This document shows, piece by piece, positions 1-64,000 of a DNA stretch of 64,000 bases. Origin of the DNA: Macrostomum lignano (Eukaryota); the NCBI GenBank assembly GCA_002269645.1, contig NIVC01002925.1, positions 1 to 64,000 of the forward strand, read 5' to 3'. How positions within the stretch are numbered: position 1 is the first letter of the stretch; the number at the start of each line of letters is the position of its first letter. The position numbers were made by a program, and so were the translations under genes. The notes below the pieces were generated by a model. It did no database searches. It was not told the origin of the DNA and worked only from the letters and a program-made list of their open reading frames with translations.

Positions 1-1290
1 GGAAGGCTATAAAAGGAGGCGGTTTTCGGCATGAGAAGACTCAACTTTTGCCCACCTTCGGGCTCCTAGTCTTTCTTTAGACTTGCCGTCAGACTGAGTT
101 CTGACCCATTCGTCTATAAGACGAATCCCTGCCGGTCTGCGGTCTGATACCGCCAAGTTATCTTCAGCTCCCCAAGTGAGGCTCGCCTATTGGCCAGCGG
201 TCTGACACCGCCCAGCATCATCAGCTTCGCCTGATCTACACCAGCGCCTCGTCGCTTCAGCGCATCGCCGCTTCACTGTCCGCCTGACTGCAGCCTACAG
301 CCACCCTCGGTCACTCCGTCTCTCTCTCTCTCTCTCTCTCTGTGCAGCTGCCGGTAAGTTCCTGTTACTGATTTGTGCTCTAATTGCCTTTGCTTATCCG
401 GGGTTTGCCTATTTTCCATTGTCTGATTAGAGGGCTGAGCCAGTTGTGATACCGTACCTTTTGCTGTATTTTTACTCAATAGTGAAGCCGCCTAATTGCC
501 TGGTTATTTGCCTAAGGGCCTAATTATTAACTATTAACTAACCTCATCATTATTCACTCTTTCACCATCATTTCACTCATGGCTTGCTAAGCCTTTCTCC
601 CGGGGTGGCAAAGCATAGGGAAGTTTGGGTAAGTTAATGGCCTCTCCCCGTGCAAAGCTCGTCTGTGAGTGCGTGCTGCGGGGCCGTGTGTGCGTGCAGT
701 AGAGGGATTAGCGAGTCTTGGCACAGAATGGCAGTAGGAAGGTTGCAACCCCCATGCTGACGCGTCCCTTCGCCCTGAGCAATCTAAACTAGAGACAGTA
801 GATGTTCGCCTCATACTACTCTTAGTAATCAAAGTCGCAAGTCAGCCTCGCTCACAGCCACAAAGGATCCCCTGCTGAGAAATCCTCCAGATTGAGCCCA
901 GAGTTCCCGATCATGCCCCAAGCAGAGTCCCTGTACTCGGCTGCATGTGTCTCCCCTGTTAGCCTAAATCTCCTGGTAACCACCCCAGGCGGGGCTCTAG
1001 CCTCGAGAGGTCTGGTAGAAAGATCCAGGTGCGCCAGGTCACATAGAGTGGTGGCAGCCTTTGCTGCAGGTTTTGCACCTTGGCTGCAGGTGGGGTCCAT
1101 GTGGGTCCTTGGCCCTCTGGTCACGAAGCACTACCAAAGCTATCAATCATGTGGACGGGACAGTCTGGTGCTGGAGGTCCGTCAGGTCATTGCCCGGTCA
1201 TAGGCAGCCTACGGTCATTGCCCCCTCTCTCGTCTCCCCCCCCCCTCGTTCGTCTCTCTACGGAGCGGACAGGCGACAAGGGCGGTTACA
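1..1290 (+). mobile_element. Possible LTR (or LTR-element end) lying downstream of the last visible R8 exon
   Basis: TATAAAA at 8-14; the segment ends in GGTTACA at 1290, resembling the TGTAAC...GTTACA termini of LTRs, and is followed by A/ACA-rich sequence. No retroelement protein motif was recognised and the partner terminus is outside the window. Confidence 0.3.
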
Positions 1291-1498
1291 TCAGGTTTAA
1301 AAGCACAACAAAAAAAAAAACAACAACAACAACAACAGCAGCAGCAACAACAACACAACGACATCATCATCTGTATCACAAGCTATTTAGTCAAGTGGAA
1401 ACTTATTTTCTAAGTTTCTGTTGGGCTATAACAAACATTTCAGATGAGTTAAAGGGCCTTTCTTTATCCATTCAATTTCAAATTGAAATGAAACTCAC

Positions 1499-3717
1499 AC
1501 AGCACGGTAACGAAGGTTGAAACTCGAGTGGAGTTCACCTGGCAGGTGTAGCTGCCGGAGTGCTGCCGCAGCGCCCTGTTGATCCGCAGCTCCGGGCCCG
1601 CACTGCAGTTCCCATCTGGTTGGCACAGCTGCATGCCGCTTGTGTTGTTACCAATGATCTCCGAACCATTGAAGTACAGCGTGCAGCTCACTGCAAAACT
1701 GTCGTTCTCGGCTGCTGTTTGCGCATGCGAGGATGCTGAAAATCAACACGTTATGGTTGCTTTTTGTCTATTAATTGTATTTAAATATGGAGACAAGCAA
1801 TGACACTCAGCTCACACAGCACTGTGACGGAAGTTGACTCTGCGGCAGAGCCAAGCTGGCAGGTGTAGAGGCCAGAGTGCTGCGACTGTGCCTTCACAAC
1901 CGACAGCTTCCAGGTTTTCGTGCAGTTTCCGTCTGGTTGGCACAGCTGCAGCTGCCTTGAGTTCGTGCTCAACTCCGTGCCGTTGCATAGAATGCACGAG
2001 CAGCTCACGTTAAAGCTTTCGTTTGCAGCAACAAGTTGGTCTGTCGATGGTACTGCAAATCAAGTCATATAAATTTATACTTTAATGCTATAATGCTATT
2101 TACCGTGGAGTTTCTCGTGTCATTCATGACCCATGAAGGCCAGCCCCCAATGCACAGAGAGTGCACAAGCCTGATGACTAGAAAGTCAGGCCAAAGCCCA
2201 CAATATTATCAGATATTTTCATGCCACTTTTGAGGCTTCTCTGGTCTTCAAGTGCTTTGGGAAAGTCCACAGCCTCACCCAGGCGCACTGTCTGCAGCGT
2301 CAGATCTGAGACGCTCAGATAGCCGTAGTCTCTGGCTGAGAAGCTCAGGCTCACGTTTCTCCTGAGGAGCAGATACCGGACCTGGGATGTTGCACTCAAC
2401 ATTTTGAGATCCGGGTGAGATGAACTAATTAAGCACATAATCTCTGTAGCATCAATGCTCACCTCTGCAAGACAGTCCACCATGTAGAGCCCATTACGTG
2501 TGCTACTCATCGACCTATTTGTAGTGACACCGCAACGCTTCAACTGCTCAGGTACTTATTAAACTGTTTGCTCATATTTTTGAGTTGCAGTGATTGCCAG
2601 AAAACAGTTGCTCCTCTGAGTTCGAAGTCCAGATCTCGATGCCAGCTGAGCTGCGGAACATTTCAGCATCCGAGAAGACTGAAATTATTGGCCAGATCAA
2701 CGAGATTGTAAAAATACCGGAAGAAAGAGGGTTTCAGGAATGCTGCAGTGATTTAGTTTCATAAGCGAACCGATGACTTTAGGGTTAAATTACAGCATCC
2801 AGCTTAGACAGTCAATAAAAAGCAGCTGCTGTTTTTTATGAAATCAACCAACTAGCCAAGAGTCCTGCTTGGACTCAACCGCAGGGACATCAGGCCGTGA
2901 CCATGGACCTCTCGGTCATGGCTGTTTTGCCAGGCATCGTTACCTTCAGGAAAAATCCGTAGCGAGGAATGATGCCCTTTCTGCCTCTCCGGTGTCGAGA
3001 ATGCGGAGCACTTCATCTGTGAATGCTCCGCCTTTACTCAGGACAGGCTTCACCTACCTCAGCCCAAACTCGGACCTCTCCGACGTTTTCAGGCCCGAGA
3101 ATCTCTGCCAGCTCGTCCGCTACCTAAGGCTACCGCGCTGCGGACACTGGCACCACCGGGATCTCCCTGCAGAACACCGCAGCACCAGCTTCCCTGGTCG
3201 CCAGGGGTTCGCAAAATGGGCGGCGACGCCTCGCTGCATCCGGATGCCCGGACTCCCTGAAGCTATGTCAAGTAAGTTAACCAACTAGTCAATCAGTGCT
3301 TCATAAAACTGGTCTGTGGTGTAACTCACCCTCGCTGCCCTTCACTGTCACAGAACCGATGAGCACTGACTCACTCAGCTGCACAGCGAACCAGTGAAAT
3401 CCGCTATCGTTAAAATGCTTTTTGTCATTGCTGTGAATGAACTGAAAACTTTGGCTTGTGTTCAGAACATTGCTCTCATTCAGCTGGTCTCTCTCGTGAA
3501 AGCAAGAATAGAAATAAGAGGACTGCCAGGCGTTGAGTACAGTCTTGTTGCGAATCGGCACCCCACCTGCAACATAGGAACTTGAGAAGTTAGAAATCCA
3601 TTTCGCTTGAAAAAACACCCTGGAGGGTTTAAAAAGCTTTCACTCACAGTCGCAGAGACAGGTAGCGATGCAGAGCAGAGCCCCTAACAGGGATATCAGC
3701 GCTGCAGCTTCCATCAT
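1499..3717 (-). CDS. Receptor R8 (5' part): signal peptide - FTP-like lectin - Ig x2; continues or is truncated beyond the left edge; frameshifted as assembled
   Basis: Exons (minus): SP 3717-3648 ([23 protein letters not shown]); lectin 3566-3330 ([26 protein letters not shown]), 2678-2463 and 2381-2279 (VRYLLLRR...LSVSDLTLQ); Ig 2052-1816 and 1735-1499. All have GT-AG ends and matching phases except 2678-2463 (216 nt), which is 2 nt short of frame (two apparent 1-nt deletions). Confidence 0.8.
2860..3285 (+). mobile_element. 5'-truncated non-LTR retrotransposon 3' end in an R8 intron
   Basis: [12 protein letters not shown] followed, after a frameshift, by [18 protein letters not shown]. 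This matches the TGH + C-x2-C...H-x4-C C-terminus seen in the 15.3-16.1 kb LINE fragment; ends near a TAAG-like tail. Confidence 0.6.
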
Positions 3718-4829
3718 GCAGACACTTGCTGATCACTTCAAAGCAATTCTGTCGTTAGTACAACAAGCGCAGCAAAAAAGAATCCATTTTGATCTTGTGT
3801 CATGGCTTTTGTATTTGGCTGCAGAAACCATTGATGCAGGGCTGCAGTCGCAAGTTCTGTTCCGGCAGGTGGTGACTACAAGTTCCATCTGTGTATAAGA
3901 CTGCAAGTTGAAATAAAATGTTTACAAACTCTCTGGCTGCAGCTTAGCCAAACCAAGGACTTCTAGATAATAGAAGTCCTTGGCCAAACTGAACTTGGTT
4001 TGAATAAGCGACGAAAATCATATTTGGGTTTCTTGGCTCCGATGGGGACTGAGTTTGCTTGGCCGTCTCTGACTCTGCAGGTGTCGCGACTTTCCTAGTC
4101 ATTTCTTAGTTCACCTCTCTCTCTGAGGCTTTTCATATTACCAATTCCAGAATCAGAATCGGTTCGGATCTTCCAAGAAAAACAGCAGTATAACTATTTA
4201 ACTCTGTTGAATGTTTGACTGCCTTAACAACCTCACTTAGCACAATTTTTCACTTTCTTCTTGGCGATTGTCATTCAATAATAAAAACTTTATAGCACGT
4301 ATCTCCCTCTAGTTATGGAGACAAAAAGTTATACTTCACAAATTGGTTCTGGTTCTGGAACCAGAACAAGCAATATGAAAAGGCCCTCTGTCTAGCTCAA
4401 TCTTGTTATTCTTATCTCTGTCTCCCTCGCCGCCTTCTGATTGGCTCTCCAGTCTCCCTCCGCCCCCCTCTCCTTATTATTCTGGGCTCAACCCCCCAAA
4501 GTTAATGTCTGGTATAAATACCATTAAATATCGGTTTGGGCCCTGCGCCCACTTACTCCTCCAATTTAACTCCAGTATAGGAATTGCTGAAATAGAGTTT
4601 TCTTTTGCATTTATGCAATGCATCGTTGCTTAATGATGAAACTTTTATTAAACTATAACTCAATAATTTCAAACAGACAGGAACAGCTGAAATTTCGCCT
4701 GACAGAGCTCTATTTGGAATTCGGAAGTGCAAAAATCCAGATGCGAATTTAATGGTACACTGTCTCAGTTTACTTGTCTTTGTACATGTACTGCAGATTA
4801 TTACTACTTTAGGTTGACACGCTGGCGCT

Positions 4830-5550
4830 TTTTCTATTTGTGCTGGTACCGTACGAGTACTGGGTGCTGAGAACCAGACTGCCTGAGTCGGACGATGGCA
4901 ATGGCTTCATGCTTAGACGTCGCATGAGTCGGAGGCATCCGGAGAAGCGTCTTTGTGTGCTCGGCTACGTGGATGACCTAGCGTTGCAGTGTCTTCAACA
5001 GTCGAAGGCGCCCAACGGCTGCTGGATGGCTTGACGAAAGCGGCAGCGATGGTCGGCCTCTCACGCTGCACGCGCAGAAGTCTTCACTATGCCGCTGGAC
5101 CTGCCGAGATGCTGTCAGGAATGAGACCCCGCTTCCACACATTTTGTATACCTCGGCGAACTCGTGCCTGATATCGCCGTGACTTGAGGAGACGCCTTAC
5201 GCTCGGTGCACTCGCAGTGCTGCGATCTGAGGCTCTGGATGACGCGACCAGGGCTCAGCTGTTTCGGGCAGTCGTCGAGACTGTTCTCTGCTCTACGCCG
5301 AGCACTCTGTGATGCTGCGCTCTCAAGCTGGCTCAAGCTGGCTGGCCACGTCATCCGGTCGAAGAGTCGCTGCCGTGAGCCGTTACACGACCTGCTAGGT
5401 CAACGTCAACGCTACGTCAACGGCGTAGGGTCCGCGGAGACGAAGCCAATGGCAAACGACGCGCTACCCGAGCTGCTTCTGAAGGATGCGAGAACCCCCG
5501 TTCCGACTCTGACTGGAGGAGATGAATTTTTGAGAAGTGCGGCCCAATGA
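4830..5550 (+). mobile_element. Degraded LINE reverse-transcriptase fragment
   Basis: RRRMSRRHPEKRLCVLGYVDDLAL (YxDD core) and, in another frame, LFRAVVETVL; multiple frameshifts. Confidence 0.6.
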
Positions 5551-6063
5551 CGTGTGTTCTGACACCTCCCCCCTCTGTGACCACTTGTGGCCGGCAAGAG
5601 GTGTATATTGTTGTTTTTTAATATAATTTAGTATGAAATTAGGTATGGTAATATAAATTTGTTTTAAAAAGTCTTGGACCAATATTAAACTGTTGAAAAC
5701 ATCAAATGACCTGCAGTGCTTAGCTTTTAGACTTTAGGCTAGATATGATGTAGCTTAAGGCACAGCTATGTTTAGCATTGGCTAATACTATATATCATAT
5801 GGTTTATTGGAAAAAAAGTAAATTGTGAATAAATTCTGAAAAAAGCTATCAAAAGAATTTTGCTTCCGCATCAAACAGATCAGGTGATATTGGTAATTGA
5901 ACTGTCGGCTTCAAAACTGCTTTACAGTATTCGGGAGTGTTGCGTCATTATTTCTTATGTGTATTAAGCGCAGTAAAATAAAATATATTGGCCTATGTGT
6001 ACGGTAAATCTAGCTCTGGGATAAAACACATCCTCATGAACTGAGAACAATAAATCGAATTAG

Positions 6064-7259
6064 GCTCAGGAAAGGATAAGGATCAGGATCAGGATAAGGA
6101 TCAGGATCAGGATCAGGATCAGGATCAGGATCAGGATCGGGATCAGGACAGGATAAGGAAAAGGATCAGGACAGGATCAGGATCAGGATCAGGATCGGGA
6201 TCAAGATCAGGACAGGATCAGGACAGGATCAGGATCAGGATCGGGATCAGGACAGGATCAGGACAGGATCAGGATCAGGATCGGGATCAGGACAGGATAA
6301 GGAAAAGGATCAGGATCAGAATCAGGATCAGGACAGGATCAGGATCAGGATCAGGATCAGGACAGGATCAGGATCAGGATCAGGATCAGGATCGGGATCA
6401 GGACAGGATAAGGAAAAGGATCAGGATCAGGATCAGGATCAGGATCAGGATCAGGATCAGTATCAGGATCGGGATCAGGACAGGATAAGGAAAATGATCA
6501 GGACAGGATCAGGATCAGGATCAGGATCAGGATCAGGATCAGGACAGGATAAGGATCAGGATCGGGATCAGGACAGGATAAGGATCAGGATCGGGATCAG
6601 GACAGGATAAGGAAAAGGATCAGGACAGGATCAGGATCAGGATCAGGATCAGGATCGGGATCAGGACAGGATAAGGAAAAGGATCAGGATCAGGATCAGG
6701 ATCGGGATCAGGACAGGATAAGGAAAAGGATCAGGATCAGGATCAGGATCGGGATCAGGACAGGATAAGGATCAGGATCAGGATCAGGATCAGGATCAGG
6801 ACAGAATAAGGATCAGGATCAGGATCAAGATCAGGATCAGGATCAGGATCAGGATCAGGATCAGGATCAGGATCAGGATCAGGATCAGGATCAGGATCGG
6901 GATCGGGATCAGGATCAGGATCAGGATCAGAATCAGGATCAGGATCAGGATCAGGATCAGGATCAGGATCAGGATCAGGATCAGGATCAGAATCAGGATC
7001 AGGATCAGGATCAGGATCAGGATCAGGATCAGAATCAGGATCAGGATCAGGATCAGGATCAGGATCAGGATCGGTATCAGGATCAGGATCAGGATCGGTA
7101 TCAGGATCAGGATCAGGATCAGGATCGGTATCAGGATCAGGATCAGGATCAGGATCAGGATCAGGATCAGGATCAGGATCAGAATCAGGATCAGGATCAG
7201 GATCAGGATCAGGATCAGGATCAGGATCAGGATCGGTATCAGGATCAGGATCAGGATCA
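6064..7259. repeat. (GGATCA)n hexamer array with GGATAA/GGACA variants
   Basis: Read directly; explains the poly-IL ORF 6796-7260. Confidence 0.97.
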
Positions 7260-7279
7260 CTTTGCCAGCTTGAAAACCC

Positions 7280-10200
7280 TCAGGTCACGTAGACACCAGT
7301 AGCATCCTCCAGGTTGTAACCAGAGTTCTCATACTCCATGGCAGCAGAAGCGGCAGCAACCGGTGCTCCAGATCCAGGCGTCGTGGATCGATCAGACTAA
7401 AGCGCAAAGAGTTCGAACTTTAGCTGTCACAGTTTGAGTCGACTGTACAGATTGAGAAAACCAAAGCTTACCATTGGAATAGTTTGTTTTGTCCACGACT
7501 TATTTACTCTGAATTTGATGACTGAAAACTGAATTTAGCAGATGCAACACGGCAGTTTAGAGCACAGAGACGGAAAATATCATTTAGAGAGAGGGGTTAC
7601 TCACCGAGACCAAGACAAGCAAGAGCACACTTAGCAGAGCAGTTGCTGTTAGAAATCCGTACAAGAACTGTGAAATGTACATGCGTAAGGACTGCACATC
7701 AGGTTTGATGAGACCTTTGTGATTGCCGCAGCTGTAGCAAGCTGAGGCCCTGTGCTCAGCCTTGAACCGGATCTCCGGCGGCAGATTCTGCACTGCGCTG
7801 CACTCGATGAGGCCCACAAGCCACTCTGAGCTCAGCTTCCCTCCGATCGCCAGTGCCCACGTGCTGACCCAACCGTCGCCGCTCGAGCTCTGGAATTGAT
7901 GAAGCTCGCTGGTCAGCATGTCAGCGCGTAGTCACTCATAGTGTGAAAGTGCAAAATGCAAGCGACTCACAAATGACAGCTGCGTGAGGTTTCGCACTTC
8001 CAATCCGCCACCAACAGCGCTGCATCTGTGCTCGGGCACTGGTAGAGATGCAGACGATGCGAACTGTACCAATACGTCGGATGAGTTCTCGCAGGTTGGC
8101 AGATTGAGTACAGAAATTGATGCGCTTGATGGCGGGTCTGTGAGCATATTAAAAAGGGGAATGGAGTTCATCAAGTTCGATCAATAAGCTTTTCAGTTAT
8201 CTGATGGTTTTTATGATTTTTTCAAACCTATTTAGGCCGTGGATCGATACGTATTGAATACCGTACCGAAGATGAATAGAAGTTACTCCACATCATTTGA
8301 GTGCAAAAGTCTATGTGAATATTTTGAATATGTACACATCTCCATCGATCGTTCTACACTGGTTGGTGGATCCAATAATGGCGTCCGAGAGAGAAACCAC
8401 CCCTTTGACAATCCGTTTCCCTTTCCGGACTTAGTTGACATACCCTGTAAGGATAAAAGGCTAATAGAAAGGTGACCTGAAATGCAGCCTGATCTGCTGC
8501 CGTTGAAGGCTGCTCCTACTGCCACCAGTCAGCCTTAAGCTTGCACTCCTTGTGAGCATACACTGAGAATTTTGTCCCAATCTGTGTACGAGAGGAGTCC
8601 CAGTGCAACGCTGCTGTAACCAAATGCTAATCAATCGACTGTCATCCAGAGGCCGGAATCAACTTACAAAACACCGTTAAGAACTTTGAGCTCCGCGAGC
8701 TGCCCAGCTTGCACGTGTAGTTTCCATGGTGCCACAGCTGCGCCCTGTGAATGACGGCTTCAGCTTGTCCAACGCAGCTTCCGTTTGGAAGGCAGAGCTC
8801 CAACTTCGGTGAGAATTCGGTTCGACCGTTGCAGTCCAAAAGGCAGCGCACTGAGAATGCTGAGTGCTGCAGCACCGCCTTGGGGCTCTCGACTTCTGAA
8901 ATGCAATGATTTGAGACACTTTTGAGACGAACTTCAGTCATTTTGCATGTACTGCTAGCGCTTCAACTTAGCACACATACCAGGACTTGGACACAATTCA
9001 TGACAGCCGAGAAATCTTACTGATTTTCCCAGTCTGAAGCCTCAGGTCAGCAAAGCTCATGTGCCCGTCCGTGTCTTTAGACACGTTTCTTCGCAGGAGT
9101 AGACTTCGGACCTGCAGTTTAAATGCTCATCATTTCAGGTTGCTTTAAGAGACCATAAGACTCAAATCACTGCAGATATTTGAAATATTTTTACCTCAGC
9201 AACGCATTTCACGTGAAACATTTCTCCATCTGCGACGTCTCCCTGCTTTTTAGTCACGCCGCATGGCCTCCAAAGGTGCATCGAATTTTTAAACTGAAGG
9301 CCCATATTCCTGATGTTGCAGTTATCCCATGGATCAGGGAGCTGCTAGAGTTGGAGGTAAATATTTCAATGTCCTTTGCTCGATTATAATTATATATCAC
9401 ACCGTCTGAAAATAAGATGAGGAGTTACTTTTGATCTTACTGAAACATATTACTGTACGGTGGAATCTTCAGAGCAGGAGACTCAGTCTTTACAGAAGCC
9501 TAAGGCAGAAAGAAGAAGTAAGTTGTCTTTCACTCACCCTCTCTGCCCTTCAAAGTCACAGATCTGATGATCACTGGCTCATTCAGCTGCACGGCGAACC
9601 AGTGAAACCCGCCGTCTGCTTGGCTTCTGTTGGCGCTGTGGAAGAACTTGTAGCTGGTTTGCCTGTTGCTGATGATGGAGGCTTCGTCTGCCTGATTCCT
9701 GCTGTGGAAACACGTCGGACCATCGTCGAATGATGACTGCCACGAACTCAGAATGCGACTTCGCCGAATTGGGAACTCACCTGATGAAGGCGAGTTAATC
9801 GATTGAGCAACATTGAGCAACATTGAGCAACACTGAGCAACACTGAGCAACATTGAGCAACATTGAGCAACACTGAGCAACATTGAGCAACACTGAGCAA
9901 CACTGAGCAACACTGAGCAACACTGAGCAACACTGAGCAACACTGAGCAACATTGAGCAACATTGAGCAACATTGAGCAACATTGAGCAACACTGAGCAA
10001 CACTGAGCAACACTGAGCAACACTGAGCAACATTGAGCAACATTAAGCAACATTGAGCAACATTGAGAAACACTGAGCAACACTGAGCAACACTGAGCAA
10101 CATTGAGCAACACTGAGCAACACTGAGCAACACTGAGCAAAACTGAGCAACACTGAGCAACACTGAGCAACACAGAGCAACATTGAGCAACACTGAGCAA

Positions 10201-13200
10201 CATTGAGCAACATTGAGCAACATTGAGCAACATTGAGCAACATTGAGCAACATTGAGCAACATTGAGAAACACTGAGCAACACTAAGCAACACTGAGCAA
10301 CATTGAGCAACATTGAGCAACACTGAGCAACACTGAGCAACATTGAGCAACATTGAGCAACACTGAGCAACACTGAGCAACACTGAGCAACATTGAGCAA
10401 CACTGAGCAACATTGAGCAACACTGAGCAACACTGAGCAACACTGAGCAACATTGAGCAACACTGAGCAACATTGAGCAACACTGAGCAACACTGAGCAA
10501 CACTGAGCAACATTGAGCAACACTGAGCAACATTGAGCAACATTGAGCAACACTGAGCAACACTGAGCAACACTGAGCAACACTGAGCAACATTGAGCAA
10601 CATTAAGCAACATTGAGCAACATTGAGAAACACTGAGCAACACTGAGCAACACTGAGCAACATTGAGCAACACTGAGCAACACTGAGCAACATTGAGCAA
10701 CACTGAGCAACACTGAGCAACACTGAGCAACATTGAGCAACACTGAGCAACACTGAGCAACATTGAGCAACATTGAGCAACATTGAGCAACACTGAGCAA
10801 CACTGAGCAACATTGAGCAACATTGAGCAACACTGAGCAACATTGAGCAACACTGAGCAACACTGAGCAACATTGAGCAACACTGAGCAACAAGATTCTG
10901 AAGGCGGCCTACTTTCTACTCACAAAGAACAAAGACTTCTGTCTCAATCTCAATGACGTCATATCTGCAAGTATAAACTCCGGAGTGCATTGCCTGAGCT
11001 CTGTCCACTTGCAGACTTGAATTTGTCAGGCAGCTCCCATTCGGAGGGCACAGCCGGAGGTCGCCACCCAGTGGACGGTCTGAGCACTGCGATGCATTTC
11101 CGCAGTGCAGAGAGCAGCTCACGGTGAAGCTTGCGTTTTCGGAAACTTTCTGGCTCGGAGATGAAGCTGGGAATTTAATAAAGTTCAGATTCATAAATTT
11201 ATTCAAACTGAGCCTATTTCTATTCTATTGAAATGGAAGTTCTTGGTGGAAAAAATCTCCGTGTCCTATCGAATGCATCCTTGCCATCTTTAGTGAAAGC
11301 ATTTTAAGCTAATCAATGACTCACTCAGAACAGCGACTTGAAGTAATTTTGACAGATGTTTCACATGAGCAATGTGGATCTGCTGATTGTGTCGGCAGTC
11401 CCCACTTGGAGTGCACAGCTGCTTAAAAGTACGAGTAGAATATCGACCCTGAGATGGATTTTTCTGATCATGTTCATACTCATACGTCTTCATCCAAGCT
11501 CAAGTCGGAACTCCTACCAGAACTCTGCTCTCTTACTTGGTCACATTTTTTGCCTTGCATGCAGGAATAAATCGCCACACTCATTGCTTTCTACTTGTTG
11601 TAGCGAGCAACTCTAGCTGGTTGTTGCGAGTGCATAGTTAGCCACTCAAAAAGGTGGAGAAATAGAATGTGGCTGTGTCTGTATATTAACGAGTGTTGTC
11701 TGGTAGAACACAGATTACCAGTTCATTGAGTGCGCGTTGGGATGTGCTCGAGCAGAGGGAAGTGGATAGGCTGGGTGGGGGTCACGGAGTGCAAACTATA
11801 GGTGCCCGAACTGCCTGCTTAAGCATGCTACACTTGTCAATAGAGAAACTCTTACTTTTGTACAAGAATGAATCTGGAGACTGATCACTCACTGATCCAC
11901 AGAGAAACTGATCAGTTCTTGTTCAAAAACTGAGAGTGCAAGAAAGTGTAAAATGATCTGAGCAACTTACACAGCACAGCAACAAGTGACGGTATTTCCA
12001 GTGAGCCGAACCGACACCTGTAGAGACCGGAGTTCGATGGCCTGGCACTGGCAATGCTTATCGAGCTCTCGGCTGAGCAGCTGCCGTTCGGGTAGCACAG
12101 CTGAGGCTGGCGGAAATCAGCTGAGCCCGCATGATGCAGTACGCAGCCCAGGCTGAGACTGGAGCCCTCAGGGACCACTTGATGCGGCGTTGCAGCTGTA
12201 AAATAACAAACAGGAATGACTTCATTTGTCAGCGATGTACATGCAGACAGTGACTGACCATTCAGGTGCAAAGCTGCTACTCACAGAGAACAGCCACACT
12301 TGTGACAGCAACCACCTGTCCAATGCTGCAGTTGTAGTCTCCCGATTGTGTTGGAGTTGCCGCTGGGATCTGCAGACTCGTCTGTGCTGTGCAGGTCTTG
12401 TTGGGGCGACACAGCAGCAGCTGTCCGACAGCAGCGGAGTCTGCGCACTGAGCTGCATCGCCGCCTCCGCAGTGCAGAGTGCAGTTCAGCGTGAGGCTGG
12501 AGTTCTCAGCAACCACTTGGTTTGGTGATGACGCTGGAATGCGATACGAAATGGCATGATCAAGGTCTCCGTAATATAAGCTGTCTATATTTAATTTATA
12601 GGAACATTTTAACTGTAACAGGCAGGTTAATATTTAAGGAACTAATAAGAGCAAACTCAAACTACATCAGGCTCTCACATAGGATTGTGATTGAAGACGA
12701 TTGATTTATCGAGCCAATGCTGCAGGTGTAAACTCCAGAGTGCGATGGCTGAGCTCTGTCGACCTTCAGCTCGTTAGTGGCGGTGCAGCTGCCGTTTGGT
12801 GAGCACAGCTGCAGCCTGGCTGAGTGTGTGCTCAGGTGATCAGCTCCATCGCATTGCAGAGAGCAGCGAACTTCAAAGCTGGACTGCTCTGCCACCAGTT
12901 GAGGGCTTGAAATGTCTGAAAGCGAGATGTTTGGATCAATCAAGCACTGATAAATCTACCCTAGCAGTCTCGGTTGAAAAACTTACAACTGTACAGGCTA
13001 AATGGTAAAAGGGAACATGCTAGAATCTTCTTGTTTGAGTACTTCAGGCAAAGGGGAGTATCCCATCTCAGACAAAATTAGAGGGCTCAATAACTGTTTT
13101 TTTCGCGTAATCAAAGAAGCAAACATTTGAGAACAGCTGCTTTACTCAGCGGGAGCGTTTGAAGCCGCAGGTCCGCAAAGCTCATGAAGCCGTGGTCAGT

Positions 13201-13971
13201 TGAAGCAGCTGTAACGTTTCTTCGCAGAAGCAACTGCCGCACCTGAAGTGGTTGCGTTGGTGTTGCGAAATCGGTTGCGATGGTTACCAGATTTCGCTCC
13301 AAAACTCACCTCTGCAACGCAGTTCACTGTGAAGATCTCCCAGCCGCGATCTGTGAATTGTTGCTCTCCGTGACCCCACACAGTCTCCAGTGCTGCTGGG
13401 ACTCTCTGAACTGGCTGCTCATGTTCCTTGATCTGCAGTGATCTCCTGAGAACAGCTGACTGCTGCTGTCTGATGTCCAGATCTCAATGCTTCTGGCTCT
13501 TTCAAAGACATGCGATGCTTTATCTGGAATGTGAGAGCACCGTGAGCAGAGACAGCTGGCTTGGAGCCCGCATTTGAGTGAGTGACTCACCGCCTCTGCC
13601 CTTCACAGTCACAGATCTGATGAGCACTGGCTCATTCAGCTGCACTGCGAACCAGTGAAACCCGCCGTCCGCCTCGCCCTGCCCTTTGCTGTGGAAGAAT
13701 TTGTATCTTATATTGTTTAGTAAGGAATCCTCACGCGACCTGCTTCGTTGGTAGAAACACGTGGGTTCTCCAAAGATGATTCCAAAGGACGACTGCCAGG
13801 TGCTCAGCACGCGGCTCCAACGAATTGGGAACTCGCCTGCAAGTTGGAGCAATGGGGATGAGCAGTGCTCTCTGTCTGCGATTACAACAAGCCGGCACTC
13901 AACTCACACGTGTCAGTCGCTCGTGCGCAGAGCAATGCCAGCAGCAGCAGTAGCAGCAGAGTCAGCTTCAT
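7280..13971 (-). CDS. Receptor R7: SP - FTP - Ig x4 - FTP - Ig - membrane-proximal domain - TM - class II (YEN) tail; three 1-nt frameshifts as assembled
   Basis: Exons: SP 13971-13908 (MKLTLLLLLLLALLCARATDT); lectin 13836-13591, 13523-13310, 13242-13146; Ig 12915-12679, 12533-12285, 12195-11971, 11166-10924; lectin 9780-9538, 9405-9195, 9111-9021; Ig 8895-8668; DPPSS exon 8137-7971; exon with TM (FLYGFLTATALLSVLLLVLVS) 7889-7605; probable tail 7396-7280. Exons 13523-13310 and 9405-9195 are each 1 nt short (GGG where GGGG would keep frame; R4 has GGGG at the second site); the tail has one extra A. Confidence 0.82.
9802..10891. repeat. 10-bp minisatellite (CTGAGCAACA/TTGAGCAACA), about 109 units, intronic in R7
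   Basis: Read directly; fills the intron between an Ig exon and the second lectin; gives the spurious LLSVAQCCS ORFs. Confidence 0.97.
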
Positions 13972-14183
13972 AGGTGTCGATGACGAGGCTGTAATTCTTA
14001 ATCCAAGCCTCTCAGCCAAGTTGTGCGGGTCCAGAATTGTCAGCCGCGGCTGTTTTTGTGCAAAAGTTCGTCCTGTGCGAAGTTCCCCCAAGCAGTCGCA
14101 AGCCATCGCGCATAGACACTGCCGTGGGCCAGTTCCTTTTACCGGAAGCTGGAAATAAACTGTAAGGTAACTAGCTTGATTTA

Positions 14184-14528
14184 GGGGGGGGGGGGGCGTA
14201 GCCAGCGTGCCAGCGACCCAGGCTCGATTCCAAGTGCAGTCACATTAATTTGGGGCTGAATTGGAATCTCGGCTTGGCTCTGCTCGTGCAATTAACGGCC
14301 TTGAGAGCCAACCCCCCCAAGGCGCAGTGAGTGTACATGCCTAACGATAAAATAAAGTTAGGGCCGCTGTACACTCCTGTGTGAGTGTGTGCCTGCGTAC
14401 GTATCCGCGCGCTTGTGTGCCTGCTCAGCGGAGTCGGCGAAATGGGCAGCAATGCCTCTCGCCGGTTGTGTGCCTATGTCGCTTAAAGTGCGCCAGGGTG
14501 CACACAACCCCCCTGCCTCTAATAAAAA
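14184..14528 (+). mobile_element. SINE-like retroposon with A-rich tail and 15-bp target-site duplication
   Basis: AACTAGCTTGATTTA at 14169-14183 and 14529-14543; B-box-like GGCTCGATTCC near the 5' end; ends AATAAAAAAA. Core shared with copies at about 2140, 31130, 38450, 43500, 46690 and 58090. Confidence 0.8.
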
Positions 14529-14779
14529 AACTAGCTTGATTTATTATTTATTAATGTAATATGTCAAAATTTGAATGCCTACCAATCTCGAATACTCCGT
14601 GCCGCGTTGAAATTTACACAGCTGAAGTTGAATCTAAGATATTTTTGGTGAATGAAATTTTGATTTTAAACATAGTCAACTGTGGCACTTTTTTAGTAAA
14701 AACTCGCCATCTTACCTGCTGTTCTGTTGATCATGAGGAAAAGAGGAAGTTCAGGAACCAAATCAACAGAAAGCTCAGG

Positions 14780-14960
14780 CAGAGTGCCAGCAATGGAAGC
14801 TCGATTCCGACCCAGCGCTCGTAGTTTCGGATATACTGTCCGACTTTGTCCGGATTTGTCCGACTTTGTCCGGATTTGTCCGGATTTGTCCGAATTACTG
14901 ACTGCCCTTAATTTAAATCTTTCCGAGTGCAGCAAAAATGTGAAAACAAAAATCCTGACA
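14780..14960. repeat. Dispersed repeat unit, copy 1 (copy 2 at about 16180-16365)
   Basis: Shared AGAGTG(C/T)CAGCAATGGAAGCT...TTGTCCG motifs...GAATTACTGACTGCCC...TTCCGAGTGCAGCAAAAATGTGA. Confidence 0.7.
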
Positions 14961-15001
<41 letters not shown>

Positions 15002-15002
15002 A

Positions 15003-15052
<50 letters not shown>

Positions 15053-15053
15053 A

Positions 15054-15120
<67 letters not shown>

Positions 15121-15149
15121 TTCCTGACTCCTGACTCCTGACTCCTGAT

Positions 15150-15197
<48 letters not shown>

Positions 15198-15296
15198 ATC
15201 TTGACTCCTGAATCCTGACTCCTGAATCCTGACTCCTAATTCCTGACTCCTGAATCCTGACTCCTGATTCCTGACTCCTGACTCCTGACTCCTGAT

Positions 15297-15330
<34 letters not shown>

Positions 15331-15343
15331 TTCCTTACTCCTG

Positions 15344-15345
<2 letters not shown>
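14955..15345. repeat. (CCTGACT)n heptamer array; short second patch at 16875-16930
   Basis: Read directly. Confidence 0.95.
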
Positions 15346-16105
<760 letters not shown>

Positions 16106-16378
16106 CTATCTCTTGTCTCCTTTTTTGTTGATCAACATCATGAGGGAAAAAGCAGGTTCTGAAGCGAACTCAGACTCTTGAGAGTGTCAGCAATGGAAGC
16201 TGAATCCATTCCAACTTTGCGCTCGTAGTGTCCGAATATATAATGTCCGAATTTGTCAGAATTTGTCCGAATTTGTCCCGATTTGTCCGAATTACTGACT
16301 GCCCGTAATTCTTTATTTTCGAGTGTTCCGAGTGCAGCAAAAATGTGACGATAAAAATCTCTGATAGACGCGAATGAG

Positions 16379-16867
16379 GCTAGACCCACACAGCCTACCC
16401 CACATAGCCTACCCCACACAGCCTACCCCACACAGCCTACCCCACACAGCCTACCCCACACAGCCTACCCCACACAGCCTACCCCACACAGCCTACCCCA
16501 CACAGCCTACCCCACACAGCCTACCCCACACAGCCTACCCCACACAGCCTACCCCACACAGCCTACCCCACACAGCCTACCCCACACAGCCTACCCCACA
16601 CAGCCTACCCCACACAGCCTACCCCACACAGCCTACCCCACACAGCCTACCCCACACAGCCTACCCCACACAGCCTACCCCACACAGCCTACCCCACACA
16701 GCCTACCCCACACAGCCTACCCCACACAGCCTACCCCACACAGCCTACCCCACACAGCCTACCCCACACAGCCTACCCCACACAGCCTACCCCACACAGC
16801 CTACCCCACACAGCCTACCCCACACAGCCTACCCCACACAGCCTACCCCACACAGCCTACCCCACAC
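16379..16867. repeat. 14-bp minisatellite (CAGCCTACCCCACA), about 35 units
   Basis: Read directly. Confidence 0.97.
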
Positions 16868-16885
16868 TGACTGCTGACTCCTGAT

Positions 16886-16920
<35 letters not shown>

Positions 16921-17288
16921 CCTTGACTCCTAAAGAGGCTCAATCGAGACTGTCGCATCAAATGCTATGTCCTTGCGTTTCCTACGACTTCAAAAAACTT
17001 CTAAATTTTACAATAGCATTTTATTGATAATAAACTTTTCATAAGACGAAGCAAGAGGTGGTTATTATTTTTTTGACAGTTTAAGCTACTGTTTTCTCTC
17101 TCACACTTGTACTAAGTTGGAATATGCAGGTGATATTACAGTAAATATTTAGCTAGTATGAAAAAAATTATATGCATGTATTGGAAACTGTTTCAAGTGT
17201 AACAGTGATATCACAATCAGACAGATGAGACAGTATTCCAGGGACTACTCAAACACAGTCCCTGCAGTATTCCAACCAGCCTCCATCA

Positions 17289-20170
17289 TCACAGAATATA
17301 GATTCCAGTCGCATTCTCCAGCTTGTACTCCGAATTCTCGTACTCAGATGCAGACTGCGGTGCCGCCGGTCCCCCTGCGGCCGGTCTCCCTGCCGTTGGA
17401 CGCCGCCGGGCACAGCCTGCAGAGCCGCAGGCGTCCGGCCTTGTCTGAAATTGGACGAGCGACTTCACAAGTGACGTCTTGATGAAATCGGACGAGCGAC
17501 TTCACAAGTGACGTCTTGATGAAATCGGACGAGCGACTTCACAAGTGACGTCTTGATGAAATCGGACGAGCGACTTCACAAGTGACGTCTTGATGAAATC
17601 GGACGAGCGACTTCACAAGTGACGTCTTGATGAAATCGGACGAGCGACTTCACAAGTGACGTCTTGATGAAATCGGACGAGCGACTTCACAAGTGACGTC
17701 TTGATGAAATCGGACGAGCGACTTCACAAGTGACGTCTTGATGAAATCGGACGAGCGACTTCACAAGTGACGTCTTGATGAAATCGGACGAGCGACTTCA
17801 CAAGTGACGTCTTGATGAAATCGGACGAGCGACTTCACAAGTGACGTCTTGATGAAATCGGACGAGCGACTTCACAAGTGACGTCTTGATGAAATCGGAC
17901 GAGCGACTTCACAAGTGACATCTTGATGAAATCGGACGAGCAACTTCACAAGTGACGTCTTGATGAAATCGGACGAGCAACTTCATAATTGACGTCTTGA
18001 TGAAATCGATGAGCAACAGAAATCCAAATTGATGGTTCTAACAACTCGCAGCATCTTCGAGAAGTTTCGTCAACTGCCTGCAACCTCCTCTGGTGCACAA
18101 TGTCAGCCACATTGTGAGTGTGTACTTACCCGGTTGAGCATTCGGAGTCTGATGGCTGCCGCGGAGGCTGCGGCCGCGATGAAGCCAAAACAAAATCCCA
18201 TAGCGATGTGGAGCACCAGTACTGTAGACACCAGACTTCCGCTGCAACAGCTCGTGAATGTTGAGTCTGTGTGGACAGCCTGAATACGGATGCCCTTCGG
18301 AAAACTCTGCACGGCAGAGCAAGTGATGATGGCGCTGCTGATATCCAGCCTCTTTACGTCATCAGTAGGAAATACCCATCTGCTGACGTAACCGTCCTTG
18401 CTCTGCAGTGCAGCGACATTTGCAGTTAATAGTGAGTCAGTCAGTCAGTCAGTCAGTCAGTCAGTCAGTCAGTCAGTCAGTCAGTCAGTCAGTCAGTCAG
18501 TCAGTCAGTCAGTCAGTCAGTCAGTCAGTCAGTCAGTCAGTCAGTCAGTCAGTCAGTCAGTCAGTCAGTCAGTCAGTCAGTACTGTCTCAATTTTGAGCA
18601 CGCACTACTGGTAGCAGTGTGAGATTCCACAGGTTGACTCCAACTCTGGCGTTGCATCTGTGCTCAGACACGGGCTGCGATGAGGAAGACGTGAACTGCA
18701 CGGTCACATGGGTCAAACTCTGGCAGCTCTGAGAGTTCAGCACTGAGACCGCCACTCTCGATGGAGGGTCTGCGGATTCGGATTCATTCGGATTTTCCGT
18801 TGTTTGAAAAGCGGAGGAAAATAATTTCGAGAAAAAGTATTGAAGAGCGCCTCACAATACACGGTGAGGTTGGTGGTCTTCCTGACCGTGCCTATCTTGC
18901 AGGTGTAACTTCCTGAGTCCTCTGACTGGATTCTGGGGATGTGTACCGCGTTGGAAGCTGTGCAGCTGCCACGAGGAGAGCAGAGTTTTAATCTTTTTGT
19001 CTGCGCGTCGACTTTCGTACCTTTGCAGTGCAGTGAGCAGCTGACTGAGACATTGTCGTTTCTAACCGTCTCTTCAGGGGAAGACACTTCTGCAGACGAG
19101 GGGAAGACACTTCGCAAAGTTAGTAATTAATATAATGCTGACGGCAATCTCTGTGCCTTGGGGGTTGCGCCTTATGGGTGTGAATCGTGCCAATTTTCGT
19201 GAACATTTTCGTGATCAGAATTTTTGCTATTTGCTATCAACTATGTCCAGGTGAGCATGTTCTGTCCAATCCGCAGCACTTACTCAGCTCCATTGTCTGC
19301 AGGCTGAGGTCTGCGAAGCTCATGAAGTCGTGGGTCATGGAAGGATCAGCAGTTCTGACGTCACGCCTCAACAGTAAGTACCGGACCTGGATTTGAAAAA
19401 TAACTTGTTCAAAAAAGAAGCATTAGAACACTGCAGTTTATTGATGCCAATGGTTGAGAACACTGCAGTTTATTGATGCCAATGGTTGAGACACTTACAT
19501 CCTGTGTGCAGTTCACCGTCAGTGTCTCACCAGCCCTGATGCTTCTTTGCTGGCCGTCCGTGACGCCGCACAGCCTCCAGTACCACAACGACTCTCTGAA
19601 CTGGCTGCTCATGCTCCTGGAGCTGCAGTGATCTCCCGAGAGCATCACTCTGCTGCTTCCTGCTGTCCAGACTTCGATCCCCCTGGTTCTCGAGTAAGTG
19701 AACGATTTCCCGTCTAGAATGAGTTGAGAAAATCAAGTCGAACGAGCTCTGTGCGCGCATGAGCTGCATCACAGTGCCACTCACATTCTCTGCCCTTCAG
19801 GGTCACTGAGCTGATGAGCAGTGGCTCACTCAGCTGCACTGCAAACCAGTGAAACCCTCCGTCTGCTGCCGAGCCGTCCCCGCTGTGAAAAAACCTGTAG
19901 CTGCTGCTGGGCTTGCTGAGCACAGCGGCTTCCTCCGATGCAGTTCTGTTGTGGAAGCAAGTTGGACCGTTGCCGAAGGACGACTGCCACGAGTTGAGAA
20001 CACGAGTGCGGCGGATTTCTATTTTGCCTGCGAGTAACAGTGATGAAGCTGTCGATTTGAGAATTTATTGCCTTGGTTGAAACCCCCGAACTCAACTCAA
20101 ACTCACAGTCTTGGATAGCAGCGGTGTGCGCAACAGCCAGAAGCAATAGAAATTTGGAAACAGCTCGCAT
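17289..20170 (-). CDS. Receptor R6: SP - FTP - Ig x1 - membrane-proximal domain - TM - class II (YEN) tail
   Basis: Exons: SP 20170-20107 (MRAVSKFLLLLAVAHTAAIQD); lectin 20027-19785, 19713-19499, 19386-19284; Ig 19089-18856; 18769-18606; TM exon 18402-18130 (VLVLHIAMGFCFGFIAAAASAAAIRLRMLNR); last exon 17444-17289 ending SEYENSEYKLENATGIYIL*. Phases are consistent; a middle tail exon (perhaps starting 18089) is unresolved. Confidence 0.85.
17454..18010. repeat. 37-bp head-to-tail minisatellite, about 15 units, in the R6 tail intron
   Basis: Unit GACGAGCGACTTCACAAGTGACGTCTTGATGAAATCG; no spacers. Confidence 0.95.
18433..18580. repeat. (TCAG)n microsatellite, intronic in R6
   Basis: Read directly. 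Confidence 0.97.
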
Positions 20171-20668
20171 CCGTATTTCTGATTGTGGCTTTTCACTTTG
20201 CAAAGAAAATTTAGCGATGTATCATTAGCAAATACGAATAAGCGCATTGACACTTTTATGACTCCTTGTTGTGTTTATATATGACCGGCCCGGCCTCTGC
20301 AAACTTTGTTGAACTTTCGTTGCACGCTTTTAAATTTTGAAATGTAATTTAGCTCGAAGGTTTGTTTATGAAATGCAGAATTTTAGCCATTTACCAGAAA
20401 TTAGACGTTAATATACAAATACGATAAATAATGGGCCTTTCATAAGATTGAAGGCAATGCGATCCTTATCTTGAAGATTCTGGCCGACCTTGGCTTACGT
20501 AGACCTACTGTATGTACATCAGGTTCTGCATGCAGTTTGAGGGTGGCAGCTACAACCACAGAATATTCTGTCAGAATATTCAGAATAAAATGAACATTTT
20601 AGAATATTTTAGCCACATTAAATATAGCTTAGTGGCTTGCAATTACTGCAATAGAAACGCGAATATGA

Positions 20669-21074
20669 TATTAAACCCCAAAAGACTAACGCAGAGTAAA
20701 AGCAAGTGGCACAAAAGACCGGCAGACGCGGCCCAGAAAGGGAAAACGAACCCCTTAAGCGACGAAATATATTGATTTTGTAATTTAAAAGAGAAAAAAT
20801 ATTTTGCCAAAATTACGCCGACTCAGCGGCCGCGACGCGTGACTAAATAGCACAGAGCGGAGGGGAGGCTGCCCTAAGCCCTGCACGCACGCAGAGCACC
20901 AGCACCCCACCAACCCACCAAAGCGAGGCCGGACCGGCGCGGGGGGGTTTAAAACCAGTTAGAGTCAGATACCTGCCTCAAACTGACGTATTAAACCCCA
21001 AAAGACTAACGCAGAGTAAAAGCAAGTGGCACAAAAGACCGGCAGACGCGGCCCAGAAAGGGAAAACGAACCCC
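20669..21074 (-). repeat. 3' terminal B1-A2-B2 block of the DIRS-type element
   Basis: Direct-repeat matches read from the sequence; 40-bp spacer between A2 and B2. Confidence 0.9.
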
Positions 21075-21121
21075 AACACCAACAGAAAGAGGGAGGAAGG
21101 AGACAAGCGTGTAAAATCAAA

Positions 21122-23530
21122 TCAACGAGCCGCAGAAAAAATTAAACCAAGCCAAAAAAGCCAGGTCCAAGCAATAGCTCTAAGACTCGCACCTGAGCTC
21201 GGGATCTGCTTCAGCCGTCGCAACTCGCTCCGCTCGAGAACTGCGCCAGAGACCGGGCTCAGCGCGAGCGACGCCTGCTCAAGCAACCGGGCCGCCGTTG
21301 ACTCATTGAGGCAGGCCCTGCGCAGATCTTCCGGCTGCGCCTTGGCCCGGCCGAAGTAGCGCAGCAGAAACAGCAGCATGTGGCGGGGATGCGTCAGGCA
21401 GCGCGACAGCGGGTCGCTCAGCAGCTGCCAGGACCCCGGCATATGGTGAGCTCGAAACTGAAAGTCGTGCCTCAGCGCTGCCAGAGTGGCCGTTTTGAGC
21501 AGGGTCATGACGATCGGGTTGCTGGAGGCACCGCGGTTGATGGTGCCGACCGCCGCGCTGCTGTCGACGTAGCAGGCCACCTTGCCGCCGGCCAGCTGCT
21601 CCTGGAACAGAATGATGGCGAGCAGCGGCAGTACCGTCTCCTTGGCGTTGATGTGCTCGCTCAGGAAGATGCCACCGGCGTCACTGCAGAAGTCGACGAG
21701 GCGGAACTCGCGCTGGCCATCAGAGGTGCTCAGGATCATGCCACCGGCACTGACGCAGGCGTCCGTCTCGACCGCTGCCAGCACTCGTGCACGCCGCCAC
21801 AGCTTGTCGGTCGGGAACACTGGGATTGCATGCTGCCAGAACTGCAACTGGGCCAGTACCTCGCCGCGCACCGGTACTCGATGATGCTGCTCAGGAATAG
21901 CGATGGTTATCTCCAGGAGCGCGCGAAGCAGGGCCTTTGCAGGTTTGGCCACTTTGCAGAACCAGTTAAGTTTGCCGACTAGGTGCTGAAGGCGACGTTT
22001 TTGCAGGCTCTTCGAGTTGGCGCAGTCCTGGAGAAGTTCTCGAAGGCCGTCCATCTTCTCGGCGGGCAGTGACAGCAGGCCAGTCAATGTGTCGATCTGC
22101 ACACCCAGGAAAGTGATCGAAGTGGCTGGGCTCTGCGTCTTGGCCCAGTTGATCTCAAAGCCGAGGCGCTGCAGGGTGACCAGCAGAAAATTGTGCAGCT
22201 GCAGGCAGACCTCGTAGTCCCGGGCAGCTATGCAGAAATCGTCGAGGTATGCGATGACGACGAATTTGGACAGATGCGAGAATTGCCTGTACATAAAGCG
22301 CTTGACAGCTTGCGTTAGGCGGTGGAAAATGTTGACTGATGCCGCCGCACCGAATGGGAGTCGCGTGTCAACCAGATAAGTGGGCTGACCGTCCAGCTCG
22401 AACGTCCACCGGAGCCCCGTCGCCTTATAGCAGTCTGGGTGCACCTGAACACTTCGGTAGGCGTGGCGTAGGTCGACCTTGCTGATGAACCAGCCTGGTG
22501 CCAGCTGCCTGGTGAGATCCTCGACATTGGCAAACTTCATCTTCTGGCGGGGCTTGTACAGATCGTTGAGGCTGTTGCCCTGTGGCGCGGACGCGTCGTG
22601 AATCAGGCGGATGGCGCCGTCTGCCTTCGGGACGGCGCCCAGTGGGCTGATGATGGTCGGCCTGGCGATGCCCAAGTCAGTTGCGCTGATGTACCGGCCA
22701 GCCACGACCTCCTCTCTGATCCGCAGCTCAACGGCATTCCGATTTGCCTCGCAGCAGGCGGATGCATGATTTTCGAGCTGGGATTCGCTGGTCGGAGCCG
22801 CGTCGGTGATGCGAAAGCCATCGCGAATTCCCGCGATCAGAAACTCCGCGTCCGAGTCTCCGAGCAGGACTGGTGTCCAAGCAGCAGTTAACAGCGGCCA
22901 ACGTTTTCGGAGTGCAGCCACCGGGCCAGCAACAGGGCCGGCAGCAGCGCCGGCAGCGGGGCCGGCGGCAGGGCCGGCGGCAGGGCCGGCGGCTGGGCCG
23001 GCAGCAGGGCCGGCAGCAGGGCCGGCAGCAGGGCCGGCAGCAGGACCGGCAGCAGGGCTGGCAGCAGGACCGGCAGCAGGGCCGGCAGCAGGGCCGGCAG
23101 CAGGGCCGGCAGCAGGACCGGCAGCAGGGCCGGCAGCAGGACCGGCGGCAGGGCCGGCAGCAGGGCCGGCAGCAGGACCGGCAGCAGGAACGGCAGCAGG
23201 ACCGGCGGCAGGGCCGGCAGCAGGACCGGCAGCAGGGCCGGCAGCAGGACCGGCAGCAGGGCCGGCAGCAGGACCGGCGGCAGGGCGAGTGGCAGGGCGA
23301 GTGGCATGGCGAGCGGCAGTGCGAGCGGCAGGGCGAGCGGCAGGGCGAGCGGCAGGGCGAGTGGCAGGTCGAGCGGCAGGGCGAGCGGCAAGGCGAGTGG
23401 CAGGGCGAGCGGCAGGGCCAGTGGCAGTGCGAGCAGCTGTCTCGCATGGAATTAAAATTTTGGACTGTCTATCAGACGCCGTCCGCTTAGGGCTAAAACT
23501 GGTGCCGCCGCGACCCGCCTCTTTGCTCAG
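21122..23530 (-). CDS. Pol frame: Ala/Gly/Pro repeat linker + reverse transcriptase + RNase H (DIRS type)
   Basis: [47 protein letters not shown] (RT); VETDAC, HINAKE, YVDSS (RNase H). The frame stays open upstream of the GTG at 22921 to 23638, with no ATG, GTG or TTG in that stretch. Confidence 0.88.
22921..23430. repeat. 12-bp GC-rich repeat (GCAGGGCCGGCA type) between gag and RT
   Basis: Read directly; encodes AAGP-like units in the pol frame. Confidence 0.95.
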
Positions 23531-24573
23531 TTTTTTGATTCGGCAGCCACCGAGCTGTGTTGCAGCTTTGAGTGGCTCCCTTCGCAGATGCGGCAGATGT
23601 GGGCGAAATTGCAGGTGTGTCTGTGACAGCCTTTGTTGCTATTGAACAAGCCGCAGATGACCTGTCCAGAGGATGACAGCTGGCCCCTGCTACGGTGACC
23701 CTGGACTCCTTGACCGACCGCGACTGGGCCAGCAGCTCGCAGGTTTTTGGGCGCCGTCATATGCTTGATGATGAGGTTCAGATCGGGGCTGTCCCAGTCG
23801 CGCTGTCGCGAGTGCTGCTGCAGCCTCATGTCCTGGTCGTACTGGAGCACCACCTTCCAGTCGTAGCCAGCGTCGATCAGCTCGCCGATGTGGATGTTAA
23901 AGTTGAGGTAGGCGTTCAGACTCTTGCAGTCGGGCTGTCCATCCGTACCGGGCGCCACCAGCTGGCCGGTCTCCAGCAGTCGCTGCATGATCCGCGCGTT
24001 GGCAGCCACCCACTGGCCGAAGTTGACTCCGGACAGGCTCGGCGTTGCGCCTTTCAGAGTCAGGCGACCACGTTCCTGTGTCAGCCATCCTCCCGACTGC
24101 TGCCTCTCGTCCAGAAATTCCGGGATGAGCAGCGCTGATGGGGGCCGCTGGGCTCCGGCCGAATCAAACCTTGGTTGTCGGCTCTGGTCCCCGAACAGGC
24201 TGGCGTAGATGTCCGGCCCTCCTCTGGCCAGCGGGGGCGATGCGGCGCCACTGCGGATCGACTGCACTTCATCCCGCAACTGGGCCTCAGCCTTCTGCAA
24301 TTTAAGCAGCTCGATCCTCTTCTGAGTCTGCCGAATCTGCGCTTCTGTGGCCTCCTCCGCTGGCGCAGCCCGGCGCACGTCATCCTCGTCCTGGTCGTCG
24401 TCACCGTCGTCATCGCTGGGAGCTCGTTCGGCCTGGCTTGCAGCGAGCAGGCGGCCTATCAGCTCTTCTTTATTGCCACTTGTAGGTAAGGCCTTCTCGC
24501 GTAAGGCATCTTTGAGGGCCTGCACGGTCATGCTGCCCAACGTAGAGTCCATTGTGAGTGCAGTGCTTGGCAA
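23527..24573 (-). CDS. Gag-like protein with N-terminal SAP motif and C-terminal Cys/His fingers
   Basis: MTVQALKDALREKALPTSGNKEELIGRLL (SAP consensus); ICGLFNSNKGCHRHTCNFAHICRICEGSH (CCCH plus CxxC-H). The first ATG is at 24552; 24573 is TTG. Confidence 0.85.
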   Translation of the reverse strand: MPSTALTMDSTLGSMTVQALKDALREKALPTSGNKEELIGRLLAASQAERAPSDDDGDDDQDEDDVRRAAPAEEATEAQIRQTQKRIELLKLQKAEAQLRDEVQSIRSGAASPPLARGGPDIYASLFGDQSRQPRFDSAGAQRPPSALLIPEFLDERQQSGGWLTQERGRLTLKGATPSLSGVNFGQWVAANARIMQRLLETGQLVAPGTDGQPDCKSLNAYLNFNIHIGELIDAGYDWKVVLQYDQDMRLQQHSRQRDWDSPDLNLIIKHMTAPKNLRAAGPVAVGQGVQGHRSRGQLSSSGQVICGLFNSNKGCHRHTCNFAHICRICEGSHSKLQHSSVAAESKN

Positions 24574-24585
24574 ATCAGGCAGGCT

Positions 24586-24785
24586 AAAAATATTTTGCCA
24601 AAATTACGCTGACTCAGCGGCCGCGACGCGTGACTAAATAGCACAGAGCGGAGGGGAGGCTGCCCTAAGCCCTGCACGCACGCAGAGCACCAGCACCCCA
24701 CCAACCCACCAAAGCGAGGCCGGACCGGCGCGGGGGGGTTTAAAACCAGTTAGAGTCAGATACCTGCCTCAAACTGACGTATTAA
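24586..24785 (-). repeat. 5' terminal A1 repeat of the DIRS-type element
   Basis: Matches 20795-20994 almost perfectly. Confidence 0.9.
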
Positions 24786-25611
24786 TTGTTTTTTTATTAA
24801 TTGCTTTAAACAATAATTATTAGGTACAAGCCATAAAAACTAACTCTGCCTCAATTATTAATTAAAATATTTGATGAGTTGGATGTTCAGTAAATACTAC
24901 TTTATATACGAGTACGAGCGTACTTTATTTACTTTTTGTTATACCTAAATAGCTAAAATAGTCTAAAATTAAAAAATTCCCGCTTCCTTTGTCTTACTTA
25001 TTGTGCTTTGATCATTTCTAGACTTGTAACTTTTGAACGCGTGGTGCACAGGTGACACTTACAAACTTCAAGGGCAGATTATTGAATATTGGACTGAGAC
25101 AAGTCATTCTTAGGCTGTTATCTGAGAGCGACAATGGCCAAACTGTCCGGGTTGTGTTGCCATCCTGAGAGAACTTGTGCGAACTTTGAGCAGTCACACT
25201 GGTGCTGGCACCCACCCCGCACCCACCACCCTACAACAAGCCAACACCCAAACACCCCCCTTGCACTGAAGCCGGTTAGCCTCCGCAGTTTCCGCGGGAG
25301 CTCACAAAGGGACCTGAGTCGTTTCTAGTCCATTCCGTTGCTTCAGTCAACGTCCCCTTGAGAGTGGCCACAAATAGCGTTGCGAATGCATTACGAGTAC
25401 TTCGAACTAAAGCCGGTTAACTTATGGCATATTTATTTCGCACGTACTGAATAAAAAACACAGATATTGCATCTGAGAGTTTAGTTAATCAATAATACGG
25501 CCAAGGAAAACAGATTTGAATTGTCTATAAGATCTTGGTTACCACAACTTCCTATTTCAAGTTTCCTGACTCTCTTCTGGCAGTATTATTTTGTCAATTT
25601 TCATTGCAGCA

Positions 25612-28600
25612 TCAGTCCCCATCAGCGACCATCTCTCGATAGCCATCTGCAGCAGTTGGAGCACCTTTAGCCGGGACCACTGTGTAGTAACTGCACTCTG
25701 ATGAAGCTTCTCTCAAGTTACTGACTGTCTGGAATGTTCAGAAAAAAAGTAAAAGTACTTTTGATACTGCAACTAGAACATGTAAGAGCTAAAGACCCAC
25801 CTCGGCTTGACCAGAATTTGGCTCAGGTGTTCTCAACGGAGTTGAAACCGCTGCAGAAACCGGTTCAGAGTGGCGGCAAATGCGCTAAAATAGTTTTGGT
25901 TTTTGTTTTTGGTCAACTGGAGTTCATGAAAGGCGCTAAAATATTTCAGAGGACTCACAGCGATTGCAGCAAACATGAGCAGCGTGGCGAGGATGAGCAG
26001 AGCACAGATGCAGATAATCCACAGACTGGCTGAAGCAGCTCGAGCACTTGACTTCAGACTGCAGCTCCACTTCGCAGTCCTATGGCTGAACCCGGAGAAT
26101 TTGATGTGGTCTGGCAAGTTCTGCGCCGCGGTGCAGCTCACTGAGCCGCTGCTCCAGCCCAGCTTCTCAGCCTCATCACCAGCGAGTGCCCACCTGCTCA
26201 CAGAGCCTTTGCTGCTTGAGATCTGCAATCAGCCCGTCAGGCAGTCTCAAACTAAAGTTCAATACCCTTCAGAAATTCCTAATCCATCGAAACTCACGAA
26301 TGACAGGAGCGTTATATTTCTCATTCTTTGTCCATCTTCATCAACCCTGCAGCTGTGCTCCGAAACCGGCTGAGATGCAGATGAGTTCAACTGAACGATC
26401 ACATCTGATTGACTTGAGCAGCTGTGTGAGTTGAAAACCGAAATAGCAACAACTCTTGGCGGGTCTGTTGGCAAAATCAAGTCAGGAGTCACGGCAACAT
26501 TCTGAGTGCTTAACTAAGCAGCATGACAGAGGCCAGGACTTACAAAGCACTGCAACAGAGGCTGACGCAAACATCAAGCCCAAGCTGCAGGTGTAGATTC
26601 CAGCATTCTCGGGTGCAGCACTGGAAATCTGCAGTATGCGACTACCTGTGCTGCAGCTTCCGTTGGGCTGGCAGAGCAGTAGGCTACTCCAATCTTCACC
26701 GATGTCAGGGTGCAGCTGGCAGGTGACCTTGAAGCTGGAGTTTGCAGCCACGACTTGATCTTCAGACGATGCTGCAATTGAAAAATTCAAATCCATTTGT
26801 AATGCCTGCATAAAAGTGAAAACAGAGAGAGGCCAGTTTCTTACACAGTACAGAAACAGTCGCTGTGACTTCAGCCCCGCGGAGACGGCACCTGTAGGAG
26901 CCTGAACTCTGAGCGGCTGCGTTGAAAACTTGCAGTGCCGTCTTGTTGAAACAGCTGCCGTTTGGGAGGCACAGCTGCGGCCTGCCAAACAAATTGTACT
27001 CATCGCTGTGCAAGATGCAGCTCACATTGAAGCTGGAGTCCTCAGCGACTACTTGATCGGTTGTCGCAGCTGCAGGTACAGGTGGGAGTGCGTGTGTTCA
27101 ATAAGCCTCATATTAAGCTGCACAGGTGTCTCAGCATCAAATCTTGACTCACAGAGCACTGCCACTTTTGTGAACGCAACAACCGACTGTCCAATTTTGC
27201 ACCTGTATGTCCCTGAGCGGGCGGGAGTGACCGCTGCAATCTCAAGGCTTGAATTCGCTGTGCAATCAGCGTTGGGGTGGCACAGCCGCAGCCGCTTGAG
27301 CTCAACTGAGTCTGGGCACTGAGCTGCATCACCGCAGTGTAGTGAGCAGCTCAGGTTGAGACTGGAGTTCTCAGAAATAATTTGATGAGGAGAGGATGCT
27401 GAAACGGTAGAGAAGTCTCAGATTTAGTCAAATAAAATCTTGAACGGAATTTATTTAAAAATTCAACGGCAGGTGACAACCCTCACTCAGAACTGCAACT
27501 TCGGTGGACTTTGTCGCGGTTTCAAATTTGCATGAATATTTTCCAGAGTGCCGAGGCTCCGCATTCTCCATCTCAATTCGGGACTGAGCGATGCAGCTGC
27601 CGTTCGGAAGACACAGCTGCACACCAGACGAGTCTGTGCTCACATTCGCATTGCCACTGTGGAGTGAGCAACTCACTTCGAAGCTGGAGTTCTCAGCCAC
27701 CACTTGACTCAGAGGTGAGGCTTCATTTATTTGAAAGGCAACAACAGAATCGACTCAAACTCAGCATACTTATAGACTGCAGGACCAGGTAAGGAATGGA
27801 AACTTACACAATACCGTCACAACAGTAGCGGCCTCAACAGCATTCAGTTTGCACCTGTAGATTCCGGAATGATAAGTTCTGGCAGCACCAATTAGCAGCT
27901 CACTTTCCAAAGTGCAGCCGTTGTTTGGTGGGCAAATCTGGAGTGTTTTGAGGAATTCCCTGCAGTCTGATGCGTCACCACAGTGCAGCAAACAGCTCAC
28001 TGAGAAGTTTGAGCCCTCCGCTACAACTTGAGTCCTAGAAGGAGCTGAAATGTTGAGACAGATCGGTTATTTAGCCTCTCCAATGGAGAGAGAGCTTCAG
28101 AGACGCGCAAATCTCATTGCTCGGACTCACAAAGCACAGAAACTGCTGTTGAAATCTTGTGATAACCAAATCGGCACGTAAACTTTTCTGCGTGATGAGG
28201 CTGAGCACGAAGAATATGAGAATTGACACCTGATCTGCAGCTGCCATTTGCAGAGCACAGCTTCAAATCACTCGCTTGAGTCGGACTGAAGACTTCTGAG
28301 CTGTTGCAGTTCTGCGTGCAGCTCAATGTGAAGCTGGCGTTCTCAGCCACCACAAGAGGGCTGTGGGCTCCTGCAATTTCAGAGCTAAATTATGCAATAT
28401 TTAAAATTCTTATCGACCTTCTTCAGAAGTAAACTACTTGAGAACTCACTGAGAGGAACAACCTGAAGTGAGAGATCTGCAAAGTTCATGAAGCCATCAC
28501 CTGCCGCAAGGTTGCTTCTCCTCAGCAGCAGGTGCCGGACCTGCAGGAAAGCAGTGCAAAATGGTTCTTTGCTTTTAATCGCGTGGTCTAACTGCATTTG

Positions 28601-30441
28601 GATTGTATATCCTCAAAATACTTGCCTCAGCCTCACAGTCCACCTTTAAAGATTCTCCCGCGGTGATGCTGCCCTTCTTGTCAGTTTGGCCGCACTTTGT
28701 CCAATAGGCCTCCGAGTCCTCGTACTGGCGACTCATGCCTTTTGAGCGGCAATGATCACCGGAAAATATCGCTTGGACTCGGTTGGAAGTGAAAATTTCG
28801 ATACCCTTGGCCCTCAGAAAGTCGGTGCTGCTTCCGACTGAAGTTTGGGAAGTTTGTCTCACCTGAAACCCAGCGCTAATGAAAGAAGGTTGAGCTCAGC
28901 TGATCGGCACTCACCCTCTCTCACTTTCACAGTCACAGATCTGATGAGCACTGTCTCATTCAGCTGCACTGCAAACCAGTGAAACCCGCCGTCTGCTTCG
29001 CTCTCGCCGCCGCTGTGGAAGAACCGGTAGCTGCTCTCCCTGCTTTCAATGTCTCGTGCCTCCCGCGAAGCGCTCCTGTTGTGAAAGCAGGTCCGTCCAT
29101 AGGCTGACGACTGCCACGAGCTGAACACTCGGCTCCTCCGAATTGGGAAATCGCCTAAATTCCACAGAATGAAATCTTTAATGCGAAGTTTGAAATGGCA
29201 AAAACTGACTTAACTATTAGAACTTCAAGCTAAGATGCTCACACAGCACAACAACTGTAGTCGAGTACTTCCAGGAGCCGAATTTGCAGGTGTAGCTGCC
29301 GGATTGCATCGGGTGCGCCCTGCGAATCTGCAGCCGATTGTCTGCTGTGCAGCTGCCGTTTGGAAGGCAGAGCTGCAGTTCGCTTGAGTCTGTGCTCACC
29401 GCGGCTGCTCTGCAGGACAGCGAGCAGCTGATCGTGAAACTGGAGCCCTCCGCCACCAGCTCTGGTGCAGACATGCCTGTGAAGTCAACCGGTTTATTAG
29501 CACAGTTTTAGTAACTAACGCTTTATTCAGATGGACTCTCAGTGTGCTCACCAAGCTGCACAGTTTGTAGCTGGAGATCGGCCGCGCTCATGAAGTCAAG
29601 AGGCGGCGAGGCGTCCTCTGCCGTCACGTTCTTTCGCAGCAGTAGGTGCCGAACCTGAAAACTCGATTTTTGTGCTTCAATAGTTTATGGCTATGAAGTG
29701 AGACATTTTCTAAAGCATAGCAACAACCCACCTCGGCCGTACACTCCACCGTGAGCAGTTCGCCGGAAACAGCGGCGTCTGCGCTCTCAGTGAGACTCGC
29801 TGGGACTCGCTGAACTGCCTGCTCATGCTCTCTGAGCTGCAGTGCTCGCCTGAAAATATCTCCCCGAAGCTGCTGGACGCCCAGATTTCAATTCCGCTGC
29901 TTCTACGATAGACGCTAGATTCGCTGTCTGCAATTTTTCGAGCGGTTTTCTAGATTAAATCAATGGTTACCAAGCAGGATGGCTCTTCACATTACCAGTT
30001 GGCTCTTCACATGGCTATTTCAGGAGTTTCTTCTAGTTTTCAATCCTCAAATCTGCTAAGCAAGTCCTCTCTCACCGTCTCTGCCCTTCACAGTCACTGA
30101 GCTGATCAGCACTGACTCGTTGAGCTGCACGGCGAACCAGTGAAACCCGCCATCTGCTTGGCTCTTGTCAGCGCTATGCAAAAACCTGTAGCTTTGCATT
30201 CTGTCACCGATCACCGAGGCCTCAGCACTGCGAGTTCTGTTGAAGAAACAGGTCGGCCCGTCGCCAAAGGACGACTGCCAGGTGCTCAGCACGTGATGCC
30301 TTCGAATTGGAAGCTCACCTGAAATTTTGAGGCACAATGGCTGAGCACTCCAGCAGTCGCGGCAGCAGCAATAATGTACTTACAGTCTGCCAGAGCACCC
30401 GGTCCCAGCGAGACAATCAGGACTAGAATCGCAGGCACCAT
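25612..30441 (-). CDS. Receptor R5: SP - FTP (disrupted) - Ig - FTP - Ig x6 - membrane-proximal domain - TM - class I tail
   Basis: Exons: SP 30441-30384 (MVPAILVLIVSLGPGALAD); lectin 30318-30076, 29927-29732 (196 nt, lacks WxxCG, out of frame), 29654-29552; Ig 29476-29243; lectin 29154-28915, 28837-28626 (GC donor), 28540-28450; Ig 28370-28131, 28044-27808, 27720-27487, 27398-27153, 27069-26845, 26771-26544; 26464-26298; TM exon 26222-25959; tail 25884-25801 and 25728-25612 (SECSYYTVV...DGYREMVADGD*). Confidence 0.85.
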
Positions 30442-31729
30442 GGAATAAACTAATCTAAAAATCAAGTTCTTACAAGAGTGGCATAAGTGATTGAGTTCAT
30501 TGCGAAACAAATATTTTTTAAGTAGCTTTTCCAAGCTTCCTGATTCCTTTCTAATGTATTCAAAGCACATGGCCTTTTATTAGCACTCTTTGCATTATAT
30601 TTATAGGACATGGTAAGTTCCTGAGTGATAATTTTAGGCCATCATCCTGACTAGCACAGTCCAGCACTTCCAGTCTCAGCTTCGTGACACCGGATGTGCG
30701 ACCTGCTACTGCAGAATCAGCAATGCTTTTTCTGTCTTTGACCTTGAAGCAGATTGCGATCGGTAGGGCTATAAATTACAAACACTGAGACAGAAACACG
30801 TTAGTCAGAACAAGGACGCATGGTGGAATTTATTATCGAAAACAGAGTCTGAATAGAGATTTATTGATGCCGGCATTCAAGTTCGCACAGTAATGGCAGC
30901 AGACAAGTACGGAAAGATAACAGCAGGGATAGCAGGGAGCGACAAGGCTCGCTCTTGCACTAATTATGGAATATTCAAGTAAAATTATTCATGCACTGCA
31001 AGCTTATCTTTCTGGGGGTCAAAGCAGCCGTAAACGCATCTGACGCAGCGACACCTGGTGCAGTTCCGTGGGCTTGTGCTCAAAAATTAGCCATTGAGTT
31101 TTCGTTCGCGGTTCAAACAAATGAGGGCCTCCAAAGCACGGAGATGTACAAGCCTGATGATTAGAAAGTCGAGGGCGGCTGTACACCCTGTGTGAGCGAG
31201 TGTACGTCGTATGTGCTCAGAGTCAGCGGAATGAGCAGAATTGCCTAAGCGCTGGTTGCGGGACGGTGTCACCAAGGGCGTTGCGCCAGGGGTCCACAGC
31301 CCTCCGGTAGTATAATTATTTACACGTACCTTTCTACAGTGACTTGCAAGCGCTTTGAAAGCATAAAATAGATAGCGCATAAATAGACTGTCTTTCTGGC
31401 AGAGCTGTCTGAGTCATGCAAAACCGGATTAATTATCGAATTCAATAAACTGGCAATTGAGTCTCTCTTGTTTATCAACTGGAACATAATTGAGGGCAAA
31501 AGTTTTGAGGGCAAAGTGAAATTGTTGACGCCAATATTGACGAGAGAATAAACACTAATATGGAAACATTATTTTCATAGAACAAGTTATACAAAGCATC
31601 AGACAAAGCAAGCTGTCAAGCAAAGGATGAGAATTGCATTGGATAAAATGAATCAGAAGTTCCTGTCTCAGAAATTTAGTTTCTGAAAGCATGAGTCTTA
31701 AAAACTAATAGCATCGCCAAGCCTTCTAC

Positions 31730-32430
31730 TTTTCTTGGAGCTCAAAGATGAAAGATACGATTTTGGCTACGGTCTGCAAAAGACTGGAAGAAAGTCCCAA
31801 GGCTTAACCCCAACGACGTTGGCAAACAAAATTTTGAAGTCAACACCGTCCAGGACATCTACTGGACGAGCCGTCGGACAAGAGCAAAATCAGACGTGCA
31901 TCCAAGATGGATCAGACCATGCAGAGACTGTTTGTACAAGTTAAGTATGGCTGGACAGCTCAGGAGCAAGTCTACTCGATTTTGACGATTGTGACGATTT
32001 TGTCATCGAAAATGGGCTTCTCTACTGCAGAGTGCAAAAAAGCACTATGGGCGCTGGACACGATGCGTGATGGACACTTGGGAGCGGACAAGATCAAGAG
32101 CATCACAAGGCAGCAGAGCTGATGCGCGGACAACTGCTGCGCGGCCCGGTGACTCAGCATGTGAGCCGGTGTGGATTCGAGTTTACGAGAACTAGAAGCT
32201 GAGGCGGCACCGGGCATGGTGATACGACAGGAAGGCCAAGCTGTGGCGTCTGTGGAGAACAACGAAGGCAAGGTGACCAGACGCCACGTCGTGCAAACCA
32301 AGCCAATCATTTTCACCGATCCGATGACAAACAGAACGAGCCGCGAGATTTTACAACCGCGGTGTCCACAAGGAGTGACCTCTGAGAGACACCCAAGCGA
32401 CTGCACGACATCCAGTTGGGAAATATGTCA
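31730..32430 (+). mobile_element. Degenerate gypsy-like pol/integrase remnant
   Basis: GHLGADKIKSITRQ resembles the integrase zinc-binding region and RTSREI resembles integrase C-terminal basic motifs; broken by stops and frameshifts. Confidence 0.45.
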
Positions 32431-32576
32431 TTTCTAAATGTCATGCATAGACGAAAAAACACTCAGGGACCAAACACCAAGGAAAAAAAGAAGAGCAAGG
32501 GAAGCTCGAGATCAAGAGCGATTAGATCGTAAACAGACTAAACAGAGTCCGCAAGGTTTATTTCAATTTTCGCTCG

Positions 32577-35500
32577 TCAGTCGCCGTCCCCGACGATTTC
32601 CTCATAGACGGTGCACTCGCTGTCGTCAGACTCAGTCCGGACCCGCCTGGCCTGGGCAGCCTGGGCGGCCGGCATCACCAGCATGTAGCTGCACTCCGGC
32701 TCCTCGTAGTCAAAGTAGTGGCGCGTCTGAAATGTCAAAAAATTGTTGATGCTGACTTTTGACGTCGAAGCTCATAATTTATTCGTGTTACGGATCTCGT
32801 CAAGCTATAGTTGACTGAAAAACTTTAAACGCTAAAACGAAGTCGCTAAGTCAGAGGAGAATTCGCGATTGTACTCCTATCACAAAGTAAGTTCTCACTG
32901 TCCCATCTGCCTGAAGGTCGATCCTCACGGATCTTCATGGGCACGATGCGACACGGGTATGCATTTAGATAAGCAAAAAAGTAGTTTAATTTGTTAAAAT
33001 TGTAATCTTCTGCACCCCCTCAGTTAATGACGTTACTTTTATTTGGGCGTCTGTTTTGAGTTTTTTGTAGAAAAATTGGTTTGGTTTTTATTGGTTTCGA
33101 GCTTCTGTCTATGGCCAAAACCGATAGATCTGACGTCTCCCACAGCCATTCGGATTCAATATGCCCATTAAGGCTAAAAACTTAGTATTTGCACAGATAG
33201 CGAGCAACTCACCGGAGGAGCCTCAACCGTCTCCGGTGGATCCGGGACTAACTGACTCACTGAGGGAAGCGACTTGAGGCTCAGCGTTATTGCTGACGGC
33301 TCAGTGGTTCCGGATTTGCACTGAAATGTGCAAAACGACTATTTGATAAATCAATATGCTAAAGCGCATGCAAGTGGGCAGCGTGTATGGCGGACAAGCT
33401 ACTGACCAAAGCCGCAACAATAATTATAACCAATGCAATCACAGAGGCCGCTGCTCCCATGCTCAGAATCGCTAAGAAGAAGCTTTTGTTCAATCCTGGG
33501 GGATGGCTGAACTCCCCTCTTAGACTTCTGCAACTCCAGTTGAGACTGCGACTCAGTGAGTAGGCGAACCCGCTGTCCGAGTGGCTCCCCTCAGCCGTGC
33601 AGTTGATGAAGACGCTCTCTAGCTTAGACAGCTTCTCATTGCTATCAAAGTCGAGTTTCCACTGGCTGACGTAAGAACCGTTATTGACTTTAGTAAAACT
33701 CGTTTCTGAAAGGCGGGTGAAGTTTTCCATTGCAGCCATGTCAGCAGCAGCACTGCAACTGTGCTCGGGTGCAGGCTGAGATGCGGAGGATGTAAAGTGC
33801 ACGACGATGTCGGACGGACTGTCGCAGCTGCTTGAGTTCGGGGCAGAGACTGATACGCTTGATGGCGGGTCTACAGTGTGTTCAGAGAGAGAGGGACTTT
33901 TCAACGTGTCTCTGTTCCATCTGAAGGCGAAATTTCTCAATAACAGTCGACTTACAAAGTACGGTAACAGAGGCTGATGTTCGAACAGCATCCATTTGGC
34001 AAGTGTAGTTTCCAGAGTGCTCATGAGGCTGGGCACTGCTGATATGCAGTTCGTCATTGGCTGAGCAGGTGCCGTTTGGCAAGCAGAGCTGCAGTTTGCT
34101 CGAATTCAGCACAGGACAAGTTCTGTCGCAGTGCCGAATGCACCGAACGGAGAAGCTTGAGTTGACAGCCACGGATTTATTTGAAGTAATCGCTGAAATG
34201 TTTAGGCATTCGACAAGTTTTTCCAAGAAGTCATTAAGTTTTAATAAATGACCTGGTTTCCAGGCTTTAGGGTTGAACCTGTGCCTGTGTCATCATCAGT
34301 CTTGGACTAATAATGCTTGTATTGTGACTTTCCAACCCGTAGGTAATTTCTCTGAAAAAATTTCTCATAGAATTACCTTTTTGAGCAGATAAGAGCCCTC
34401 TATTGAAATATGAGTGATGTCCGGCAAGTTCTGACATTTTTTGTCTCATAAGACCAAACTGTGTCCTTGAACAAGACACCCAACGCTGCATTGCTTCAGT
34501 TCACCCAGCTGTAAAATGGGTACCAGCATTAGCTAGTGTCTTGATAGGAATTGAGGGTGTGTGGCCACCCACCCCCAATCCTTGGACTGAACAGCCGTAC
34601 GCAGCCTTCATCTGCCCATTAGGGTAGGTGTAATCTATTAATAATATTAGCATTACTAACAACTGCGCTAAGCTCGATTTTTCGAGTACTTTGCGAGTCG
34701 TACGTCATGTAGTGTATGGATGGCCCAATGATACTGTTAGGTAACCAGTAAGAGAGACCATTGCCGATCGTCAAGACTGGTGCATTGCTCAAAGCTGCAT
34801 CATGTGCTCTTGGCTACTTGTCGATTCAGAAAGCCTCAAATGTCTTTTGAAACCAATCGAACCATATCAACCATTAGACCAATAATAAGGATGCTTTTAA
34901 AATAATCGATATTGAATTACCGATTTAGTGAGCAGTTCACGCGAGTAACCAGCATAAAAGCCACTCCAATCGCTGACTGTTCCTCACCATGCCTAAAAGC
35001 ATTGCTTTCAATACAATGGATGGATGGCCAAGAGAGGACAATCCAGCAATTCGAATGCTAATGGATGCAGCTCTCTTCTCTGTCTTGACTCAAAGGGAAG
35101 TGCCGCCTGGATCAAAGCATTTCTAAGAAAGTATCGAACGGAGAACTCAACTGGCGGAAATTTTTGCCTACTTAAGCCTCGAAGTCAGGCGAATTTCTTC
35201 GCATAGCCTTAACCAGGGATGCCGCATCTTCTGGGCCTTGTTGCAGCGGCTGCGCTGCTGACTGCGGCCTCGGCAGCTCGATACCAGGAGCTCGACAAGT
35301 TTCAGTGCATCAGGCCAGAGTTTGTGCAGACTCGCAGCGATGCCACATCAAAGATTGACTGCGCCAGCCTGTGCGACTCAAAGCTCGACTGTCAGGCGTT
35401 CAGCCTGGCCGACGGTCCGTGCCAGCTGTTCGTGTTCAACAGGTGCAGCAAGCGCGTGAGAGACTGCGGCTGCACTCGCAGGGCGCCGGTGTTCGTGAGG

Positions 35501-38500
35501 CAGCAGCCGGGACTGCCGCCCGGTGCTCTGTGCCCTGCCGGATTCTCTGACGACCTGTGCGGCACAAAGTACAAGATGTACTCTGGAATTCACGACTGGC
35601 TCGTAGCCAAGACTGACATCGATGCGGAGCCTGGACTCGTCATCATGGCTGACGTAAGCGACCTGGAGGAGCTGCAACATATCCGGAGTTTGGCGCCTAA
35701 CAACCGACACCAGCGTGATGCTCGGTGGCTGGCAGCTGCCCGGCAGCGAGGAGCCGAGCGGAAGCTGGTTCTGGACCAGCTGCAACTCCAGCATCGACGG
35801 CAGCCTGTGGCTGACTGGCCAACCAGATGACGCCGTGGCCGAGAGCTACGTCTCTTGCTCGCCTACGTTCGACGGCCTGAACGACTACATCGAATATTCG
35901 GGCTACTACGTCGGTGCTATTGCGGAGTTCCTGGCACCGCTTGACTGACGGACTTTGAAGCGACTTTGAGCTGACTGGAAATTTGAACCAGATAGGCCGC
36001 AGTGAACAGAATTTTGCGGCATTCCGAATTGAAATATTGATCGATCGATTGTTATAAATGCACAGCTGAATTAACGAGGATGTGCACCGGTTCGAACAAG
36101 CGCATATTGATAATATAATGAGAATATGAGAACCAAAATTGGTTTTTCAAAGACAAACCATCTCTTTATATTTGTTGCGACTTTCAGTTCTTGTAAGACC
36201 ATCAGTGGCATTGTGGTGCTTTTTCAAGCATAACCTTTCGATGGAGTGGCCTCCAAAATGTGCCGCCATAAAAATTTCAGCTGGTTCCGTTTCTGCTCTG
36301 GGATTAAAAGTGTCAGAACTTTTCCAGACATCCCCTCGTAGAACTTTATTTCCTACTATCCAGTGAGTGCCACTAGAATGAAAAAATCTCAAGCGCTAAG
36401 TGATGCTTAGGAAAACTAACGGCCTCTAATGTACGTGACAACCATTGAGCATGACATTCCAAAAGTCACGAGAAGTGACAGCAAACTCACAGAGCACAGC
36501 TACTGAGGTCGGTGCCTCAGCCGAGCCGATCTTGCACGCGTAGGTTCCAGCTTGAGCCGGAGTTGCTGCAGAAATTTGAAACGATCGATCTGAGCTGCAA
36601 CTGCCGTTGTTGGGACGGCAAATTTTCATTTTTCCATGAGCAGCTGAGTCTTCGCATTCGACTGCTTCGAGCCCACAATGCAGCGAGCAGTTCAATATCA
36701 GGCTCGAGTTTTCGGCCACCACTTGATGAGGTGAAGATGCTGGAGTTCGAGAGAGGCTGACATCAGCAAAATTGAAAGACACACGTTGGAAAACTAAATG
36801 AAGACATATTATCAGCTAGGAGGCAAGGCCAGGGTAAACGGGACTCACCCAGCACAGTCACGAGAGTTGACGCATTGGCAGGCCCGGCTCTGCACCTGTA
36901 AACTCCAGAGTGCAGCGGAGTCGCTCCGGCAACATTGAGCTGGCTTTCCCGAATGCAGGTGCCGTTTGGCAAGCAGAGCTGCAGCTTGCTGGAGTCGGGG
37001 CACTGCTCAGAGCCGTTGCAGTGCAGCGAGCAGCTCACGGAAAAGTTTGAGTTCTCTGCCACCAGCTGGTGTTCTGAGGATGCTGAAATCATCATTGGCG
37101 CTTGAAATTATAGTTTTGTTTTTTCGAATTATATTTTAATATTATATTTATTATTATTAAGTGCCTAGGCCGAGAGGGTGCTTGTTTTTACATTTTATAA
37201 CACTATTTGTTTTGAATTATTTAATATAATGGAGAAAATAAAAAGCTAATAAATAAAGTTACTTTCGAGGCAACAAGAGTTAGAACAGAATCTCTTACAC
37301 AAAGAGTATTCGAGCCTATTTTTCTGTACCAATATGAAGCCAAGGTACAGCTGCACTGTGCCGTGCGTCCTGTCTTTGATGCATTTTGCTAGAATTTCCA
37401 ATGTGTCTCTGTCCTCTTGAGTCATACGGTAAAGCACTTTATCCACTGCAGTGAGGCTTTTCAAACTCGATGTTTTATCTGAGAGTTGCTGTTCAATTTC
37501 TGACGGGAAAAACTATCAGACTTCCAACTCACTAGAACAAGAAGAGAAATTCGCTTTCTACCCCACGTGGCACTACGGGCGAGTCCTATTCTCGTCAGGG
37601 ACCTTTGGTCTCGCAGTCAGTCCTCATTGCTTTGCAGGCTGGTTTATGGCTTGCTAAACAGAACTGGGACAAGATGTACTTTAATTCTGGATTGAAAATT
37701 TCCAGGGAATACTTTTCAATTGAGTACGTAGCACCGTTTGAAGCTTTAGTAAAACTGACTTAGTAAAAGTGCAGAGCTCTCTACTCTTTGTCTCTAGAGT
37801 CTCAAATTCCAGTTTAAAACAAGGTTTTTGTTCTCTGATTGATTCGCAAGTCGTCCATGTTGATAATTTTGCCTTATGCTGCTATTAATTTTAGCTGTAA
37901 TGCCGAACTCACTGTAAATTGTGTTGGCACTAAAAAATTGAAAAGTACACGCTAGAAACCTAATGAAGAGAATATTGCAAGGACACAAGGTCACGGGACT
38001 CACCCAGCACAATCACGAGAGTTGACGCATTGGCAGGCCCGGCTCTGCACCTGTAAACTCCAGAGTGCAGCGGAGTGACTCCGGCAACATTGAGCTGGCT
38101 TTCCCGAATGCAGCTGCCGTTTGGCAAGCAGAGCTGCAGCTTGCTGGAGTCGGGGCACTGCTCAGAGCCGTTGCAGTGCAGCGAGCAGCTCACGGAAAAG
38201 TTTGAGTTCTCTGCCACCAGCTGGTGTTCTGAGGATGCTGAAATCATCATCGGCACTTGAAATTATAGTTTTGCTCTTTTTCGTTCGTCCTGCTGAAAAT
38301 ATCCTAACCCCAAAAATATCCACGGAATCGAACCAGGGACTTTGATGCAAGAGTCAGACGCTTTACCACTTGGCACAATGGCTATTTGGAATTTAATAAC
38401 GGATAGTCAAGGATATTACTACTTTTTAGCCAAACTAAGTTATTATTATCAGAGACAGGGGTTGTGTGCACCCTGGCACACTTTAAGCGACATTGTCACA

Positions 38501-41500
38501 CAACCGGCGAGAGGCATTGCTGCCCATTCCGCCGACTCCCCTGAGCAGGCACAGAGGCGCGCAGATACGCACGCAGTCATACGCACACACACTCACACAG
38601 GAGTGTACAGCGGCCCTAACTTTATTTATCGTTAGGCATGTACACTTCACTGCGTTAATCGCACGAGCAGAGCCAAGCCGAGATTCCAATTTAGCCTCAA
38701 ATTAGTGTGACTGCACTTGGAATCGAGCCTGGGCCGCTGGCACATCAGAGCACCGCGCTGGACCTCTGATGTCAGTCAAAACAGCTGAACTCACACAGCA
38801 CTGCGACTGTTGCTGACCGCTCGAACGAGCCCAGTTTGCAAGCATATTTCCCAGAATGCAGGGGCTGAGCACTGTCGATTCGAACTGTTGATCCTTCTGA
38901 GCAGCTTCCGTTCGGAGAGCAGAGCCGCAGCTCAGACGAGTTGGAGGCCACATCATATCCGTCTTCATCGCATTTGATGGCGCAGCGCACAGTGAAGCTG
39001 GAGTTCTGCGCCACCAACTGAGGACTGTGCAATTCTAAAAGTTTTAGAACATTTTATGAATGTATAAGTGAATCGTGAAGCATAGAAATCATGGTTAACT
39101 TACTAATCGGCACAGTTTGGAGTGTTAGGTCCATGAAGTTCATGTACTCATTGTTCTCAATGTAGGCACTTCTTTTCAGAAGCAGCTGCCAGACCTGAAA
39201 AGGTAAGTCGGAACAGTGATGGTCAGCCATGCGCCGGAAGTTGCTATTTTTTAGAGCAGATCCTAGACCACATCGATTTTTTAATTCCAGAACATCATGA
39301 TGGAATTTTTATTGAATCAGAATGATCCGCCAAGTCCCATTACGGTAGGCAATGCAGACACCTGCGCTTTCTGCTGCAGAGAGGGAGATGGAGTAGCTAC
39401 CAACCCTCCTGCTCAAGCTTGTAGAGTGCTCAGGTCAATCTCACTGGTCGGAAGAAAAAGCTTCTGCCTTCCCCACCTGCCCAGCTGCTATGAGTCGTTT
39501 AGTAGGCGAACTTTGGAGTAGAGGTACTCAACTGAGAATCAGCACCCATTGTGAGCAGATTCTTGCAAACTACAATTTCATGATGGGCCAAACGAGCGAA
39601 GCACCTGTGGATGTAGTCTAACTCTGACTGACTCTTGTAGCTATCCCCATCTCCCCCAGACTCTCTAGGCCACTCCATTGTCTCCATCCACCACTGGAAA
39701 GTTTCTTGGTAGTTCGCGTTGACCTCTTACCCCGCCACTATTCATGGTCTTGATGAGTGCTGAACAGCTCTGACAATCATACATGTAAGTCTTGCGAGTT
39801 GATAATACTCGCAATCGATAAATCTCTTCGCAACGCTGTCACTCACTTCGGCAACGCAGCTCACAGTAAAATTTTCGCCAGGTTGAATTGCTCCTTGCTT
39901 CTCTGTCTGCCCACACAGACTCCAGAGATGAAATGAGCTATTGAACTGAGCACTCATGCTCTTCGAGGCGCAGTGGTTTCCGGAAAATATTTCATCGCTG
40001 CTGTTTGACGTGAAGATCTCGATCCCCTTTGCCCTCGTATAGTCTGCGTCTGGAATTAAACCGCGACTGCTCATGGATTTGGTGTGTTTGCAAAAGTGAT
40101 GCTGGGTAAAAAAGCATTTAATTTACTCTGCAGACCAACTTTGATTCTGCTTTCTTGAATTTGAAGAGGCTACTTCACTAATACGAGCAACATAATTTTG
40201 CAACGGGCCTAAAAACTAAAAATAACCATAGCGCTGGACAGGACAACACCTTCTTATTGAGAAGTTTTTTAACTTAATAGACTCCAGACAAAAACGATTC
40301 GGACTCAGATTTAGGTATGATTAATACTCATGAAGAAGTGAAAAGTCACTCACTGTTTCTGCTCTTCACAGTGACCGATCTGACGAGCACTGGCTCATCC
40401 AGCTTCACTGCGAACCAGTGAAACCCGCCGTCTGCTGAGCTACTGCGACTACTGTGAAAATACTTCCATGGTTCCAAGTTCACTTCCGCTTGAGCAGTTC
40501 TGTTATTAAAACAGGTGTCTCCGAATGCAGACGACTGCCAAGCACTCGATATGCGGCTCCTCCGGATAGGGAAGTCACCTGAAATGCGGCCTGATCTGCT
40601 GCCATTGATGGCTTCTACTGCCATCAGCCAGCCTTAAGCTGGCACAACTCCTTGCGAGAATTTTGTCCCAATCTGTGTACAAGAGGAGTCCCAGTGCAAC
40701 GCTAATTATCAAATGCTAAGCAATCGATTTGTCATCCAGAGTCCAGAATCAACTTATGGAATCTTTTGAATGATTCAGTACTGATGCAACACCAAGTCAT
40801 GTTTCTATTGATGAAAACTTACAAAACACCGTTAAGAACTTTGAGCTCTGCGAGCTGCCCAGCTTGCACGTGTAGTTTCCATGGTGCCACAGCTGCGCCC
40901 TGTGAATGACCGTCTCAGCTTGTCCAACGCAGCTTCCGTTTGGAAGGCAGAGCTCCAACTTCGGTGAGTATTCGGTTCGACCGTTGCAGTCCAACAGGCA
41001 GCGCACTGAGAATGCTGAGTGCTGCAGCACCGCCTTGGGGCTCTCGACTTCTGAAATGCAATGATTTGAGACACTTTTGAGACGAACTTCAGTCATTTTG
41101 CATGTACTGCTAGCGTTTCAACTTAGCACACATACCAGGACTTGGACACAACTCATGACAGCTCAGAAATCTTACTGATTTGCCCAGTCTGAAGCCTCAC
41201 GTCAGCAAAGCTCATGTGCCCGTCCGTGTCTTTAGACACGTTTCTTCGCAGGAGTAGACTTCGGACCTGCAGTTTAAATGCTCATCATTTCAGGTTGCTT
41301 TAGGAGACCATAAGACTCAAATCACTGCAGACATTTGATATATTTTTACCTCAGCAACGCATTTCACGTGAAACATTTCCCCATCTGCGACGTCTCCCTG
41401 CTTTTTAGTCACGCCGCATGGCCTCCAATGGTGCATCGAATTTTTAAACTGAAGGCTCATATTTCTGGTGTTGCAGTTGTCCCCATGGATCAGGGAGCTG

Positions 41501-44500
41501 CTAGAGTTGGAGGTAAATATTTCAATGTCCTTTGCTCGATTGTAAGTACTTGTCACACCGTCTGAAAATAAGATGAGGAGTTACTTATGATGTCGTTGAA
41601 ACGTATTACTGTACGGTGGAATCTTCAGAACAGGAGAATCAGTCCTTACAGAAGAAGCGTATAAATAAGTTGTCCTCACTCACCCTCTCTGCCCTTCAAA
41701 GTCACAGATCTGATGATCACTGGCTCATTCAGCTGCACGGCGAACCAGTGAAACCCGCCTTCTGCTTGGCTTCTGTTGGCGCTGTGGAAGAACTTGTAGC
41801 TGGTTTGCCTGTTGCTGATGATGGAGGCTTCGTCTGCCTGATTCCTGCTGTGGAAACACGTCGGACCATCGTCGAATGATGACTGCCACGAACTCAGAAG
41901 GCGACTTCGCCGAATTGGGAACTCACCTGATGAAGGTGAGTTAATCAATTGTGCGATTGAGCAACACTGAGCAACACTGAGCAACATTGAGCAACATTGA
42001 GCAACACTGAGCAACACTGAGCAACACTGAGCAACATTGAGCAACACTGAGCAACACTGAGCAACACTGAGCAACATTGAGCAACACTGAGCAACACTGA
42101 GCAACACTGAGCAACATTGAGCAACATTGAGCAACATTGGGCAACACTGAGCAACACTGAAAAACACTGAGCAACACTGAGCAACACTGAGCAGCATTGA
42201 GCAACACTGAGAAATATTGAGCAACACTGAGCAACACTGAGCAACACTGAGCAACACTGAGCAACACTGAGAAATATTGAGCAACATTGAGCAACACTGA
42301 GCAACATTGAGCAACACTGAGCAACATTGAGCAACATTGAACAATACAGCCTACTTTCTACTTACAAAGAACAAAGACTTCTGTCTCGATCTCAATGACG
42401 TCATATCTGCAAGTATAAGCTCCGGAGTGCATTGCCTGAGCTCTGTCCACTTGCAGACTTGAATTTGTCAGGCAGCTCCCATTCGGAGGGCACAGCCGGA
42501 GGTCGCCACCCAATAAGCGATCTGAGCATTGCGATGCTTTTCCGCAGTGCAGCGAGCAGCTCACGGTGAAGTTTGCGTTTTCGGAAACTTTCTGGCTTGG
42601 AGATGAAGCTGGAAATTTAATAAAGTTCAGATTCATAAATTTTGTCAAACTGAGCTATTTCTATTTTATTGTAATCCCTACACTCTTGGGTGAATAAAAC
42701 CTCCGTGTCCTATTGAATGCATTCTCGCCATCGACAGTGTAAGAATGTAAGAAACTGAAGTTAGCTAATGAGTGACTCACTCAATCAGTCAATGAGTGTT
42801 GCTCAGGTTTTGCTCATGCTTATGCAGGCATGCTCATACGTCTTTATCCAAGCTCAGGTTTAAATTGCATGTTGGAAAGAATGTGAGCATAGAGCAGTCT
42901 CTCACATAGGACTGCGATTGAAGACGATTTATTTATTGAGCCTATGCTGCAGGTGCAGGTCAATTGAAATGCGCTCTTATTGCGGTCACACCATGGATGA
43001 AGGAGTCCATCATCCATGTAAGATTCCTTCATCCATGAGTCACACAGAGTGCTGAGTTAAAGCGCTCTTACCCAGAACAGCTACTTCAGTTGACTTGGAA
43101 ACCGAGCCGAACTTGCAGGAGTAGCTGCCCGAGTGCTCAGGCTGCACATCGGCAATAAAATATTTCAAATTTGAGACGCAGGTTCCATTTGGAATGCAGA
43201 GCTGCAGCTCGCTTGAGTTCGTACTCAGCTTTGAGCCGTTGCACTGCTGCAGCCAGCAGCTTACCGTGAAATTGGAGCCCACAGCAACCACTTGAGGACT
43301 CTCTAATTCTGAAAAGTACAGTCAGCATTTTGGTGACATTTCAATATAAAATATGGCCTAATTGCAAATCATAATTAGCTGCACACTGGGTGTATAAAAG
43401 AAATATAAAGCTGATAATCAACTCCGAGGTGTATCTTCAGGCTTGTTGTGGATCAAGGACAATTAGTTCTGGGTGTTAAATAGCATGCGCTCGTAGAGAG
43501 CCCCAGGAGCTCAGCAGTAAAGGCACCTGCCTCTCGCGCCGCGACCCCTGGTTCGATTCCGTGCGCTGCCACTTTCATTTGAGGCTTCTGACTTCAGATT
43601 CGCAACCCATGAGTACCACCCCCCCCCCCCAAGGAACAGAGAGTGTATATGCCTGACGATTGGAAAGTCAAAGTCAAAGTCAAAAATTCATCCATCTTCA
43701 TCTCCATTCATCTTCATCCATCAACCTACTCAGCGACACAGTCTGAAGTCTCAAGTCGGCGAAGTTCATGTAGTTCTGCCCCTCTGCCGACTGGGGTCTC
43801 CGCAGCAGCAGATGTCGAACCTGAAATTTTTTGGTTAAAACTGATTCTTCTGTGGTGATTTCGGGTGCACGGCGTACTTGCACTCAATTTTGTCCCTGGT
43901 TACTGGCCTTCAGTCTGTGCGTGAGGTAAGGCCGGCTGGTCCGTCTCGGGAAACAACATTTTGCATTGCAGAAAAAATAAAATGACTCACGAGAGTGAGA
44001 GACTCATGAGAGACTCAGCACTCACCTCTGCCACACAGATCACAGTGACATTTTCCCCGGCAGTGATGTTCCCTTGCTGCTTGCTTTTTGTATTGCCGCA
44101 CAATTTCCACTGCTCACGCGAGTCGTTGAACTGCCTGCTCATGCTGCTTGAAGTGCAGTGGTCAACACCGGAGAACATCTCGCTGCTGTTTCCGGATGTG
44201 AATATTTCAATGCTGCTCGCCCGCAGGTGGTCAGACAGGTGCGAAATTGTGACTGAAGATTCGATGCGACAAACAGTAAATACTAAATCTTCACTTCACA
44301 AATACGAAATTATCAATCCTATCATTTTACCTTGCCGAGCCTTCACAGTCACAGATCTGATGAGCACTGTCTCATTCAGCTGCACAGCGAACCAGTGAAA
44401 CCCGCCGTCTGCTGAGCTCTTGTCAGCGCTGTGAAAGAATTTGCAGGTAGCTTTTGTTTCCTGCATTGCTGCATCTTCATCAGTTTGATTTCTGTTGTAG

Positions 44501-45253
44501 AAGCAGGTCGGACCGTCGCCAAACGACGACTGCCAGGTGCTCAGCACGCGGCTCCTGCGAATCGGGAGCTCACCTGCACAGGGGCGTCGCCATGGTTTTT
44601 ATGGTAAGTCAATAGCTCCCATGACTAAATTTCTAAAACATAAGAATACATTCCAACATTATTATGGAAATACGTGCTGTTAGCATTCATTTTGGCGCCG
44701 CAGGCACTCATTTTGGCGCCGCGAGCACTCATTTTGGCGCCGCGGGCACTCATTTTGGCGCCGCGGACACTCATTTTGGCGCCGCGGGCACTCATTTTGG
44801 CGCCGCGGGCACTCATTTTGGCACCGCAGGCACTCATTTTGGCACCGCAGGCACTCATTTTGGCGCCGCAGGCACCCTGTTTTCCGCCGTAGGCACTCAT
44901 TTTGGCGCCGCAGACAGGCACCCATTTTGGCGCCGAGGGTCTCATTTTGGCGCCGAGGGTCTCATTTTGGCGCCGAGAGCCTCATTTTGGCGCTGCAGGC
45001 GCTATATTTTAACACCCTAAAACAAAATTTTTGATTTCCATGACGGGTCACCAAGTGTCGCGGGAGGGGCAAAGCATTAGCATGCCCCCCATAGCTTTTA
45101 CTGGGTGGACATGCCCTCCTGCGCCCTCCCCTTCTGCGGAAAAAAATATTTTGAAATTTTTGAAAACACGTCATCGAACTCACAGTCTTCGGTCGCTCCT
45201 GTTCGGTGCAGTGCCAGAAACAATACAACCACCATGAGTTCAAATGCTGCCAT
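32577..45253 (-). CDS. Receptor R4 (largest): SP - FTP - Ig x2 - FTP - Ig - FTP - Ig x5 - membrane-proximal domain - TM - class I tail
   Basis: Exons: SP 45253-45184; lectin 44573-44331, 44252-44026, 43820-43730; Ig 43308-43072, 42608-42366; lectin 41926-41684, 41561-41350, 41266-41176; Ig 41050-40823; lectin 40578-40354, 40049-39847, 39194-39104; Ig 39034-38795, 38237-38004, 37082-36849, 36739-36491, 34192-33956; fused domain+TM exon 33870-33407; tail 33320-33213 and 32726-32577 (EPECSYMLV...CTVYEEIVGDGD*). All exon lengths fit phase. No internal signal exon was seen, but two genes cannot be excluded. Confidence 0.78.
34450..34640 (+). mobile_element. CORE-like SINE fragment (same family as 52980-53225)
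   Basis: TGTGTCCTTGAACAAGACAC...TTGCTTCAGTTCACCCAGCTGTAAAATGGGTACC is shared with the 53 kb copy. Confidence 0.65.
35219..35948 (+). CDS. Intronless secreted PAN/Apple + C-type lectin-like protein, antisense within an R4 intron; one frameshift near 35705
   Basis: Signal MPHLLGLVAAAALLTAASA; DCASLCDSKLDCQAFSLADGPCQL (PAN Cys pattern); CPAGFSDDLCG, MLGG, WFW, WLTGQPDD, LND (CTLD motifs). The two ORFs 35219-35830 and 35715-35948 join by removing one base near AACAACCGACACC. Confidence 0.75.
38320..38378 (-). pseudogene. tRNA-like head (pseudo-tRNA or SINE 5' end)
   Basis: Minus strand GCCAAGTGGTAAAGCGTCTGACTCTTGCATCAAAGTCCCTGGTTCGATTCC has A- and B-box-like motifs; anticodon stem imperfect. 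Confidence 0.45.
38440..38767 (-). mobile_element. SINE copy (same family as 14184-14528) in an R4 intron
   Basis: Reverse complement matches CCAGGCTCGATTCCAAGTGCAGTCAC...GGGCCGCTGTACACTCCTGTG...CACAACCC, with a (TAA)n tail. Confidence 0.8.
41957..42340. repeat. 10-bp minisatellite (CTGAGCAACA type), about 38 units, in the R4 intron paralogous to 9802-10891
   Basis: Read directly. Confidence 0.97.
43495..43665 (+). mobile_element. tRNA-headed SINE fragment
   Basis: GAGCTCAGCAGTAAAGGCAC...GGTTCGATTCC head plus the GAGAGTGTATATGCCTGACGATTGGAAAGTC core seen in other copies. Confidence 0.6.
44682..44995. repeat. 21-bp minisatellite (CACTCATTTTGGCGCCGCGGG type) in R4 intron 1
   Basis: Read directly. 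Confidence 0.93.
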
Positions 45254-45554
45254 GGCGTTGAGATTTGCCGAATCAAATTTTCGGCAGTGACCAGCGCAGA
45301 CCTCAGTTGCCGTGCGGGCTGGAATTTCAGTCTGTTTGCGGAAGCGTCCACTGCAACTCGTAAACAGTTCGGCAACGCTCTCCGCGTTGGTCAGCGTGCC
45401 AAGTCCTGGCCATTCTTATTTTAAATGAAAATGCTCTATTTTGGGTTTTGGGAATGTATTTTTAGCTACACCAATACCACAGGCGCCTCAAATGAGTTAT
45501 AATATCAGCACCCTTGCTCAAACGTCGATCTGGTACGGAAGTTTCAAGTGTGCA

Positions 45555-46008
<454 letters not shown>

Positions 46009-46407
46009 CTGTGTCACTTTCCGATAAGCTTCCGATCTATTTCCAGGAACAGGCCCCTCAAAACAGCCCAATCATCAGTTCTAAGTAAACATCCTGCAAG
46101 AAATCAAGCCATGTGTCCAGGGCTAAACTGTCCATTTAAAGCCACTTCTGAGTTAAAAGCAGAAAATTAATGCTTTATTGGCGCACATGTTTAGCGAAAC
46201 TTGATTGAAAAAGTTTGATTAAAAATCTATAAGTTCAAAGTAACATTAACAAAAAGTCAATGATATTCACGTTTTGCTGATATCATATTGTTTTTCGTAT
46301 ATGTTAAATTAATTAGAAGCAAGAAGGCAGGTGTGGAGGACCATCAGGTATTTTGGTGATTCGTCACTTAAATCCTTCAACTGTGAGCTTTTGAGTACAC
46401 ACCGAAC

Positions 46408-49400
46408 TTATGAGTCTTCAATCTCTCCATCAGCCAGAATCTCAATAAACTCGGTGCATTCGCTGGCAGAGTCCTGCAAATCGGCTGTGGTGGCCTCTGC
46501 CTGACCTCCAGGTGGGATTATTGTTAAGTAGCTGCACTCTGGCAGCTCCTCCGTGCAACAGCAGGCCTGCAAATGTTTCAGTGCGGTGCTTGTGTAGGTC
46601 CGGGTAGAAACACCCACCGTCCCACAACCAGCGTTAAGGCAATTCTGCCCATTCCACTGACTAATGAGCACCTACTTTAATACTGTATGCAGGCACGCCC
46701 TCACACGCTCACACAGGGTGTACAGCGGCCTGACTTTCTAATCGTCAGGCATGTACACTCTCTGTGCCGGGGGGGGGTTGGCCCTCATGGCTGTGAATCG
46801 AGCCTGAGCCCCTGGCCAATTTTGAGCACAAGCCCTAAATGAATGCAGCCGCGCACCAAGCAAGGGGTCGTGTCGCGAGGGTCGGACGCGTTTGTTGAAT
46901 CTGCCGAGCATGAACTTTTGTTGTTTGATTATTTTTTGCCTTAGGTATACTTGCTGTACAAGCAAACCCGAGCGTAGAGAGCAATGAGAAATTAAAAAGT
47001 TGAAAAGGAACTGAGAGATTCGGACGAACTCTGGACAGTGGACATTGTCGGATCGAAGTCATCGGCATAACCAATGTCGACTCCAAACACACTATTGACT
47101 CTATGTGACTGGCCTCATCAAGAACGGAGGTGCTATTTTTGGACGGAGTAGCAAACTTCGCCGTGGACATTGTGCAGAACCGATTTGGCATGTTCGCGTA
47201 CTCGGATGCTGTAACAAAGACAACCCGCTAAATCAAAGTCACGCGTACGACAGCAAACACTGACCGCGCTTCAATTCGTTCAAGTCCTAAGCCGTGATAC
47301 GAAGAACGCTGGCTTCCTTCTCACTCATGACGACTTTGTCAAATATGCTATGAACGGTGATTCAACCGCGCCTGAGAAACCTGAGCATCATCATCCTCTT
47401 GAGTTGAGTTGAGGGGAGTCAAACTCCGCCCAGGAGTGCTTGAGTACAGGCAGTGCTGCACTCATGGGAGTACGCTGGCGCTGCAGTTGAAGCTGTGGAA
47501 CAGATCGGAAGTTCATGAAGTGCGCATGATGACCATATCCAACGCAGCAAGTGTCATCAAAGCTGGGGGTGGGGGCTAGCCCAAGCTGCGGGTGGCCCAG
47601 TCAACAACTGGACTAATCTACTACCGGACGTGACGCCTGGAATGCCCACGAGGCCAGTTCCAACTTGACTATTGACACTCGGAATGCCGACGAGAGCAGT
47701 TCCAACTTGACTAATGACACTCGGAATGCCAACGAGAGCAGTTCCAACTTGACTAATGACACTCGGAATGCCGACGAGAGCAGTTCCAACTTGACTAATG
47801 ACACTCGGAATGCCGACGAGAGCAGTTCCAACTTGACTAATGACACTCGGAATGCCGACGAGAGCAGTTCCAACTTGACTAATGACACTCGTAATGCCGA
47901 CGAGAGCAGTTCCAACTTGACTAATGACACTCGGAATGCCGACGAGAGCAGTTCCAACTTGACTAATGACACTCGGAATGCCGACGAGAGCAGTTCCAAC
48001 TTGACTAATGACACTCGGAATGCCGACGAGAGCAGTTCCAACTTGACTAATGACACTCGGAATGCCGACGAGAGCAGTTCCAACTTGACTAATGACACTC
48101 GGAATGCCGACGAGAGCAGTTCCAACTTGACTAATGACACTCGGAATGCCGACGAGAGCAGTTCCAACTTGACTAATGACACTCGGAATGCCGACGAGAG
48201 CAGTTCCTACTTGACTAATGACACTCGGAATGCCGACGAGAGCAGTTCCAACTTGACTAATGACACTCGGAATGCCGACGAGAGCAGTTCCAACTTGACT
48301 AATGACACTCGGAATGCCGACGAGAGCAGTTCCAACTTGACTAATGACACTCGGAATGCCGACGAGAGCAGTTCCAACTTGATTATTGACACTCGGAATG
48401 CCGACGAGAGCAGTTCCAACTTGACTAATGACACTCGGAATGCCGACGAGAGCAGTTCCAACTTGAAAATCAAAATCAAATCAAACAACAAAAGTTCAAG
48501 CTTCATAGATCCAACAGCGTTTACTGCTGAGCTTCTCTGCCCCCAATGAAGTCCGGTTACTTGTTTATATCTTTCGGAACTCATTTTAGATATAAGGTAT
48601 CAGTTACTGAAAGTAGAGATAGAAATTTAGCAGAATTTTTATGTAAAACAAAAAATATCCATAAAAATTTTGTTCACACTGTGTAACAGTTCGTGTAACT
48701 CACAAACAGGAATAATTCAAAATTTGAGTTCAATAGTTTTTTAAATGACTGGTTGCAAATATTTCTTAAAAAGAAAATAAAACGCATGGCACTCACAGCA
48801 TCTGTCGGCTGCGCATCGTACGGGATCATCATGGAGTTGACCTGCACAATTGAGTAGATCTTCAGCCTGGCAGATGGCGAACTTCTGGAACGAGACCGCC
48901 TGGAAATCCGCTGCAACATGAATAGCATTGAGCAGTGAATCATGCAGTTAAGGGAAGAATAAAGGTCGAAGTGTCCAACAGTTTCTCACCACGGCCGCAA
49001 CCGCAACCAACACAGCAGACAGGGCGACTGCACCGCCAATTGTGGCAGCGGCAATCGCAATGGACAGGGAACTCAAAATCTCCGGTTCTGTGCAGATGGC
49101 TTCCACAGACTCCTGACTCAATACCCGAAAGCCGAGCTGCTGCGGGAGCTGCTGCTGAGCGATGCACTTTATGGAGATGACACCGCCGCTTTGCAGGCTC
49201 GAGTCCGGGACCCACTGGCTGATGGTTCCGTTCTCGCTAGAGCTCTGCAAGCCCGCACCCGTCACAGTCAATTGAGCAAATAAAGGTTAATTTTGGATTG
49301 ACGAATTTAAGACCAACCTGGTGAATGAGTGTGAGATTCTGCATTTCAATTCCAGCAGCTTCTGCGCCGCATCTGTGCTCGGAGATTGGCTCAGACTCTG

Positions 49401-51836
49401 TTGATGTAAACTGCACGATGACATCTGACAGGTTCTGACAGCTGTTGAAATTCAGCACTGACACTGACACTCTCGATGGGGGGTCTGAAAAATATTAAAT
49501 CTGAGTGCATGTTGAGCCACCTGTGATATCCTGTCTGTAATAAGAAACTTTTGAAGAGAATTTAAAGAGCTCACACAGCACGGTGACCGAAGTTCGAGAC
49601 TCCACAGAGCCCAGTCTGCAGGTGTAGTTTCCAGAGTGCAGAGGCTGCGCCACAGCAACGGCCATCCTGTGACTGCCTGTGCAGCTGCCGTTCAGCAAGC
49701 AGAGATGCAGTCCGCTTGAGTTTGAGCACAGATCTGAGCCGTTGCAGTGCAGCGAGCAGCTCATAGTGAGCTTGGAGCCCTTCATCACAACTTGACGCGG
49801 GGAGACTGCTGCAAAAGTCAGTAAGTTACCGAATTAGAATTCAAAATAAAAATCGTCATATTTATCAATAACGAATAAAAGATTGACAAGATATGCTTTT
49901 CTCAGGATTACTTGACACCATCATTAAATTAAAGGCATCGATTTGGATCTGACAGAAATGTGTCAGTAGAAAATGAAAGTGACATGCCTGACAGCCCATC
50001 CCAAGTCACACAGTCACGCACTCACAGCACAGAGACAGGCTTGCCAGCTTATGCCAAGTCTGCACTCACACAGCACAGAGACATGCTTGCCAGCTTATGC
50101 CAAGTCTGCACTCACACAGCACAGAGACATGCTTGCCAGCTTATGCCAAGTCTGCACTCACACAGCACAGAGACATGCTTGCCAGCCCATGCCAAGTCTG
50201 CACTCACACAGCACAGAGACAGGCTTGCCAGCCCATGCCAAGTCTGCACTCACACAGCACAGAGACAGGCTTGCCAGCCCATGCCAAGTCTGCACTCACA
50301 CAGCACAGAGACAGGCTTGCCAGCCCATGCCAAGTCTGCACTCACACAGCACAGAGACATGCTTGCCAGCCCATGCCAAGTCTGCACTCACACAGCACAG
50401 AGACAGGCTTGCCAGCCCATGCCAAGTCTGCACTCACACAGCACAGAGACAGGCTTGCCAGCCCATGCCAAGTCTGCACTCACACAGCACAGAGACAGGC
50501 TTGCCAGCTTATGCCAAGTCTGCACTCACACAGCACAGAGACAGGCTTGCCAGCCCATGCCAAGTCTGCACTCACACAGCACAGAGACTGCAGTGCGCAT
50601 CTCCACAGAGCCCAGTCTGCAGGTGTAGCTTCCAGCGTGTTGAGGCTGCGCTCTGGGAACCCGCAGCTCCCGTGATGCATTGCAGCTGCCGTTCGGAAAG
50701 CAGAGCTGCATCAGAGCTGCTAAGCCAGCATCTGACTGGTCTGTGCAGCCCAATGAGCAATTCACTGTGAAGCTGGAGTTCTCCGCAACGAGTTGAGCTT
50801 CTGAGATCCCTAAAACGTAAAGTTGTTCACAGGTAGCAGCAGTTCAGGTACGATATTTCTGACATTTGAGCAGCTGCAATCACCACAGTCGTGACTTACT
50901 CAGCTGCAACTTTTGAAGCCGGAGGTCAGCGAAACTCATGTAGTCAAGAGAGCTCGAGACGTCCGCGTTTGTTATGCTTCTTCTAAGAAGAATGTACCTC
51001 ACCTGAGAATTTGTTATTGAAAAACAACTTTCTAACAACTCTGCAGCAGGTTGTTTATTCTACTTAATAAGATTATTTATTATCCATCATTATAGAGTTT
51101 GCTAGTAAATATATACAGGCAGTTTAAATTTGAAATGTATTCACCTCAGCCATGCAATCCACTGTGAAATTTTCACCAGCGGAAATTCTTGGGCCGCCCT
51201 CAGTCAGCCCGCACCGTCTCCAGAGATGCAGTGATGCATTGAACTGGCTGCTCATGCTCCTTGAACTGCAGTGATCTCCTGAGAACAGCTGGCTGCTGCT
51301 GTCTGATGTCCAGATCACAATGCCTCTGGCTCTTTTAAAGACTTTCGATGCACCATCTGGAATGCGAGAGCACCGTGAGCAGAGACAGCAGACTTGGAGC
51401 ACGCATTTGAGTGAGTGACTCACCCTCTCTGCCCTTCACAGTCACAGATCTGATGAGCACTGGCTCATTCAGCTGCACTGCAAACCAGTGAAACCCGCCG
51501 TCTGCTGAGCTCTGGCCAGCGCTGTGGAAGAACCGGTAGCTAAAGGTTTTGTTTTTGAGCACGGATTCCTCATCAGTGTGGCTTCTGTTGTAAAAGCAAG
51601 TTTGGCCGTCGCCAAAAGACGACTGCCAGGAGCTCAGCACGCGGCTCCTGCGAATGGGGAACTCGCCTGCAATAATGAGCACAGATTGAGCACTTACATT
51701 CTTTTTATTCATGCTGACATTCATTGCTCATGCAGAACTCACAGTTTGCTCCAACTTCAGCATGCGCGGCTGTCTGGACCAGCAGCAGCAGCAGCAGCAG
51801 CAGCAACAGGTCTGCCATTGCGAACCAGACCTCCAT
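46408..51836 (-). CDS. Receptor R3: SP - FTP - Ig x2 - membrane-proximal domain - TM - class I tail
   Basis: Exons: SP 51836-51743; lectin 51666-51424, 51356-51145, 51002-50900; Ig 50809-50576, 49808-49575; 49484-49318; TM exon 49244-48990 (ILSSLSIAIAAATIGGAVALSAVLVAVAAV); tail 48910-48797 and 46566-46408 (LPECSYLTII...SECTEFIEILADGEIEDS*). All phases are consistent. Confidence 0.85.
46690..46830 (-). mobile_element. Partial SINE (GAGAGTGTACATGCCTGACGATTAGAAAGTC core); similar pieces at about 2140-2200, 31120-31210 and 58085-58230
   Basis: Core sequence match read by eye. Confidence 0.6.
47655..48465. repeat. 42-bp minisatellite, about 19 units, in the R3 tail intron
   Basis: Unit TTGACTAATGACACTCGGAATGCCGACGAGAGCAGTTCCAAC. 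Confidence 0.95.
50017..50588. repeat. 46-bp minisatellite, about 12 units, containing the R3 Ig1 exon end and its 5' splice site
   Basis: Minus-strand unit GTCTCTGTGCTGT|GTGAGTGCAGACTTGGCATGGGCTGGCAAGCCT. Confidence 0.93.
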
Positions 51837-52099
51837 TGCTTGGCATGTTTGAATACGAGCCGTAGATTATATAAACTTTGTCAGTTTGAAATGTTTAACT
51901 TCGGGAAATATGTTTCTGTTTAAAACCCAAATTCGCAAGTGATATTTAAAATTATAGTTTTGTATTTTATAAATAAGCCAGCAACATCACCCCCATCAAC
52001 ACTTGGTTTATCTTATCTTATGTGTTAAATATAGCCTGTTTGTGTGTCATTTCAAATGTTGAATTTAAGAAAAGTTTCGTAAATAATTCGTAATATTTG

Positions 52100-52423
<324 letters not shown>

Positions 52424-52635
52424 AGACGCATTAATAGCCGTTGCTTCTTTGGAGTTTAAACTCTCTTGCATTTTATTTACAGCGCCATTTAAATACTTCA
52501 ATTCCTGTAATTCACTCATGCATACGACTGCTTTAACTCTGAAATTCTTACAATATGAACTGGCAATGGCTAAATTTACATATTGAATTCTATCTAATAA
52601 TAAAATATTGATTATAGTTTGAGCAGTTGATCATG

Positions 52636-56782
<4,147 letters not shown>

Positions 56783-57153
56783 GACGACTTTGCCAAGGCA
56801 CCGGCAATGATATGCTGTGTATTCTGCAGGCTGTGTATCTGTCAGCTGTAATTTATTTCACACTTTGCCCTCCCCACTGTTACAGCTCTAATCAAGATGC
56901 AAAATGAGCGGACAGGTTGGCATTGTGCAATGTTGCGCGTTCACCTTTATGTTTATTCAGAGTGTCGGAGCTTTCAATTTTAACTAATGATGCTGTTTGA
57001 CAATTTTTAATTTCTGACTTAATTCGGTATTAATGATGTTTTCTACTAATATTCATATCTAAAATGCTGAAATTATATTCAGTAAGTTTATCCGCGTTGC
57101 CAGCATTTAAACATTTGCTGATTCAATTCACAATAAATAAAATTCGCACCTGG

Positions 57154-57625
57154 GTGACTGACTGACTGACTGTGACTGTGACTGACTGTGACTGTGACTG
57201 TGACTGTGACTGTGACTGTGACTGTGACTGTGACTGTGACTGTGACTGTGACTGTGACTGTGACTGATTGACTGTGACTGTGACTGACTGTGACTGTGAC
57301 TGTGACTGACTGTGACTGTGACTATGACTGTGACTGTGATTATGACTGTGACTGTGACTATGACTGTGACTGTGACTGTGACTGACTGTGACTGTGACTG
57401 TGACTGTGACTGTGACTGACTGTGACTGTGACTGTGACTGACTGTGACTATGACTGACTGACTGACTGACTGACTGACTGACTGACTGACTGACTGACTG
57501 ACTGACTGACTGACTGACTGACTGACTGACTGACTGACTGACTGACTGACTGACTGACTGACTGACTGACTGACTGACTGACTGACTGACTGACTGACTG
57601 ACTGACTGACTGACTGACTGACTGA
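57154..57625. repeat. (TGACTG)n / (TGAC)n compound microsatellite
   Basis: Read directly. Confidence 0.97.
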
Positions 57626-57840
57626 TTGAAGCGACGGTGCTCGGCAATGGACATCGAGAGGTCAGCGTTTATTTTGAAATTCAAAGATTTATTTGTGCTG
57701 AATACGAGTATTAACCATTGAAACTGAACAATTGCTTGAGTTCATTAAAACAAATTTCAGCTCGCACTCAAGAACAGGTGCCCTGTACACAGATGCAGTG
57801 CATGCAAGGTGAAGAATCTGATGATCATTGAAGCAGCTCG

Positions 57841-60046
57841 CTAGTTGGCATCGGCCACAATTTCCAAATAGACGGTGCAGTCGCTTGCGGTGTCCGAATT
57901 CCTGTCCGAGTTGTCGGCGGGCTCGGCGTTGGGATTCACCGACAGGTAGCTGCACTCGGGCTCGCAGCTGCGGGCGGTGACGCGCGGTCGCAGCGTCGGC
58001 TCCGTCTGAAATCGGTGGAGCCGGCTCGGATTTCATCATCAATTCATCATTGCTCATCAGTTGTTGAGCATTCGAAGTTTCAATATTCGCAGGAGCAGGC
58101 ACTCACACACACGCTCACGCGGGGTGTACAGCGGCCCTGACTGTAATCATCAGGCATGTACAGTCTGTGCATGCATGAAAACCCAATGGCCTATTTTTGA
58201 GCACAATGCCCAAATGAATGCGGGGAATCGTGTACCACTGAGCTTCCCTGCTCCTGCATGAGCCATCACAGCAGTATTCTGTACAGGGGTCAGATGCCTC
58301 TCACCTTGCGCACTGCCTTAGCAACGCCAGCCGGATTATCTGGCACATTGCTCAGCTTTGCTTCGGGACTTGAGGACTGCAACTGTCTGCTCTTCAGTTT
58401 CAGCTTCAGCTGGAATTCGAAATTCGGTTATTCTCTTACCTGTCAAAAAAAAATCAAATTGACCAGTTACTGACCAGAGCGACGCCGCAGATTAGGGCGG
58501 TTAAAACAAATACGAGGGCCGACACAGTTGCTGAGAAGGTTGCGTTGCTGGCTGAGTTCGGCGATGAGGCTGCAGGTGCGAGAGAGAGTGAATGAGAGGT
58601 CACTGAGACTGTTGTGAATGAATGAGAGGTCACTGAGACTGTTGTGAGTGAATGAGATATCACTAAGACTGTTGTGAATGAATGGGAGGTCACCGAGACT
58701 GTTGTGAATGAATGAGAGGTCACTGAGACTGTTGTGAATGGCTGAGAAATCACTAAGACTGTTGTGAATGAATGAGATATCACTGAGACTGTTGTGAGTG
58801 AATGAGAGGTCACTGAGACTGTTGTGTGAGTGAATGAGAGGTCACTAAGACTGTTGTGAATGAATGGGAGGTCACTGAGACTGTTGTGAATGAATGGGAG
58901 GTCACTGAGACTGTTGTGAATGAATGGGAGGTCATTGAGACTGTTGTGAGTGAATGAGAGGTCACTGAGACTGTTGTGAGTGAATGAGAAATCACTGAGA
59001 CTGTTGTGAATGAATGAGAGGTCACTGAGACTGTTGTGAATGACTGAGAAATCACTAAGACTGTTGTGAATGACTGGGAAATCACTGAGACTGTTGTGAA
59101 TGACTGAGAGATTTTATATTAAAACCAAGAGAGAATAATTTCAGTCATTAGTTTACCTGGCGGGTTTTTAGGTCGCCTAACCTGCAGTCTGAGATCCGCA
59201 AAGCTCATGACATCATCGTCATCTGTGTCCGGTTCCTTGCTTGACACGTCCTTCCTTAGCAGCAGGTGATGCGCTGGCTTGGATGTCTGAAAGCAGTTCA
59301 GCTACTGTAGTTGCAGTTTGGCAGCAATTTAGCCTGCATTATTGACAGAACCCACCCCATTCTCGCAGGACACAGTGAGAAGTTCACCACGAGTGATGCT
59401 TTCCAGAGAGCTGTTAATCACACCGCAAAGTGTCCATTTTGGCAGTGAATCATTGAACTGCCCGCTCATGCTTCTTGAAGTGCAGTGCTCATCGCCGGAG
59501 AACACCCGCCTGCTCCAGCTCGATGTCCAAATTTCAATGTCGATCACTCGGTTGTAGGTGTATTGAACTCCGTCTGAAGTGAAATTTTCCCAATTTAGGA
59601 GTATCAGCAAATTGCCGAGTATGAAAGACAGTGACTGACTCACCCTCTCTGCCCTTCACAGTCACAGAGCTGATCAGCACTGGCTCATTCAGCTGCACTG
59701 CGAACCAGTGAAACCCGCCGTCAGCTTGGCTCTTGCCTTTGCTGTGAAAGAACCGGTAGCTTTTCTGCTTGTCACTGACAACTGAGGCCTCCTCTGTCTG
59801 GCTTCTGTTGAAGAAGCAGGTCTGGCCGTCGCCAAAAGACGACTGCCAGGTGCTCAGCACGCGGCTCCTTCGAATAGGGAACTCGCCTGCAATGATACCA
59901 CGGTATCTACGCTCGTACTCGTATCAGGAGATTTCGATGACTCATTGTCAGACCAAGAAAGTCAGTTACTCACTCGTGTCAGAATTGTCAGCGGCCGATC
60001 CTTGCAAGATAAAAATGAAGATCAGTCCTGCTAATTGGAGCTTCAT
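57841..60046 (-). CDS. Receptor R1: SP - FTP - Ser/Thr/His-rich repeat stalk - TM - class I tail (no Ig)
   Basis: Exons: SP 60046-59974 (MKLQLAGLIFIFILQGSAADNSDT); lectin 59886-59644, 59573-59356, 59286-59157; stalk+TM 59103-58475 (629 nt, open frame, ends SALVFVLTALICGVAL); tail 58409-58305 (LKLKLKSRQ...) and 58005-57841 (EPECSYLSV...DCTVYLEIVADAN*). Confidence 0.85.
58580..59105. repeat. 30-bp coding minisatellite forming the R1 stalk
   Basis: Unit GACTGTTGTGAATGAATGAGAGGTCACTGA type, about 17 units. Confidence 0.93.
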
Positions 60047-60401
60047 TGCTGGCTTGCATTCATTCTTAGCTGGAGATAATTGCGAGCTTTAATTATATTA
60101 ATAATTTCTACTGCATTTCGCTGCAGGCTCCTGTAATTTGGCAGTCAAATTTCAAACATCCGGTTTGGCAAGTGCGGACGAATCTGGCGAACTTGAGAGC
60201 TGCGCGTCTGCAGTTAGCTATGAAAAGCTCGATCTGTTTATTGCAGCCGCGGCTGTGCAAAGTTTTGGCGAGTCCTGTGCGCTCATTAAACTGCGTGCCC
60301 GGGTGCAGAACTGCCTGTCAATTTATCCTGATCACTAAACTGCATACTGGTGCTCTGGTAAGCCATAAGCCGTAAACATTATGAAAATACATGTACCACG
60401 G

Positions 60402-60552
60402 ATGTGTCTGCTTGCAGGATGTCTGCTTGCAGGATGTCTGTTTGCAGGATGTCTGTTTGCAGGATGTCTGCTTGCAGGATGTCTGTTTGCAGGATGTCTG
60501 CTTGCAGGATGTCTGTTTGCAGGATGTCTGTTTGCAGGATGTCTGCTTGCAT
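60402..60552. repeat. 15-bp minisatellite (CAGGATGTCTG(C/T)TTG)
   Basis: Read directly. Confidence 0.93.
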
Positions 60553-60874
60553 GATCTGTTTGCCTATTTATCAGACTGATATTTTGTCACCAGACTCTTT
60601 GTAAAACAAAGAAAATCAATGAAATCTTTTTTTACAAAGGGTTGTTGTCGCTTCAATACATAATCTGCCTTTGGTGAGTCATGGTTTTTCGATGGCACGC
60701 ATCAAAGTTAATCCAACCGTTTGATAAATTAAGCATGTAGTATTTCAGCCTCAACAGCAAGTGCAACTGGCATCAAAGGTGCATCGAATATTGTACTCGT
60801 AAAATTAGGCAAATATTGTGTAGATGCATAAATGTACGAACCAAAAGGCCACTAGAAGTATTATAAGGAGATAT

Positions 60875-61965
60875 GAAGTGTCAGATATGAAGTGTCGGAG
60901 ATGTGAAGTGTCGGAGATATGAAATGTCGGAGATATTAAAAGTGTCGGAGACATAAAGTGTCGGATATGAAATGTCGGAGATATAGTGTCGGAGATATTA
61001 AAAGTGTCGGAGATATGAAGTGTCGGAGATGTAAAGTGTCGGAGATATGTGAATCGTCGGAGATATGAAGTGTCGGAGATGTGAAGTGTCGGAGATACTG
61101 GTATGTGAATCGTCGGAGATATGAAATGTCGGAGATGTGAAGTGTCGGAGATACTGGTATGTGAATCGTCGGAGATATGAAATGTCGGAGATATAGTGTC
61201 GGAGATATTAAAAGTGTCGGAGATATAAAGTGTCGGAGATGTGAAATACCAATGAACGATGACTACGAAAGCTTTCCGACTGATCTGACTGCAGAACTTG
61301 AGCAGGGACGGTTTCCTACTCAGCTTGTAGCGAATCAAAAGTGATGGAGATCAGAGGCTGGAGAGGAGAAACTGTCAGACGGTCATCTGCAGCTCTCTAC
61401 GAACGCTCCCTGAACTCCAGAACTCTGACACCTGGAATCCGGTTCCAATCAGTGCACACAGCCAAAAGTCATCGTTCATTAGTGTTTCACATCTCCGACA
61501 CTTAATATCTCCGACATTTCATATCTCAGACACTTCATATCTCCGACACTTCATATCTCCGACGATTCACATATCTCCGACACTTCACATCTCCGACACT
61601 TCACATCTCCGACACTTAACATCTCCGACACTTAATATCTCCGACACTTCATATCTCCGACACTTAATAACTCCGATATTTCATATCTCCGACACTTAAT
61701 AACTCCGATATTTCATATCTCCGACACTTCATATCTCCGACACTTCACATCTCCGACACTTCATATCTCCGACACTTCATATCTCCGACACTTCACATCT
61801 CCAACATTTCATATCTCCGACACTTCATATCTCCGACACTTCACATCTCCGACATTTCATATCTCCGACATTTCATATCTCCGACACTTCACATCTCCGA
61901 CACTTCATATCTCCGACACTTCACATCTCCGACATTTCATATCCGACACTTCACATCTCCGACCT
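60875..61965. mobile_element. Foldback-like structure: two inverted arrays of a roughly 16-bp unit flanking a 240-bp core
   Basis: GATATGAAGTGTCGGA-type array at about 60880-61245; its reverse complement ATCTCCGACACTTCAT at about 61488-61962. Confidence 0.6.
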
Positions 61966-62472
61966 TGCAGAGTCGCAGTGAGAAAGCAGAGCAAAGAATT
62001 AAGCCCGAGCAGCCGTCTGCTTCTCCTGTTGCAGGAACGGAAGAGTATAATGAGATCTCGGACTTGCCAACAGCTGCTGGAGTACACGTGACCTGATGCA
62101 GCCCGACTGTCTAAAGGCTTGAGCTGTTCAACTTATTTTCTGACAGTTAAATCTCAATGTGATAAGCTGAACTTCTTATAAAATTCTGAATCCCAGTGAA
62201 ATAAAGTCCTCGACATGTATTTTGACCAAAAGCACGAACAACATTGCAGGCTGAAACCATTTTATTATCGATCGCCTGACTCACCCGAACCCCCACCCCG
62301 CGCTAGCAAAGTACATTCAGCGAGTGACAGACATCAAAACAACTCTGCAACCCAGCACCCACCCCCGGCGTGCACGCAGGCCAAGTTACCACAGCCAGTC
62401 AATTAGCAATCGTCCTTCCGTCTTTTGCTCCTTGTAAAAACGAATTATTCATTTTATACACTCAGCAACCAT

Positions 62473-63410
62473 AGAATCGTCATGTAAAAAATCGTAGAAT
62501 CGTCATGTAAACAATCATGGAATCGTCATGTAAAAAATCGTAGAAGCGTCATGTAAACAATCATAGAAGCGTCATGTAAAAAATCGTAGAAGCGTCATGT
62601 AAACAATCATAGAAGCGTCATGTAAAAAATCGTAGAAGCGTCATGTAAAAAATCGTAGAAGCGTCATGTAAAAAATCGTAGAAGCGTCATGTAAACAATC
62701 ATAGAAGCGTCATGTAAACAATCATAGAAGCGTCATGTAAAAAATCGTAGAAGCGTCATGTAAACAATCATAGAAGCGTCATGTAAAAAATCGTAGAAGC
62801 GTCATGTAAACAATCATAGAAGCGTCATGTAAACAATCATAGAAGCGTCATGTAAAAAATCGTAGAAGCGTCATGTAAACAATCATAGAAGCGTCATGTA
62901 AACAATCATAGAAGCGTCATGTAAAAAATCGTAGAAGCGTCAAGTAAAAAATCGTAGAATCGTCATGTAAAAAATCGTAGAAGCGTCATGTAAAAAATCG
63001 TAGAAGCGTCATGTAAAAAATCGTAGAAGCGTCATGTAAAAAATCGTAGAAGCGTCAAGTAAAAAATCATAGAATCGTCATGTAAAAAATCGTAGAAGCG
63101 TCAAGTAAAAAATCATAGAATCGTCATGTAAAAAATCGTAGAAGCGTCATGTAAAAAATCGTAGAAGCGTCATGTAAAAAATCGTAGAAGCGTCATGTAA
63201 AAAATCGTAGAAGCGTCAAGTAAAAAATCATAGAAGCGTCATGTAAACAATCATAGAAGCGTCATGTAAACAATCATAGAAGCGTCATGTAAACAATCAT
63301 AGAAGCGTCATGTAAAAAATCGTAGAAGCGTCATGTAAACAATCATAGAAGCGTCATGTAAAAAATCGTAGAATCGTCATGTAAAATATCGTAGAAGCGT
63401 CATGTAAACA
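62473..63410. repeat. 23-bp minisatellite (TCATGTAAAAAATCGTAGAAGCG type), about 40 units
   Basis: Read directly. Confidence 0.95.
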
Positions 63411-63412
63411 AT

Positions 63413-63880
63413 CACCCGTATAAAACGAAACGGTCACAAAAAGGGGCTGTGACCGTTCCACTTGTTACCGTGGTCTGTAATGCTTGTGACCGTTTATTGT
63501 GACCGTTCATGTTCATGATAATAAGGTAACATGATACCGTTCATAGTTACCATATATGTGACCGTTTGTTCAGGGTCACATGTGACCGTTCAATGTGACC
63601 GTATTTTGTGACCGTTTTGCCTAGGGTAACTATGTTACTGTTTACTTTTGCCATATTTTGTGACCGTTTTGCTTAGGGTAACTATGTTACTGTTTACTTT
63701 TGCCATATTTTGTGACCGTTTTGCTTAGGGTAACTATGTTACTGTTTACTTTTGCCATATTTTGTGACCGTTTTGCTTAGGGTAACTATGTTACTGTTTA
63801 CTGTTACCATATTTTGTGACCGTTTTGCTTAGGGTAACTATGTTACTGTTTACTGTTACCATATTTTGTGACCGTTTTGT
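63413..63880 (+). mobile_element. Possible DNA-transposon end with subterminal GTGACCG motifs and about five 52-bp tandem units
   Basis: Starts CACCCGTATAAAACGAAACGGTCAC; GTGACCG occurs repeatedly and in both orientations, as in subterminal arrays of CACTA-type elements. The other end is not in the window. Confidence 0.35.
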
Positions 63881-64000
63881 GATCTTGTGTGTTTTTTCTG
63901 ACTATCGATCAACAGTATGTGCAAAATAATGTGCAAATAAGTAACAGGGAATACAAATCAGCAGTAATATATTAGATGTGAAGTAACCAGTAATTGCGGC

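Follow-up and report, generated by a model that had tools for sequence, protein, structure and literature searches.

Phase-1 exon cassettes in a tandem receptor cluster of Macrostomum lignano, and their probable diversification by genomic shuffling

How do neighbouring receptor genes of one family come to differ in the number and order of their extracellular modules and still keep an open reading frame? A 64,000-nt stretch of Macrostomum lignano DNA (the window) holds eight such genes in tandem (G1–G8), all on the minus strand, as is every feature given below. They encode type-I membrane proteins composed of a signal peptide (SP), lectin-like (L) and immunoglobulin (Ig) modules, an Ig-like membrane-proximal (MP) domain, a transmembrane segment (TM) and a tyrosine-motif tail. 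Each gene has 1–3 lectin-like domains, encoded by three exons (L1–L3), and 0–8 single-exon Ig domains, so that architectures extend from SP-L-TM to SP-L-Ig-Ig-L-Ig-L-Ig5 and vary in both module number and order. We consider it about 80% probable that this tandem same-strand cluster inherited its phase-1 cassettes and that genomic shuffling made the architectures.

Eight modular receptor genes

Searching 1.84 billion representatives returned 22 family matches at E ≤ 1e-3, of which 19 are M. lignano records; judged by these sequence matches, the family appears almost confined to this species. The Ig module exceeds Pfam cut-offs (Ig_2, 43.2 bits, cut-off 27; ig, 24.1, cut-off 21.8), and on G2 Ig_2, ig and V-set all do so. 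A sequence-profile search of the lectin-like unit against the PDB returned no match, and F5_F8_type_C Pfam hits in 7 of 8 lectin units all fall below the gathering cut-off. The AlphaFold2 model of the unit (pLDDT 68, pTM 0.71) has CBM32, F5/8 type C domains and the fucolectins 3cqo and 1k12 as top Foldseek matches (E 2e-5 to 4e-4), suggesting that the three-exon module adopts a galactose-binding-like (discoidin or F-type-lectin-like) fold; 'lectin' is used here for this predicted fold alone. The products are probably carbohydrate-binding signalling receptors.

Every module exon was located by tblastn, a single template serving for each class, and boundaries were read at homologous positions and chained to open reading frames. 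Transcript-based annotation covers G1 (57841..60046), an SP-lectin-TM-tail gene without Ig, with SP at 59974-60046, L1 at 59644-59886, L2 at 59356-59573, L3 at 59157-59286, TM at 58475-58569, a cytoplasmic exon at 58305-58409 and a last exon running to the stop at 57841. BOX15_Mlig012084g1 (P0004), a GenBank protein derived from a transcript, threads onto it residue for residue (288 aa) with the same junctions and phases (0>1, 1>1, 1>0, 0>1, 1>0, 0>0; GT-AG sites); the last exon departs from P0004 by a 9-nt indel that separates the two locus copies. Boundaries in the other seven genes were placed by homology, by GT-AG sites and by an unbroken frame.

G2 (52636..56782), SP-lectin-Ig3-MP-TM-tail, is intact and encodes 616 aa in ten exons, all GT-AG, in a single open frame to the stop: SP 56719-56782, L1 56346-56588, L2 56063-56262, L3 55906-55993, Ig 55587-55820, 55278-55508 and 54966-55199, MP1 54714-54880, MP2+TM 53628-53882 and tail 52636-52770. 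G3 (46408..51836), SP-lectin-Ig2-MP-TM-tail, forms an open chain of 514 aa: SP 51743-51836, L1 51424-51666, L2 51145-51356, L3 50900-51002, Ig 50576-50809 and 49575-49808, MP1 49318-49484, MP2+TM 48990-49244 and a tail ORF ending at 46408; a 46-nt minisatellite begins at its Ig1 donor. Introns of the cluster are rich in minisatellites, and one young retroelement lies within it.

G4 (32577..45253) reads SP-L-Ig-(Ig relic)-Ig-L-Ig-L-Ig5-MP-TM-tail, and its exons 1–19 form a 1260-aa open frame with all junctions GT-AG and in the phases given below. It comprises SP 45184-45253, lectin a 44331-44573, 44026-44252 and 43730-43820, Ig 43072-43308 and 42366-42608, lectin b 41684-41926, 41350-41561 and 41176-41266, Ig 40823-41050, lectin c 40354-40578, 39847-40049 and 39104-39194, Ig 38795-39034, 38004-38237, 36849-37082, 36491-36739 and 33956-34192, and MP from 33870, with MP1 and MP2 uninterrupted within one ORF and the stop at 32577. 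G5 (25612..30441), SP-L(broken)-Ig-L-Ig6-MP-TM-tail, carries a frameshift in L2 of lectin a, and the 12 exons from L3 of lectin a onward form an 819-aa open chain: SP 30384-30441, lectin a 30076-30318, 29732-29927 (broken) and 29552-29654, Ig 29243-29476, lectin b 28915-29154, 28626-28837 and 28450-28540, Ig 28131-28370, 27808-28044, 27487-27720, 27153-27398, 26845-27069 and 26544-26771, MP1 26298-26464 and stop 25612.

Two exon chains end in a type B tail. G6 (17289..20170), SP-lectin-Ig-MP-TM-tail, has SP 20107-20170, L1 19785-20027, L2 19499-19713, L3 19284-19386, Ig 18856-19089, MP1 18606-18769, MP2+TM from 18402 and stop 17289. G7 (7280..13971), SP-L-Ig4-L-Ig-MP-TM-tail, has SP 13908-13971, lectin a 13591-13836, 13310-13523 (1-nt deletion) and 13146-13242, Ig 12679-12915, 12285-12566, 11971-12195 and 10924-11166, lectin b 9538-9780, 9195-9405 (1-nt deletion) and 9021-9111, Ig 8668-8895, MP1 7971-8137 and a tail ORF ending at 7280. 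G8 (1499..3717), SP-lectin-Ig-Ig, continues beyond the window and is 100% identical to UniProt P0030: SP 3648-3717, L1 3330-3566, L2 2463-2678 (two 1-nt deletions), L3 2279-2381, Ig 1816-2052 and 1499-1735. The limits that the initial annotation gave for the module array are exact, G1 L1 beginning at 59886 and the last G8 Ig exon ending at 1499.

Independent sequences support these boundaries. Junction residues of genes 6, 7, 4 and 8 agree with UniProt models P0001, P0003, P0010, P0025 and P0030, per-exon identity of G6 to P0001 and P0003 being 94–100%. A second locus copy (GenBank NIVC01002544.1), which differs from the window in microsatellite lengths and small indels, has 24/24 G1–G3 exons and splice sites identical except for one substitution and one 1-nt indel; every G2 exon is identical, and G3 MP1 shows a C5/C6 difference.

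Exon phases and broken lectin exons

The initial annotation held that every ectodomain module is a phase-1 cassette, and the census agrees throughout. All 8 SP exons have a length of 1 mod 3 and run from phase 0 to 1. The 28 Ig exons (225–282 nt, multiples of 3) are all 1->1, and the 12 lectin units all have phase-1 outer boundaries, although these cases are paralogues and so do not represent independent events. Within lectin units, L1 is 1->1 in 12/12 (225–246 nt, 0 mod 3), L2 is 1->0 with length 2 mod 3 in the 8 intact copies (the other four carry indels), and L3 is 0->1 with length 1 mod 3 in 12/12; the 8 intact units total 519–591 nt, each a multiple of 3. Every MP exon of G2–G7 and the TM exon of G1 start in phase 1, and the junctions between modules are phase 1 in 48 of 48 cases. 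The only phase-0 ectodomain introns are the 12 at L2|L3 and those within the MP domain, and no phase-2 intron was found among the ectodomain introns of the eight genes. Acceptors are AG in 73/73, and donors comprise 79 GT and one GC (GAG|gcaagt, 28620..28625, after L2 of G5 lectin b). Intron length has a median of 87.5 nt, most introns measuring ~70–130 nt.

Intact ORFs contain Ig-Ig, lectin-Ig, Ig-lectin and SP-lectin junctions side by side, and it follows by logic that all must share one phase; only its value, 1, could have been otherwise. The observed architectures presuppose such uniformity, which does not count as an additional finding.

Four of the 12 L2 exons are frame-broken in the present assembly, with five lesions, all within L2 (MAFFT alignment of 12 L2 exons), a clustering that random error does not fully explain. 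Only the first lectin of G5 looks convincingly broken: its L2 (29732..29927) measures 196 nt (1 mod 3), and a 16-nt deletion has eliminated the invariant Trp-x-x-Cys-Gly and caused a frameshift. The two L2 exons of G7 and that of G8 carry single-base deletions, mostly inside homopolymer runs, and in models from an independent assembly (P0030 for G8) L2 of G7 lectin b and of G8, two of these three exons, are intact. Most single-base lesions are probably assembly or allelic noise, and the earlier description of genes with a broken lectin holds for G5 but not convincingly for G7 and G8.

Cassette traffic and competing explanations

Beyond these exon boundaries, phases and open frames, the DNA preserves recent cassette copying. 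An Ig-lectin-Ig block of ~2.2 kb, internal in G4 (40577..42732: Ig, an intron with a 30-nt minisatellite, L1-L2-L3, Ig) and terminal in G7 (8475..11288, followed by the MP exon), is 91–94% identical with introns included (blastn), and homology on the G4 side stops at the acceptor of lectin c. Exons are 96.8% and introns 91.5% identical, the Ig exons of the G7 block match Ig2 and Ig3 of G4 at 95–96% aa identity, and dN/dS is ~0.31, an estimate from only ~22 substitutions; the copied block is under purifying selection. G4 also contains a tandem duplicate of a single Ig exon (blastn, 308 bp), in which Ig5, together with 46 nt and 27 nt of adjoining intron (37977..38283), matches Ig6 (36823..37126) at 95.8% nt and 96% aa identity, and an Ig-exon relic (42904..42954) in the intron between Ig1 and Ig2, consisting of a 3′ end and T|GTGAGA donor that tblastn aligns to Ig template positions 63–79. 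Block, duplicate and relic provide direct evidence that breakpoints of cassette traffic are intronic. Gene conversion could in principle have produced the G4/G7 block instead of cassette transfer. Mosaics such as this block might also be mis-joined near-identical copies in a redundant neopolyploid assembly, in which small indels and unequal microsatellite lengths do separate the window from the second contig. We regard such an artefact as very improbable: the block copies differ by 3–9% and in minisatellite length and are separated by ~31 kb within a single contiguous sequence, where each has its own exon context and clean intronic boundaries, G1–G3 are collinear and exon-identical in the second copy, and UniProt models from the ML2 assembly keep the two genes apart (P0025 = G4, P0010 = G7).

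These observations bear out the proposal that modules can be duplicated, deleted or swapped without frameshift and support phase-1 cassettes, shuffled in the genome, as the source of architectural diversity. Under the shuffling model, a phase-1 SP exon would be followed by two kinds of symmetric phase-1 cassette, single-exon Ig and three-exon lectin-like, and then by a two-exon Ig-like MP domain opening in phase 1 and by TM and tail exons with phase-0 junctions. Phase uniformity would be inherited from ancestral modules, as the standard class 1-1 form of animal extracellular domains, and unequal or illegitimate recombination in introns may have added, deleted or moved cassettes or cassette blocks with the frame kept, yielding the differing architectures across the cluster. 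A phase-1 excess has been described at signal-peptide cleavage sites (PMC1626468).

The initial annotation is only partly supported, in its genomic half. Its other half predicts a use of the phase-1 design at the RNA level, in which regulated combinatorial skipping of Ig or lectin cassettes, possibly splicing between adjacent genes, and rescue of genes with a dead lectin by skipping it would generate an isoform repertoire. In-frame skipping is possible for every cassette, and in G5 the damaged first lectin precedes an intact 819-codon chain that SP>Ig1 or L1>Ig1 splicing would restore to a full receptor. Primate KIR genes offer a precedent, including a skipped exon with a 7-bp deletion (PMC6288254), and symmetrical exons have been proposed to aid alternative splicing of sponge aggregation-factor genes (PMC5400394). 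Automated UniProt predictions likewise join L3 straight to MP1 with the Ig exon absent (P0003), retain L1 only before Ig (P0002) or join G1 to G2 (P0007), but such models mis-splice in this cluster: P0006 and P0027 pick a wrong GT at the G5 GC donor and run out of frame, and the P0007 join uses phase-0 cryptic sites within exons, not cassette junctions. Short introns also count against skipping, since introns of ~70–130 nt usually go with intron-defined splicing, in which exon skipping is uncommon. Purifying selection on the duplicated-block exons is expected if they are normally included. Internal lectins are without an SP exon and lie 88–1143 nt behind the preceding Ig exon, so read-through is unnecessary for multi-lectin arrays. 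The premise of lectin rescue is weak, and domain-recombining exon skipping is itself disputed as largely without transcriptome support (reviewer comment in PMC6335736). We therefore consider an RNA-level use of the cassettes unlikely and splicing probably mainly constitutive.

Slightly less likely still is that the cluster is largely a graveyard of pseudogenes and decaying lectin units whose phases are a fossil of past duplication. The four broken L2 exons, the G4 relic, minisatellite-filled introns and the young retroelement would fit, as would the absence of 7 of the 8 genes from the homologous contig's GenBank transcript-based annotation or from protein hits; that annotation, however, deliberately excluded transcripts overlapping repeats or with RPKM <0.5 (PMC5730564). 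Reading frame and splice sites are intact in all 28 Ig, 12 L1, 12 L3 and 8 SP exons and in the MP exons, uninterrupted chains run to 616, 819 and 1260 codons, and the youngest duplicate has exons conserved above introns (dN/dS 0.31). Among the three L2 exons that carry single-base lesions, two are intact in other-assembly models, and the C5/C6 difference in G3 MP1 is of a comparable kind. Shuffling of inherited cassettes remains the preferred reading.

Comparison with known systems

Snail FREP/CREP/GREP proteins and oyster sperm bindin are expanded, fast-evolving recognition families with Ig plus lectin-type domains or variable F-lectin repeats, and their diversity is attributed to recombination and alternative splicing. 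FREPs are secreted and place Ig N-terminally and the lectin-like FBG domain C-terminally, unlike the flatworm order, and the lectin fold families differ; an exhaustive search found no sequence relationship between the flatworm family and FREP- or bindin-type families.

KIR/LILR genes of the leukocyte receptor complex also form tandem type-I receptor clusters with a variable count of single-exon Ig domains, tyrosine-motif tails that are intact or degenerate among paralogues, and domains gained or lost through intronic recombination, and in-frame Ig-exon skipping is documented there, even for an exon that a deletion has frameshifted (PMC6288254). Orthology with KIR/LILR is not detectable, and KIR/LILR have no counterpart of the lectin-like domains that the flatworm proteins carry at the N terminus and internally. 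The sponge aggregation factor (AF) is likewise a clustered, fast-evolving, lineage-specific family, in which 154/155 introns are phase 1, domains are fitted to exons, including repeated three-exon units, and repeats spanning exons and introns are ~85% identical; its authors suggest shuffling and splicing helped by symmetrical exons (PMC5400394). AF domains are Calx-beta, Wreath and VWA/VWD, and the products are secreted and proteoglycan-like, not TM receptors. Internal introns of the AF three-exon unit are also phase 1, whereas the second internal intron of the flatworm unit is phase 0.

The closest framework is Patthy's class 1-1 exon-shuffling rule for metazoan extracellular proteins (PMC8001218, PMC6335736), under which, as in the flatworm genes, phase-1 introns bound beta-rich extracellular modules, the SP exon ends in phase 1, and module duplication, insertion and deletion preserve the frame; in-frame skipping of class 1-1 exons was already argued in the same papers. 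In the flatworm genes one module does occupy three exons, with internal introns in phases 1 and 0, so that symmetry is confined to L1 by itself and to the unit as a whole. There is no difference in principle: the class 1-1 rule is already known, and what is new is a young, lineage-restricted family that follows it.

Architecture of the receptor cluster

The region 1499-59886 is eukaryotic and carries its genes on the minus strand. A template search with one exon per class recovered 12 L1, 12 L2 and 12 L3 exons of a three-exon lectin-like unit, 28 one-exon immunoglobulin (Ig) modules and one Ig fragment, all in one orientation, and a scan for an ATG, a hydrophobic core and a donor yielded a signal-peptide (SP) exon at exactly eight places, always ahead of a lectin unit. 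Together, these exons define eight tandem genes, G1 to G8, numbered from right to left. With L for a lectin unit, MP for membrane-proximal exons and TM for the transmembrane segment, their architectures are SP-L-TM (G1), SP-L-Ig3-MP-TM (G2), SP-L-Ig2-MP-TM (G3), SP-L-Ig-(relic)-Ig-L-Ig-L-Ig5-MP-TM (G4), SP-L-Ig-L-Ig6-MP-TM (G5), SP-L-Ig-MP-TM (G6) and SP-L-Ig4-L-Ig-MP-TM (G7), and G8 reads SP-L-Ig-Ig before it is truncated by the window end. We rejected the possibility that the internal lectin units are the starts of separate genes: no exon with an ATG, a hydrophobic segment and a phase-1 donor lies upstream of them, and the introns there measure 88-1143 nt.

A profile search run exhaustively against 1.84 billion representative proteins returned 22 relatives of the family at E ≤ 1e-3, 19 of them Macrostomum lignano records. 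A lectin profile took the place of the 1355-residue G4 model, which as a protein query gave no match at E ≤ 1e-10, probably with the word prefilter swamped. No published description was found under the gene identifiers of the family or for M. lignano immunoglobulin and lectin. The new element is the gene family itself, a lineage-restricted cluster of lectin-like/Ig receptors known, in the databases searched, almost only from M. lignano.

Pfam assigns the Ig modules above threshold, with the G2 protein scoring 43.2 bits for Ig_2 (cut-off 27), 24.1 for ig (21.8) and 26.6 for V-set (26). Against the curated threshold for F5/8 type C or F-type lectin domains, the G2 unit reaches 20.5 bits for F5_F8_type_C (cut-off 28.2); matches to F5_F8_type_C or F5_F8_type_C_2 occur in seven of eight lectin units at E values of 5e-5 or weaker, under the cut-off where scores are shown. 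A sequence-profile search of the PDB with the lectin alignment gave no match even at E ≤ 10, and a family was suggested by fold comparison only. Structure prediction and the exhaustive search both used a six-row lectin alignment. AlphaFold2 models the unit with moderate confidence as a β-sandwich (pLDDT 68, pTM 0.71, N-terminal 55 residues poorly modelled), and the Foldseek neighbours of this model are CBM32, F5/8 type C domains and fish fucolectins, with E values of 2e-5 to 1e-3 (best to 4e-4) and TM-scores of only 0.35-0.52. Given the modelled sandwich and its structural neighbours, 'lectin' is a reasonable working label for the fold of the three-exon unit, a putative sugar binder. The membrane-proximal exon pair models as a seven-strand sandwich weakly similar to C-type Ig domains.

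The cytoplasmic tails (57841-58005, 52636-52770, 46408-46540, 32577-32735, 25612-25713, 17289-17447 and 7280-7396) are of two types. Type A, in G1-G5, reads ECSY[LMY]x[VI]...C-T-V-Y-x-E-I-V-A-D-G-D, with F for Y in G2 and G3; type B, in G6 and G7, reads EYENSxYxLE...G-x-Y-[IV] and is unrelated to type A. Measured against the ITIM/ITSM pattern [S/I/V/L/T]xYxx[I/V/L], T-V-Y-L-E-I in G1 and T-V-Y-E-E-I in G4 fit as TxYxxI, and in the conserved ECSY[LMY]x[VI] a Cys occupies position -2. With its two tail types, the cluster recalls systems in which signalling receptors are paired with non-signalling ones.

Other elements are interspersed with or adjoin these genes. Between G5 and G6 lies a minus-strand retroelement (20795-24785) with 200-bp direct repeats at its flanks; their 99.5% identity suggests a young insertion. 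Its open reading frames encode a SAP domain (23527-24573) and a reverse transcriptase (21122-22921; RVT_1, E 3e-17), with a Cys/Arg/Pro-rich simple repeat in between. A plus-strand open reading frame of 203 residues (35219-35830) within a 2.3-kb G4 intron begins in the manner of a signal peptide, matches PAN/apple weakly (E 0.03-0.08), and may be a nested gene or gene fragment. A tRNA-like, SINE-looking stretch at about 53000-53200 occupies part of the G2 intron that separates the TM exon from the tail exon; ARAGORN called no tRNA in it. The next annotated gene, some 9 kb upstream of G1 and outside the window, encodes a 1091-residue protein kinase (Pkinase/PK_Tyr_Ser-Thr; positions 1-1137 of GenBank contig NIVC01002544.1).

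Exon phases and the meaning of the phase rule

The initial annotation had proposed that every ectodomain module is a cassette bounded on both sides by phase-1 introns. Exon boundaries fall at strictly homologous positions, with acceptors of the form cag/N and donors N/gtgagt or N/gtaagt (slash at the exon edge). SP exon lengths are 1 mod 3 in all eight genes; L1 exons are multiples of 3 (12/12), the eight intact L2 exons are 2 mod 3 and L3 exons are 1 mod 3 (12/12); and all 28 Ig exons, at 225-282 nt, are multiples of 3. The eight intact lectin units, at 519-591 nt, are likewise each a multiple of 3, and the outer boundaries are in phase 1 in all 12 units. All MP1 exons run from phase 1 to phase 0, and every inter-module junction (48/48) is in phase 1. 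Phase-0 introns are confined to the 12 within lectin units and those from the membrane-proximal domain onward, and there are no phase-2 introns. Chaining the exons yields uninterrupted frames of 616 codons in G2 (to the stop), 1260 in G4, 819 in G5 (from the L3 exon of its first lectin unit) and 514 in G3. The phase scheme and coordinates proposed at the outset were correct, and the phase pattern is confirmed in full. Acceptors are AG in 73 of 73 cases and donors comprise 79 GT and one GC, the cluster's only non-GT donor (28620-28625, GAG/gcaagt), which opens a GC-AG intron between L2 and L3 in the second lectin unit of G5. The median intron measures 87.5 nt, and 51 of the 72 fall below 150 nt.

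Independent records support these boundaries. The GenBank protein BOX15_Mlig012084g1 (P0004), from a transcriptome-based annotation (PMC5730564), threads exactly on G1 from the SP exon across L1, L2, L3 and the TM exon to the first cytoplasmic exon, in the same phases. Strict threading breaks at the last G1 exon, where P0004 is without three residues (9 nt) encoded by the window and by the UniProt models P0005 and P0007, derived from the older ML2 assembly. We dropped a non-canonical intron as the explanation and attribute the mismatch to an indel between locus copies, because it amounts to 9 nt absent at that point and the window and the GenBank copy differ by small indels elsewhere. UniProt models from the ML2 assembly give the same junction residues for G4, G6, G7 and G8. 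In the second copy of the locus, on NIVC01002544.1, the 24 exons of G1-G3, compared together with 10 nt of flanking sequence, show one substitution and one single-base indel and are otherwise all identical. Over G2-G3 the two sequences are 99.4-99.8% identical by blastn, with a few substitutions and small indels and with differing microsatellite lengths. The window is therefore a further copy of this locus or comes from a different assembly of it. In a homopolymer run at the beginning of G3 MP1 (around 49483; 14518 on the reverse complement), the window has C6 and NIVC01002544.1 has C5, which would frameshift the GenBank copy; single-base homopolymer indels in the coding exons of these assemblies are thus unreliable.

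The modules behave as class 1-1 symmetric exon-shuffling modules. Both flanking introns are in phase 1 around lengths divisible by 3 in the 28 Ig exons and the eight intact lectin units. Introns lie at both edges of the structural domain: Ig exons open 2-4 codons before the first strand and close after the ..VL motif, and lectin units coincide exactly with the β-sandwich as modelled. Mobility is seen within the family, where an Ig-L-Ig block occupies an internal position in G4 but a terminal one in G7, and where G1 is devoid of Ig.

Counted as independent events, these cases would be overwhelming, but the exons are paralogues with inherited boundaries and are not independent. An Ig-Ig junction in an intact gene requires the incoming phase of an Ig exon to equal its outgoing phase; L-Ig and Ig-L junctions then hold the lectin unit to that phase, and the SP and MP ends follow from the SP-L and Ig-MP junctions. 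This leaves the value of the phase as the single degree of freedom, and a uniform phase is a necessary property of the architectures that adds no surprise. Across Metazoa, phase 1 is what extracellular modules show, and it is also found where signal peptides are cleaved (PMC8001218, PMC1626468). The phase rule is itself nothing new, being the standard exon-shuffling signature of animal extracellular proteins, and publications going back decades already give in-frame skipping as its consequence. More worthwhile is what follows the rule here: an undescribed lectin-like and Ig receptor family with eight members in 60 kb.

Several introns carry minisatellites. The G3 Ig1 donor is the exact start of a 46-nt minisatellite (about 50040-50580, roughly 11 copies), each copy comprising the last 13 nt of the Ig1 exon and GTGAGT and together forming a row of decoy 5′ splice sites; as 46 mod 3 is 1, only the first copy preserves the frame. 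Intronic 30-nt minisatellites at 58602-58812, 41956-42344 and 9780-10900 contain no stop codon in the frame used by the exon downstream and present a phase-1 AG every 30 nt; the first is S/T-rich and precedes the G1 TM exon, and those in the block shared by G4 and G7 are Cys-rich (LLSVAQCCSV) and precede L1. These could permit in-frame exon extension. We set aside the idea that they are hidden coding stalks, as the chance of an open 10-codon repeat is about 60% per frame.

Cassette exchange and broken lectin exons

The initial annotation had also argued that such modules can be duplicated, deleted or swapped between genes, and the window supports this through three traces. A block consisting of an Ig exon, an intron with a 30-nt minisatellite, L1-L2-L3 and a further Ig exon is common to G4 (40577-42732) and G7 (8475-11288) at 91-94% identity, introns included. 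Downstream of it lie a further lectin unit in G4 and the membrane-proximal exon in G7, and homology stops at intron positions. The ~2.2-kb Ig-lectin-Ig block was copied between genes recently enough that intronic breakpoints still show. Its exons are 96.8% and its introns 91.5% identical, with a dN/dS of about 0.31, indicating that both copies are under purifying selection. Within G4, Ig5 and Ig6 form a 308-bp tandem duplicate (95.8% identity), and the 3′ fragment of an Ig exon persists with its donor in an intron. Genomic cassette movement is therefore supported as the classical, textbook exon-shuffling mechanism.

Four L2 exons in the window are broken in frame (2463-2678, 9195-9405, 13310-13523 and 29732-29927). 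In the first lectin unit of G5, a 16-nt deletion removes the invariant Trp-x-x-Cys-Gly and looks real; an intact 819-codon chain then follows, so that G5 is the only gene well suited to testing whether skipping can rescue a broken lectin. The other lesions are of single bases: both G7 lectin units are one G short in a G-run, and G8 L2 is missing two single bases. These are probably assembly or allelic noise, because L2 is intact in the ML2-derived models P0010 (second G7 unit) and P0030 (G8, otherwise 100% identical), because the two copies of the locus differ by a C5/C6 run in G3 MP1, and because the L1 exon adjoining the broken L2 of the second G7 unit differs from its G4 twin at 2 of 243 nt, against 8.5% in introns. 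In practice, a one-base indel in a homopolymer run of these assemblies should not be taken for pseudogenization. All five frame-breaking lesions fall in L2 and none in the 28 Ig, 12 L1 or 12 L3 exons. L2 exons contribute about 17% of module length and hold 28% of the homopolymer runs, with a density of runs of length 4 or more about twice that of Ig exons, and random assembly error does not fully account for the concentration of lesions there.

Splicing predictions and wider meaning

From the phase rule, the initial annotation had further predicted combinatorial splicing, read-through between genes and rescue of broken lectins by skipping; the premises of these predictions are partly weakened. 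G1 is the sole gene that GenBank calls within 10 kb on NIVC01002544.1, and the sole protein encoded in the window among family matches with a GenBank record. The missing annotation of G2-G8 says little, because that annotation left out transcripts overlapping repeats or with an RPKM below 0.5 (PMC5730564). Several automated UniProt predictions resemble isoforms: P0003 joins G6 L3 straight to MP1 in frame without an Ig exon, P0002, from another locus, passes from L1 to Ig, and P0007 joins G1 to G2. We rejected these and P0001, which uses a weak GTCAGG within an Ig exon, as isoform evidence, since all are computational models and the sister models P0006 and P0027 are mis-spliced at the single GC donor (28620-28625) with loss of frame. 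The P0007 junction runs in phase 0 from a GT within the last G1 exon to an AG 5 nt into G2 L1, and is not the cassette route. Read-through is not required for multi-lectin arrays, because internal lectin units without an SP exon already lie 88-1143 nt after the preceding Ig exon. Short introns favour intron-defined splicing, in which skipping is uncommon. Killer-cell Ig-like receptor (KIR) genes offer a precedent, with in-frame Ig-exon skipping well documented, including that of an exon with a 7-bp deletion (PMC6288254); by this analogy, cassette skipping in the window genes is plausible, though unproven.

Public RNA-seq exists for M. lignano, a model amenable to transgenesis and RNAi, making the cluster a convenient place to measure the real skipping rate of symmetric cassettes, which is disputed. 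It is also a place to seek the recognition or immune receptors of flatworms, about which little is known. At a probability of roughly 15%, the cluster would be a Macrostomum-specific diversifying recognition system, serving for example innate immunity, allorecognition or gamete/partner recognition. Its repertoire would arise from ongoing cassette exchange between neighbours together with in-frame skipping, and its paired tails, tyrosine-intact or tyrosine-lost and of type A or B, would give opposing outputs. The closest parallels to the flatworm cluster are the KIR/LILR clusters and the sponge aggregation-factor (AF) cluster, in which 154 of 155 introns are in phase 1 and domains are also encoded in repeated three-exon units (PMC5400394). 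If the recognition-system reading is true, the cluster would be a flatworm counterpart, of independent origin, to KIR/LILR, snail FREPs or sponge AFs.

Follow-up and report, generated by a model that had tools for sequence, protein, structure and literature searches.

A tandem array of eight genes for predicted lectin-like and Ig-domain membrane proteins in Macrostomum lignano

The window analysed here, 64,000 nucleotides of Macrostomum lignano contig NIVC01002925.1, contains eight paralogous genes, R1 to R8, all on the minus strand and spanning positions 60046 to 1499. By tblastn with module peptides and motif scans across the window, we found 12 lectin-like modules in the array, each made of three exons (L1 to L3), and 28 intact Ig exons. 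The preliminary description of this DNA had listed eight same-strand paralogues, and our lectin and Ig counts for each gene were identical to those given there. The array ends were also exact: position 60046 is the ATG in the R1 signal-peptide exon and 1499 the final base of the last visible Ig exon of R8, a gene that is present as its 5' part and continues past the window start, its Ig count thus being a lower bound. The features are as follows (MP, membrane-proximal; TM, transmembrane).

R1, 57841..60046, minus strand, one lectin-like module, no Ig: signal peptide 59974-60046; L1 59644-59886, L2 59356-59573, L3 59157-59286
R1 3' exons, minus strand: TM ~58475-58570; juxtamembrane 58305-58409; A-type Tyr tail 57841-57996 (ECSYLSV ... 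CTVYLEIVADAN, stop)
R2, 52636..56782, minus strand, one lectin-like module, three Ig: signal peptide 56719-56782; L1 56346-56588, L2 56063-56262, L3 55906-55993
R2 Ig and membrane-proximal exons, minus strand: Ig 55587-55820, 55278-55508, 54966-55199; MP1 54714-54880; MP2 and TM 53628-53882
R2 tail, 52636-52770, minus strand: DCSYLTV ... CTEFLKIVADGD, stop
R3, 46408..51836, minus strand, one lectin-like module, two Ig: signal peptide 51743-51836; L1 51424-51666, L2 51145-51356, L3 50900-51002
R3 Ig and membrane-proximal exons, minus strand: Ig 50576-50809, 49575-49808; MP1 49318-49484; MP2 and TM 48990-49244
R3 tail open reading frame, 46408-46671, minus strand: ECSYLTI ... CTEFIEILADGEIEDS, stop; acceptor not fixed
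R4, 32577..45253, minus strand, three lectin-like modules, eight Ig: signal peptide 45184-45253; lectin a 43730-44573, b 41176-41926, c 39104-40578
R4 Ig between lectins, minus strand: 43072-43308, 42366-42608 (a to b); 40823-41050 (b to c)
R4 Ig after lectin c, minus strand: 38795-39034, 38004-38237, 36849-37082, 36491-36739, 33956-34192
R4 3' exons, minus strand: fused MP1, MP2 and TM 33407-33870; tail 32577-32726 (ECSYMLV ... CTVYEEIVGDGD, stop)
R5, 25612..30441, minus strand, two lectin-like modules, seven Ig: signal peptide 30384-30441; lectin a 29553-30318; lectin b 28450-29154
R5 Ig, minus strand: 29243-29476 (between lectins); 28131-28370, 27808-28044, 27487-27720, 27153-27398, 26845-27069, 26544-26771
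R5 3' exons, minus strand: MP1 26298-26464; MP2 and TM 25959-26222; tail 25612-25728 (ECSYYTV ... DGYREMVADGD, stop)
R6, 17289..20170, minus strand, one lectin-like module, one Ig: signal peptide 20107-20170; L1 19785-20027, L2 19499-19713, L3 19284-19386; Ig 18856-19089
R6 3' exons, minus strand: MP1 18606-18769; MP2 and TM 18130-18402; B-type tail 17289-17444 (SEYENSEYKLENATGIYIL, stop)
R7, 7280..13971, minus strand, two lectin-like modules, five Ig: signal peptide 13908-13971; lectin a 13147-13836; lectin b 9031-9780
R7 Ig, minus strand: 12679-12915, 12285-12533, 11971-12195, 10924-11166 (before lectin b); 8668-8895 (after)
R7 3' exons, minus strand: MP1 7971-8137; MP2 and TM 7605-7889; B-type tail 7280-7396 (MEYENSGYNLEDATGVYVT, stop)
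R8 (5' part), 1499..3717, minus strand, one lectin-like module, at least two Ig: signal peptide 3648-3717; L1 3330-3566, L2 ~2560-2660, L3 2280-2381; Ig 1816-2052, 1499-1735
Two Ig pseudo-exon fragments (tblastn): 42954-42910; 11421-11359

The exon set said to be shared by the paralogues was recovered with one exception. All eight genes have their own signal-peptide exon (donor consensus GTRAGT, phase 1). The seven complete genes, R1 to R7, encode a TM segment, and their last exon carries a Tyr motif and the stop codon; there is one signal peptide and one TM per gene, but the membrane-proximal domain, present once in each of R2 to R7, is missing from R1; in R4 its two exons are merged into one. 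The Ig exons (216-249 nt) are all open, symmetrical in phase (1-1) and flanked by AG/GT sites, while the lectin exons have phases 1-1 (L1), 1-0 (L2) and 0-1 (L3). As every domain thus lies on exons or exon triplets bounded by phase 1, modules can be duplicated, lost or skipped with the frame kept. In silico splicing, proposed as a check in the preliminary description, gave uninterrupted frames, using only canonical GT-AG introns, for R2 (572 codons, up to the TM), R3 (514), R4 (1354 codons over 19 exons, without stops) and R6 (a complete ORF of 483 codons, to which the UniProt predictions P0002 and P0003 map, each one exon short), but the L2 frame is broken in R5a, R7a, R7b and R8. Lectin b of R5 is intact, its L2 using a GC donor. 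Internal signal peptides and TM segments are absent from R4, which therefore reads as one gene with three lectin modules and eight Ig domains. The R1 exons match GenBank protein P0004 (BOX15_Mlig012084g1, 339 aa, NIVC01002544.1) with 100% identity.

The N-terminal module had been described as an F-type lectin or discoidin domain; the predicted β-sandwich stood, whereas strict membership of the F-type family was not supported. With an AF2 model of the head (pLDDT 68, pTM 0.72), the best Foldseek match was the striped-bass F-lectin MsaFBP32 (3cqo, E 4e-5), followed by CBM32, F5/8C, a sialidase CBM and the eel fucolectin AAA (1k12), but the F-lectin, F5/8C and CBM32 matches are not separated (E 4e-5 to 1e-3). 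Pfam matches to F5_F8_type_C and F5_F8_type_C_2 were weak and under gathering thresholds, and a head-domain profile gave no matches among PDB sequences. Against F-type lectin sequences, hhalign gave a probability of 40% for a set of 8 and of 72% (E 3e-5) for one of 14, the alignment being co-linear across the domain and pairing head F45/F46/H47, W60, V63, L65, R79 and R89 with AAA F45/Y46/H47, W60, V63, L65, R79 and R86. Within the head, the aromatic pair F45/F46 never varies, nor do two of the three basic residues of the triad. On the other hand, an invariant Ser occupies the position of triad His52, and this alignment shows neither a Cys82-Cys83 bridge nor a calcium motif in the head, which is also ~40 residues longer, has a 3-residue insertion separating the two Arg and is fused to a stalk of Ig domains, a TM and a Tyr-bearing tail. 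Strict F-type-lectin membership is thus not supported, and we take the head to be a predicted divergent galactose-binding-domain-like (GBD-like) β-sandwich of the same jelly-roll class, nearest to F-type lectins by structure and profile. With the triad His replaced and the bridge and calcium site gone, sugar binding is not assured; discoidin-type relatives have lipid or protein ligands. Eukaryotic F-type lectins also repeat the domain in tandem within one protein, and a review of the family (PMC5712786) lists CTL, pentraxin, CCP, TM and FA58C as partner domains, Ig not being among them, and mentions no F-type lectins from flatworms.

The Ig assignment proved solid, Pfam Ig_2 matching 23 of the 28 exons and PDB profile matches reaching 1e-11; the closest profiles were those of adhesion and guidance proteins of the Ig superfamily (IgSF; MDGA1, contactin, Robo, Dpr). 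The two-exon membrane-proximal domain is probably an Ig-like β-sandwich: its AF2 model has seven strands and the TM helix (pLDDT 73) and resembles Ig-constant domains weakly in Foldseek. The short cytoplasmic tails are of two types, each centred on conserved tyrosines: A in R1-R5 (CSY[LMY]x[VI] plus [T/G]x[Y/F]xE[IM]V..DG[DN]) and B in R6 and R7 (EYENSxYxLExATGxY). The ITSM is matched in R1 and R4 only and the ITIM in R5 only, and the distal Tyr is Phe in R2 and R3.

All named homologues are from M. lignano, and in an exhaustive profile search the head domain was essentially confined to this species. Mlig012084.g1 and.g2 belong to the transcript-derived Mlig_37v3 set and to orthogroup OG0000001 (Brand et al. 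2020), which has 158 transcripts from three Macrostomum species, is higher in adults than in hatchlings in two species and shows a high protein divergence (1.30); the family is not discussed there. Some M. lignano members are annotated as testis-region, some as tail-region and others as non-specific, but this annotation, the sole published expression information, is orthogroup-wide ("positional_mix") and not specific to R1-R8. The preliminary description presented the family as not known to have been described, and in agreement with this our literature search found no paper describing it. The family is real, Macrostomum-restricted and undescribed. Among the paralogues dN/dS is 0.17-0.39, and the head is the best-conserved ectodomain module (mean identity 57%; Ig and membrane-proximal domains, 41-42%), its invariant blocks interleaving with variable segments.

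Taken together, the eight-gene array probably belongs to a Macrostomum-restricted multigene family of type I membrane glycoproteins, likely acting in glycan recognition or adhesion. The predicted proteins would have a signal peptide, one to three GBD-like heads, each behind a Cys, a stalk or spacers formed by small C2/I-type Ig domains (zero to eight), a membrane-proximal β-sandwich (R2-R7), a TM and a tail. They would most likely function at the cell surface, as carbohydrate-recognition receptors or adhesion molecules; the head would bind glycan via a basic site retaining fucolectin Arg79 and Arg86, and the tail Tyr motifs could serve in YxxPhi-type sorting or endocytosis or, once phosphorylated, in SH2 recruitment. 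The process served may be defence, mating or gamete interaction, or tissue adhesion, and support for an immune or allorecognition role is no better than for the other two.

A logic similar to the one proposed here is found in CD33-related Siglecs, which have a glycan-binding N-terminal head, a variable C2-Ig stalk, a single TM and tandem paralogues with fast turnover, and whose tails combine a membrane-proximal Tyr motif with a distal TxYxx[IV]-like motif, as in the array. The Siglec head is, however, a V-set Ig, homology is limited to generic Ig domains and the tail motifs of the array are mostly non-canonical. Neuropilin, DDR and Caspr share the head fold superfamily (weak Pfam matches, Foldseek FVIII C2) and are single-pass, but have other partners (CUB/MAM, kinase, LamG/EGF) and are conserved across animals. 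Gastropod FREPs/VIgL (IgSF with a fibrinogen, C-type lectin or galectin domain) and amphioxus VCBPs are likewise lineage-specific IgSF and lectin-type multigene families, but these are secreted, with the IgSF part N-terminal and a lectin of another fold C-terminal, and lack GBD head, TM and Tyr tail; FREPs also undergo somatic diversification. The Hydractinia Alr family, including Alr1/Alr2, is similar in being clustered and in encoding type I membrane proteins of the IgSF that differ in domain number and carry Tyr motifs in their tails, but the ectodomain is of V-set-like Ig only, binding is homophilic, allelic polymorphism is extreme and the animal is colonial and fusing.

A diversified innate immune or allorecognition system comparable to FREPs, VCBPs or Alr, as first proposed, would fit the clustering, the variable copy number, the lectin and Ig modules of a lineage-restricted family, the alternation within the head, the ITSM- and ITIM-like motifs and the frequent immune role of F-type lectins (PMC5712786). 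We nevertheless consider it distinctly improbable, as dN/dS is well under 1, the head is the best-conserved ectodomain module and the OG0000001 annotation concerns adults, testis and tail regions and not immune contexts. M. lignano is also solitary and non-fusing and therefore offers no obvious setting for histocompatibility. The high protein divergence and the expression annotation, with its link to rapid evolution (Brand et al. 2020), would fit recognition on the sperm surface, between sperm and female tract or at the egg in a hermaphrodite that outcrosses and is subject to sexual conflict, and the varying lectin number resembles oyster sperm bindin, whose one to five F-lectin repeats arise by exon-level duplication or recombination (PMC5712786). 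We regard such a role as unlikely: the annotation is at the orthogroup level, dN/dS is below 1 over whole exons, and bindins, which are secreted into the acrosome and lack Ig domains, a TM and a tail, are encoded by few genes under strong positive selection and alternatively spliced. Adhesion or guidance molecules with a discoidin-like head binding protein or lipid, like those of neuropilin, DDR, Caspr or factor V/VIII C2, and no glycan recognition, would agree with the Foldseek ambiguity, the missing triad His and the affinities of the Ig profile; the invariant basic and aromatic residues, the fucolectin as top single structural match, and a one-genus range and tandem expansion that are unusual in core adhesion molecules make this doubtful.

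The integrity of R5, R7 and R8 is a separate question. Of the 12 lectin modules in the assembly, four have L2 out of frame: in R5a (~29700-29926) it is short by 19 nt, in R7a there is a frameshift near 13340-13400, in R7b one nucleotide is missing within a G run (~9326) and in R8 there are two frame breaks. If these genes were recently inactivated, the cluster would be a birth-and-death family with dead members included, and the Ig pseudo-exon fragments and the GenBank annotation, which within the 22 kb inspected (R1, R2 and part of R3) covers R1 only, are in line with that. We find this possible but rather unlikely, since all 14 Ig exons, the signal-peptide exons and, in R5 and R7, the membrane-proximal and tail exons are open with splice sites intact, the R7b lesion is typical of long-read assembly errors, an R8-like lectin from a different M. 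lignano assembly (UniProt P0008) has the corresponding stretch in frame, and the lectin triplet, being phase 1-1 overall, can be skipped in frame.

Self-blastn revealed a duplicated Ig-lectin-Ig segment of 2.6 kb, the product of copying or conversion between R4 and R7.

8661..11288, minus strand: R7 segment of Ig, minisatellite intron, lectin b and Ig, copied from, or converted with, the R4 segment
40816..42732, minus strand: R4 counterpart

The two are 90-94% identical, introns included, with exon dN/dS of 0.17-0.29 and intron divergence of 3-14%. The intron upstream of lectin exons carries minisatellites, and the array contains a retrotransposon; the bindin repeats adjoin a retroelement and microsatellites (PMC5712786). 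In R1, the tandem repeat at 59113-58580 is intronic.

The receptor array lies entirely on the minus strand of the window, which is eukaryotic DNA with spliced genes, and consists of eight paralogues, R1 to R8, the last being visible only in part as the window start cuts through it. The ends given in the preliminary description are exact, 60046 being the R1 start codon and 1499 the base on which the last R8 Ig exon within the window ends. Motif scans and tblastn searches with module peptides reproduced its lectin/Ig counts for every gene (R1 1/0, R2 1/3, R3 1/2, R4 3/8, R5 2/7, R6 1/1, R7 2/5 and R8 1/at least 2), giving totals of 12 lectin-like modules and 28 Ig exons. Each gene has one signal peptide (SP) exon, R1–R7 each have one transmembrane (TM) segment and end in an exon that carries conserved tyrosines and the stop codon, and R2–R7 also have the membrane-proximal (MP) module.

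The exon boundaries follow a regular phase pattern. In every gene the SP exon ends at a phase-1 donor of the consensus GTRAGT, the three exons of the lectin module or head, L1, L2 and L3, have phases 1-1, 1-0 and 0-1, and all 28 Ig exons are open, 216–249 nt long, in phase 1-1 and flanked by good acceptor and donor sites. The strings CEF and VLCE at exon ends in the read-through translation are the donor T/GTGAGT, and a Cys precedes every lectin head once the junction codon is spliced. Splicing the exons in silico, as had been proposed, gave uninterrupted frames in four genes, with GT–AG introns throughout:

R2, 572 open codons up to the TM segment
R3, 514 open codons up to the TM segment
R4, 1354 open codons in 19 exons up to the TM segment
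R6, 483 open codons, complete

The L2 donor of R5b (the second module of R5), at window position 28626 on the minus strand, is GCAAGT and thus belongs to a GC–AG intron; all paralogues have GT there. Because no internal SP or TM segment was found in R4, R5 or R7 and short introns precede their internal lectin modules, each of the three reads as a single multi-lectin gene. With a rough R3 model as query, a homology search yielded five proteins, each of them from Macrostomum lignano, a free-living flatworm. The R1 exons are 100% identical to BOX15_Mlig012084g1 (P0004), a protein that GenBank places on NIVC01002544.1, a 163-kb contig of assembly GCA_002269645.1; within the 22 kb of that record which were viewed, R1 alone is annotated, R2 and R3 being left out. 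A second R1-like protein from another assembly (P0005), 88% identical, may stem from duplication in the polyploid genome.

Four L2 exons, those of R5a, R7a, R7b and R8, are out of frame, every other exon of R5, R7 and R8 being intact. The R7b lesion is the loss of one G from a GGGG run in comparison with the 94%-identical R4 copy, R5a lacks 19 nt, and R8 has two frame shifts; in P0008, a UniProt entry that comes from a different M. lignano assembly and has an R8-like head, the corresponding stretch is in frame. The breaks may be long-read assembly errors, or they may reflect very recent inactivation. Since the lectin triplet as a whole has phase 1-1, in-frame skipping is possible, and a triplet with a broken L2 could be left out of the transcript without disturbing the frame.

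The head had been described as an F-type lectin, and this reading was supported in part: the predicted structure is a beta-sandwich and F-type lectins are its nearest relatives, but the Pfam scores fall below cut-off and several residues typical of the family are missing. Against the Pfam families F5_F8_type_C and F5_F8_type_C_2, the best E-values were 0.005–0.26 at 12–17 bits, with cut-offs of 27.8–28.2, and a head profile gave no match among PDB sequences even at E 10. The AlphaFold2 model, computed from an alignment of eight paralogue sequences, reached a pLDDT of 68 and a pTM of 0.72, with the N-terminal ~45 residues poorly defined. Its top Foldseek match was the striped-bass F-lectin MsaFBP32 (3cqo; E 4e-5, TM-score only 0.42), with near-equal scores for CBM32, F5/8C and sialidase CBM domains and further close matches to galactose oxidase, factor VIII C2 and eel fucolectin (1k12). 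The same set of folds is listed as sharing the F-type fold in a review of F-lectins (PMC5712786). The modelled structure thus supports placement in the galactose-binding domain (GBD) superfamily and does not discriminate the family within it.

Profile–profile alignment (hhalign) with four real F-type lectin domains, their sequences taken from PDB, gave a probability of 40% with eight family sequences and 72% (E 3e-5) with 14. The alignment is co-linear, with WQSS opposite TQSS and residues 40–82 free of gaps. In the numbering of eel fucolectin (AAA), head F45-F46-H47 lies opposite F45-Y46-H47, which includes the aromatic pair of the fucose methyl pocket; W60, V63, L65 and R79 coincide with AAA positions; and R89, invariant like R79, is opposite AAA R86 after a three-residue insertion. 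Of the F-type basic triad His52-Arg79-Arg86 (motif H x26 R x D x4 R/K), the His52 column is occupied by an invariant Ser, and only about half of the paralogues have a counterpart of Asp81. The Cys82–Cys83 disulfide and the calcium-binding motif (AIDGN region) are absent from the head alignment, where the stretch reads TCFxNR / G-x-x. An equation of head His47 with fucolectin His52 was dropped: in the gapless alignment it pairs with AAA His47, and a Ser stands at 52. The head is thus a divergent member of the galactose-binding-domain-like superfamily that has F-type lectins as its nearest relatives and does not qualify as a strict F-type lectin. We infer that the head may plausibly bind glycans.

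The Ig repeats are firm. Ig_2 scored 36.5 bits on the R3 model against a Pfam cut-off of 27 and was matched by 23 of the 28 Ig exons at E ≤ 0.01, and a profile of the exons found MDGA1, titin, contactin and Fc receptors in PDB (1e-11 to 1e-5), as well as Robo and Dpr. The residues C17, C42 and C63 do not vary among the exons, G59 and Y61 occur in 90% or more of them, and the B–F strand Cys pair with its G-x-Y-x-C motif is present; the domains are small (~77 residues) and carry extra cysteines (LHC, QLC, NGSC) beyond that pair. We consider the assignment to the Ig superfamily (IgSF), C2/I-set, firm. The MP module is encoded by two exons, fused into one in R4. Structure prediction on the fused R4 exon and on single-exon fragments gave a seven-strand sandwich followed by the TM helix (pLDDT 73), and the model had weak Ig-constant-like Foldseek matches (IgY CH2, butyrophilin, TrkA D5; E 0.008–0.1).

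No charged residues were found in the TM segments. The tails fall into two classes. The A-type (R1–R5) reads ECSY[LMY]x[VI], an acidic stretch, and C[T]x[Y/F]xE[IM]V[AG]DG[DN] followed by the stop, the distal Tyr being replaced by Phe in R2 and R3; the B-type (R6, R7) reads EYENS[EG]Y[KN]LE[ND]ATG[IV]Y[IV], in which YENS fits a YxN consensus. CSYxx[VI] of the A-type, with Cys at -2, fits YxxPhi (sorting or SH2 docking) and is not a canonical ITIM. With the consensus sequences [SIVL]xYxx[IVL] for ITIM and TxYxx[VI] for ITSM, TVYLEI (R1) and TVYEEI (R4) fit the ITSM and SYYTVV (R5) the ITIM. We infer that the tyrosines might act in sorting or signalling.

The number of modules varies through phase-compatible exon duplication and exchange between paralogues. 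Two genes have in common a 2.6-kb Ig–lectin–Ig segment with 90–94% identity, introns included:

8661-11288, minus strand, copy in R7
40816-42732, minus strand, copy in R4

The duplicated segment contains, in the intron directly 5' of L1, a 30-nt minisatellite (LLSVAQCCS in one frame) that differs in length between the copies:

9798-10919, minus strand, R7b
41941-42344, minus strand, R4b

Fragments of Ig exons (TCSIGSINKSSSIAV; QLCTPSGDC...), probably remnants of lost Ig exons, lie in introns of the same genes:

42910-42954, minus strand, R4 intron
11359-11421, minus strand, R7 intron

For paralogous exon pairs, dN/dS (Nei–Gojobori) is 0.17–0.39. Two neighbouring R4 Ig exons differ at 4 sites, and this near-identical tandem pair has a dN/dS of 0.99, based on only those 4 differences. 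The head, presumed to bind the ligand, is the most conserved part of the ectodomain, as its mean pairwise identity is 57% in comparison with 42% for the MP domain and 41% for the Ig exons, and its variation is restricted to discrete segments separated by invariant blocks. For polymorphism, the sequence source is one inbred line (DV1).

When 1.84 billion representative proteins were searched exhaustively with the head profile (HMMER), only 22 matches reached E ≤ 1e-3, and all named ones are from M. lignano. One match, a JGI metagenome fragment (P0016), is a possible family member. Two candidates outside Macrostomum were rejected and are probably unrelated: P0022 (ENA, 2708 aa), whose local match is only marginal, is an FG-GAP repeat protein, and P0024 a long repeat protein, bacterial-type as judged by eye from its sequence. 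The UniProt names of the family fragments, which at first suggested real domain combinations, were discarded: near-identical lectin-like sequences (entries A0A1I8...: P0006–P0013, P0017, P0018, P0023 and P0026) carry the automatic labels MATH, CUB, fibrinogen C-terminal, ricin B, LamG, Pep_M12B_propep, coatomer zeta and IRS-type PTB, and because these are mutually inconsistent the names are unfit as domain evidence.

The family had been suspected to be undescribed, and our literature search found no paper describing it. Mlig012084.g1 and.g2 belong to orthogroup OG0000001 of Brand et al. 2020 (PMC7336406), the second-largest of that analysis with 158 transcripts from M. lignano (at least 36 gene identifiers), M. 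hystrix and M. spirale, M. pusillum not being included. The orthogroup is annotated "positional_mix" (non-specific, other, tail, testes), is expressed more in adults than in hatchlings in two species and has a mean protein divergence of 1.30; mixed orthogroups were set aside by the authors and not discussed (PMC7336406). The membership and properties of OG0000001 therefore mean that the family is transcribed and genus-wide, the orthogroup annotations not being specific to R1–R8. Gene-level expression of Mlig012084 was not found in the supplements of PMC5946080 and PMC12896417, and PMC7336406 gives orthogroup membership only.

The array is a real tandem family under constraint, transcribed at least in part, and encodes type I membrane proteins built of a GBD/F-lectin-like head, an Ig stalk, an MP sandwich, a TM segment and Tyr tails. 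The preliminary description took it for a candidate immune or allorecognition system; since the exons are under purifying selection, the head is conserved, M. lignano leads a solitary life and the family-level signals are adult, testis and tail, such a role is no more likely than a reproductive or an adhesion role. Among clustered lectin-plus-IgSF receptor families, the cluster is an undescribed, lineage-restricted one. FREP/VIgL proteins are secreted and have N-terminal IgSF domains followed by a C-terminal fibrinogen, C-type lectin or galectin domain, whereas the present family has the reverse domain order, another lectin fold and a TM segment, and so falls outside that class. Alr and FuHC-type loci are defined by extreme allelic polymorphism and a fusion/rejection phenotype segregating with the locus. 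By homology, the nearest relatives are F-type lectins and generic C2 Ig domains; by working logic, we take the CD33-related Siglec cluster to be the nearest analogue.

A Siglec-like recognition system might have arisen independently in flatworms, though we regard this as rather unlikely: a genus-specific and very large family (second-largest Macrostomum orthogroup, at least 36 transcript-defined M. lignano genes) with lectin-type head, Ig stalk and Tyr tail would have gained its repertoire through in-frame phase-1 lectin/Ig shuffling and gene conversion, and would serve self/non-self, microbial or mate/sperm discrimination. Glycan-binding heads and signalling tails, if confirmed, would make the family an independent invention of the design of lectin head, Ig stalk and Tyr tail found in vertebrate Siglecs, and also a clear example of domain shuffling enabled by exon phase. 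A reproductive role would be relevant to sexual conflict and to the fast evolution of gamete or mate recognition in hermaphrodites, and ordinary adhesion would make it simply another lineage-specific IgSF expansion. To our knowledge, almost nothing is known of cell-surface recognition in flatworms at the molecular level. In M. lignano, a model open to transgenesis and RNAi, a lectin-headed Ig receptor family that is large, clustered and lineage-specific could therefore be tested directly.

Other elements lie within the array:

21122-24573, minus strand, between R5 and R6: retrotransposon with a 599-aa RT ORF (RVT_1, E 3e-17), a 348-aa SAP-domain gag-like ORF and a 64% GC low-complexity tract between the ORFs (22.7–23.6 kb)
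15360-16086, minus strand, between R6 and R7: remnant of a non-LTR element with weak, sub-cut-off RNase_H and zf-RVT matches
35219-35948, plus strand, within an R4 intron: ORFs with a signal-peptide-like start and a weak PAN-like match (E 0.03), their two overlapping frames suggesting a frameshift

A stretch at ~35.7 kb on the plus strand that resembles a C-type lectin by eye (WFW...GQPD) found no support in Pfam or PDB. The introns and intergenic spacers are dense in micro- and minisatellites, several of which yield long spurious ORFs:

58580-59113, R1 intron, L3 to TM exon
57126-57668
53900-54700
52021-52630
50115-50710
47560-48600
45465-46071
16374-16877
6360-7284

Outside the window, ~8 kb past R1, an inverted family fragment (L001 1925-2196) consists of the 3' half of an L1 exon and, ~100 nt later, the start of an Ig exon, and resembles the protein P0001, in which L1 is joined directly to Ig. 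Farther along from this fragment lies a protein-kinase gene.

Follow-up and report, generated by a model that had tools for sequence, protein, structure and literature searches.

Inhibitory immune receptors with tandem ITIM and ITSM tyrosine motifs, such as PD-1, BTLA, PECAM-1, the CD33-type Siglecs and the SLAM family, are among the closest described counterparts of the receptor genes analysed here. The ITIM/ITSM tandem of PD-1, PECAM-1 and Siglecs recruits SHP-type phosphatases or Src-type kinases. YxN docking sites, which the Grb2 SH2 domain recognizes chiefly through Asn at +2, are found in CD28 (YMNM), DAP10 (YINM), FAK (YENV at Y925) and LAT. Some lineage-specific invertebrate recognition families unite IgSF and lectin-type domains or sit in polymorphic arrays; the snail FREPs and amphioxus VCBPs are secreted, while Hydractinia Alr and Botryllus fester are membrane-anchored and carry Tyr motifs. 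M. lignano, a flatworm, is not known to have a lymphoid or NK system.

The window studied is a 64,000-nucleotide stretch of Macrostomum lignano contig NIVC01002925.1. It contains seven tandemly duplicated minus-strand genes (R1–R7) of a mostly Macrostomum-restricted family of type I membrane receptors. These resemble the ITIM + ITSM receptors in their type I organization, Ig-like ectodomain and short disordered tail, in the presence of two Tyr-centred tail motifs about 25 residues apart, in a distal motif TxYxx[VI] (R1, R4 and the paralogue P0029) and in their arrangement in tandem multigene clusters. The corresponding spacing in PD-1 is 25 residues (Y223/Y248; PMC7078208). As in the Siglecs, Ig repeats come after an N-terminal domain that may bind glycans. 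The differences are a lack of sequence homology detectable by profile search (which matched only M. lignano proteins), a Cys at position −2 of the proximal motif, a distal Phe in two of the five class I tails and an N-terminal galactose-binding-domain-like sandwich instead of a V-set Ig domain. The class II tails and P0029 resemble YxN sites in having a Tyr with Asn at +2 (YENS, YINS), but the class II motif lies within a 19-residue conserved block that contains two further Tyr, ends 2–3 residues after the last of them and has no YxxM. Like the FREPs, VCBPs, Alr and fester/uncle fester, the family is taxon-restricted, tandemly expanded and built on one exon per domain, and it mixes Ig-like with carbohydrate-binding-type domains. 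It differs from the FREPs and VCBPs in being membrane-bound by prediction, and from the invertebrate recognition families in combining an F5/8-C/F-lectin-like domain with six-Cys Ig domains and an Ig-like stalk and in its tail motifs. The predicted N-terminal fold matches F-type lectins, F5/8 type C (discoidin) domains and CBM32, with putative sugar binding.

Gene array and predicted domain architecture

The array (1467–59923, minus strand) comprises at least eight family genes, as judged from an exon-type scan, homologues and folds. About 12 LEC1 exons and 25 or more six-Cys Ig-like exons were found by the scan, in addition to stalk, TM and tail exons. The class I genes R1–R5 span about 25.6–60 kb of the array and the class II genes R6 and R7 about 7.3–20.2 kb, both on the minus strand; an eighth, truncated family gene is located at 1467–3639 (minus strand). 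Many satellites and a retroelement are also present. The family is almost confined to M. lignano, with 23 representatives in 1.84 billion proteins searched, and the profile search yielded no orthologues from other species.

The receptors consist of a signal peptide, an N-terminal lectin-like domain, Ig-like domains, an Ig-like stalk, one TM helix and a tail. Each six-Cys Ig-like exon corresponds to one domain, and their number varies from 0 to 5 or more per gene. The N-terminal domain is predicted to be a galactose-binding-domain-like β-sandwich of the F5/8 type C/F-type-lectin-like kind, with TM-scores (normalized to the target) of about 0.67–0.70 to F5/8-C, fucolectin, CBM32 and lectinolysin at 12–16% sequence identity; its match to Pfam F5_F8_type_C is weak (17.3 bits, under the 28.2-bit cut-off). 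By structure comparison, the predicted fold of an Ig exon plus stalk resembles two-Ig ectodomains, among them those of butyrophilin, PD-L1 and MAdCAM-1. The tails follow the TM helices and are predicted to be disordered (pLDDT <40); their location C-terminal of the predicted TM helix supports a cytoplasmic placement of both classes.

Terminal coding exons of R1–R7

The tails are encoded by seven small exons, which are real 3′-terminal coding exons; joining in public models covers R1, R3 and R6 only. All 12 peptides quoted in the first-pass annotation are present on the minus strand at the positions given there, and all seven tail exons are short open stretches running from a polypyrimidine–AG acceptor to a stop codon. 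The tail acceptors (7/7) and TM-exon donors (7/7) are canonical, with phase 0 on both sides. AATAAA occurs 15–264 nt past the stop in six of the seven genes, with about 0.28 expected per site (P roughly 1e-3, for a distance threshold set post hoc). The first-pass annotation had assumed that the tails are spliced to the TM exons, and the public models do join them in R1 (P0004), R3 (P0031) and R6 (P0003/P0006). Its description of the exons as hidden is incorrect for these three genes, whose tails are present in public annotation; no public model was found to include the tail of R2, R4, R5 or R7. For the BOX15 models in GenBank, the source was a genome-guided RNA-seq transcriptome, and the annotation deliberately left out transcripts overlapping repeats (PMC5730564), which can account for missing models.

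The exons described below are on the minus strand, and every tail peptide ends at a stop codon, which the tail coordinates include. In R1, the TM exon (58475–58569, ending in ATVSALVFVLTALICGVAL and mapping to P0004; donor CTG/GTCAGT, phase 0; predicted TM helix 232–262) is followed by a 105-nt juxtamembrane exon (58305–58409, LKLKLKSRQLQSSSPEAKLSNVPDNPAGVAKAVRK; AG/GTGAGA splice sites, phase 0–0), which matches P0004 residues 254–288 at 100%, and by the class I tail exon (57841–58005, TEPTLRPRVTARSCEPECSYLSVNPNAEPADNSDRNSDTASDCTVYLEIVADAN; acceptor tttcag/ACG, phase 0; AATAAA at +148). The R1 tail is found in the RNA-seq-derived NCBI model P0004 (BOX15_Mlig012084g1) and also in P0005 and P0007. 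The R2 stalk/TM exon (53628–53882, ending in FMQYVAASLIGAFVTALVASAAVGLAIRL; donor CTG/GTGAGT, phase 0) maps to the C-terminus of P0001 with 90% identity. A putative 102-nt juxtamembrane exon (52856–52957, TSKRDTESSVEAVELKLVVAESSGMQHNDGSEAE; acceptor tttcag, weak donor GTTTGT, phase 0–0) and a putative class I tail with Phe in the second motif (52636–52770, AGPRVPDSDCSYLTVRPPAAKPATEHPDDRSDCTEFLKIVADGD; acceptor tggcag/GCG, phase 0; AATAAA at +159) follow. The R2 tail sequence is identical in the public contig L001 and is absent from the public R2 models P0001 and P0022, both of which end at the TM exon.

The R3 stalk/TM exon (48990–49244; AG acceptor, donor GTG/GTGAGA, phase 0) equals the N-terminal part of UniProt P0031 (A0A1I8HDT4). 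Its 114-nt juxtamembrane exon (48797–48910, RISRRSRSRSSPSARLKIYSIVQVNSMMIPYDAQPTDA) was first predicted blind from splice rules, and P0031 then showed identical joining. The R3 class I tail, again with Phe (46408–46566, ACCCTEELPECSYLTIIPPGGQAEATTADLQDSASECTEFIEILADGEIEDS; acceptor ttgcag/GCC, phase 0; AATAAA at +229), is contained in P0031 with one D/H difference in the linker. In R4, the stalk halves are fused with the TM segment in one exon (33407–33870, ending in FFLAILSMGAAASVIALVIIIVAAL; donor TTG/GTCAGT, phase 0), whose 5′ boundary (tag/AT) is inferred from paralogues. The putative 108-nt juxtamembrane exon of R4 (33213–33320, CKSGTTEPSAITLSLKSLPSVSQLVPDPPETVEAPP; acceptor tttcag, donor GTGAGT, phase 0–0) contains a VPDPP segment resembling VPDNP of the R1 juxtamembrane exon, and the putative class I tail is located at 32577–32726 (TRHYFDYEEPECSYMLVMPAAQAAQARRVRTESDDSECTVYEEIVGDGD; acceptor tttcag/ACG, phase 0; AATAAA at +15). 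The R5 stalk/TM exon (25959–26222, ending in LWIICICALLILATLLMFAAIA; AG acceptor, donor GCT/GTGAGT, phase 0) is separated from a putative short-form class I tail (25612–25728, TVSNLREASSECSYYTVVPAKGAPTAADGYREMVADGD; acceptor ttccag/ACA, phase 0; AATAAA at +175) by a 230-nt intron (25729–25958) that contains no candidate internal exon.

In the class II gene R6, the stalk/TM exon (18130–18402, ending in AAAIRLRMLNR; donor CGG/GTAAGT, phase 0) maps to P0003 residues 277–374, and the tail (17289–17444, TRPDACGSAGCARRRPTAGRPAAGGPAAPQSASEYENSEYKLENATGIYIL; acceptor tttcag/ACA, phase 0; AATAAA at +264) is contained in the UniProt models P0003 and P0006 (A0A1I8H7P4 and A0A1I8JJS2). The R7 stalk/TM exon (7605–7889, ending in FLYGFLTATALLSVLLLVLVS; AG acceptor, donor TCG/GTGAGT, phase 0) is followed by a weak 57-nt candidate juxtamembrane exon (7472–7528) and a putative tail in one intact frame (7280–7396, SDRSTTPGSGAPVAAASAAMEYENSGYNLEDATGVYVT; acceptor ctttag/TCT, phase 0). 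The +1 nt frameshift previously claimed for R7 does not exist, since the tail reads through to AAMEYENSGYNLEDATGVYVT and the stop in a single frame. No AATAAA occurs within 700 nt after the R7 stop, and an upstream LEC2 exon (9257–9424) is frame-disrupted relative to P0013. The R4, R5 and R7 tails are contained in no public gene model.

Conserved tyrosine motifs and their possible roles

The division into two subfamily-specific tail classes, R1–R5 and R6–R7, stands. The class I tails have a proximal motif [ED]CSY[LMY]x[VI]xP and, 16–27 residues later and near the C-terminus, a distal motif [DE]CT[VE][YF]x[EK]I[VL][AG]D[GA][DNE]; the Y-to-Y spacing is 24–27 residues. Both motifs have an invariant Cys ahead of the aromatic residue, and in four of the five tails the distance from Y/F to the C-terminal [AG]D[GA][DN] is exactly 8 residues. 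R2 and R3 have Phe for Tyr in the distal motif, a state that is conserved and covaries with a Val-to-Glu change, while R5 has DGYREM outside a TxY context. The class II motif is [DE]YENS[EG]Y[KN]LE[ND]A[TA]G[IV]Y[IV]x-COOH. P0029, a distant paralogue (about 27% identity), has a YINS site and also TEYLDIV, which is encoded by a terminal micro-exon of its own. The proximal motif [ED]CSYxx[VI]xP is the only invariant Tyr motif and was left uninterpreted in the first-pass annotation; its Cys at −2 rules out a canonical ITIM.

In the window, CSY..[VIL].P occurs five times compared with 0.23 in shuffles, and [YF]..[IM][VL][AG]D[GA] six times compared with 0.03; five of the latter are in tails and the sixth (33484–33507, plus strand) is a chance match. 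DNA conservation in the class I exons is limited to two islands, both located where the motifs are. In the motif blocks pN is 0.25 while pS, at 0.69, is close to saturation, which indicates selection on the protein, whereas pN is 0.63 and pS 0.70 outside the blocks. The last 19 codons of R6 and R7 show six synonymous changes between the two genes, and all three Tyr are retained. The motifs of both classes are thus kept by purifying selection at the protein level.

Against the published ITIM/ITSM consensus (PMC8631942), the proposed ITSM (TxYxxI) matches literally in R1 and R4, but in only these two of the five class I tails (R2 and R3 have Phe and R5 DGYREM). The YEEI reported for R4, the sole class I tail with this motif, and the YxN reported for R6 and R7 are literal matches. 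ITSM matches are also present in P0005 and P0029, and YxN in P0002 and P0029. Generic ITSM, ITIM and YxN patterns are equally common in shuffled sequence and in the window, so that little can be concluded from a consensus match by itself. Nothing in the sequence points to the proposed activating role of class II: the tails contain no ITAM, and no TM segment has a basic (K/R) residue, that of R6 having one His. The sequence does not tell an inhibiting from an activating tail class.

Our best guess, held with slightly better than even confidence, is that the tail tyrosines serve as phosphotyrosine/SH2 docking sites of lectin-plus-Ig receptors. Once the lectin-like and Ig-like ectodomain had bound its ligand, the tail tyrosines would become phosphorylated and would then dock SH2-domain proteins. 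The class I tail would present a proximal ITIM-like and distal ITSM tandem, as in receptors recruiting SHP-type phosphatases or Src-type kinases, and the class II tail YxN-like sites, as in those recruiting Grb2/Drk-type adaptors; R2 and R3 may be single-tyrosine variants. Their conserved Phe with the Val-to-Glu change, which the first-pass annotation took as a possible tuning of the second motif, would fit a non-phosphotyrosine function equally well, and SH2 docking explains neither the invariant class I Cys nor the constant spacing to the C-terminus.

The main rival, which we regard as possible but considerably less probable, is that the motifs are trafficking signals setting receptor surface level or recycling, with the proximal SYxx[VI] acting as a YxxPhi endocytosis signal for the AP-2 mu2 subunit and the distal acidic/Ser cluster together with [YF]xxI[VL] as an acidic-cluster or dileucine-like sorting signal. 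Each of the five class I tails has a proximal motif that fits YxxPhi, but the conservation exceeds this pattern, taking in E-C-S ahead of the Tyr and a Pro at +5, and Val, as present in the motif, is only weakly suited as the Phi residue for mu2. The distal motif is preceded by Ser- and Asp/Glu-rich stretches and keeps a constant, short spacing to the C-terminus, near which known acidic-cluster-dileucine signals also sit. In R2 and R3 it is conserved without Tyr and gains a Glu at −4, giving [DE]xxx[LI][LIV] (EFLKIV, EFIEIL), whereas R1, R4 and R5 have no acidic residue at −4, and the class II tails match neither YxxPhi nor dileucine signals yet keep three Tyr.

It is unlikely that the motifs instead bind another cytoplasmic partner or bear another modification (Cys palmitoylation or metal binding, recognition of the acidic C-terminus or a lineage-specific adaptor), their likeness to ITSM and YxN being coincidental. 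The invariant Cys, the fixed [AG]D[GA][DN] position, the substitution of Phe for Tyr and the frequency of chance matches to short consensus sequences would suit such a role, but Tyr is the most consistently kept residue in both classes and in distant paralogues, and R6, R7, P0002 and P0029 all retain the Asn at +2 of the first class II Tyr. We consider it very improbable that the R2, R4, R5 and R7 tails are unexpressed relics in decaying duplicates, alike through ancestry or gene conversion only, as might be suggested by their absence from public models, the R7 defects noted above and the satellites and retroelement, given that all four keep an open frame, canonical phase-matched splice sites and a stop at the homologous place, that near-saturated synonymous sites with retained motif residues would not result from gene conversion or neutral decay, and that the dropping of repeat-overlapping transcripts from GenBank can explain the missing models (PMC5730564).

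The R1–R7 family represents a group of uncharacterized, lineage-specific receptors.

Tail exons and gene structure

The first-pass annotation had proposed that small exons at the 3' ends of the tandem receptor genes encode two classes of tyrosine-motif cytoplasmic tail (class I in R1–R5, class II in R6 and R7). All 12 of the 12 peptides quoted in its support were found on the minus strand where it had placed them, and each is part of a coding exon, lying in a short open stretch with a pyrimidine-rich AG acceptor directly before it and a stop codon at its end. The acceptor AG of the tail exon and the donor GT of the transmembrane (TM) exon are both in phase 0 in all seven genes. The observation is confirmed with minor corrections. 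The +1 nt frameshift assumed for R7 is rejected, because the tail SDRSTTPGSGAPVAAASAAMEYENSGYNLEDATGVYVT, followed by its stop codon, is open in a single frame.

Public proteins mapped back to the window through canonical GT–AG introns define the minus-strand exons of R1 (TM, 58475–58569; juxtamembrane, 58305–58409; tail, 57841–58005) and R6 (TM, 18130–18402; tail, 17289–17444). A 114-nt juxtamembrane exon of R3 (48797–48910, minus strand) was predicted from splice rules alone, and the public protein A0A1I8HDT4 (P0031) joins the TM exon, this predicted exon and the tail exactly. Putative juxtamembrane exons are located, also on the minus strand, at 52856–52957 in R2, 33213–33320 in R4 and 7472–7528 in R7; no internal exon candidate is present in the 230-nt intron of R5 (25729–25958). 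At the R1 acceptor the public contig NIVC01002544.1 reads K/TLRPRV and the window reads K/TEPTLRPRV (slash, splice junction), each in frame and each corresponding to a database protein. An AATAAA hexamer follows the stop codon by 15–264 nt in six of the seven genes, the exception being R7; with an expectation of ∼0.28 per site this corresponds to a P of roughly 1e-3 for a threshold that was set post hoc.

The GenBank BOX15 models derive from a genome-guided RNA-seq transcriptome from which repeat-overlapping transcripts were removed before submission (PMC5730564). The exon connectivity of R1 therefore has RNA support, and the removal step can explain the absence of its satellite-rich neighbours from GenBank. 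The present assignments correct and extend the public annotation: the R2 models (P0001 and P0022) end at the TM exon and lack the tail exon, R4, R5 and R7 are unannotated, and we found no public model that contains the tail of any of these three genes.

Conservation and motif content of the tails

The class I tails align as two blocks, [ED]CSY[LMY]x[VI]xP and [DE]CT[VE][YF]x[EK]I[VL][AG]D[GA][DNE], separated by 24–27 residues (16 in R5), and in four of the five tails the aromatic position of block two is eight residues from the C-terminus. In DNA alignments of the class I exons, similarity is limited to these two islands, and the introns, linker and 3'UTR do not align. Pooled Nei–Gojobori values are pN 0.25 and pS 0.69 for the motif blocks and pN 0.63 and pS 0.70 for the rest of the tail exons, where the motif columns were picked after the fact and the informative figure is the high pS. 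Retention of the motif residues alongside synonymous sites that are close to saturation indicates purifying selection at the protein level, and recent gene conversion is rejected as the origin of the motif identity. Between R6 and R7, the last 19 codons contain six synonymous changes, and all three tyrosines are kept. The extended class I motifs CSY..[VIL].P and [YF]..[IM][VL][AG]D[GA] occur five and six times against shuffle expectations of 0.23 and 0.03, respectively (the six comprise the five tails and one chance match on the plus strand); the generic ITSM, ITIM and YxN patterns show no enrichment over shuffles in the window.

The motifs were compared with the published definitions of ITIM ([S/I/V/L]xYxx[I/V/L]) and ITSM (TxYxx[V/I]) (PMC8631942). 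The reading of the distal class I motif as an ITSM holds for R1 (TVYLEI) and R4 (TVYEEI) and fails for R2 (TEFLKI), R3 (TEFIEI) and R5 (DGYREM, a YxxM); the consensus is also matched in the family protein P0005 and in the distant paralogue P0029 (TEYLDI). Likewise, the optimal Src-SH2 ligand pYEEI is found in R4 only, with YLEI in R1 and other residues in the remaining tails. The YxN pattern claimed for class II is present as YEN in both R6 and R7, whose tails are predicted to be disordered, and recurs as YEN in P0002 and as YIN in P0029 and P0018. An asparagine at +2 from a tyrosine in a predicted disordered cytoplasmic region is the pattern of a Grb2-type docking site, and class II would be assigned to this type from its sequence.

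Overall, the functional interpretation attached to these motifs is partly supported. The best-supported reading is that they belong to signalling tails of lectin/Ig surface receptors, the tyrosines of which may serve as phosphorylation-dependent docking sites for SH2 domains. By analogy, class I would resemble PD-1, PECAM-1 and the Siglecs in its tandem of ITIM-like and ITSM motifs, and class II would resemble YxN adaptor sites. Endocytic or sorting signals are the main alternative reading of the motifs. The proximal motif fits YxxPhi (Yxx[LIMFV]) in all five class I tails, and this pattern occurs in no class II tail; the strict dileucine pattern [DE]xxxL[LI] is unmatched, and its relaxed form [DE]xxx[LI][LIV] is present, among the proteins tested, in R2, R3 and P0029. 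The motifs may also serve a different partner, as suggested by the invariant cysteine in both class I motifs, the co-varying change from TVY to TEF that is maintained in R2 and R3 and the fixed distance to the C-terminus. PDZ-ligand C-termini are rejected, as the ends are inconsistent (YIL, YVT, YID or DGD).

Within the signalling interpretation, two further assignments were ruled out. The proximal class I motif is not a canonical ITIM: it reads [ED]-C-S-Y-x-x-[VI], with cysteine at −2, in all five tails, and the sole literal ITIM match in the tails, SYYTVV in R5, arises by accident from a YY pair that shifts the register. Class II is not an ITAM, since Yxx[L/I]-x6-8-Yxx[L/I] occurs in none of 12 cytoplasmic domains. 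None of the seven TM segments contains a lysine or arginine, the basic residues that pair with ITAM adaptors (the R6 segment has one histidine). With neither an ITAM nor a basic TM residue, the proposed split into inhibitory and activating receptors is left without specific support.

Ectodomains and organization of the array

The AlphaFold2 model of R1 (P0004), computed with the family alignment, displays a confident β-sandwich (residues 23–215) and a TM helix (residues 232–262), after which the tail is disordered (pLDDT <40). Foldseek assigns the N-terminal domain a galactose-binding-domain-like fold; at TM-scores of ∼0.67–0.70 on target length, its matches take in an F5/8 type C domain (3nng), a fucolectin (3cqo), a CBM32 domain and lectinolysin, and the structures matched include 7blg and 4gwj. 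All Pfam matches to this domain are sub-threshold (PF00754, F5_F8_type_C, 17.3 bits against a cut-off of 28.2; PF22633, 13.9 against 27.8), and the fold is therefore taken from structure prediction. In the AlphaFold2 model of P0002, the Ig-like exon is predicted with pLDDT 90–97 and forms with the membrane-proximal stalk two tandem Ig-like domains, followed by a TM helix and a disordered tail. This pair matches the two-Ig ectodomains of butyrophilin, PD-L1 and MAdCAM-1 (Foldseek E ∼1e-6). The Ig-like exons share the pattern C...C...C..C...YxC...C, and their modelled β-sandwich would place them in the immunoglobulin superfamily (IgSF), whose hallmark is such a sandwich with a disulfide between strands B and F; membership at the sequence level is sub-threshold (Pfam Ig_2, 20.8–21.4 bits against a cut-off of 27). 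Clustered IgSF receptors whose tails bear tyrosine motifs are a known class, within which this domain architecture is new.

The window is eukaryotic DNA of ∼48% GC that contains numerous micro- and minisatellites and a reverse-transcriptase ORF, and it is 96–99.8% identical to NIVC01002544.1 of the public Mlig_3_7 assembly, on whose overlapping 16 kb R1 (BOX15_Mlig012084g1) is the sole array gene annotated. On the minus strand, exons of the lectin-like (LEC1 and LEC2), Ig-like, stalk, TM and tail types form a tandem array with at least 25 six-cysteine Ig-like exons. Long satellites are unusually dense in its introns and spacers (6796–7260, 9530–10893, 16374–16877, 41676–42344, 45441–46170, 47613–48584, 49960–50770, 52018–52519, 53871–54719 and 57123–57647), and their lengths in the window are not the same as in the public contig. 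These dense satellites are probably the reason why the GenBank annotation skipped most of the array genes.

The start of the window truncates an eighth family gene (1467–3639, minus strand; LEC1, 3304–3639; LEC2, 2575–2733; Ig exons, 1784–2059 and 1467–1742). Its lectin part corresponds to P0011 and its TM and tail exons lie beyond the window. LEC1–LEC2 units that follow one another with no TM or tail exon between them are found on the minus strand upstream of R4 (three, 39745–44598) and R5 (two, 28578–30379), and represent either multi-lectin ectodomains of some genes or tail-less (secreted or pseudogene) copies. An intronic minisatellite of R1 (58454–59085, minus strand) between the lectin and TM exons, not included in P0004, has an open frame of Ser/Thr-rich repeats (SHSFTTVSVT...) and could serve as an alternative stalk exon of mucin-like type or be no more than an intronic repeat. 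A retroelement is located between R5 and R6 (21122–24573, minus strand), with a 599-residue ORF containing an RVT_1 domain (Pfam, E = 2.9e-17), a 348-residue ORF upstream of it and a GC-rich minisatellite (22728–23645) between the two. A 203-residue ORF in the R4 region (35219–35830, plus strand), with a signal-peptide-like start and weak PAN/apple-domain matches (E = 0.03–0.08), may have arisen by chance or may represent an unrelated gene for a small secreted protein. Outside the window, ∼9 kb upstream of R1, positions 1–1137 of NIVC01002544.1 contain an annotated gene for a 1091-residue protein with Pkinase/PK_Tyr_Ser-Thr domains.

A 2.6-kb block upstream of the R7 class II tail (8661–11288) matches 40816–42732, which lies within the stretch upstream of the R4 class I tail, with 91–94% identity. 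Both copies hold Ig, LEC1, LEC2 and Ig exons and share a 30-nt intronic minisatellite; the LEC2 exon of the R7 copy (9257–9424) is frame-disrupted relative to P0013. Near-identical ectodomain cassettes upstream of both tail classes hint at paired receptors. It is a rather improbable extension of this hint that the array constitutes a flatworm-specific paired-receptor system, in which partly shared lectin/Ig cassettes would be combined with an ITIM-like plus ITSM tail (class I) or a Grb2-type YxN tail (class II), natural Tyr-to-Phe variants would tune the output, the origin would be independent of the vertebrate LRC, Siglec and SLAM clusters and the role would be glycan-based recognition of non-self, symbionts or mates/sperm.

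Distribution and significance of the family

Homologues of the concatenated exon model were found only in the free-living flatworm M. lignano. When 1.84 billion representatives were searched exhaustively with a profile, only 23 proteins were returned, of which all named ones are from M. lignano and one is a fragment of metagenome origin; a metagenome scan with the LEC1 alignment gave 193 pattern matches, none of them confirmed, and no further relatives. Searching with the C-terminal halves returned P0031 alone, candidates having been swamped by TM and low-complexity words, and does not constitute a survey; with the class I tails alone, only five candidates had words in common with the query and none scored.

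The tails of distant paralogues (∼25–28% identity) likewise bear tyrosines. P0029 ends in EFYINSKLFR/SRRLNGDVTEYLDIVSIGVVRQPK, with TEYLDIV encoded by a terminal micro-exon of its own behind a canonical intron; in BOX15_Mlig026357g1 (L002, 11944–12128) YINS ends one exon and TEYLDIV follows on a separate one of 75 nt. The TEYLDIV exon is missing from the sister model P0018, suggesting that 3' ends in the family are alternative or incomplete. The tails of P0014 and P0026 contain MEYEQP...ETYADIYCDE and SVYVDD...SVYVSD, respectively.

The receptor family is uncharacterised, its proteins being annotated merely as 'hypothetical' or 'Ig-like domain-containing'; our literature searches found no paper naming Mlig012084, Mlig026357, Mlig021334 or Mlig014586, and none on flatworm receptors of the ITIM/ITSM kind. 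Almost nothing is known of immune-type and recognition receptors in flatworms, and work on platyhelminth IgSF proteins has stopped at identification, according to a 2025 review (PMC11999971). A lineage-restricted, tandemly expanded family with lectin-like and Ig-like domains and two selectively maintained alternative tails is a concrete candidate receptor system, and one that is testable in M. lignano, a model flatworm in which transgenesis is established (PMC5730564). If the tails recruit SH2 proteins, receptor signalling of the ITIM/ITSM and YxN styles would have had an independent origin outside the deuterostomes.

Follow-up and report, generated by a model that had tools for sequence, protein, structure and literature searches.

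Programmed -1 ribosomal frameshifting on the heptamer A_AAA_AAC is, with high probability, the best explanation of the gag-pol junction of a Ngaro-type retrotransposon on the minus strand of the window, the whole stretch of 64,000 nucleotides of Macrostomum lignano DNA analyzed here (contig NIVC01002925.1). Comparison with sister families and distant relatives also makes it probable, though with clearly less confidence, that Ngaro elements follow a full retrovirus-like programme, in which Gag would come from unspliced RNA, Gag-Pol from recoding and a fusion of the N-terminal part of Gag to the recombinase from spliced RNA. The recoding switch would flip repeatedly among -1 frameshifting (NCA_AAA_AAC), readthrough (UGA-C, UAG-G) and +1 frameshifting (CCN_CGU_UUU_CGU), with the -1 site acting in most lineages with no 3' RNA structure.

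Split direct repeats in the order A1-[ORFs]-B1-A2-B2 are given in the accessible parts of PMC8547959 and PMC3783388 as the defining layout of Ngaro, and this layout is found in the window (Table 1), in full copies and in the sister families L045, L053, L050, L065 and L083. Copy ends and loose ends place the outer end of A1 at 24781-24783. The SAP domain of the window gag matches Pfam PF02037 (E 2.5e-9), and homologous ORFs lie upstream of the reverse transcriptase (RT) in sister families; RNase H was assigned by homology to relatives with PF17917, there being no direct Pfam match in the window. No Pfam match to a protease, an integrase or a methyltransferase was found in the window pol, nor one to a methyltransferase in the pol of L045, and the lack of a methyltransferase is what sets Ngaro apart from DIRS1 and PAT in the available text of PMC3266345. 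The window element is like Ngaro in its split direct repeats, gag-like ORF1, RT-RNase H, missing methyltransferase and solo AB remnants, and unlike it in having no tyrosine recombinase (YR) after RT-RNase H; judged by these features, it is a Ngaro-type retrotransposon (order DIRS), and a YR-less derivative rather than a complete Ngaro element.

Table 1. Features of the Ngaro-type element and its gag-pol junction in the window.
Feature	Position	Strand	Remarks
Split direct repeat A1 (5' end)	24586..24785	-	200-nt identical pair with A2; true end near 24781
Gag-like ORF1, 341 aa	23527..24552	-	ATG 24552; N-terminal SAP, C-terminal Cys/His zinc-finger-like motif, ends SKN-stop
Slippery heptamer A_AAA_AAC	23530..23536	-	forms the last two gag codons, after an NCA codon; phase checked
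Gag stop UGA	23527..23529	-	directly 3' of heptamer
GC-rich run	23501..23521	-	8-nt spacer after heptamer; stable structure not found
Two UUUUA motifs	23453..23498	-	3' of gag stop
12-nt tandem repeat	22923..23430	-	between shift site and RT; Ala-Ala-Gly-Pro-like in pol frame
Pol reading frame, RT then RNase H	21122..23638	-	PF00078 at aa 371-515, E 5e-17
Site homologous to YR splice acceptor of sister families	21254..21277	-	CAG/G at 21274, weak pyrimidine tract; no YR after it
Split direct repeat B1	20989..21074	-	repeat pair with B2
Split direct repeat A2	20795..20994	-	repeat pair with A1
Split direct repeat B2 (3' end)	20669..20754	-	repeat pair with B1; copy ends

No YR was found in the window or in 20 fetched copies of its family, and the window tail gave no significant profile match to a YR remnant, so the family presumably borrows its recombinase. 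YR is present in 54 of the 60 loci sampled elsewhere in this genome (PF00589 on L045); in L031, the closest sister of the window family, it was not seen either. A search for an autonomous partner with the same A/B repeats returned 14 loci with an A-B pair, all of them solo AB with no YR in the ~10 kb fetched. These loci (L111-L124) are solo-LTR-like, carry no internal sequence and include three that lie 5.3-5.9 kb apart on C1451. A UniRef entry labelled Macrostomum lignano matches the element at 99%. The window family is young: a query with the junction returned 42 matches, about 17 of them at 99-100%. Of the 16 heptamer-bearing copies, 10 have an uninterrupted -1 frame that reaches from the heptamer across RNase H, and the length of the 12-nt tandem repeat differs among copies (heptamer-to-anchor distance 394-898 nt) with one phase kept in 14 of the 16. 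Relative to most copies, the window copy has a one-base indel near 21254. The family (20669-24785 in the window, and L091-L110) has neither a YR nor a gag splice donor, yet it comprises many 99%-identical copies with gag and pol intact. In L091-L110 the 5' ends start at the motif of the B1-A2 junction after A/T-rich flanks, a target-site duplication is not evident, and L096 consists of two elements in tandem. Repeated immunoglobulin-like exons ~320 nt apart occupy the minus strand at 18100-20200 and 26500-30300 of the window, and the element probably lies inside an intron or between duplicated genes.

On the minus strand gag ends GAA TCA AAA AAC TGA. The first-pass annotation had described a correctly phased heptamer at this point, a pol frame in -1 and no ATG, GTG or TTG upstream of 22921; the minus-strand sequence and an ORF check agree, and all of its coordinates hold. 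Pol (838 aa) is open in -1 relative to gag, with GTG 22921, TTG 22675 and ATG 22540 as its first start-like codons, and near-cognate codons that had gone unmentioned, CTG (23629, 23614 and 23596) and ACG (23482), lie further upstream in the same frame. The first ATG is amino acid 367, inside RT and downstream of the conserved LIHDAS motif at amino acid 345, so that initiation at AUG would yield a truncated RT. The codon usage of 11 gag genes predicts the heptamer at 3e-5 per position, and AAAAAAC is found in phase at none of the 3157 positions within the bodies of these genes.

A_AAA_AAC is the gag-pro slippery site of MMTV and deltaretroviruses. In the Ngaro element the majority of ribosomes would terminate at the UGA and set Gag free, and a minority would move one base back on the heptamer, the tRNA-Lys on AAA and the tRNA-Asn on AAC re-pairing on AAA AAA as at retroviral X_XXY_YYZ sites, to render a Gag-Pol fusion that includes reverse transcriptase and RNase H. 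We infer this slip, and the Gag:Gag-Pol ratio that it would set, from what is observed: a heptamer in phase, pol in the -1 frame, no usable AUG, and conservation across families.

Conservation was followed in the M. lignano genome, where 150 of 1778 candidates from an RT search were scored and 60 loci of ~10 kb each were chosen to cover distinct scores. Cut at 80% RT identity, these give 13 families, or 14 with that of the window, which are 44-62% identical to each other in RT. Gag closes with A_AAA_AAC, 0-1 codons before the stop, in 49 of the 60 loci (12 of the 13 sister families); counted by family, the heptamer is present in 13 of 14, directly before the stop in 12 and one codon earlier in one. 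The families are far too diverged for the heptamer to have been conserved passively, and its presence in phase supports the frameshift reading. An intact -1 overlap is found in 11 of the 13 heptamer families, the L031 and L061 families having been sampled as broken copies only. In the fourteenth family (L071, L083, L085, L086, L088), which is nested among the -1 families, gag and pol are in frame across UGA-C, making it a candidate for readthrough. The other six of the 60 loci comprise two with no gag call, two with no heptamer within 1.5 kb, one with a shorter A run and one with A_AAA_GAC (L055). Within the window family the heptamer is kept in 23 of the 26 loci that span the junction (two of these being one copy), a count that is uninformative because the copies are near-identical; the three copies with an altered heptamer are 85-87% identical to the window, and two of them (L027 and L030) have no ORF of 200 aa on the strand of the element. 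In 12 of the 14 families a UUUUA motif follows the gag stop at a distance of 5-75 nt, as against 14 of 57 distant elements and a background of 4.7% per 90-nt window. Read in the pol frame, this motif often gives F-x-P.

Scanning metagenome contigs gave 80 more distant loci, 32-43% identical over RT-RNase H, of which 65 had a callable gag. Four with a broken or fused junction (L147, L157, L196, L200) were left out, three of which still have the heptamer or a longer A run, and the other 61 fall into 57 clusters. YR follows pol in 43 of the 46 distant loci long enough to show it. The pol frame is -1 in 26 clusters, in frame with gag in 22 and +1 in 9. Of the 26 -1 clusters, 25 have an in-phase X_XXY_YYZ within the final 60 nt of gag, vs. 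1 of the 31 others (Fisher p 7e-14, with relatedness ignored and the counts phylogenetically non-independent). AAAAAAC turns up in phase 22 times, each time in the -1 class, and out of phase not once. The first-pass annotation had proposed a check of heptamer conservation across copies; the in-phase heptamer is present in 22 of the 26 distant -1 elements as well as in the 13 families above. All 22 sites have exactly six A, follow a C and lie 0-36 nt before the stop, and the variants G_GGA_AAC, G_GGA_AAA and A_AAA_AAU obey the tandem-slip rule. The exceptions are L195, the one -1 cluster with no heptamer, and L184 (which clusters with L162), where the heptamer is non-canonical. An AUG lies between the site and the conserved start of pol in only 2 of 25 distant -1 elements.

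The remaining classes carry signals of their own. In the in-frame class UGA-C or UAG-G is found at 17 of the 22 stops vs. 4 of the 35 others, and UAA at none vs. 13 of 35. In the +1 class an in-phase UUU_CG is present in 9 of 9 elements vs. 0 of 48 others; the clade (L134, L137, L142, L148, L153, L173, L182, L183, L190) may have a single origin, and the eight members displayed read CCN CGU UUU CGU near the end of gag. In eight of the nine the overlap also holds an upstream AUG in the pol frame, which renders the +1 class less secure. Relatives with no heptamer thus mostly carry another known type of predicted recoding signal. On a quick maximum likelihood tree of 71 rows, restricted to own-genome and metagenome elements, the distribution of -1 and other modes needs 12 changes, at least 7 of them forced by strongly supported branches.

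The canonical -1 signal has two parts, a slippery heptamer and a 3' structure, according to the available text of PMC3542737. In the window an in-phase heptamer with a -1 ORF is present and an RNA structure 5-9 nt downstream was not found, which counts against frameshifting here. The GC-rich stretch that the first-pass annotation had pointed to does follow the heptamer after an 8-nt spacer, but folds no better than shuffled sequences: z was +0.05 to +1.72 in four of five folding windows and -0.72 in the longest, and +0.96 and +0.17 in a second run. A simple H-type pseudoknot 3' of the heptamer was not found in a crude search that had no known positive control and that returned one in 41 of 60 shuffled sequences. 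Folding against shuffles and this crude search leave the stretch unsupported as a structured stimulator in the window family. The 25 distant -1 elements have a mean folding z of -0.03, with 2 of 25 below -2. Hairpins 3' of the heptamer with z below -2.5 were found in 4 of 13 own-genome families (L043, L050, L067, L070; z -2.6 to -4.2), and the hairpin of the L045 family showed no compensatory pair in 4 sequences. A stop close behind the shift site can itself matter, as reported for one plant virus in the accessible part of PMC5009743, and with no stable 3' structure in the window family the shift may rest on the slipperiness of the heptamer and the adjacent stop.

A test for splice acceptors recovered a site 60-90 nt before the YR core; it has phase 1 in 26 of 31 elements, with a G after it in 21. 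A phase-1 GTRAG donor stands at a homologous position in gag in all 10 of the families with YR that were examined, and the YR-less family of the window lacks it. For L045 (G000:C1066) contigs from two of four runs join 3616 to 6018 with GT..AG ends and in frame (the short side being only 24 nt and the runs possibly RNA). In L045 and its sisters the source of YR appears to be a spliced RNA that joins the N-terminal part of gag (SAP domain, coiled coil) to YR. A second frameshift at the pol-YR overlap was considered and rejected: only one of 23 distant elements and none of 9 own-genome families has a heptamer there, the frames are mixed and the overlap looks spliced.

Pol might likewise come from a separate RNA, either by cis-splicing that joins a gag donor to an acceptor close to the start of pol or by spliced-leader trans-splicing; the flatworm spliced leader ends in AUG. 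We consider this very unlikely. The splicing of sister families, with the GT..AG gag-YR joint in two of four runs on L045, and the UUUUA motif after the gag stop in 12 of 14 families speak for it. However, the best acceptor-like site within 200 nt of the gag stop has no common phase (3, 5 and 6 of the 14 families) and weak tracts, distant elements have acceptor-like sites downstream of the gag stop at background frequency (15/57 vs. 42/228 control windows) under the very test that finds the YR acceptor, the window family has no conserved gag donor, and splicing leaves the phase-locked heptamer unexplained. A spliced pol mRNA, which the first-pass annotation had named as evidence against frameshifting, found no support, as no splice signal was detected at the pol start in these sequence tests. 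The window junction is spanned by contigs of four possibly RNA-derived runs with no splice joint, which is evidence neither way because contigs drop rare forms. As the splice tests find the YR sites and nothing comparable at the start of pol, YR looks spliced and pol looks recoded.

A slightly smaller chance still is given to reinitiation or internal initiation of pol at a near-cognate codon, with A_AAA_AAC merely encoding a conserved Lys-Asn end of Gag. The CTG and ACG codons and GTG 22921 do lie in the pol frame before RT, and the missing stimulatory structure is in keeping with this explanation. Yet AAA is the minority Lys codon in gag genes (0.0094 vs. 0.0307 for AAG) and is used with a preceding A in all 13 families, where codon usage, given a Lys-Asn pair, predicts A_AAA_AAC with p=0.021 per family; moreover, A_AAA_AAC tracks the -1 frame and is absent from the 31 distant elements in which pol is not in -1, so that the motif goes with the frame rather than with the protein. 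Transcriptional slippage on the A6 run, which would add one A in some transcripts and so fuse the frames, is the least probable of these alternatives: the site is a homopolymer and its A run is longer in a few copies (L047, L052, L082, L147), but slippage needs no fixed phase and all 22 distant sites keep the X_XXY_YYZ phase, with exactly six A in each, and the G_GGA_AAC and G_GGA_AAA variants have no long run. The conserved in-phase heptamer, and the lack of an AUG or a conserved acceptor to open pol otherwise, make -1 frameshifting, as the first-pass annotation had proposed, a highly probable reading of the junction.

Mechanisms of this kind are known. In the accessible text of the literature covered we found neither a slippery, readthrough or +1 site described for the gag-pol junction of Ngaro, nor the swapping of three modes or the lack of a conserved stimulator; this literature includes PMC3783388, PMC8547959, PMC13003380, PMC6681497, PMC9210276, PMC3266345, PMC5009743, PMC8557442, PMC7192593, PMC9341512, PMC3542737, PMC4157794 and bioRxiv 10.1101/2022.06.16.496473; the available part of PMC5009743 does not mention DIRS or Ngaro. 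The claim to novelty is limited in that the gag-pol overlap may already be mentioned by Goodwin and Poulter (2004), Poulter and Butler (2015) and Gao et al. (2003). Expression of the AUG-less RT and recombinase frames of DIRS-order elements has so far been a matter of conjecture, and a fixed Gag:Gag-Pol switch would imply that Ngaro controls stoichiometry in the manner of retroelements that form particles. Across dozens of natural cassettes in this group, three recoding modes replace each other; among them are -1 sites that lack an evident stimulator and a natural series of +1 sites with UUU_CGU. Annotation should accordingly take pol from the heptamer onward and YR from the splice acceptor, not from a second frameshift.

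The first-pass annotation had regarded frameshifting as unrecognized in DIRS-type elements. The idea is in print, as Poulter and Butler (2015), quoted in the available text of PMC13003380, propose it for Ngaro; their proposal concerns the RT/RH-YR overlap, where our data contradict frameshifting. Compared with -1 frameshifting in retroviruses and LTR elements (MMTV, HTLV), the Ngaro junction is alike in having X_XXY_YYZ at the end of gag and pol in -1; in its accessible part PMC5009743 gives pol in -1 for 28 of 51 animal LTR elements and lists A_AAA_AAC among the most shift-prone heptamers. It is unlike them in that Ngaro belongs to another retroelement order, has no protease or DDE integrase and lacks a conserved pseudoknot or stem-loop, a hairpin being found in some families but not in most. 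The in-frame relatives share UGA-C and UAG-G, the contexts of type II and type III readthrough respectively in the available text of PMC3542737. The +1 class is similar to the influenza PA-X type of +1 site, UCC_UUU_CGU (PMC5009743, accessible part), but reads CCN CGU UUU CGU. Unlike the readthrough and PA-X systems, Ngaro has all three modes within one transposon group.
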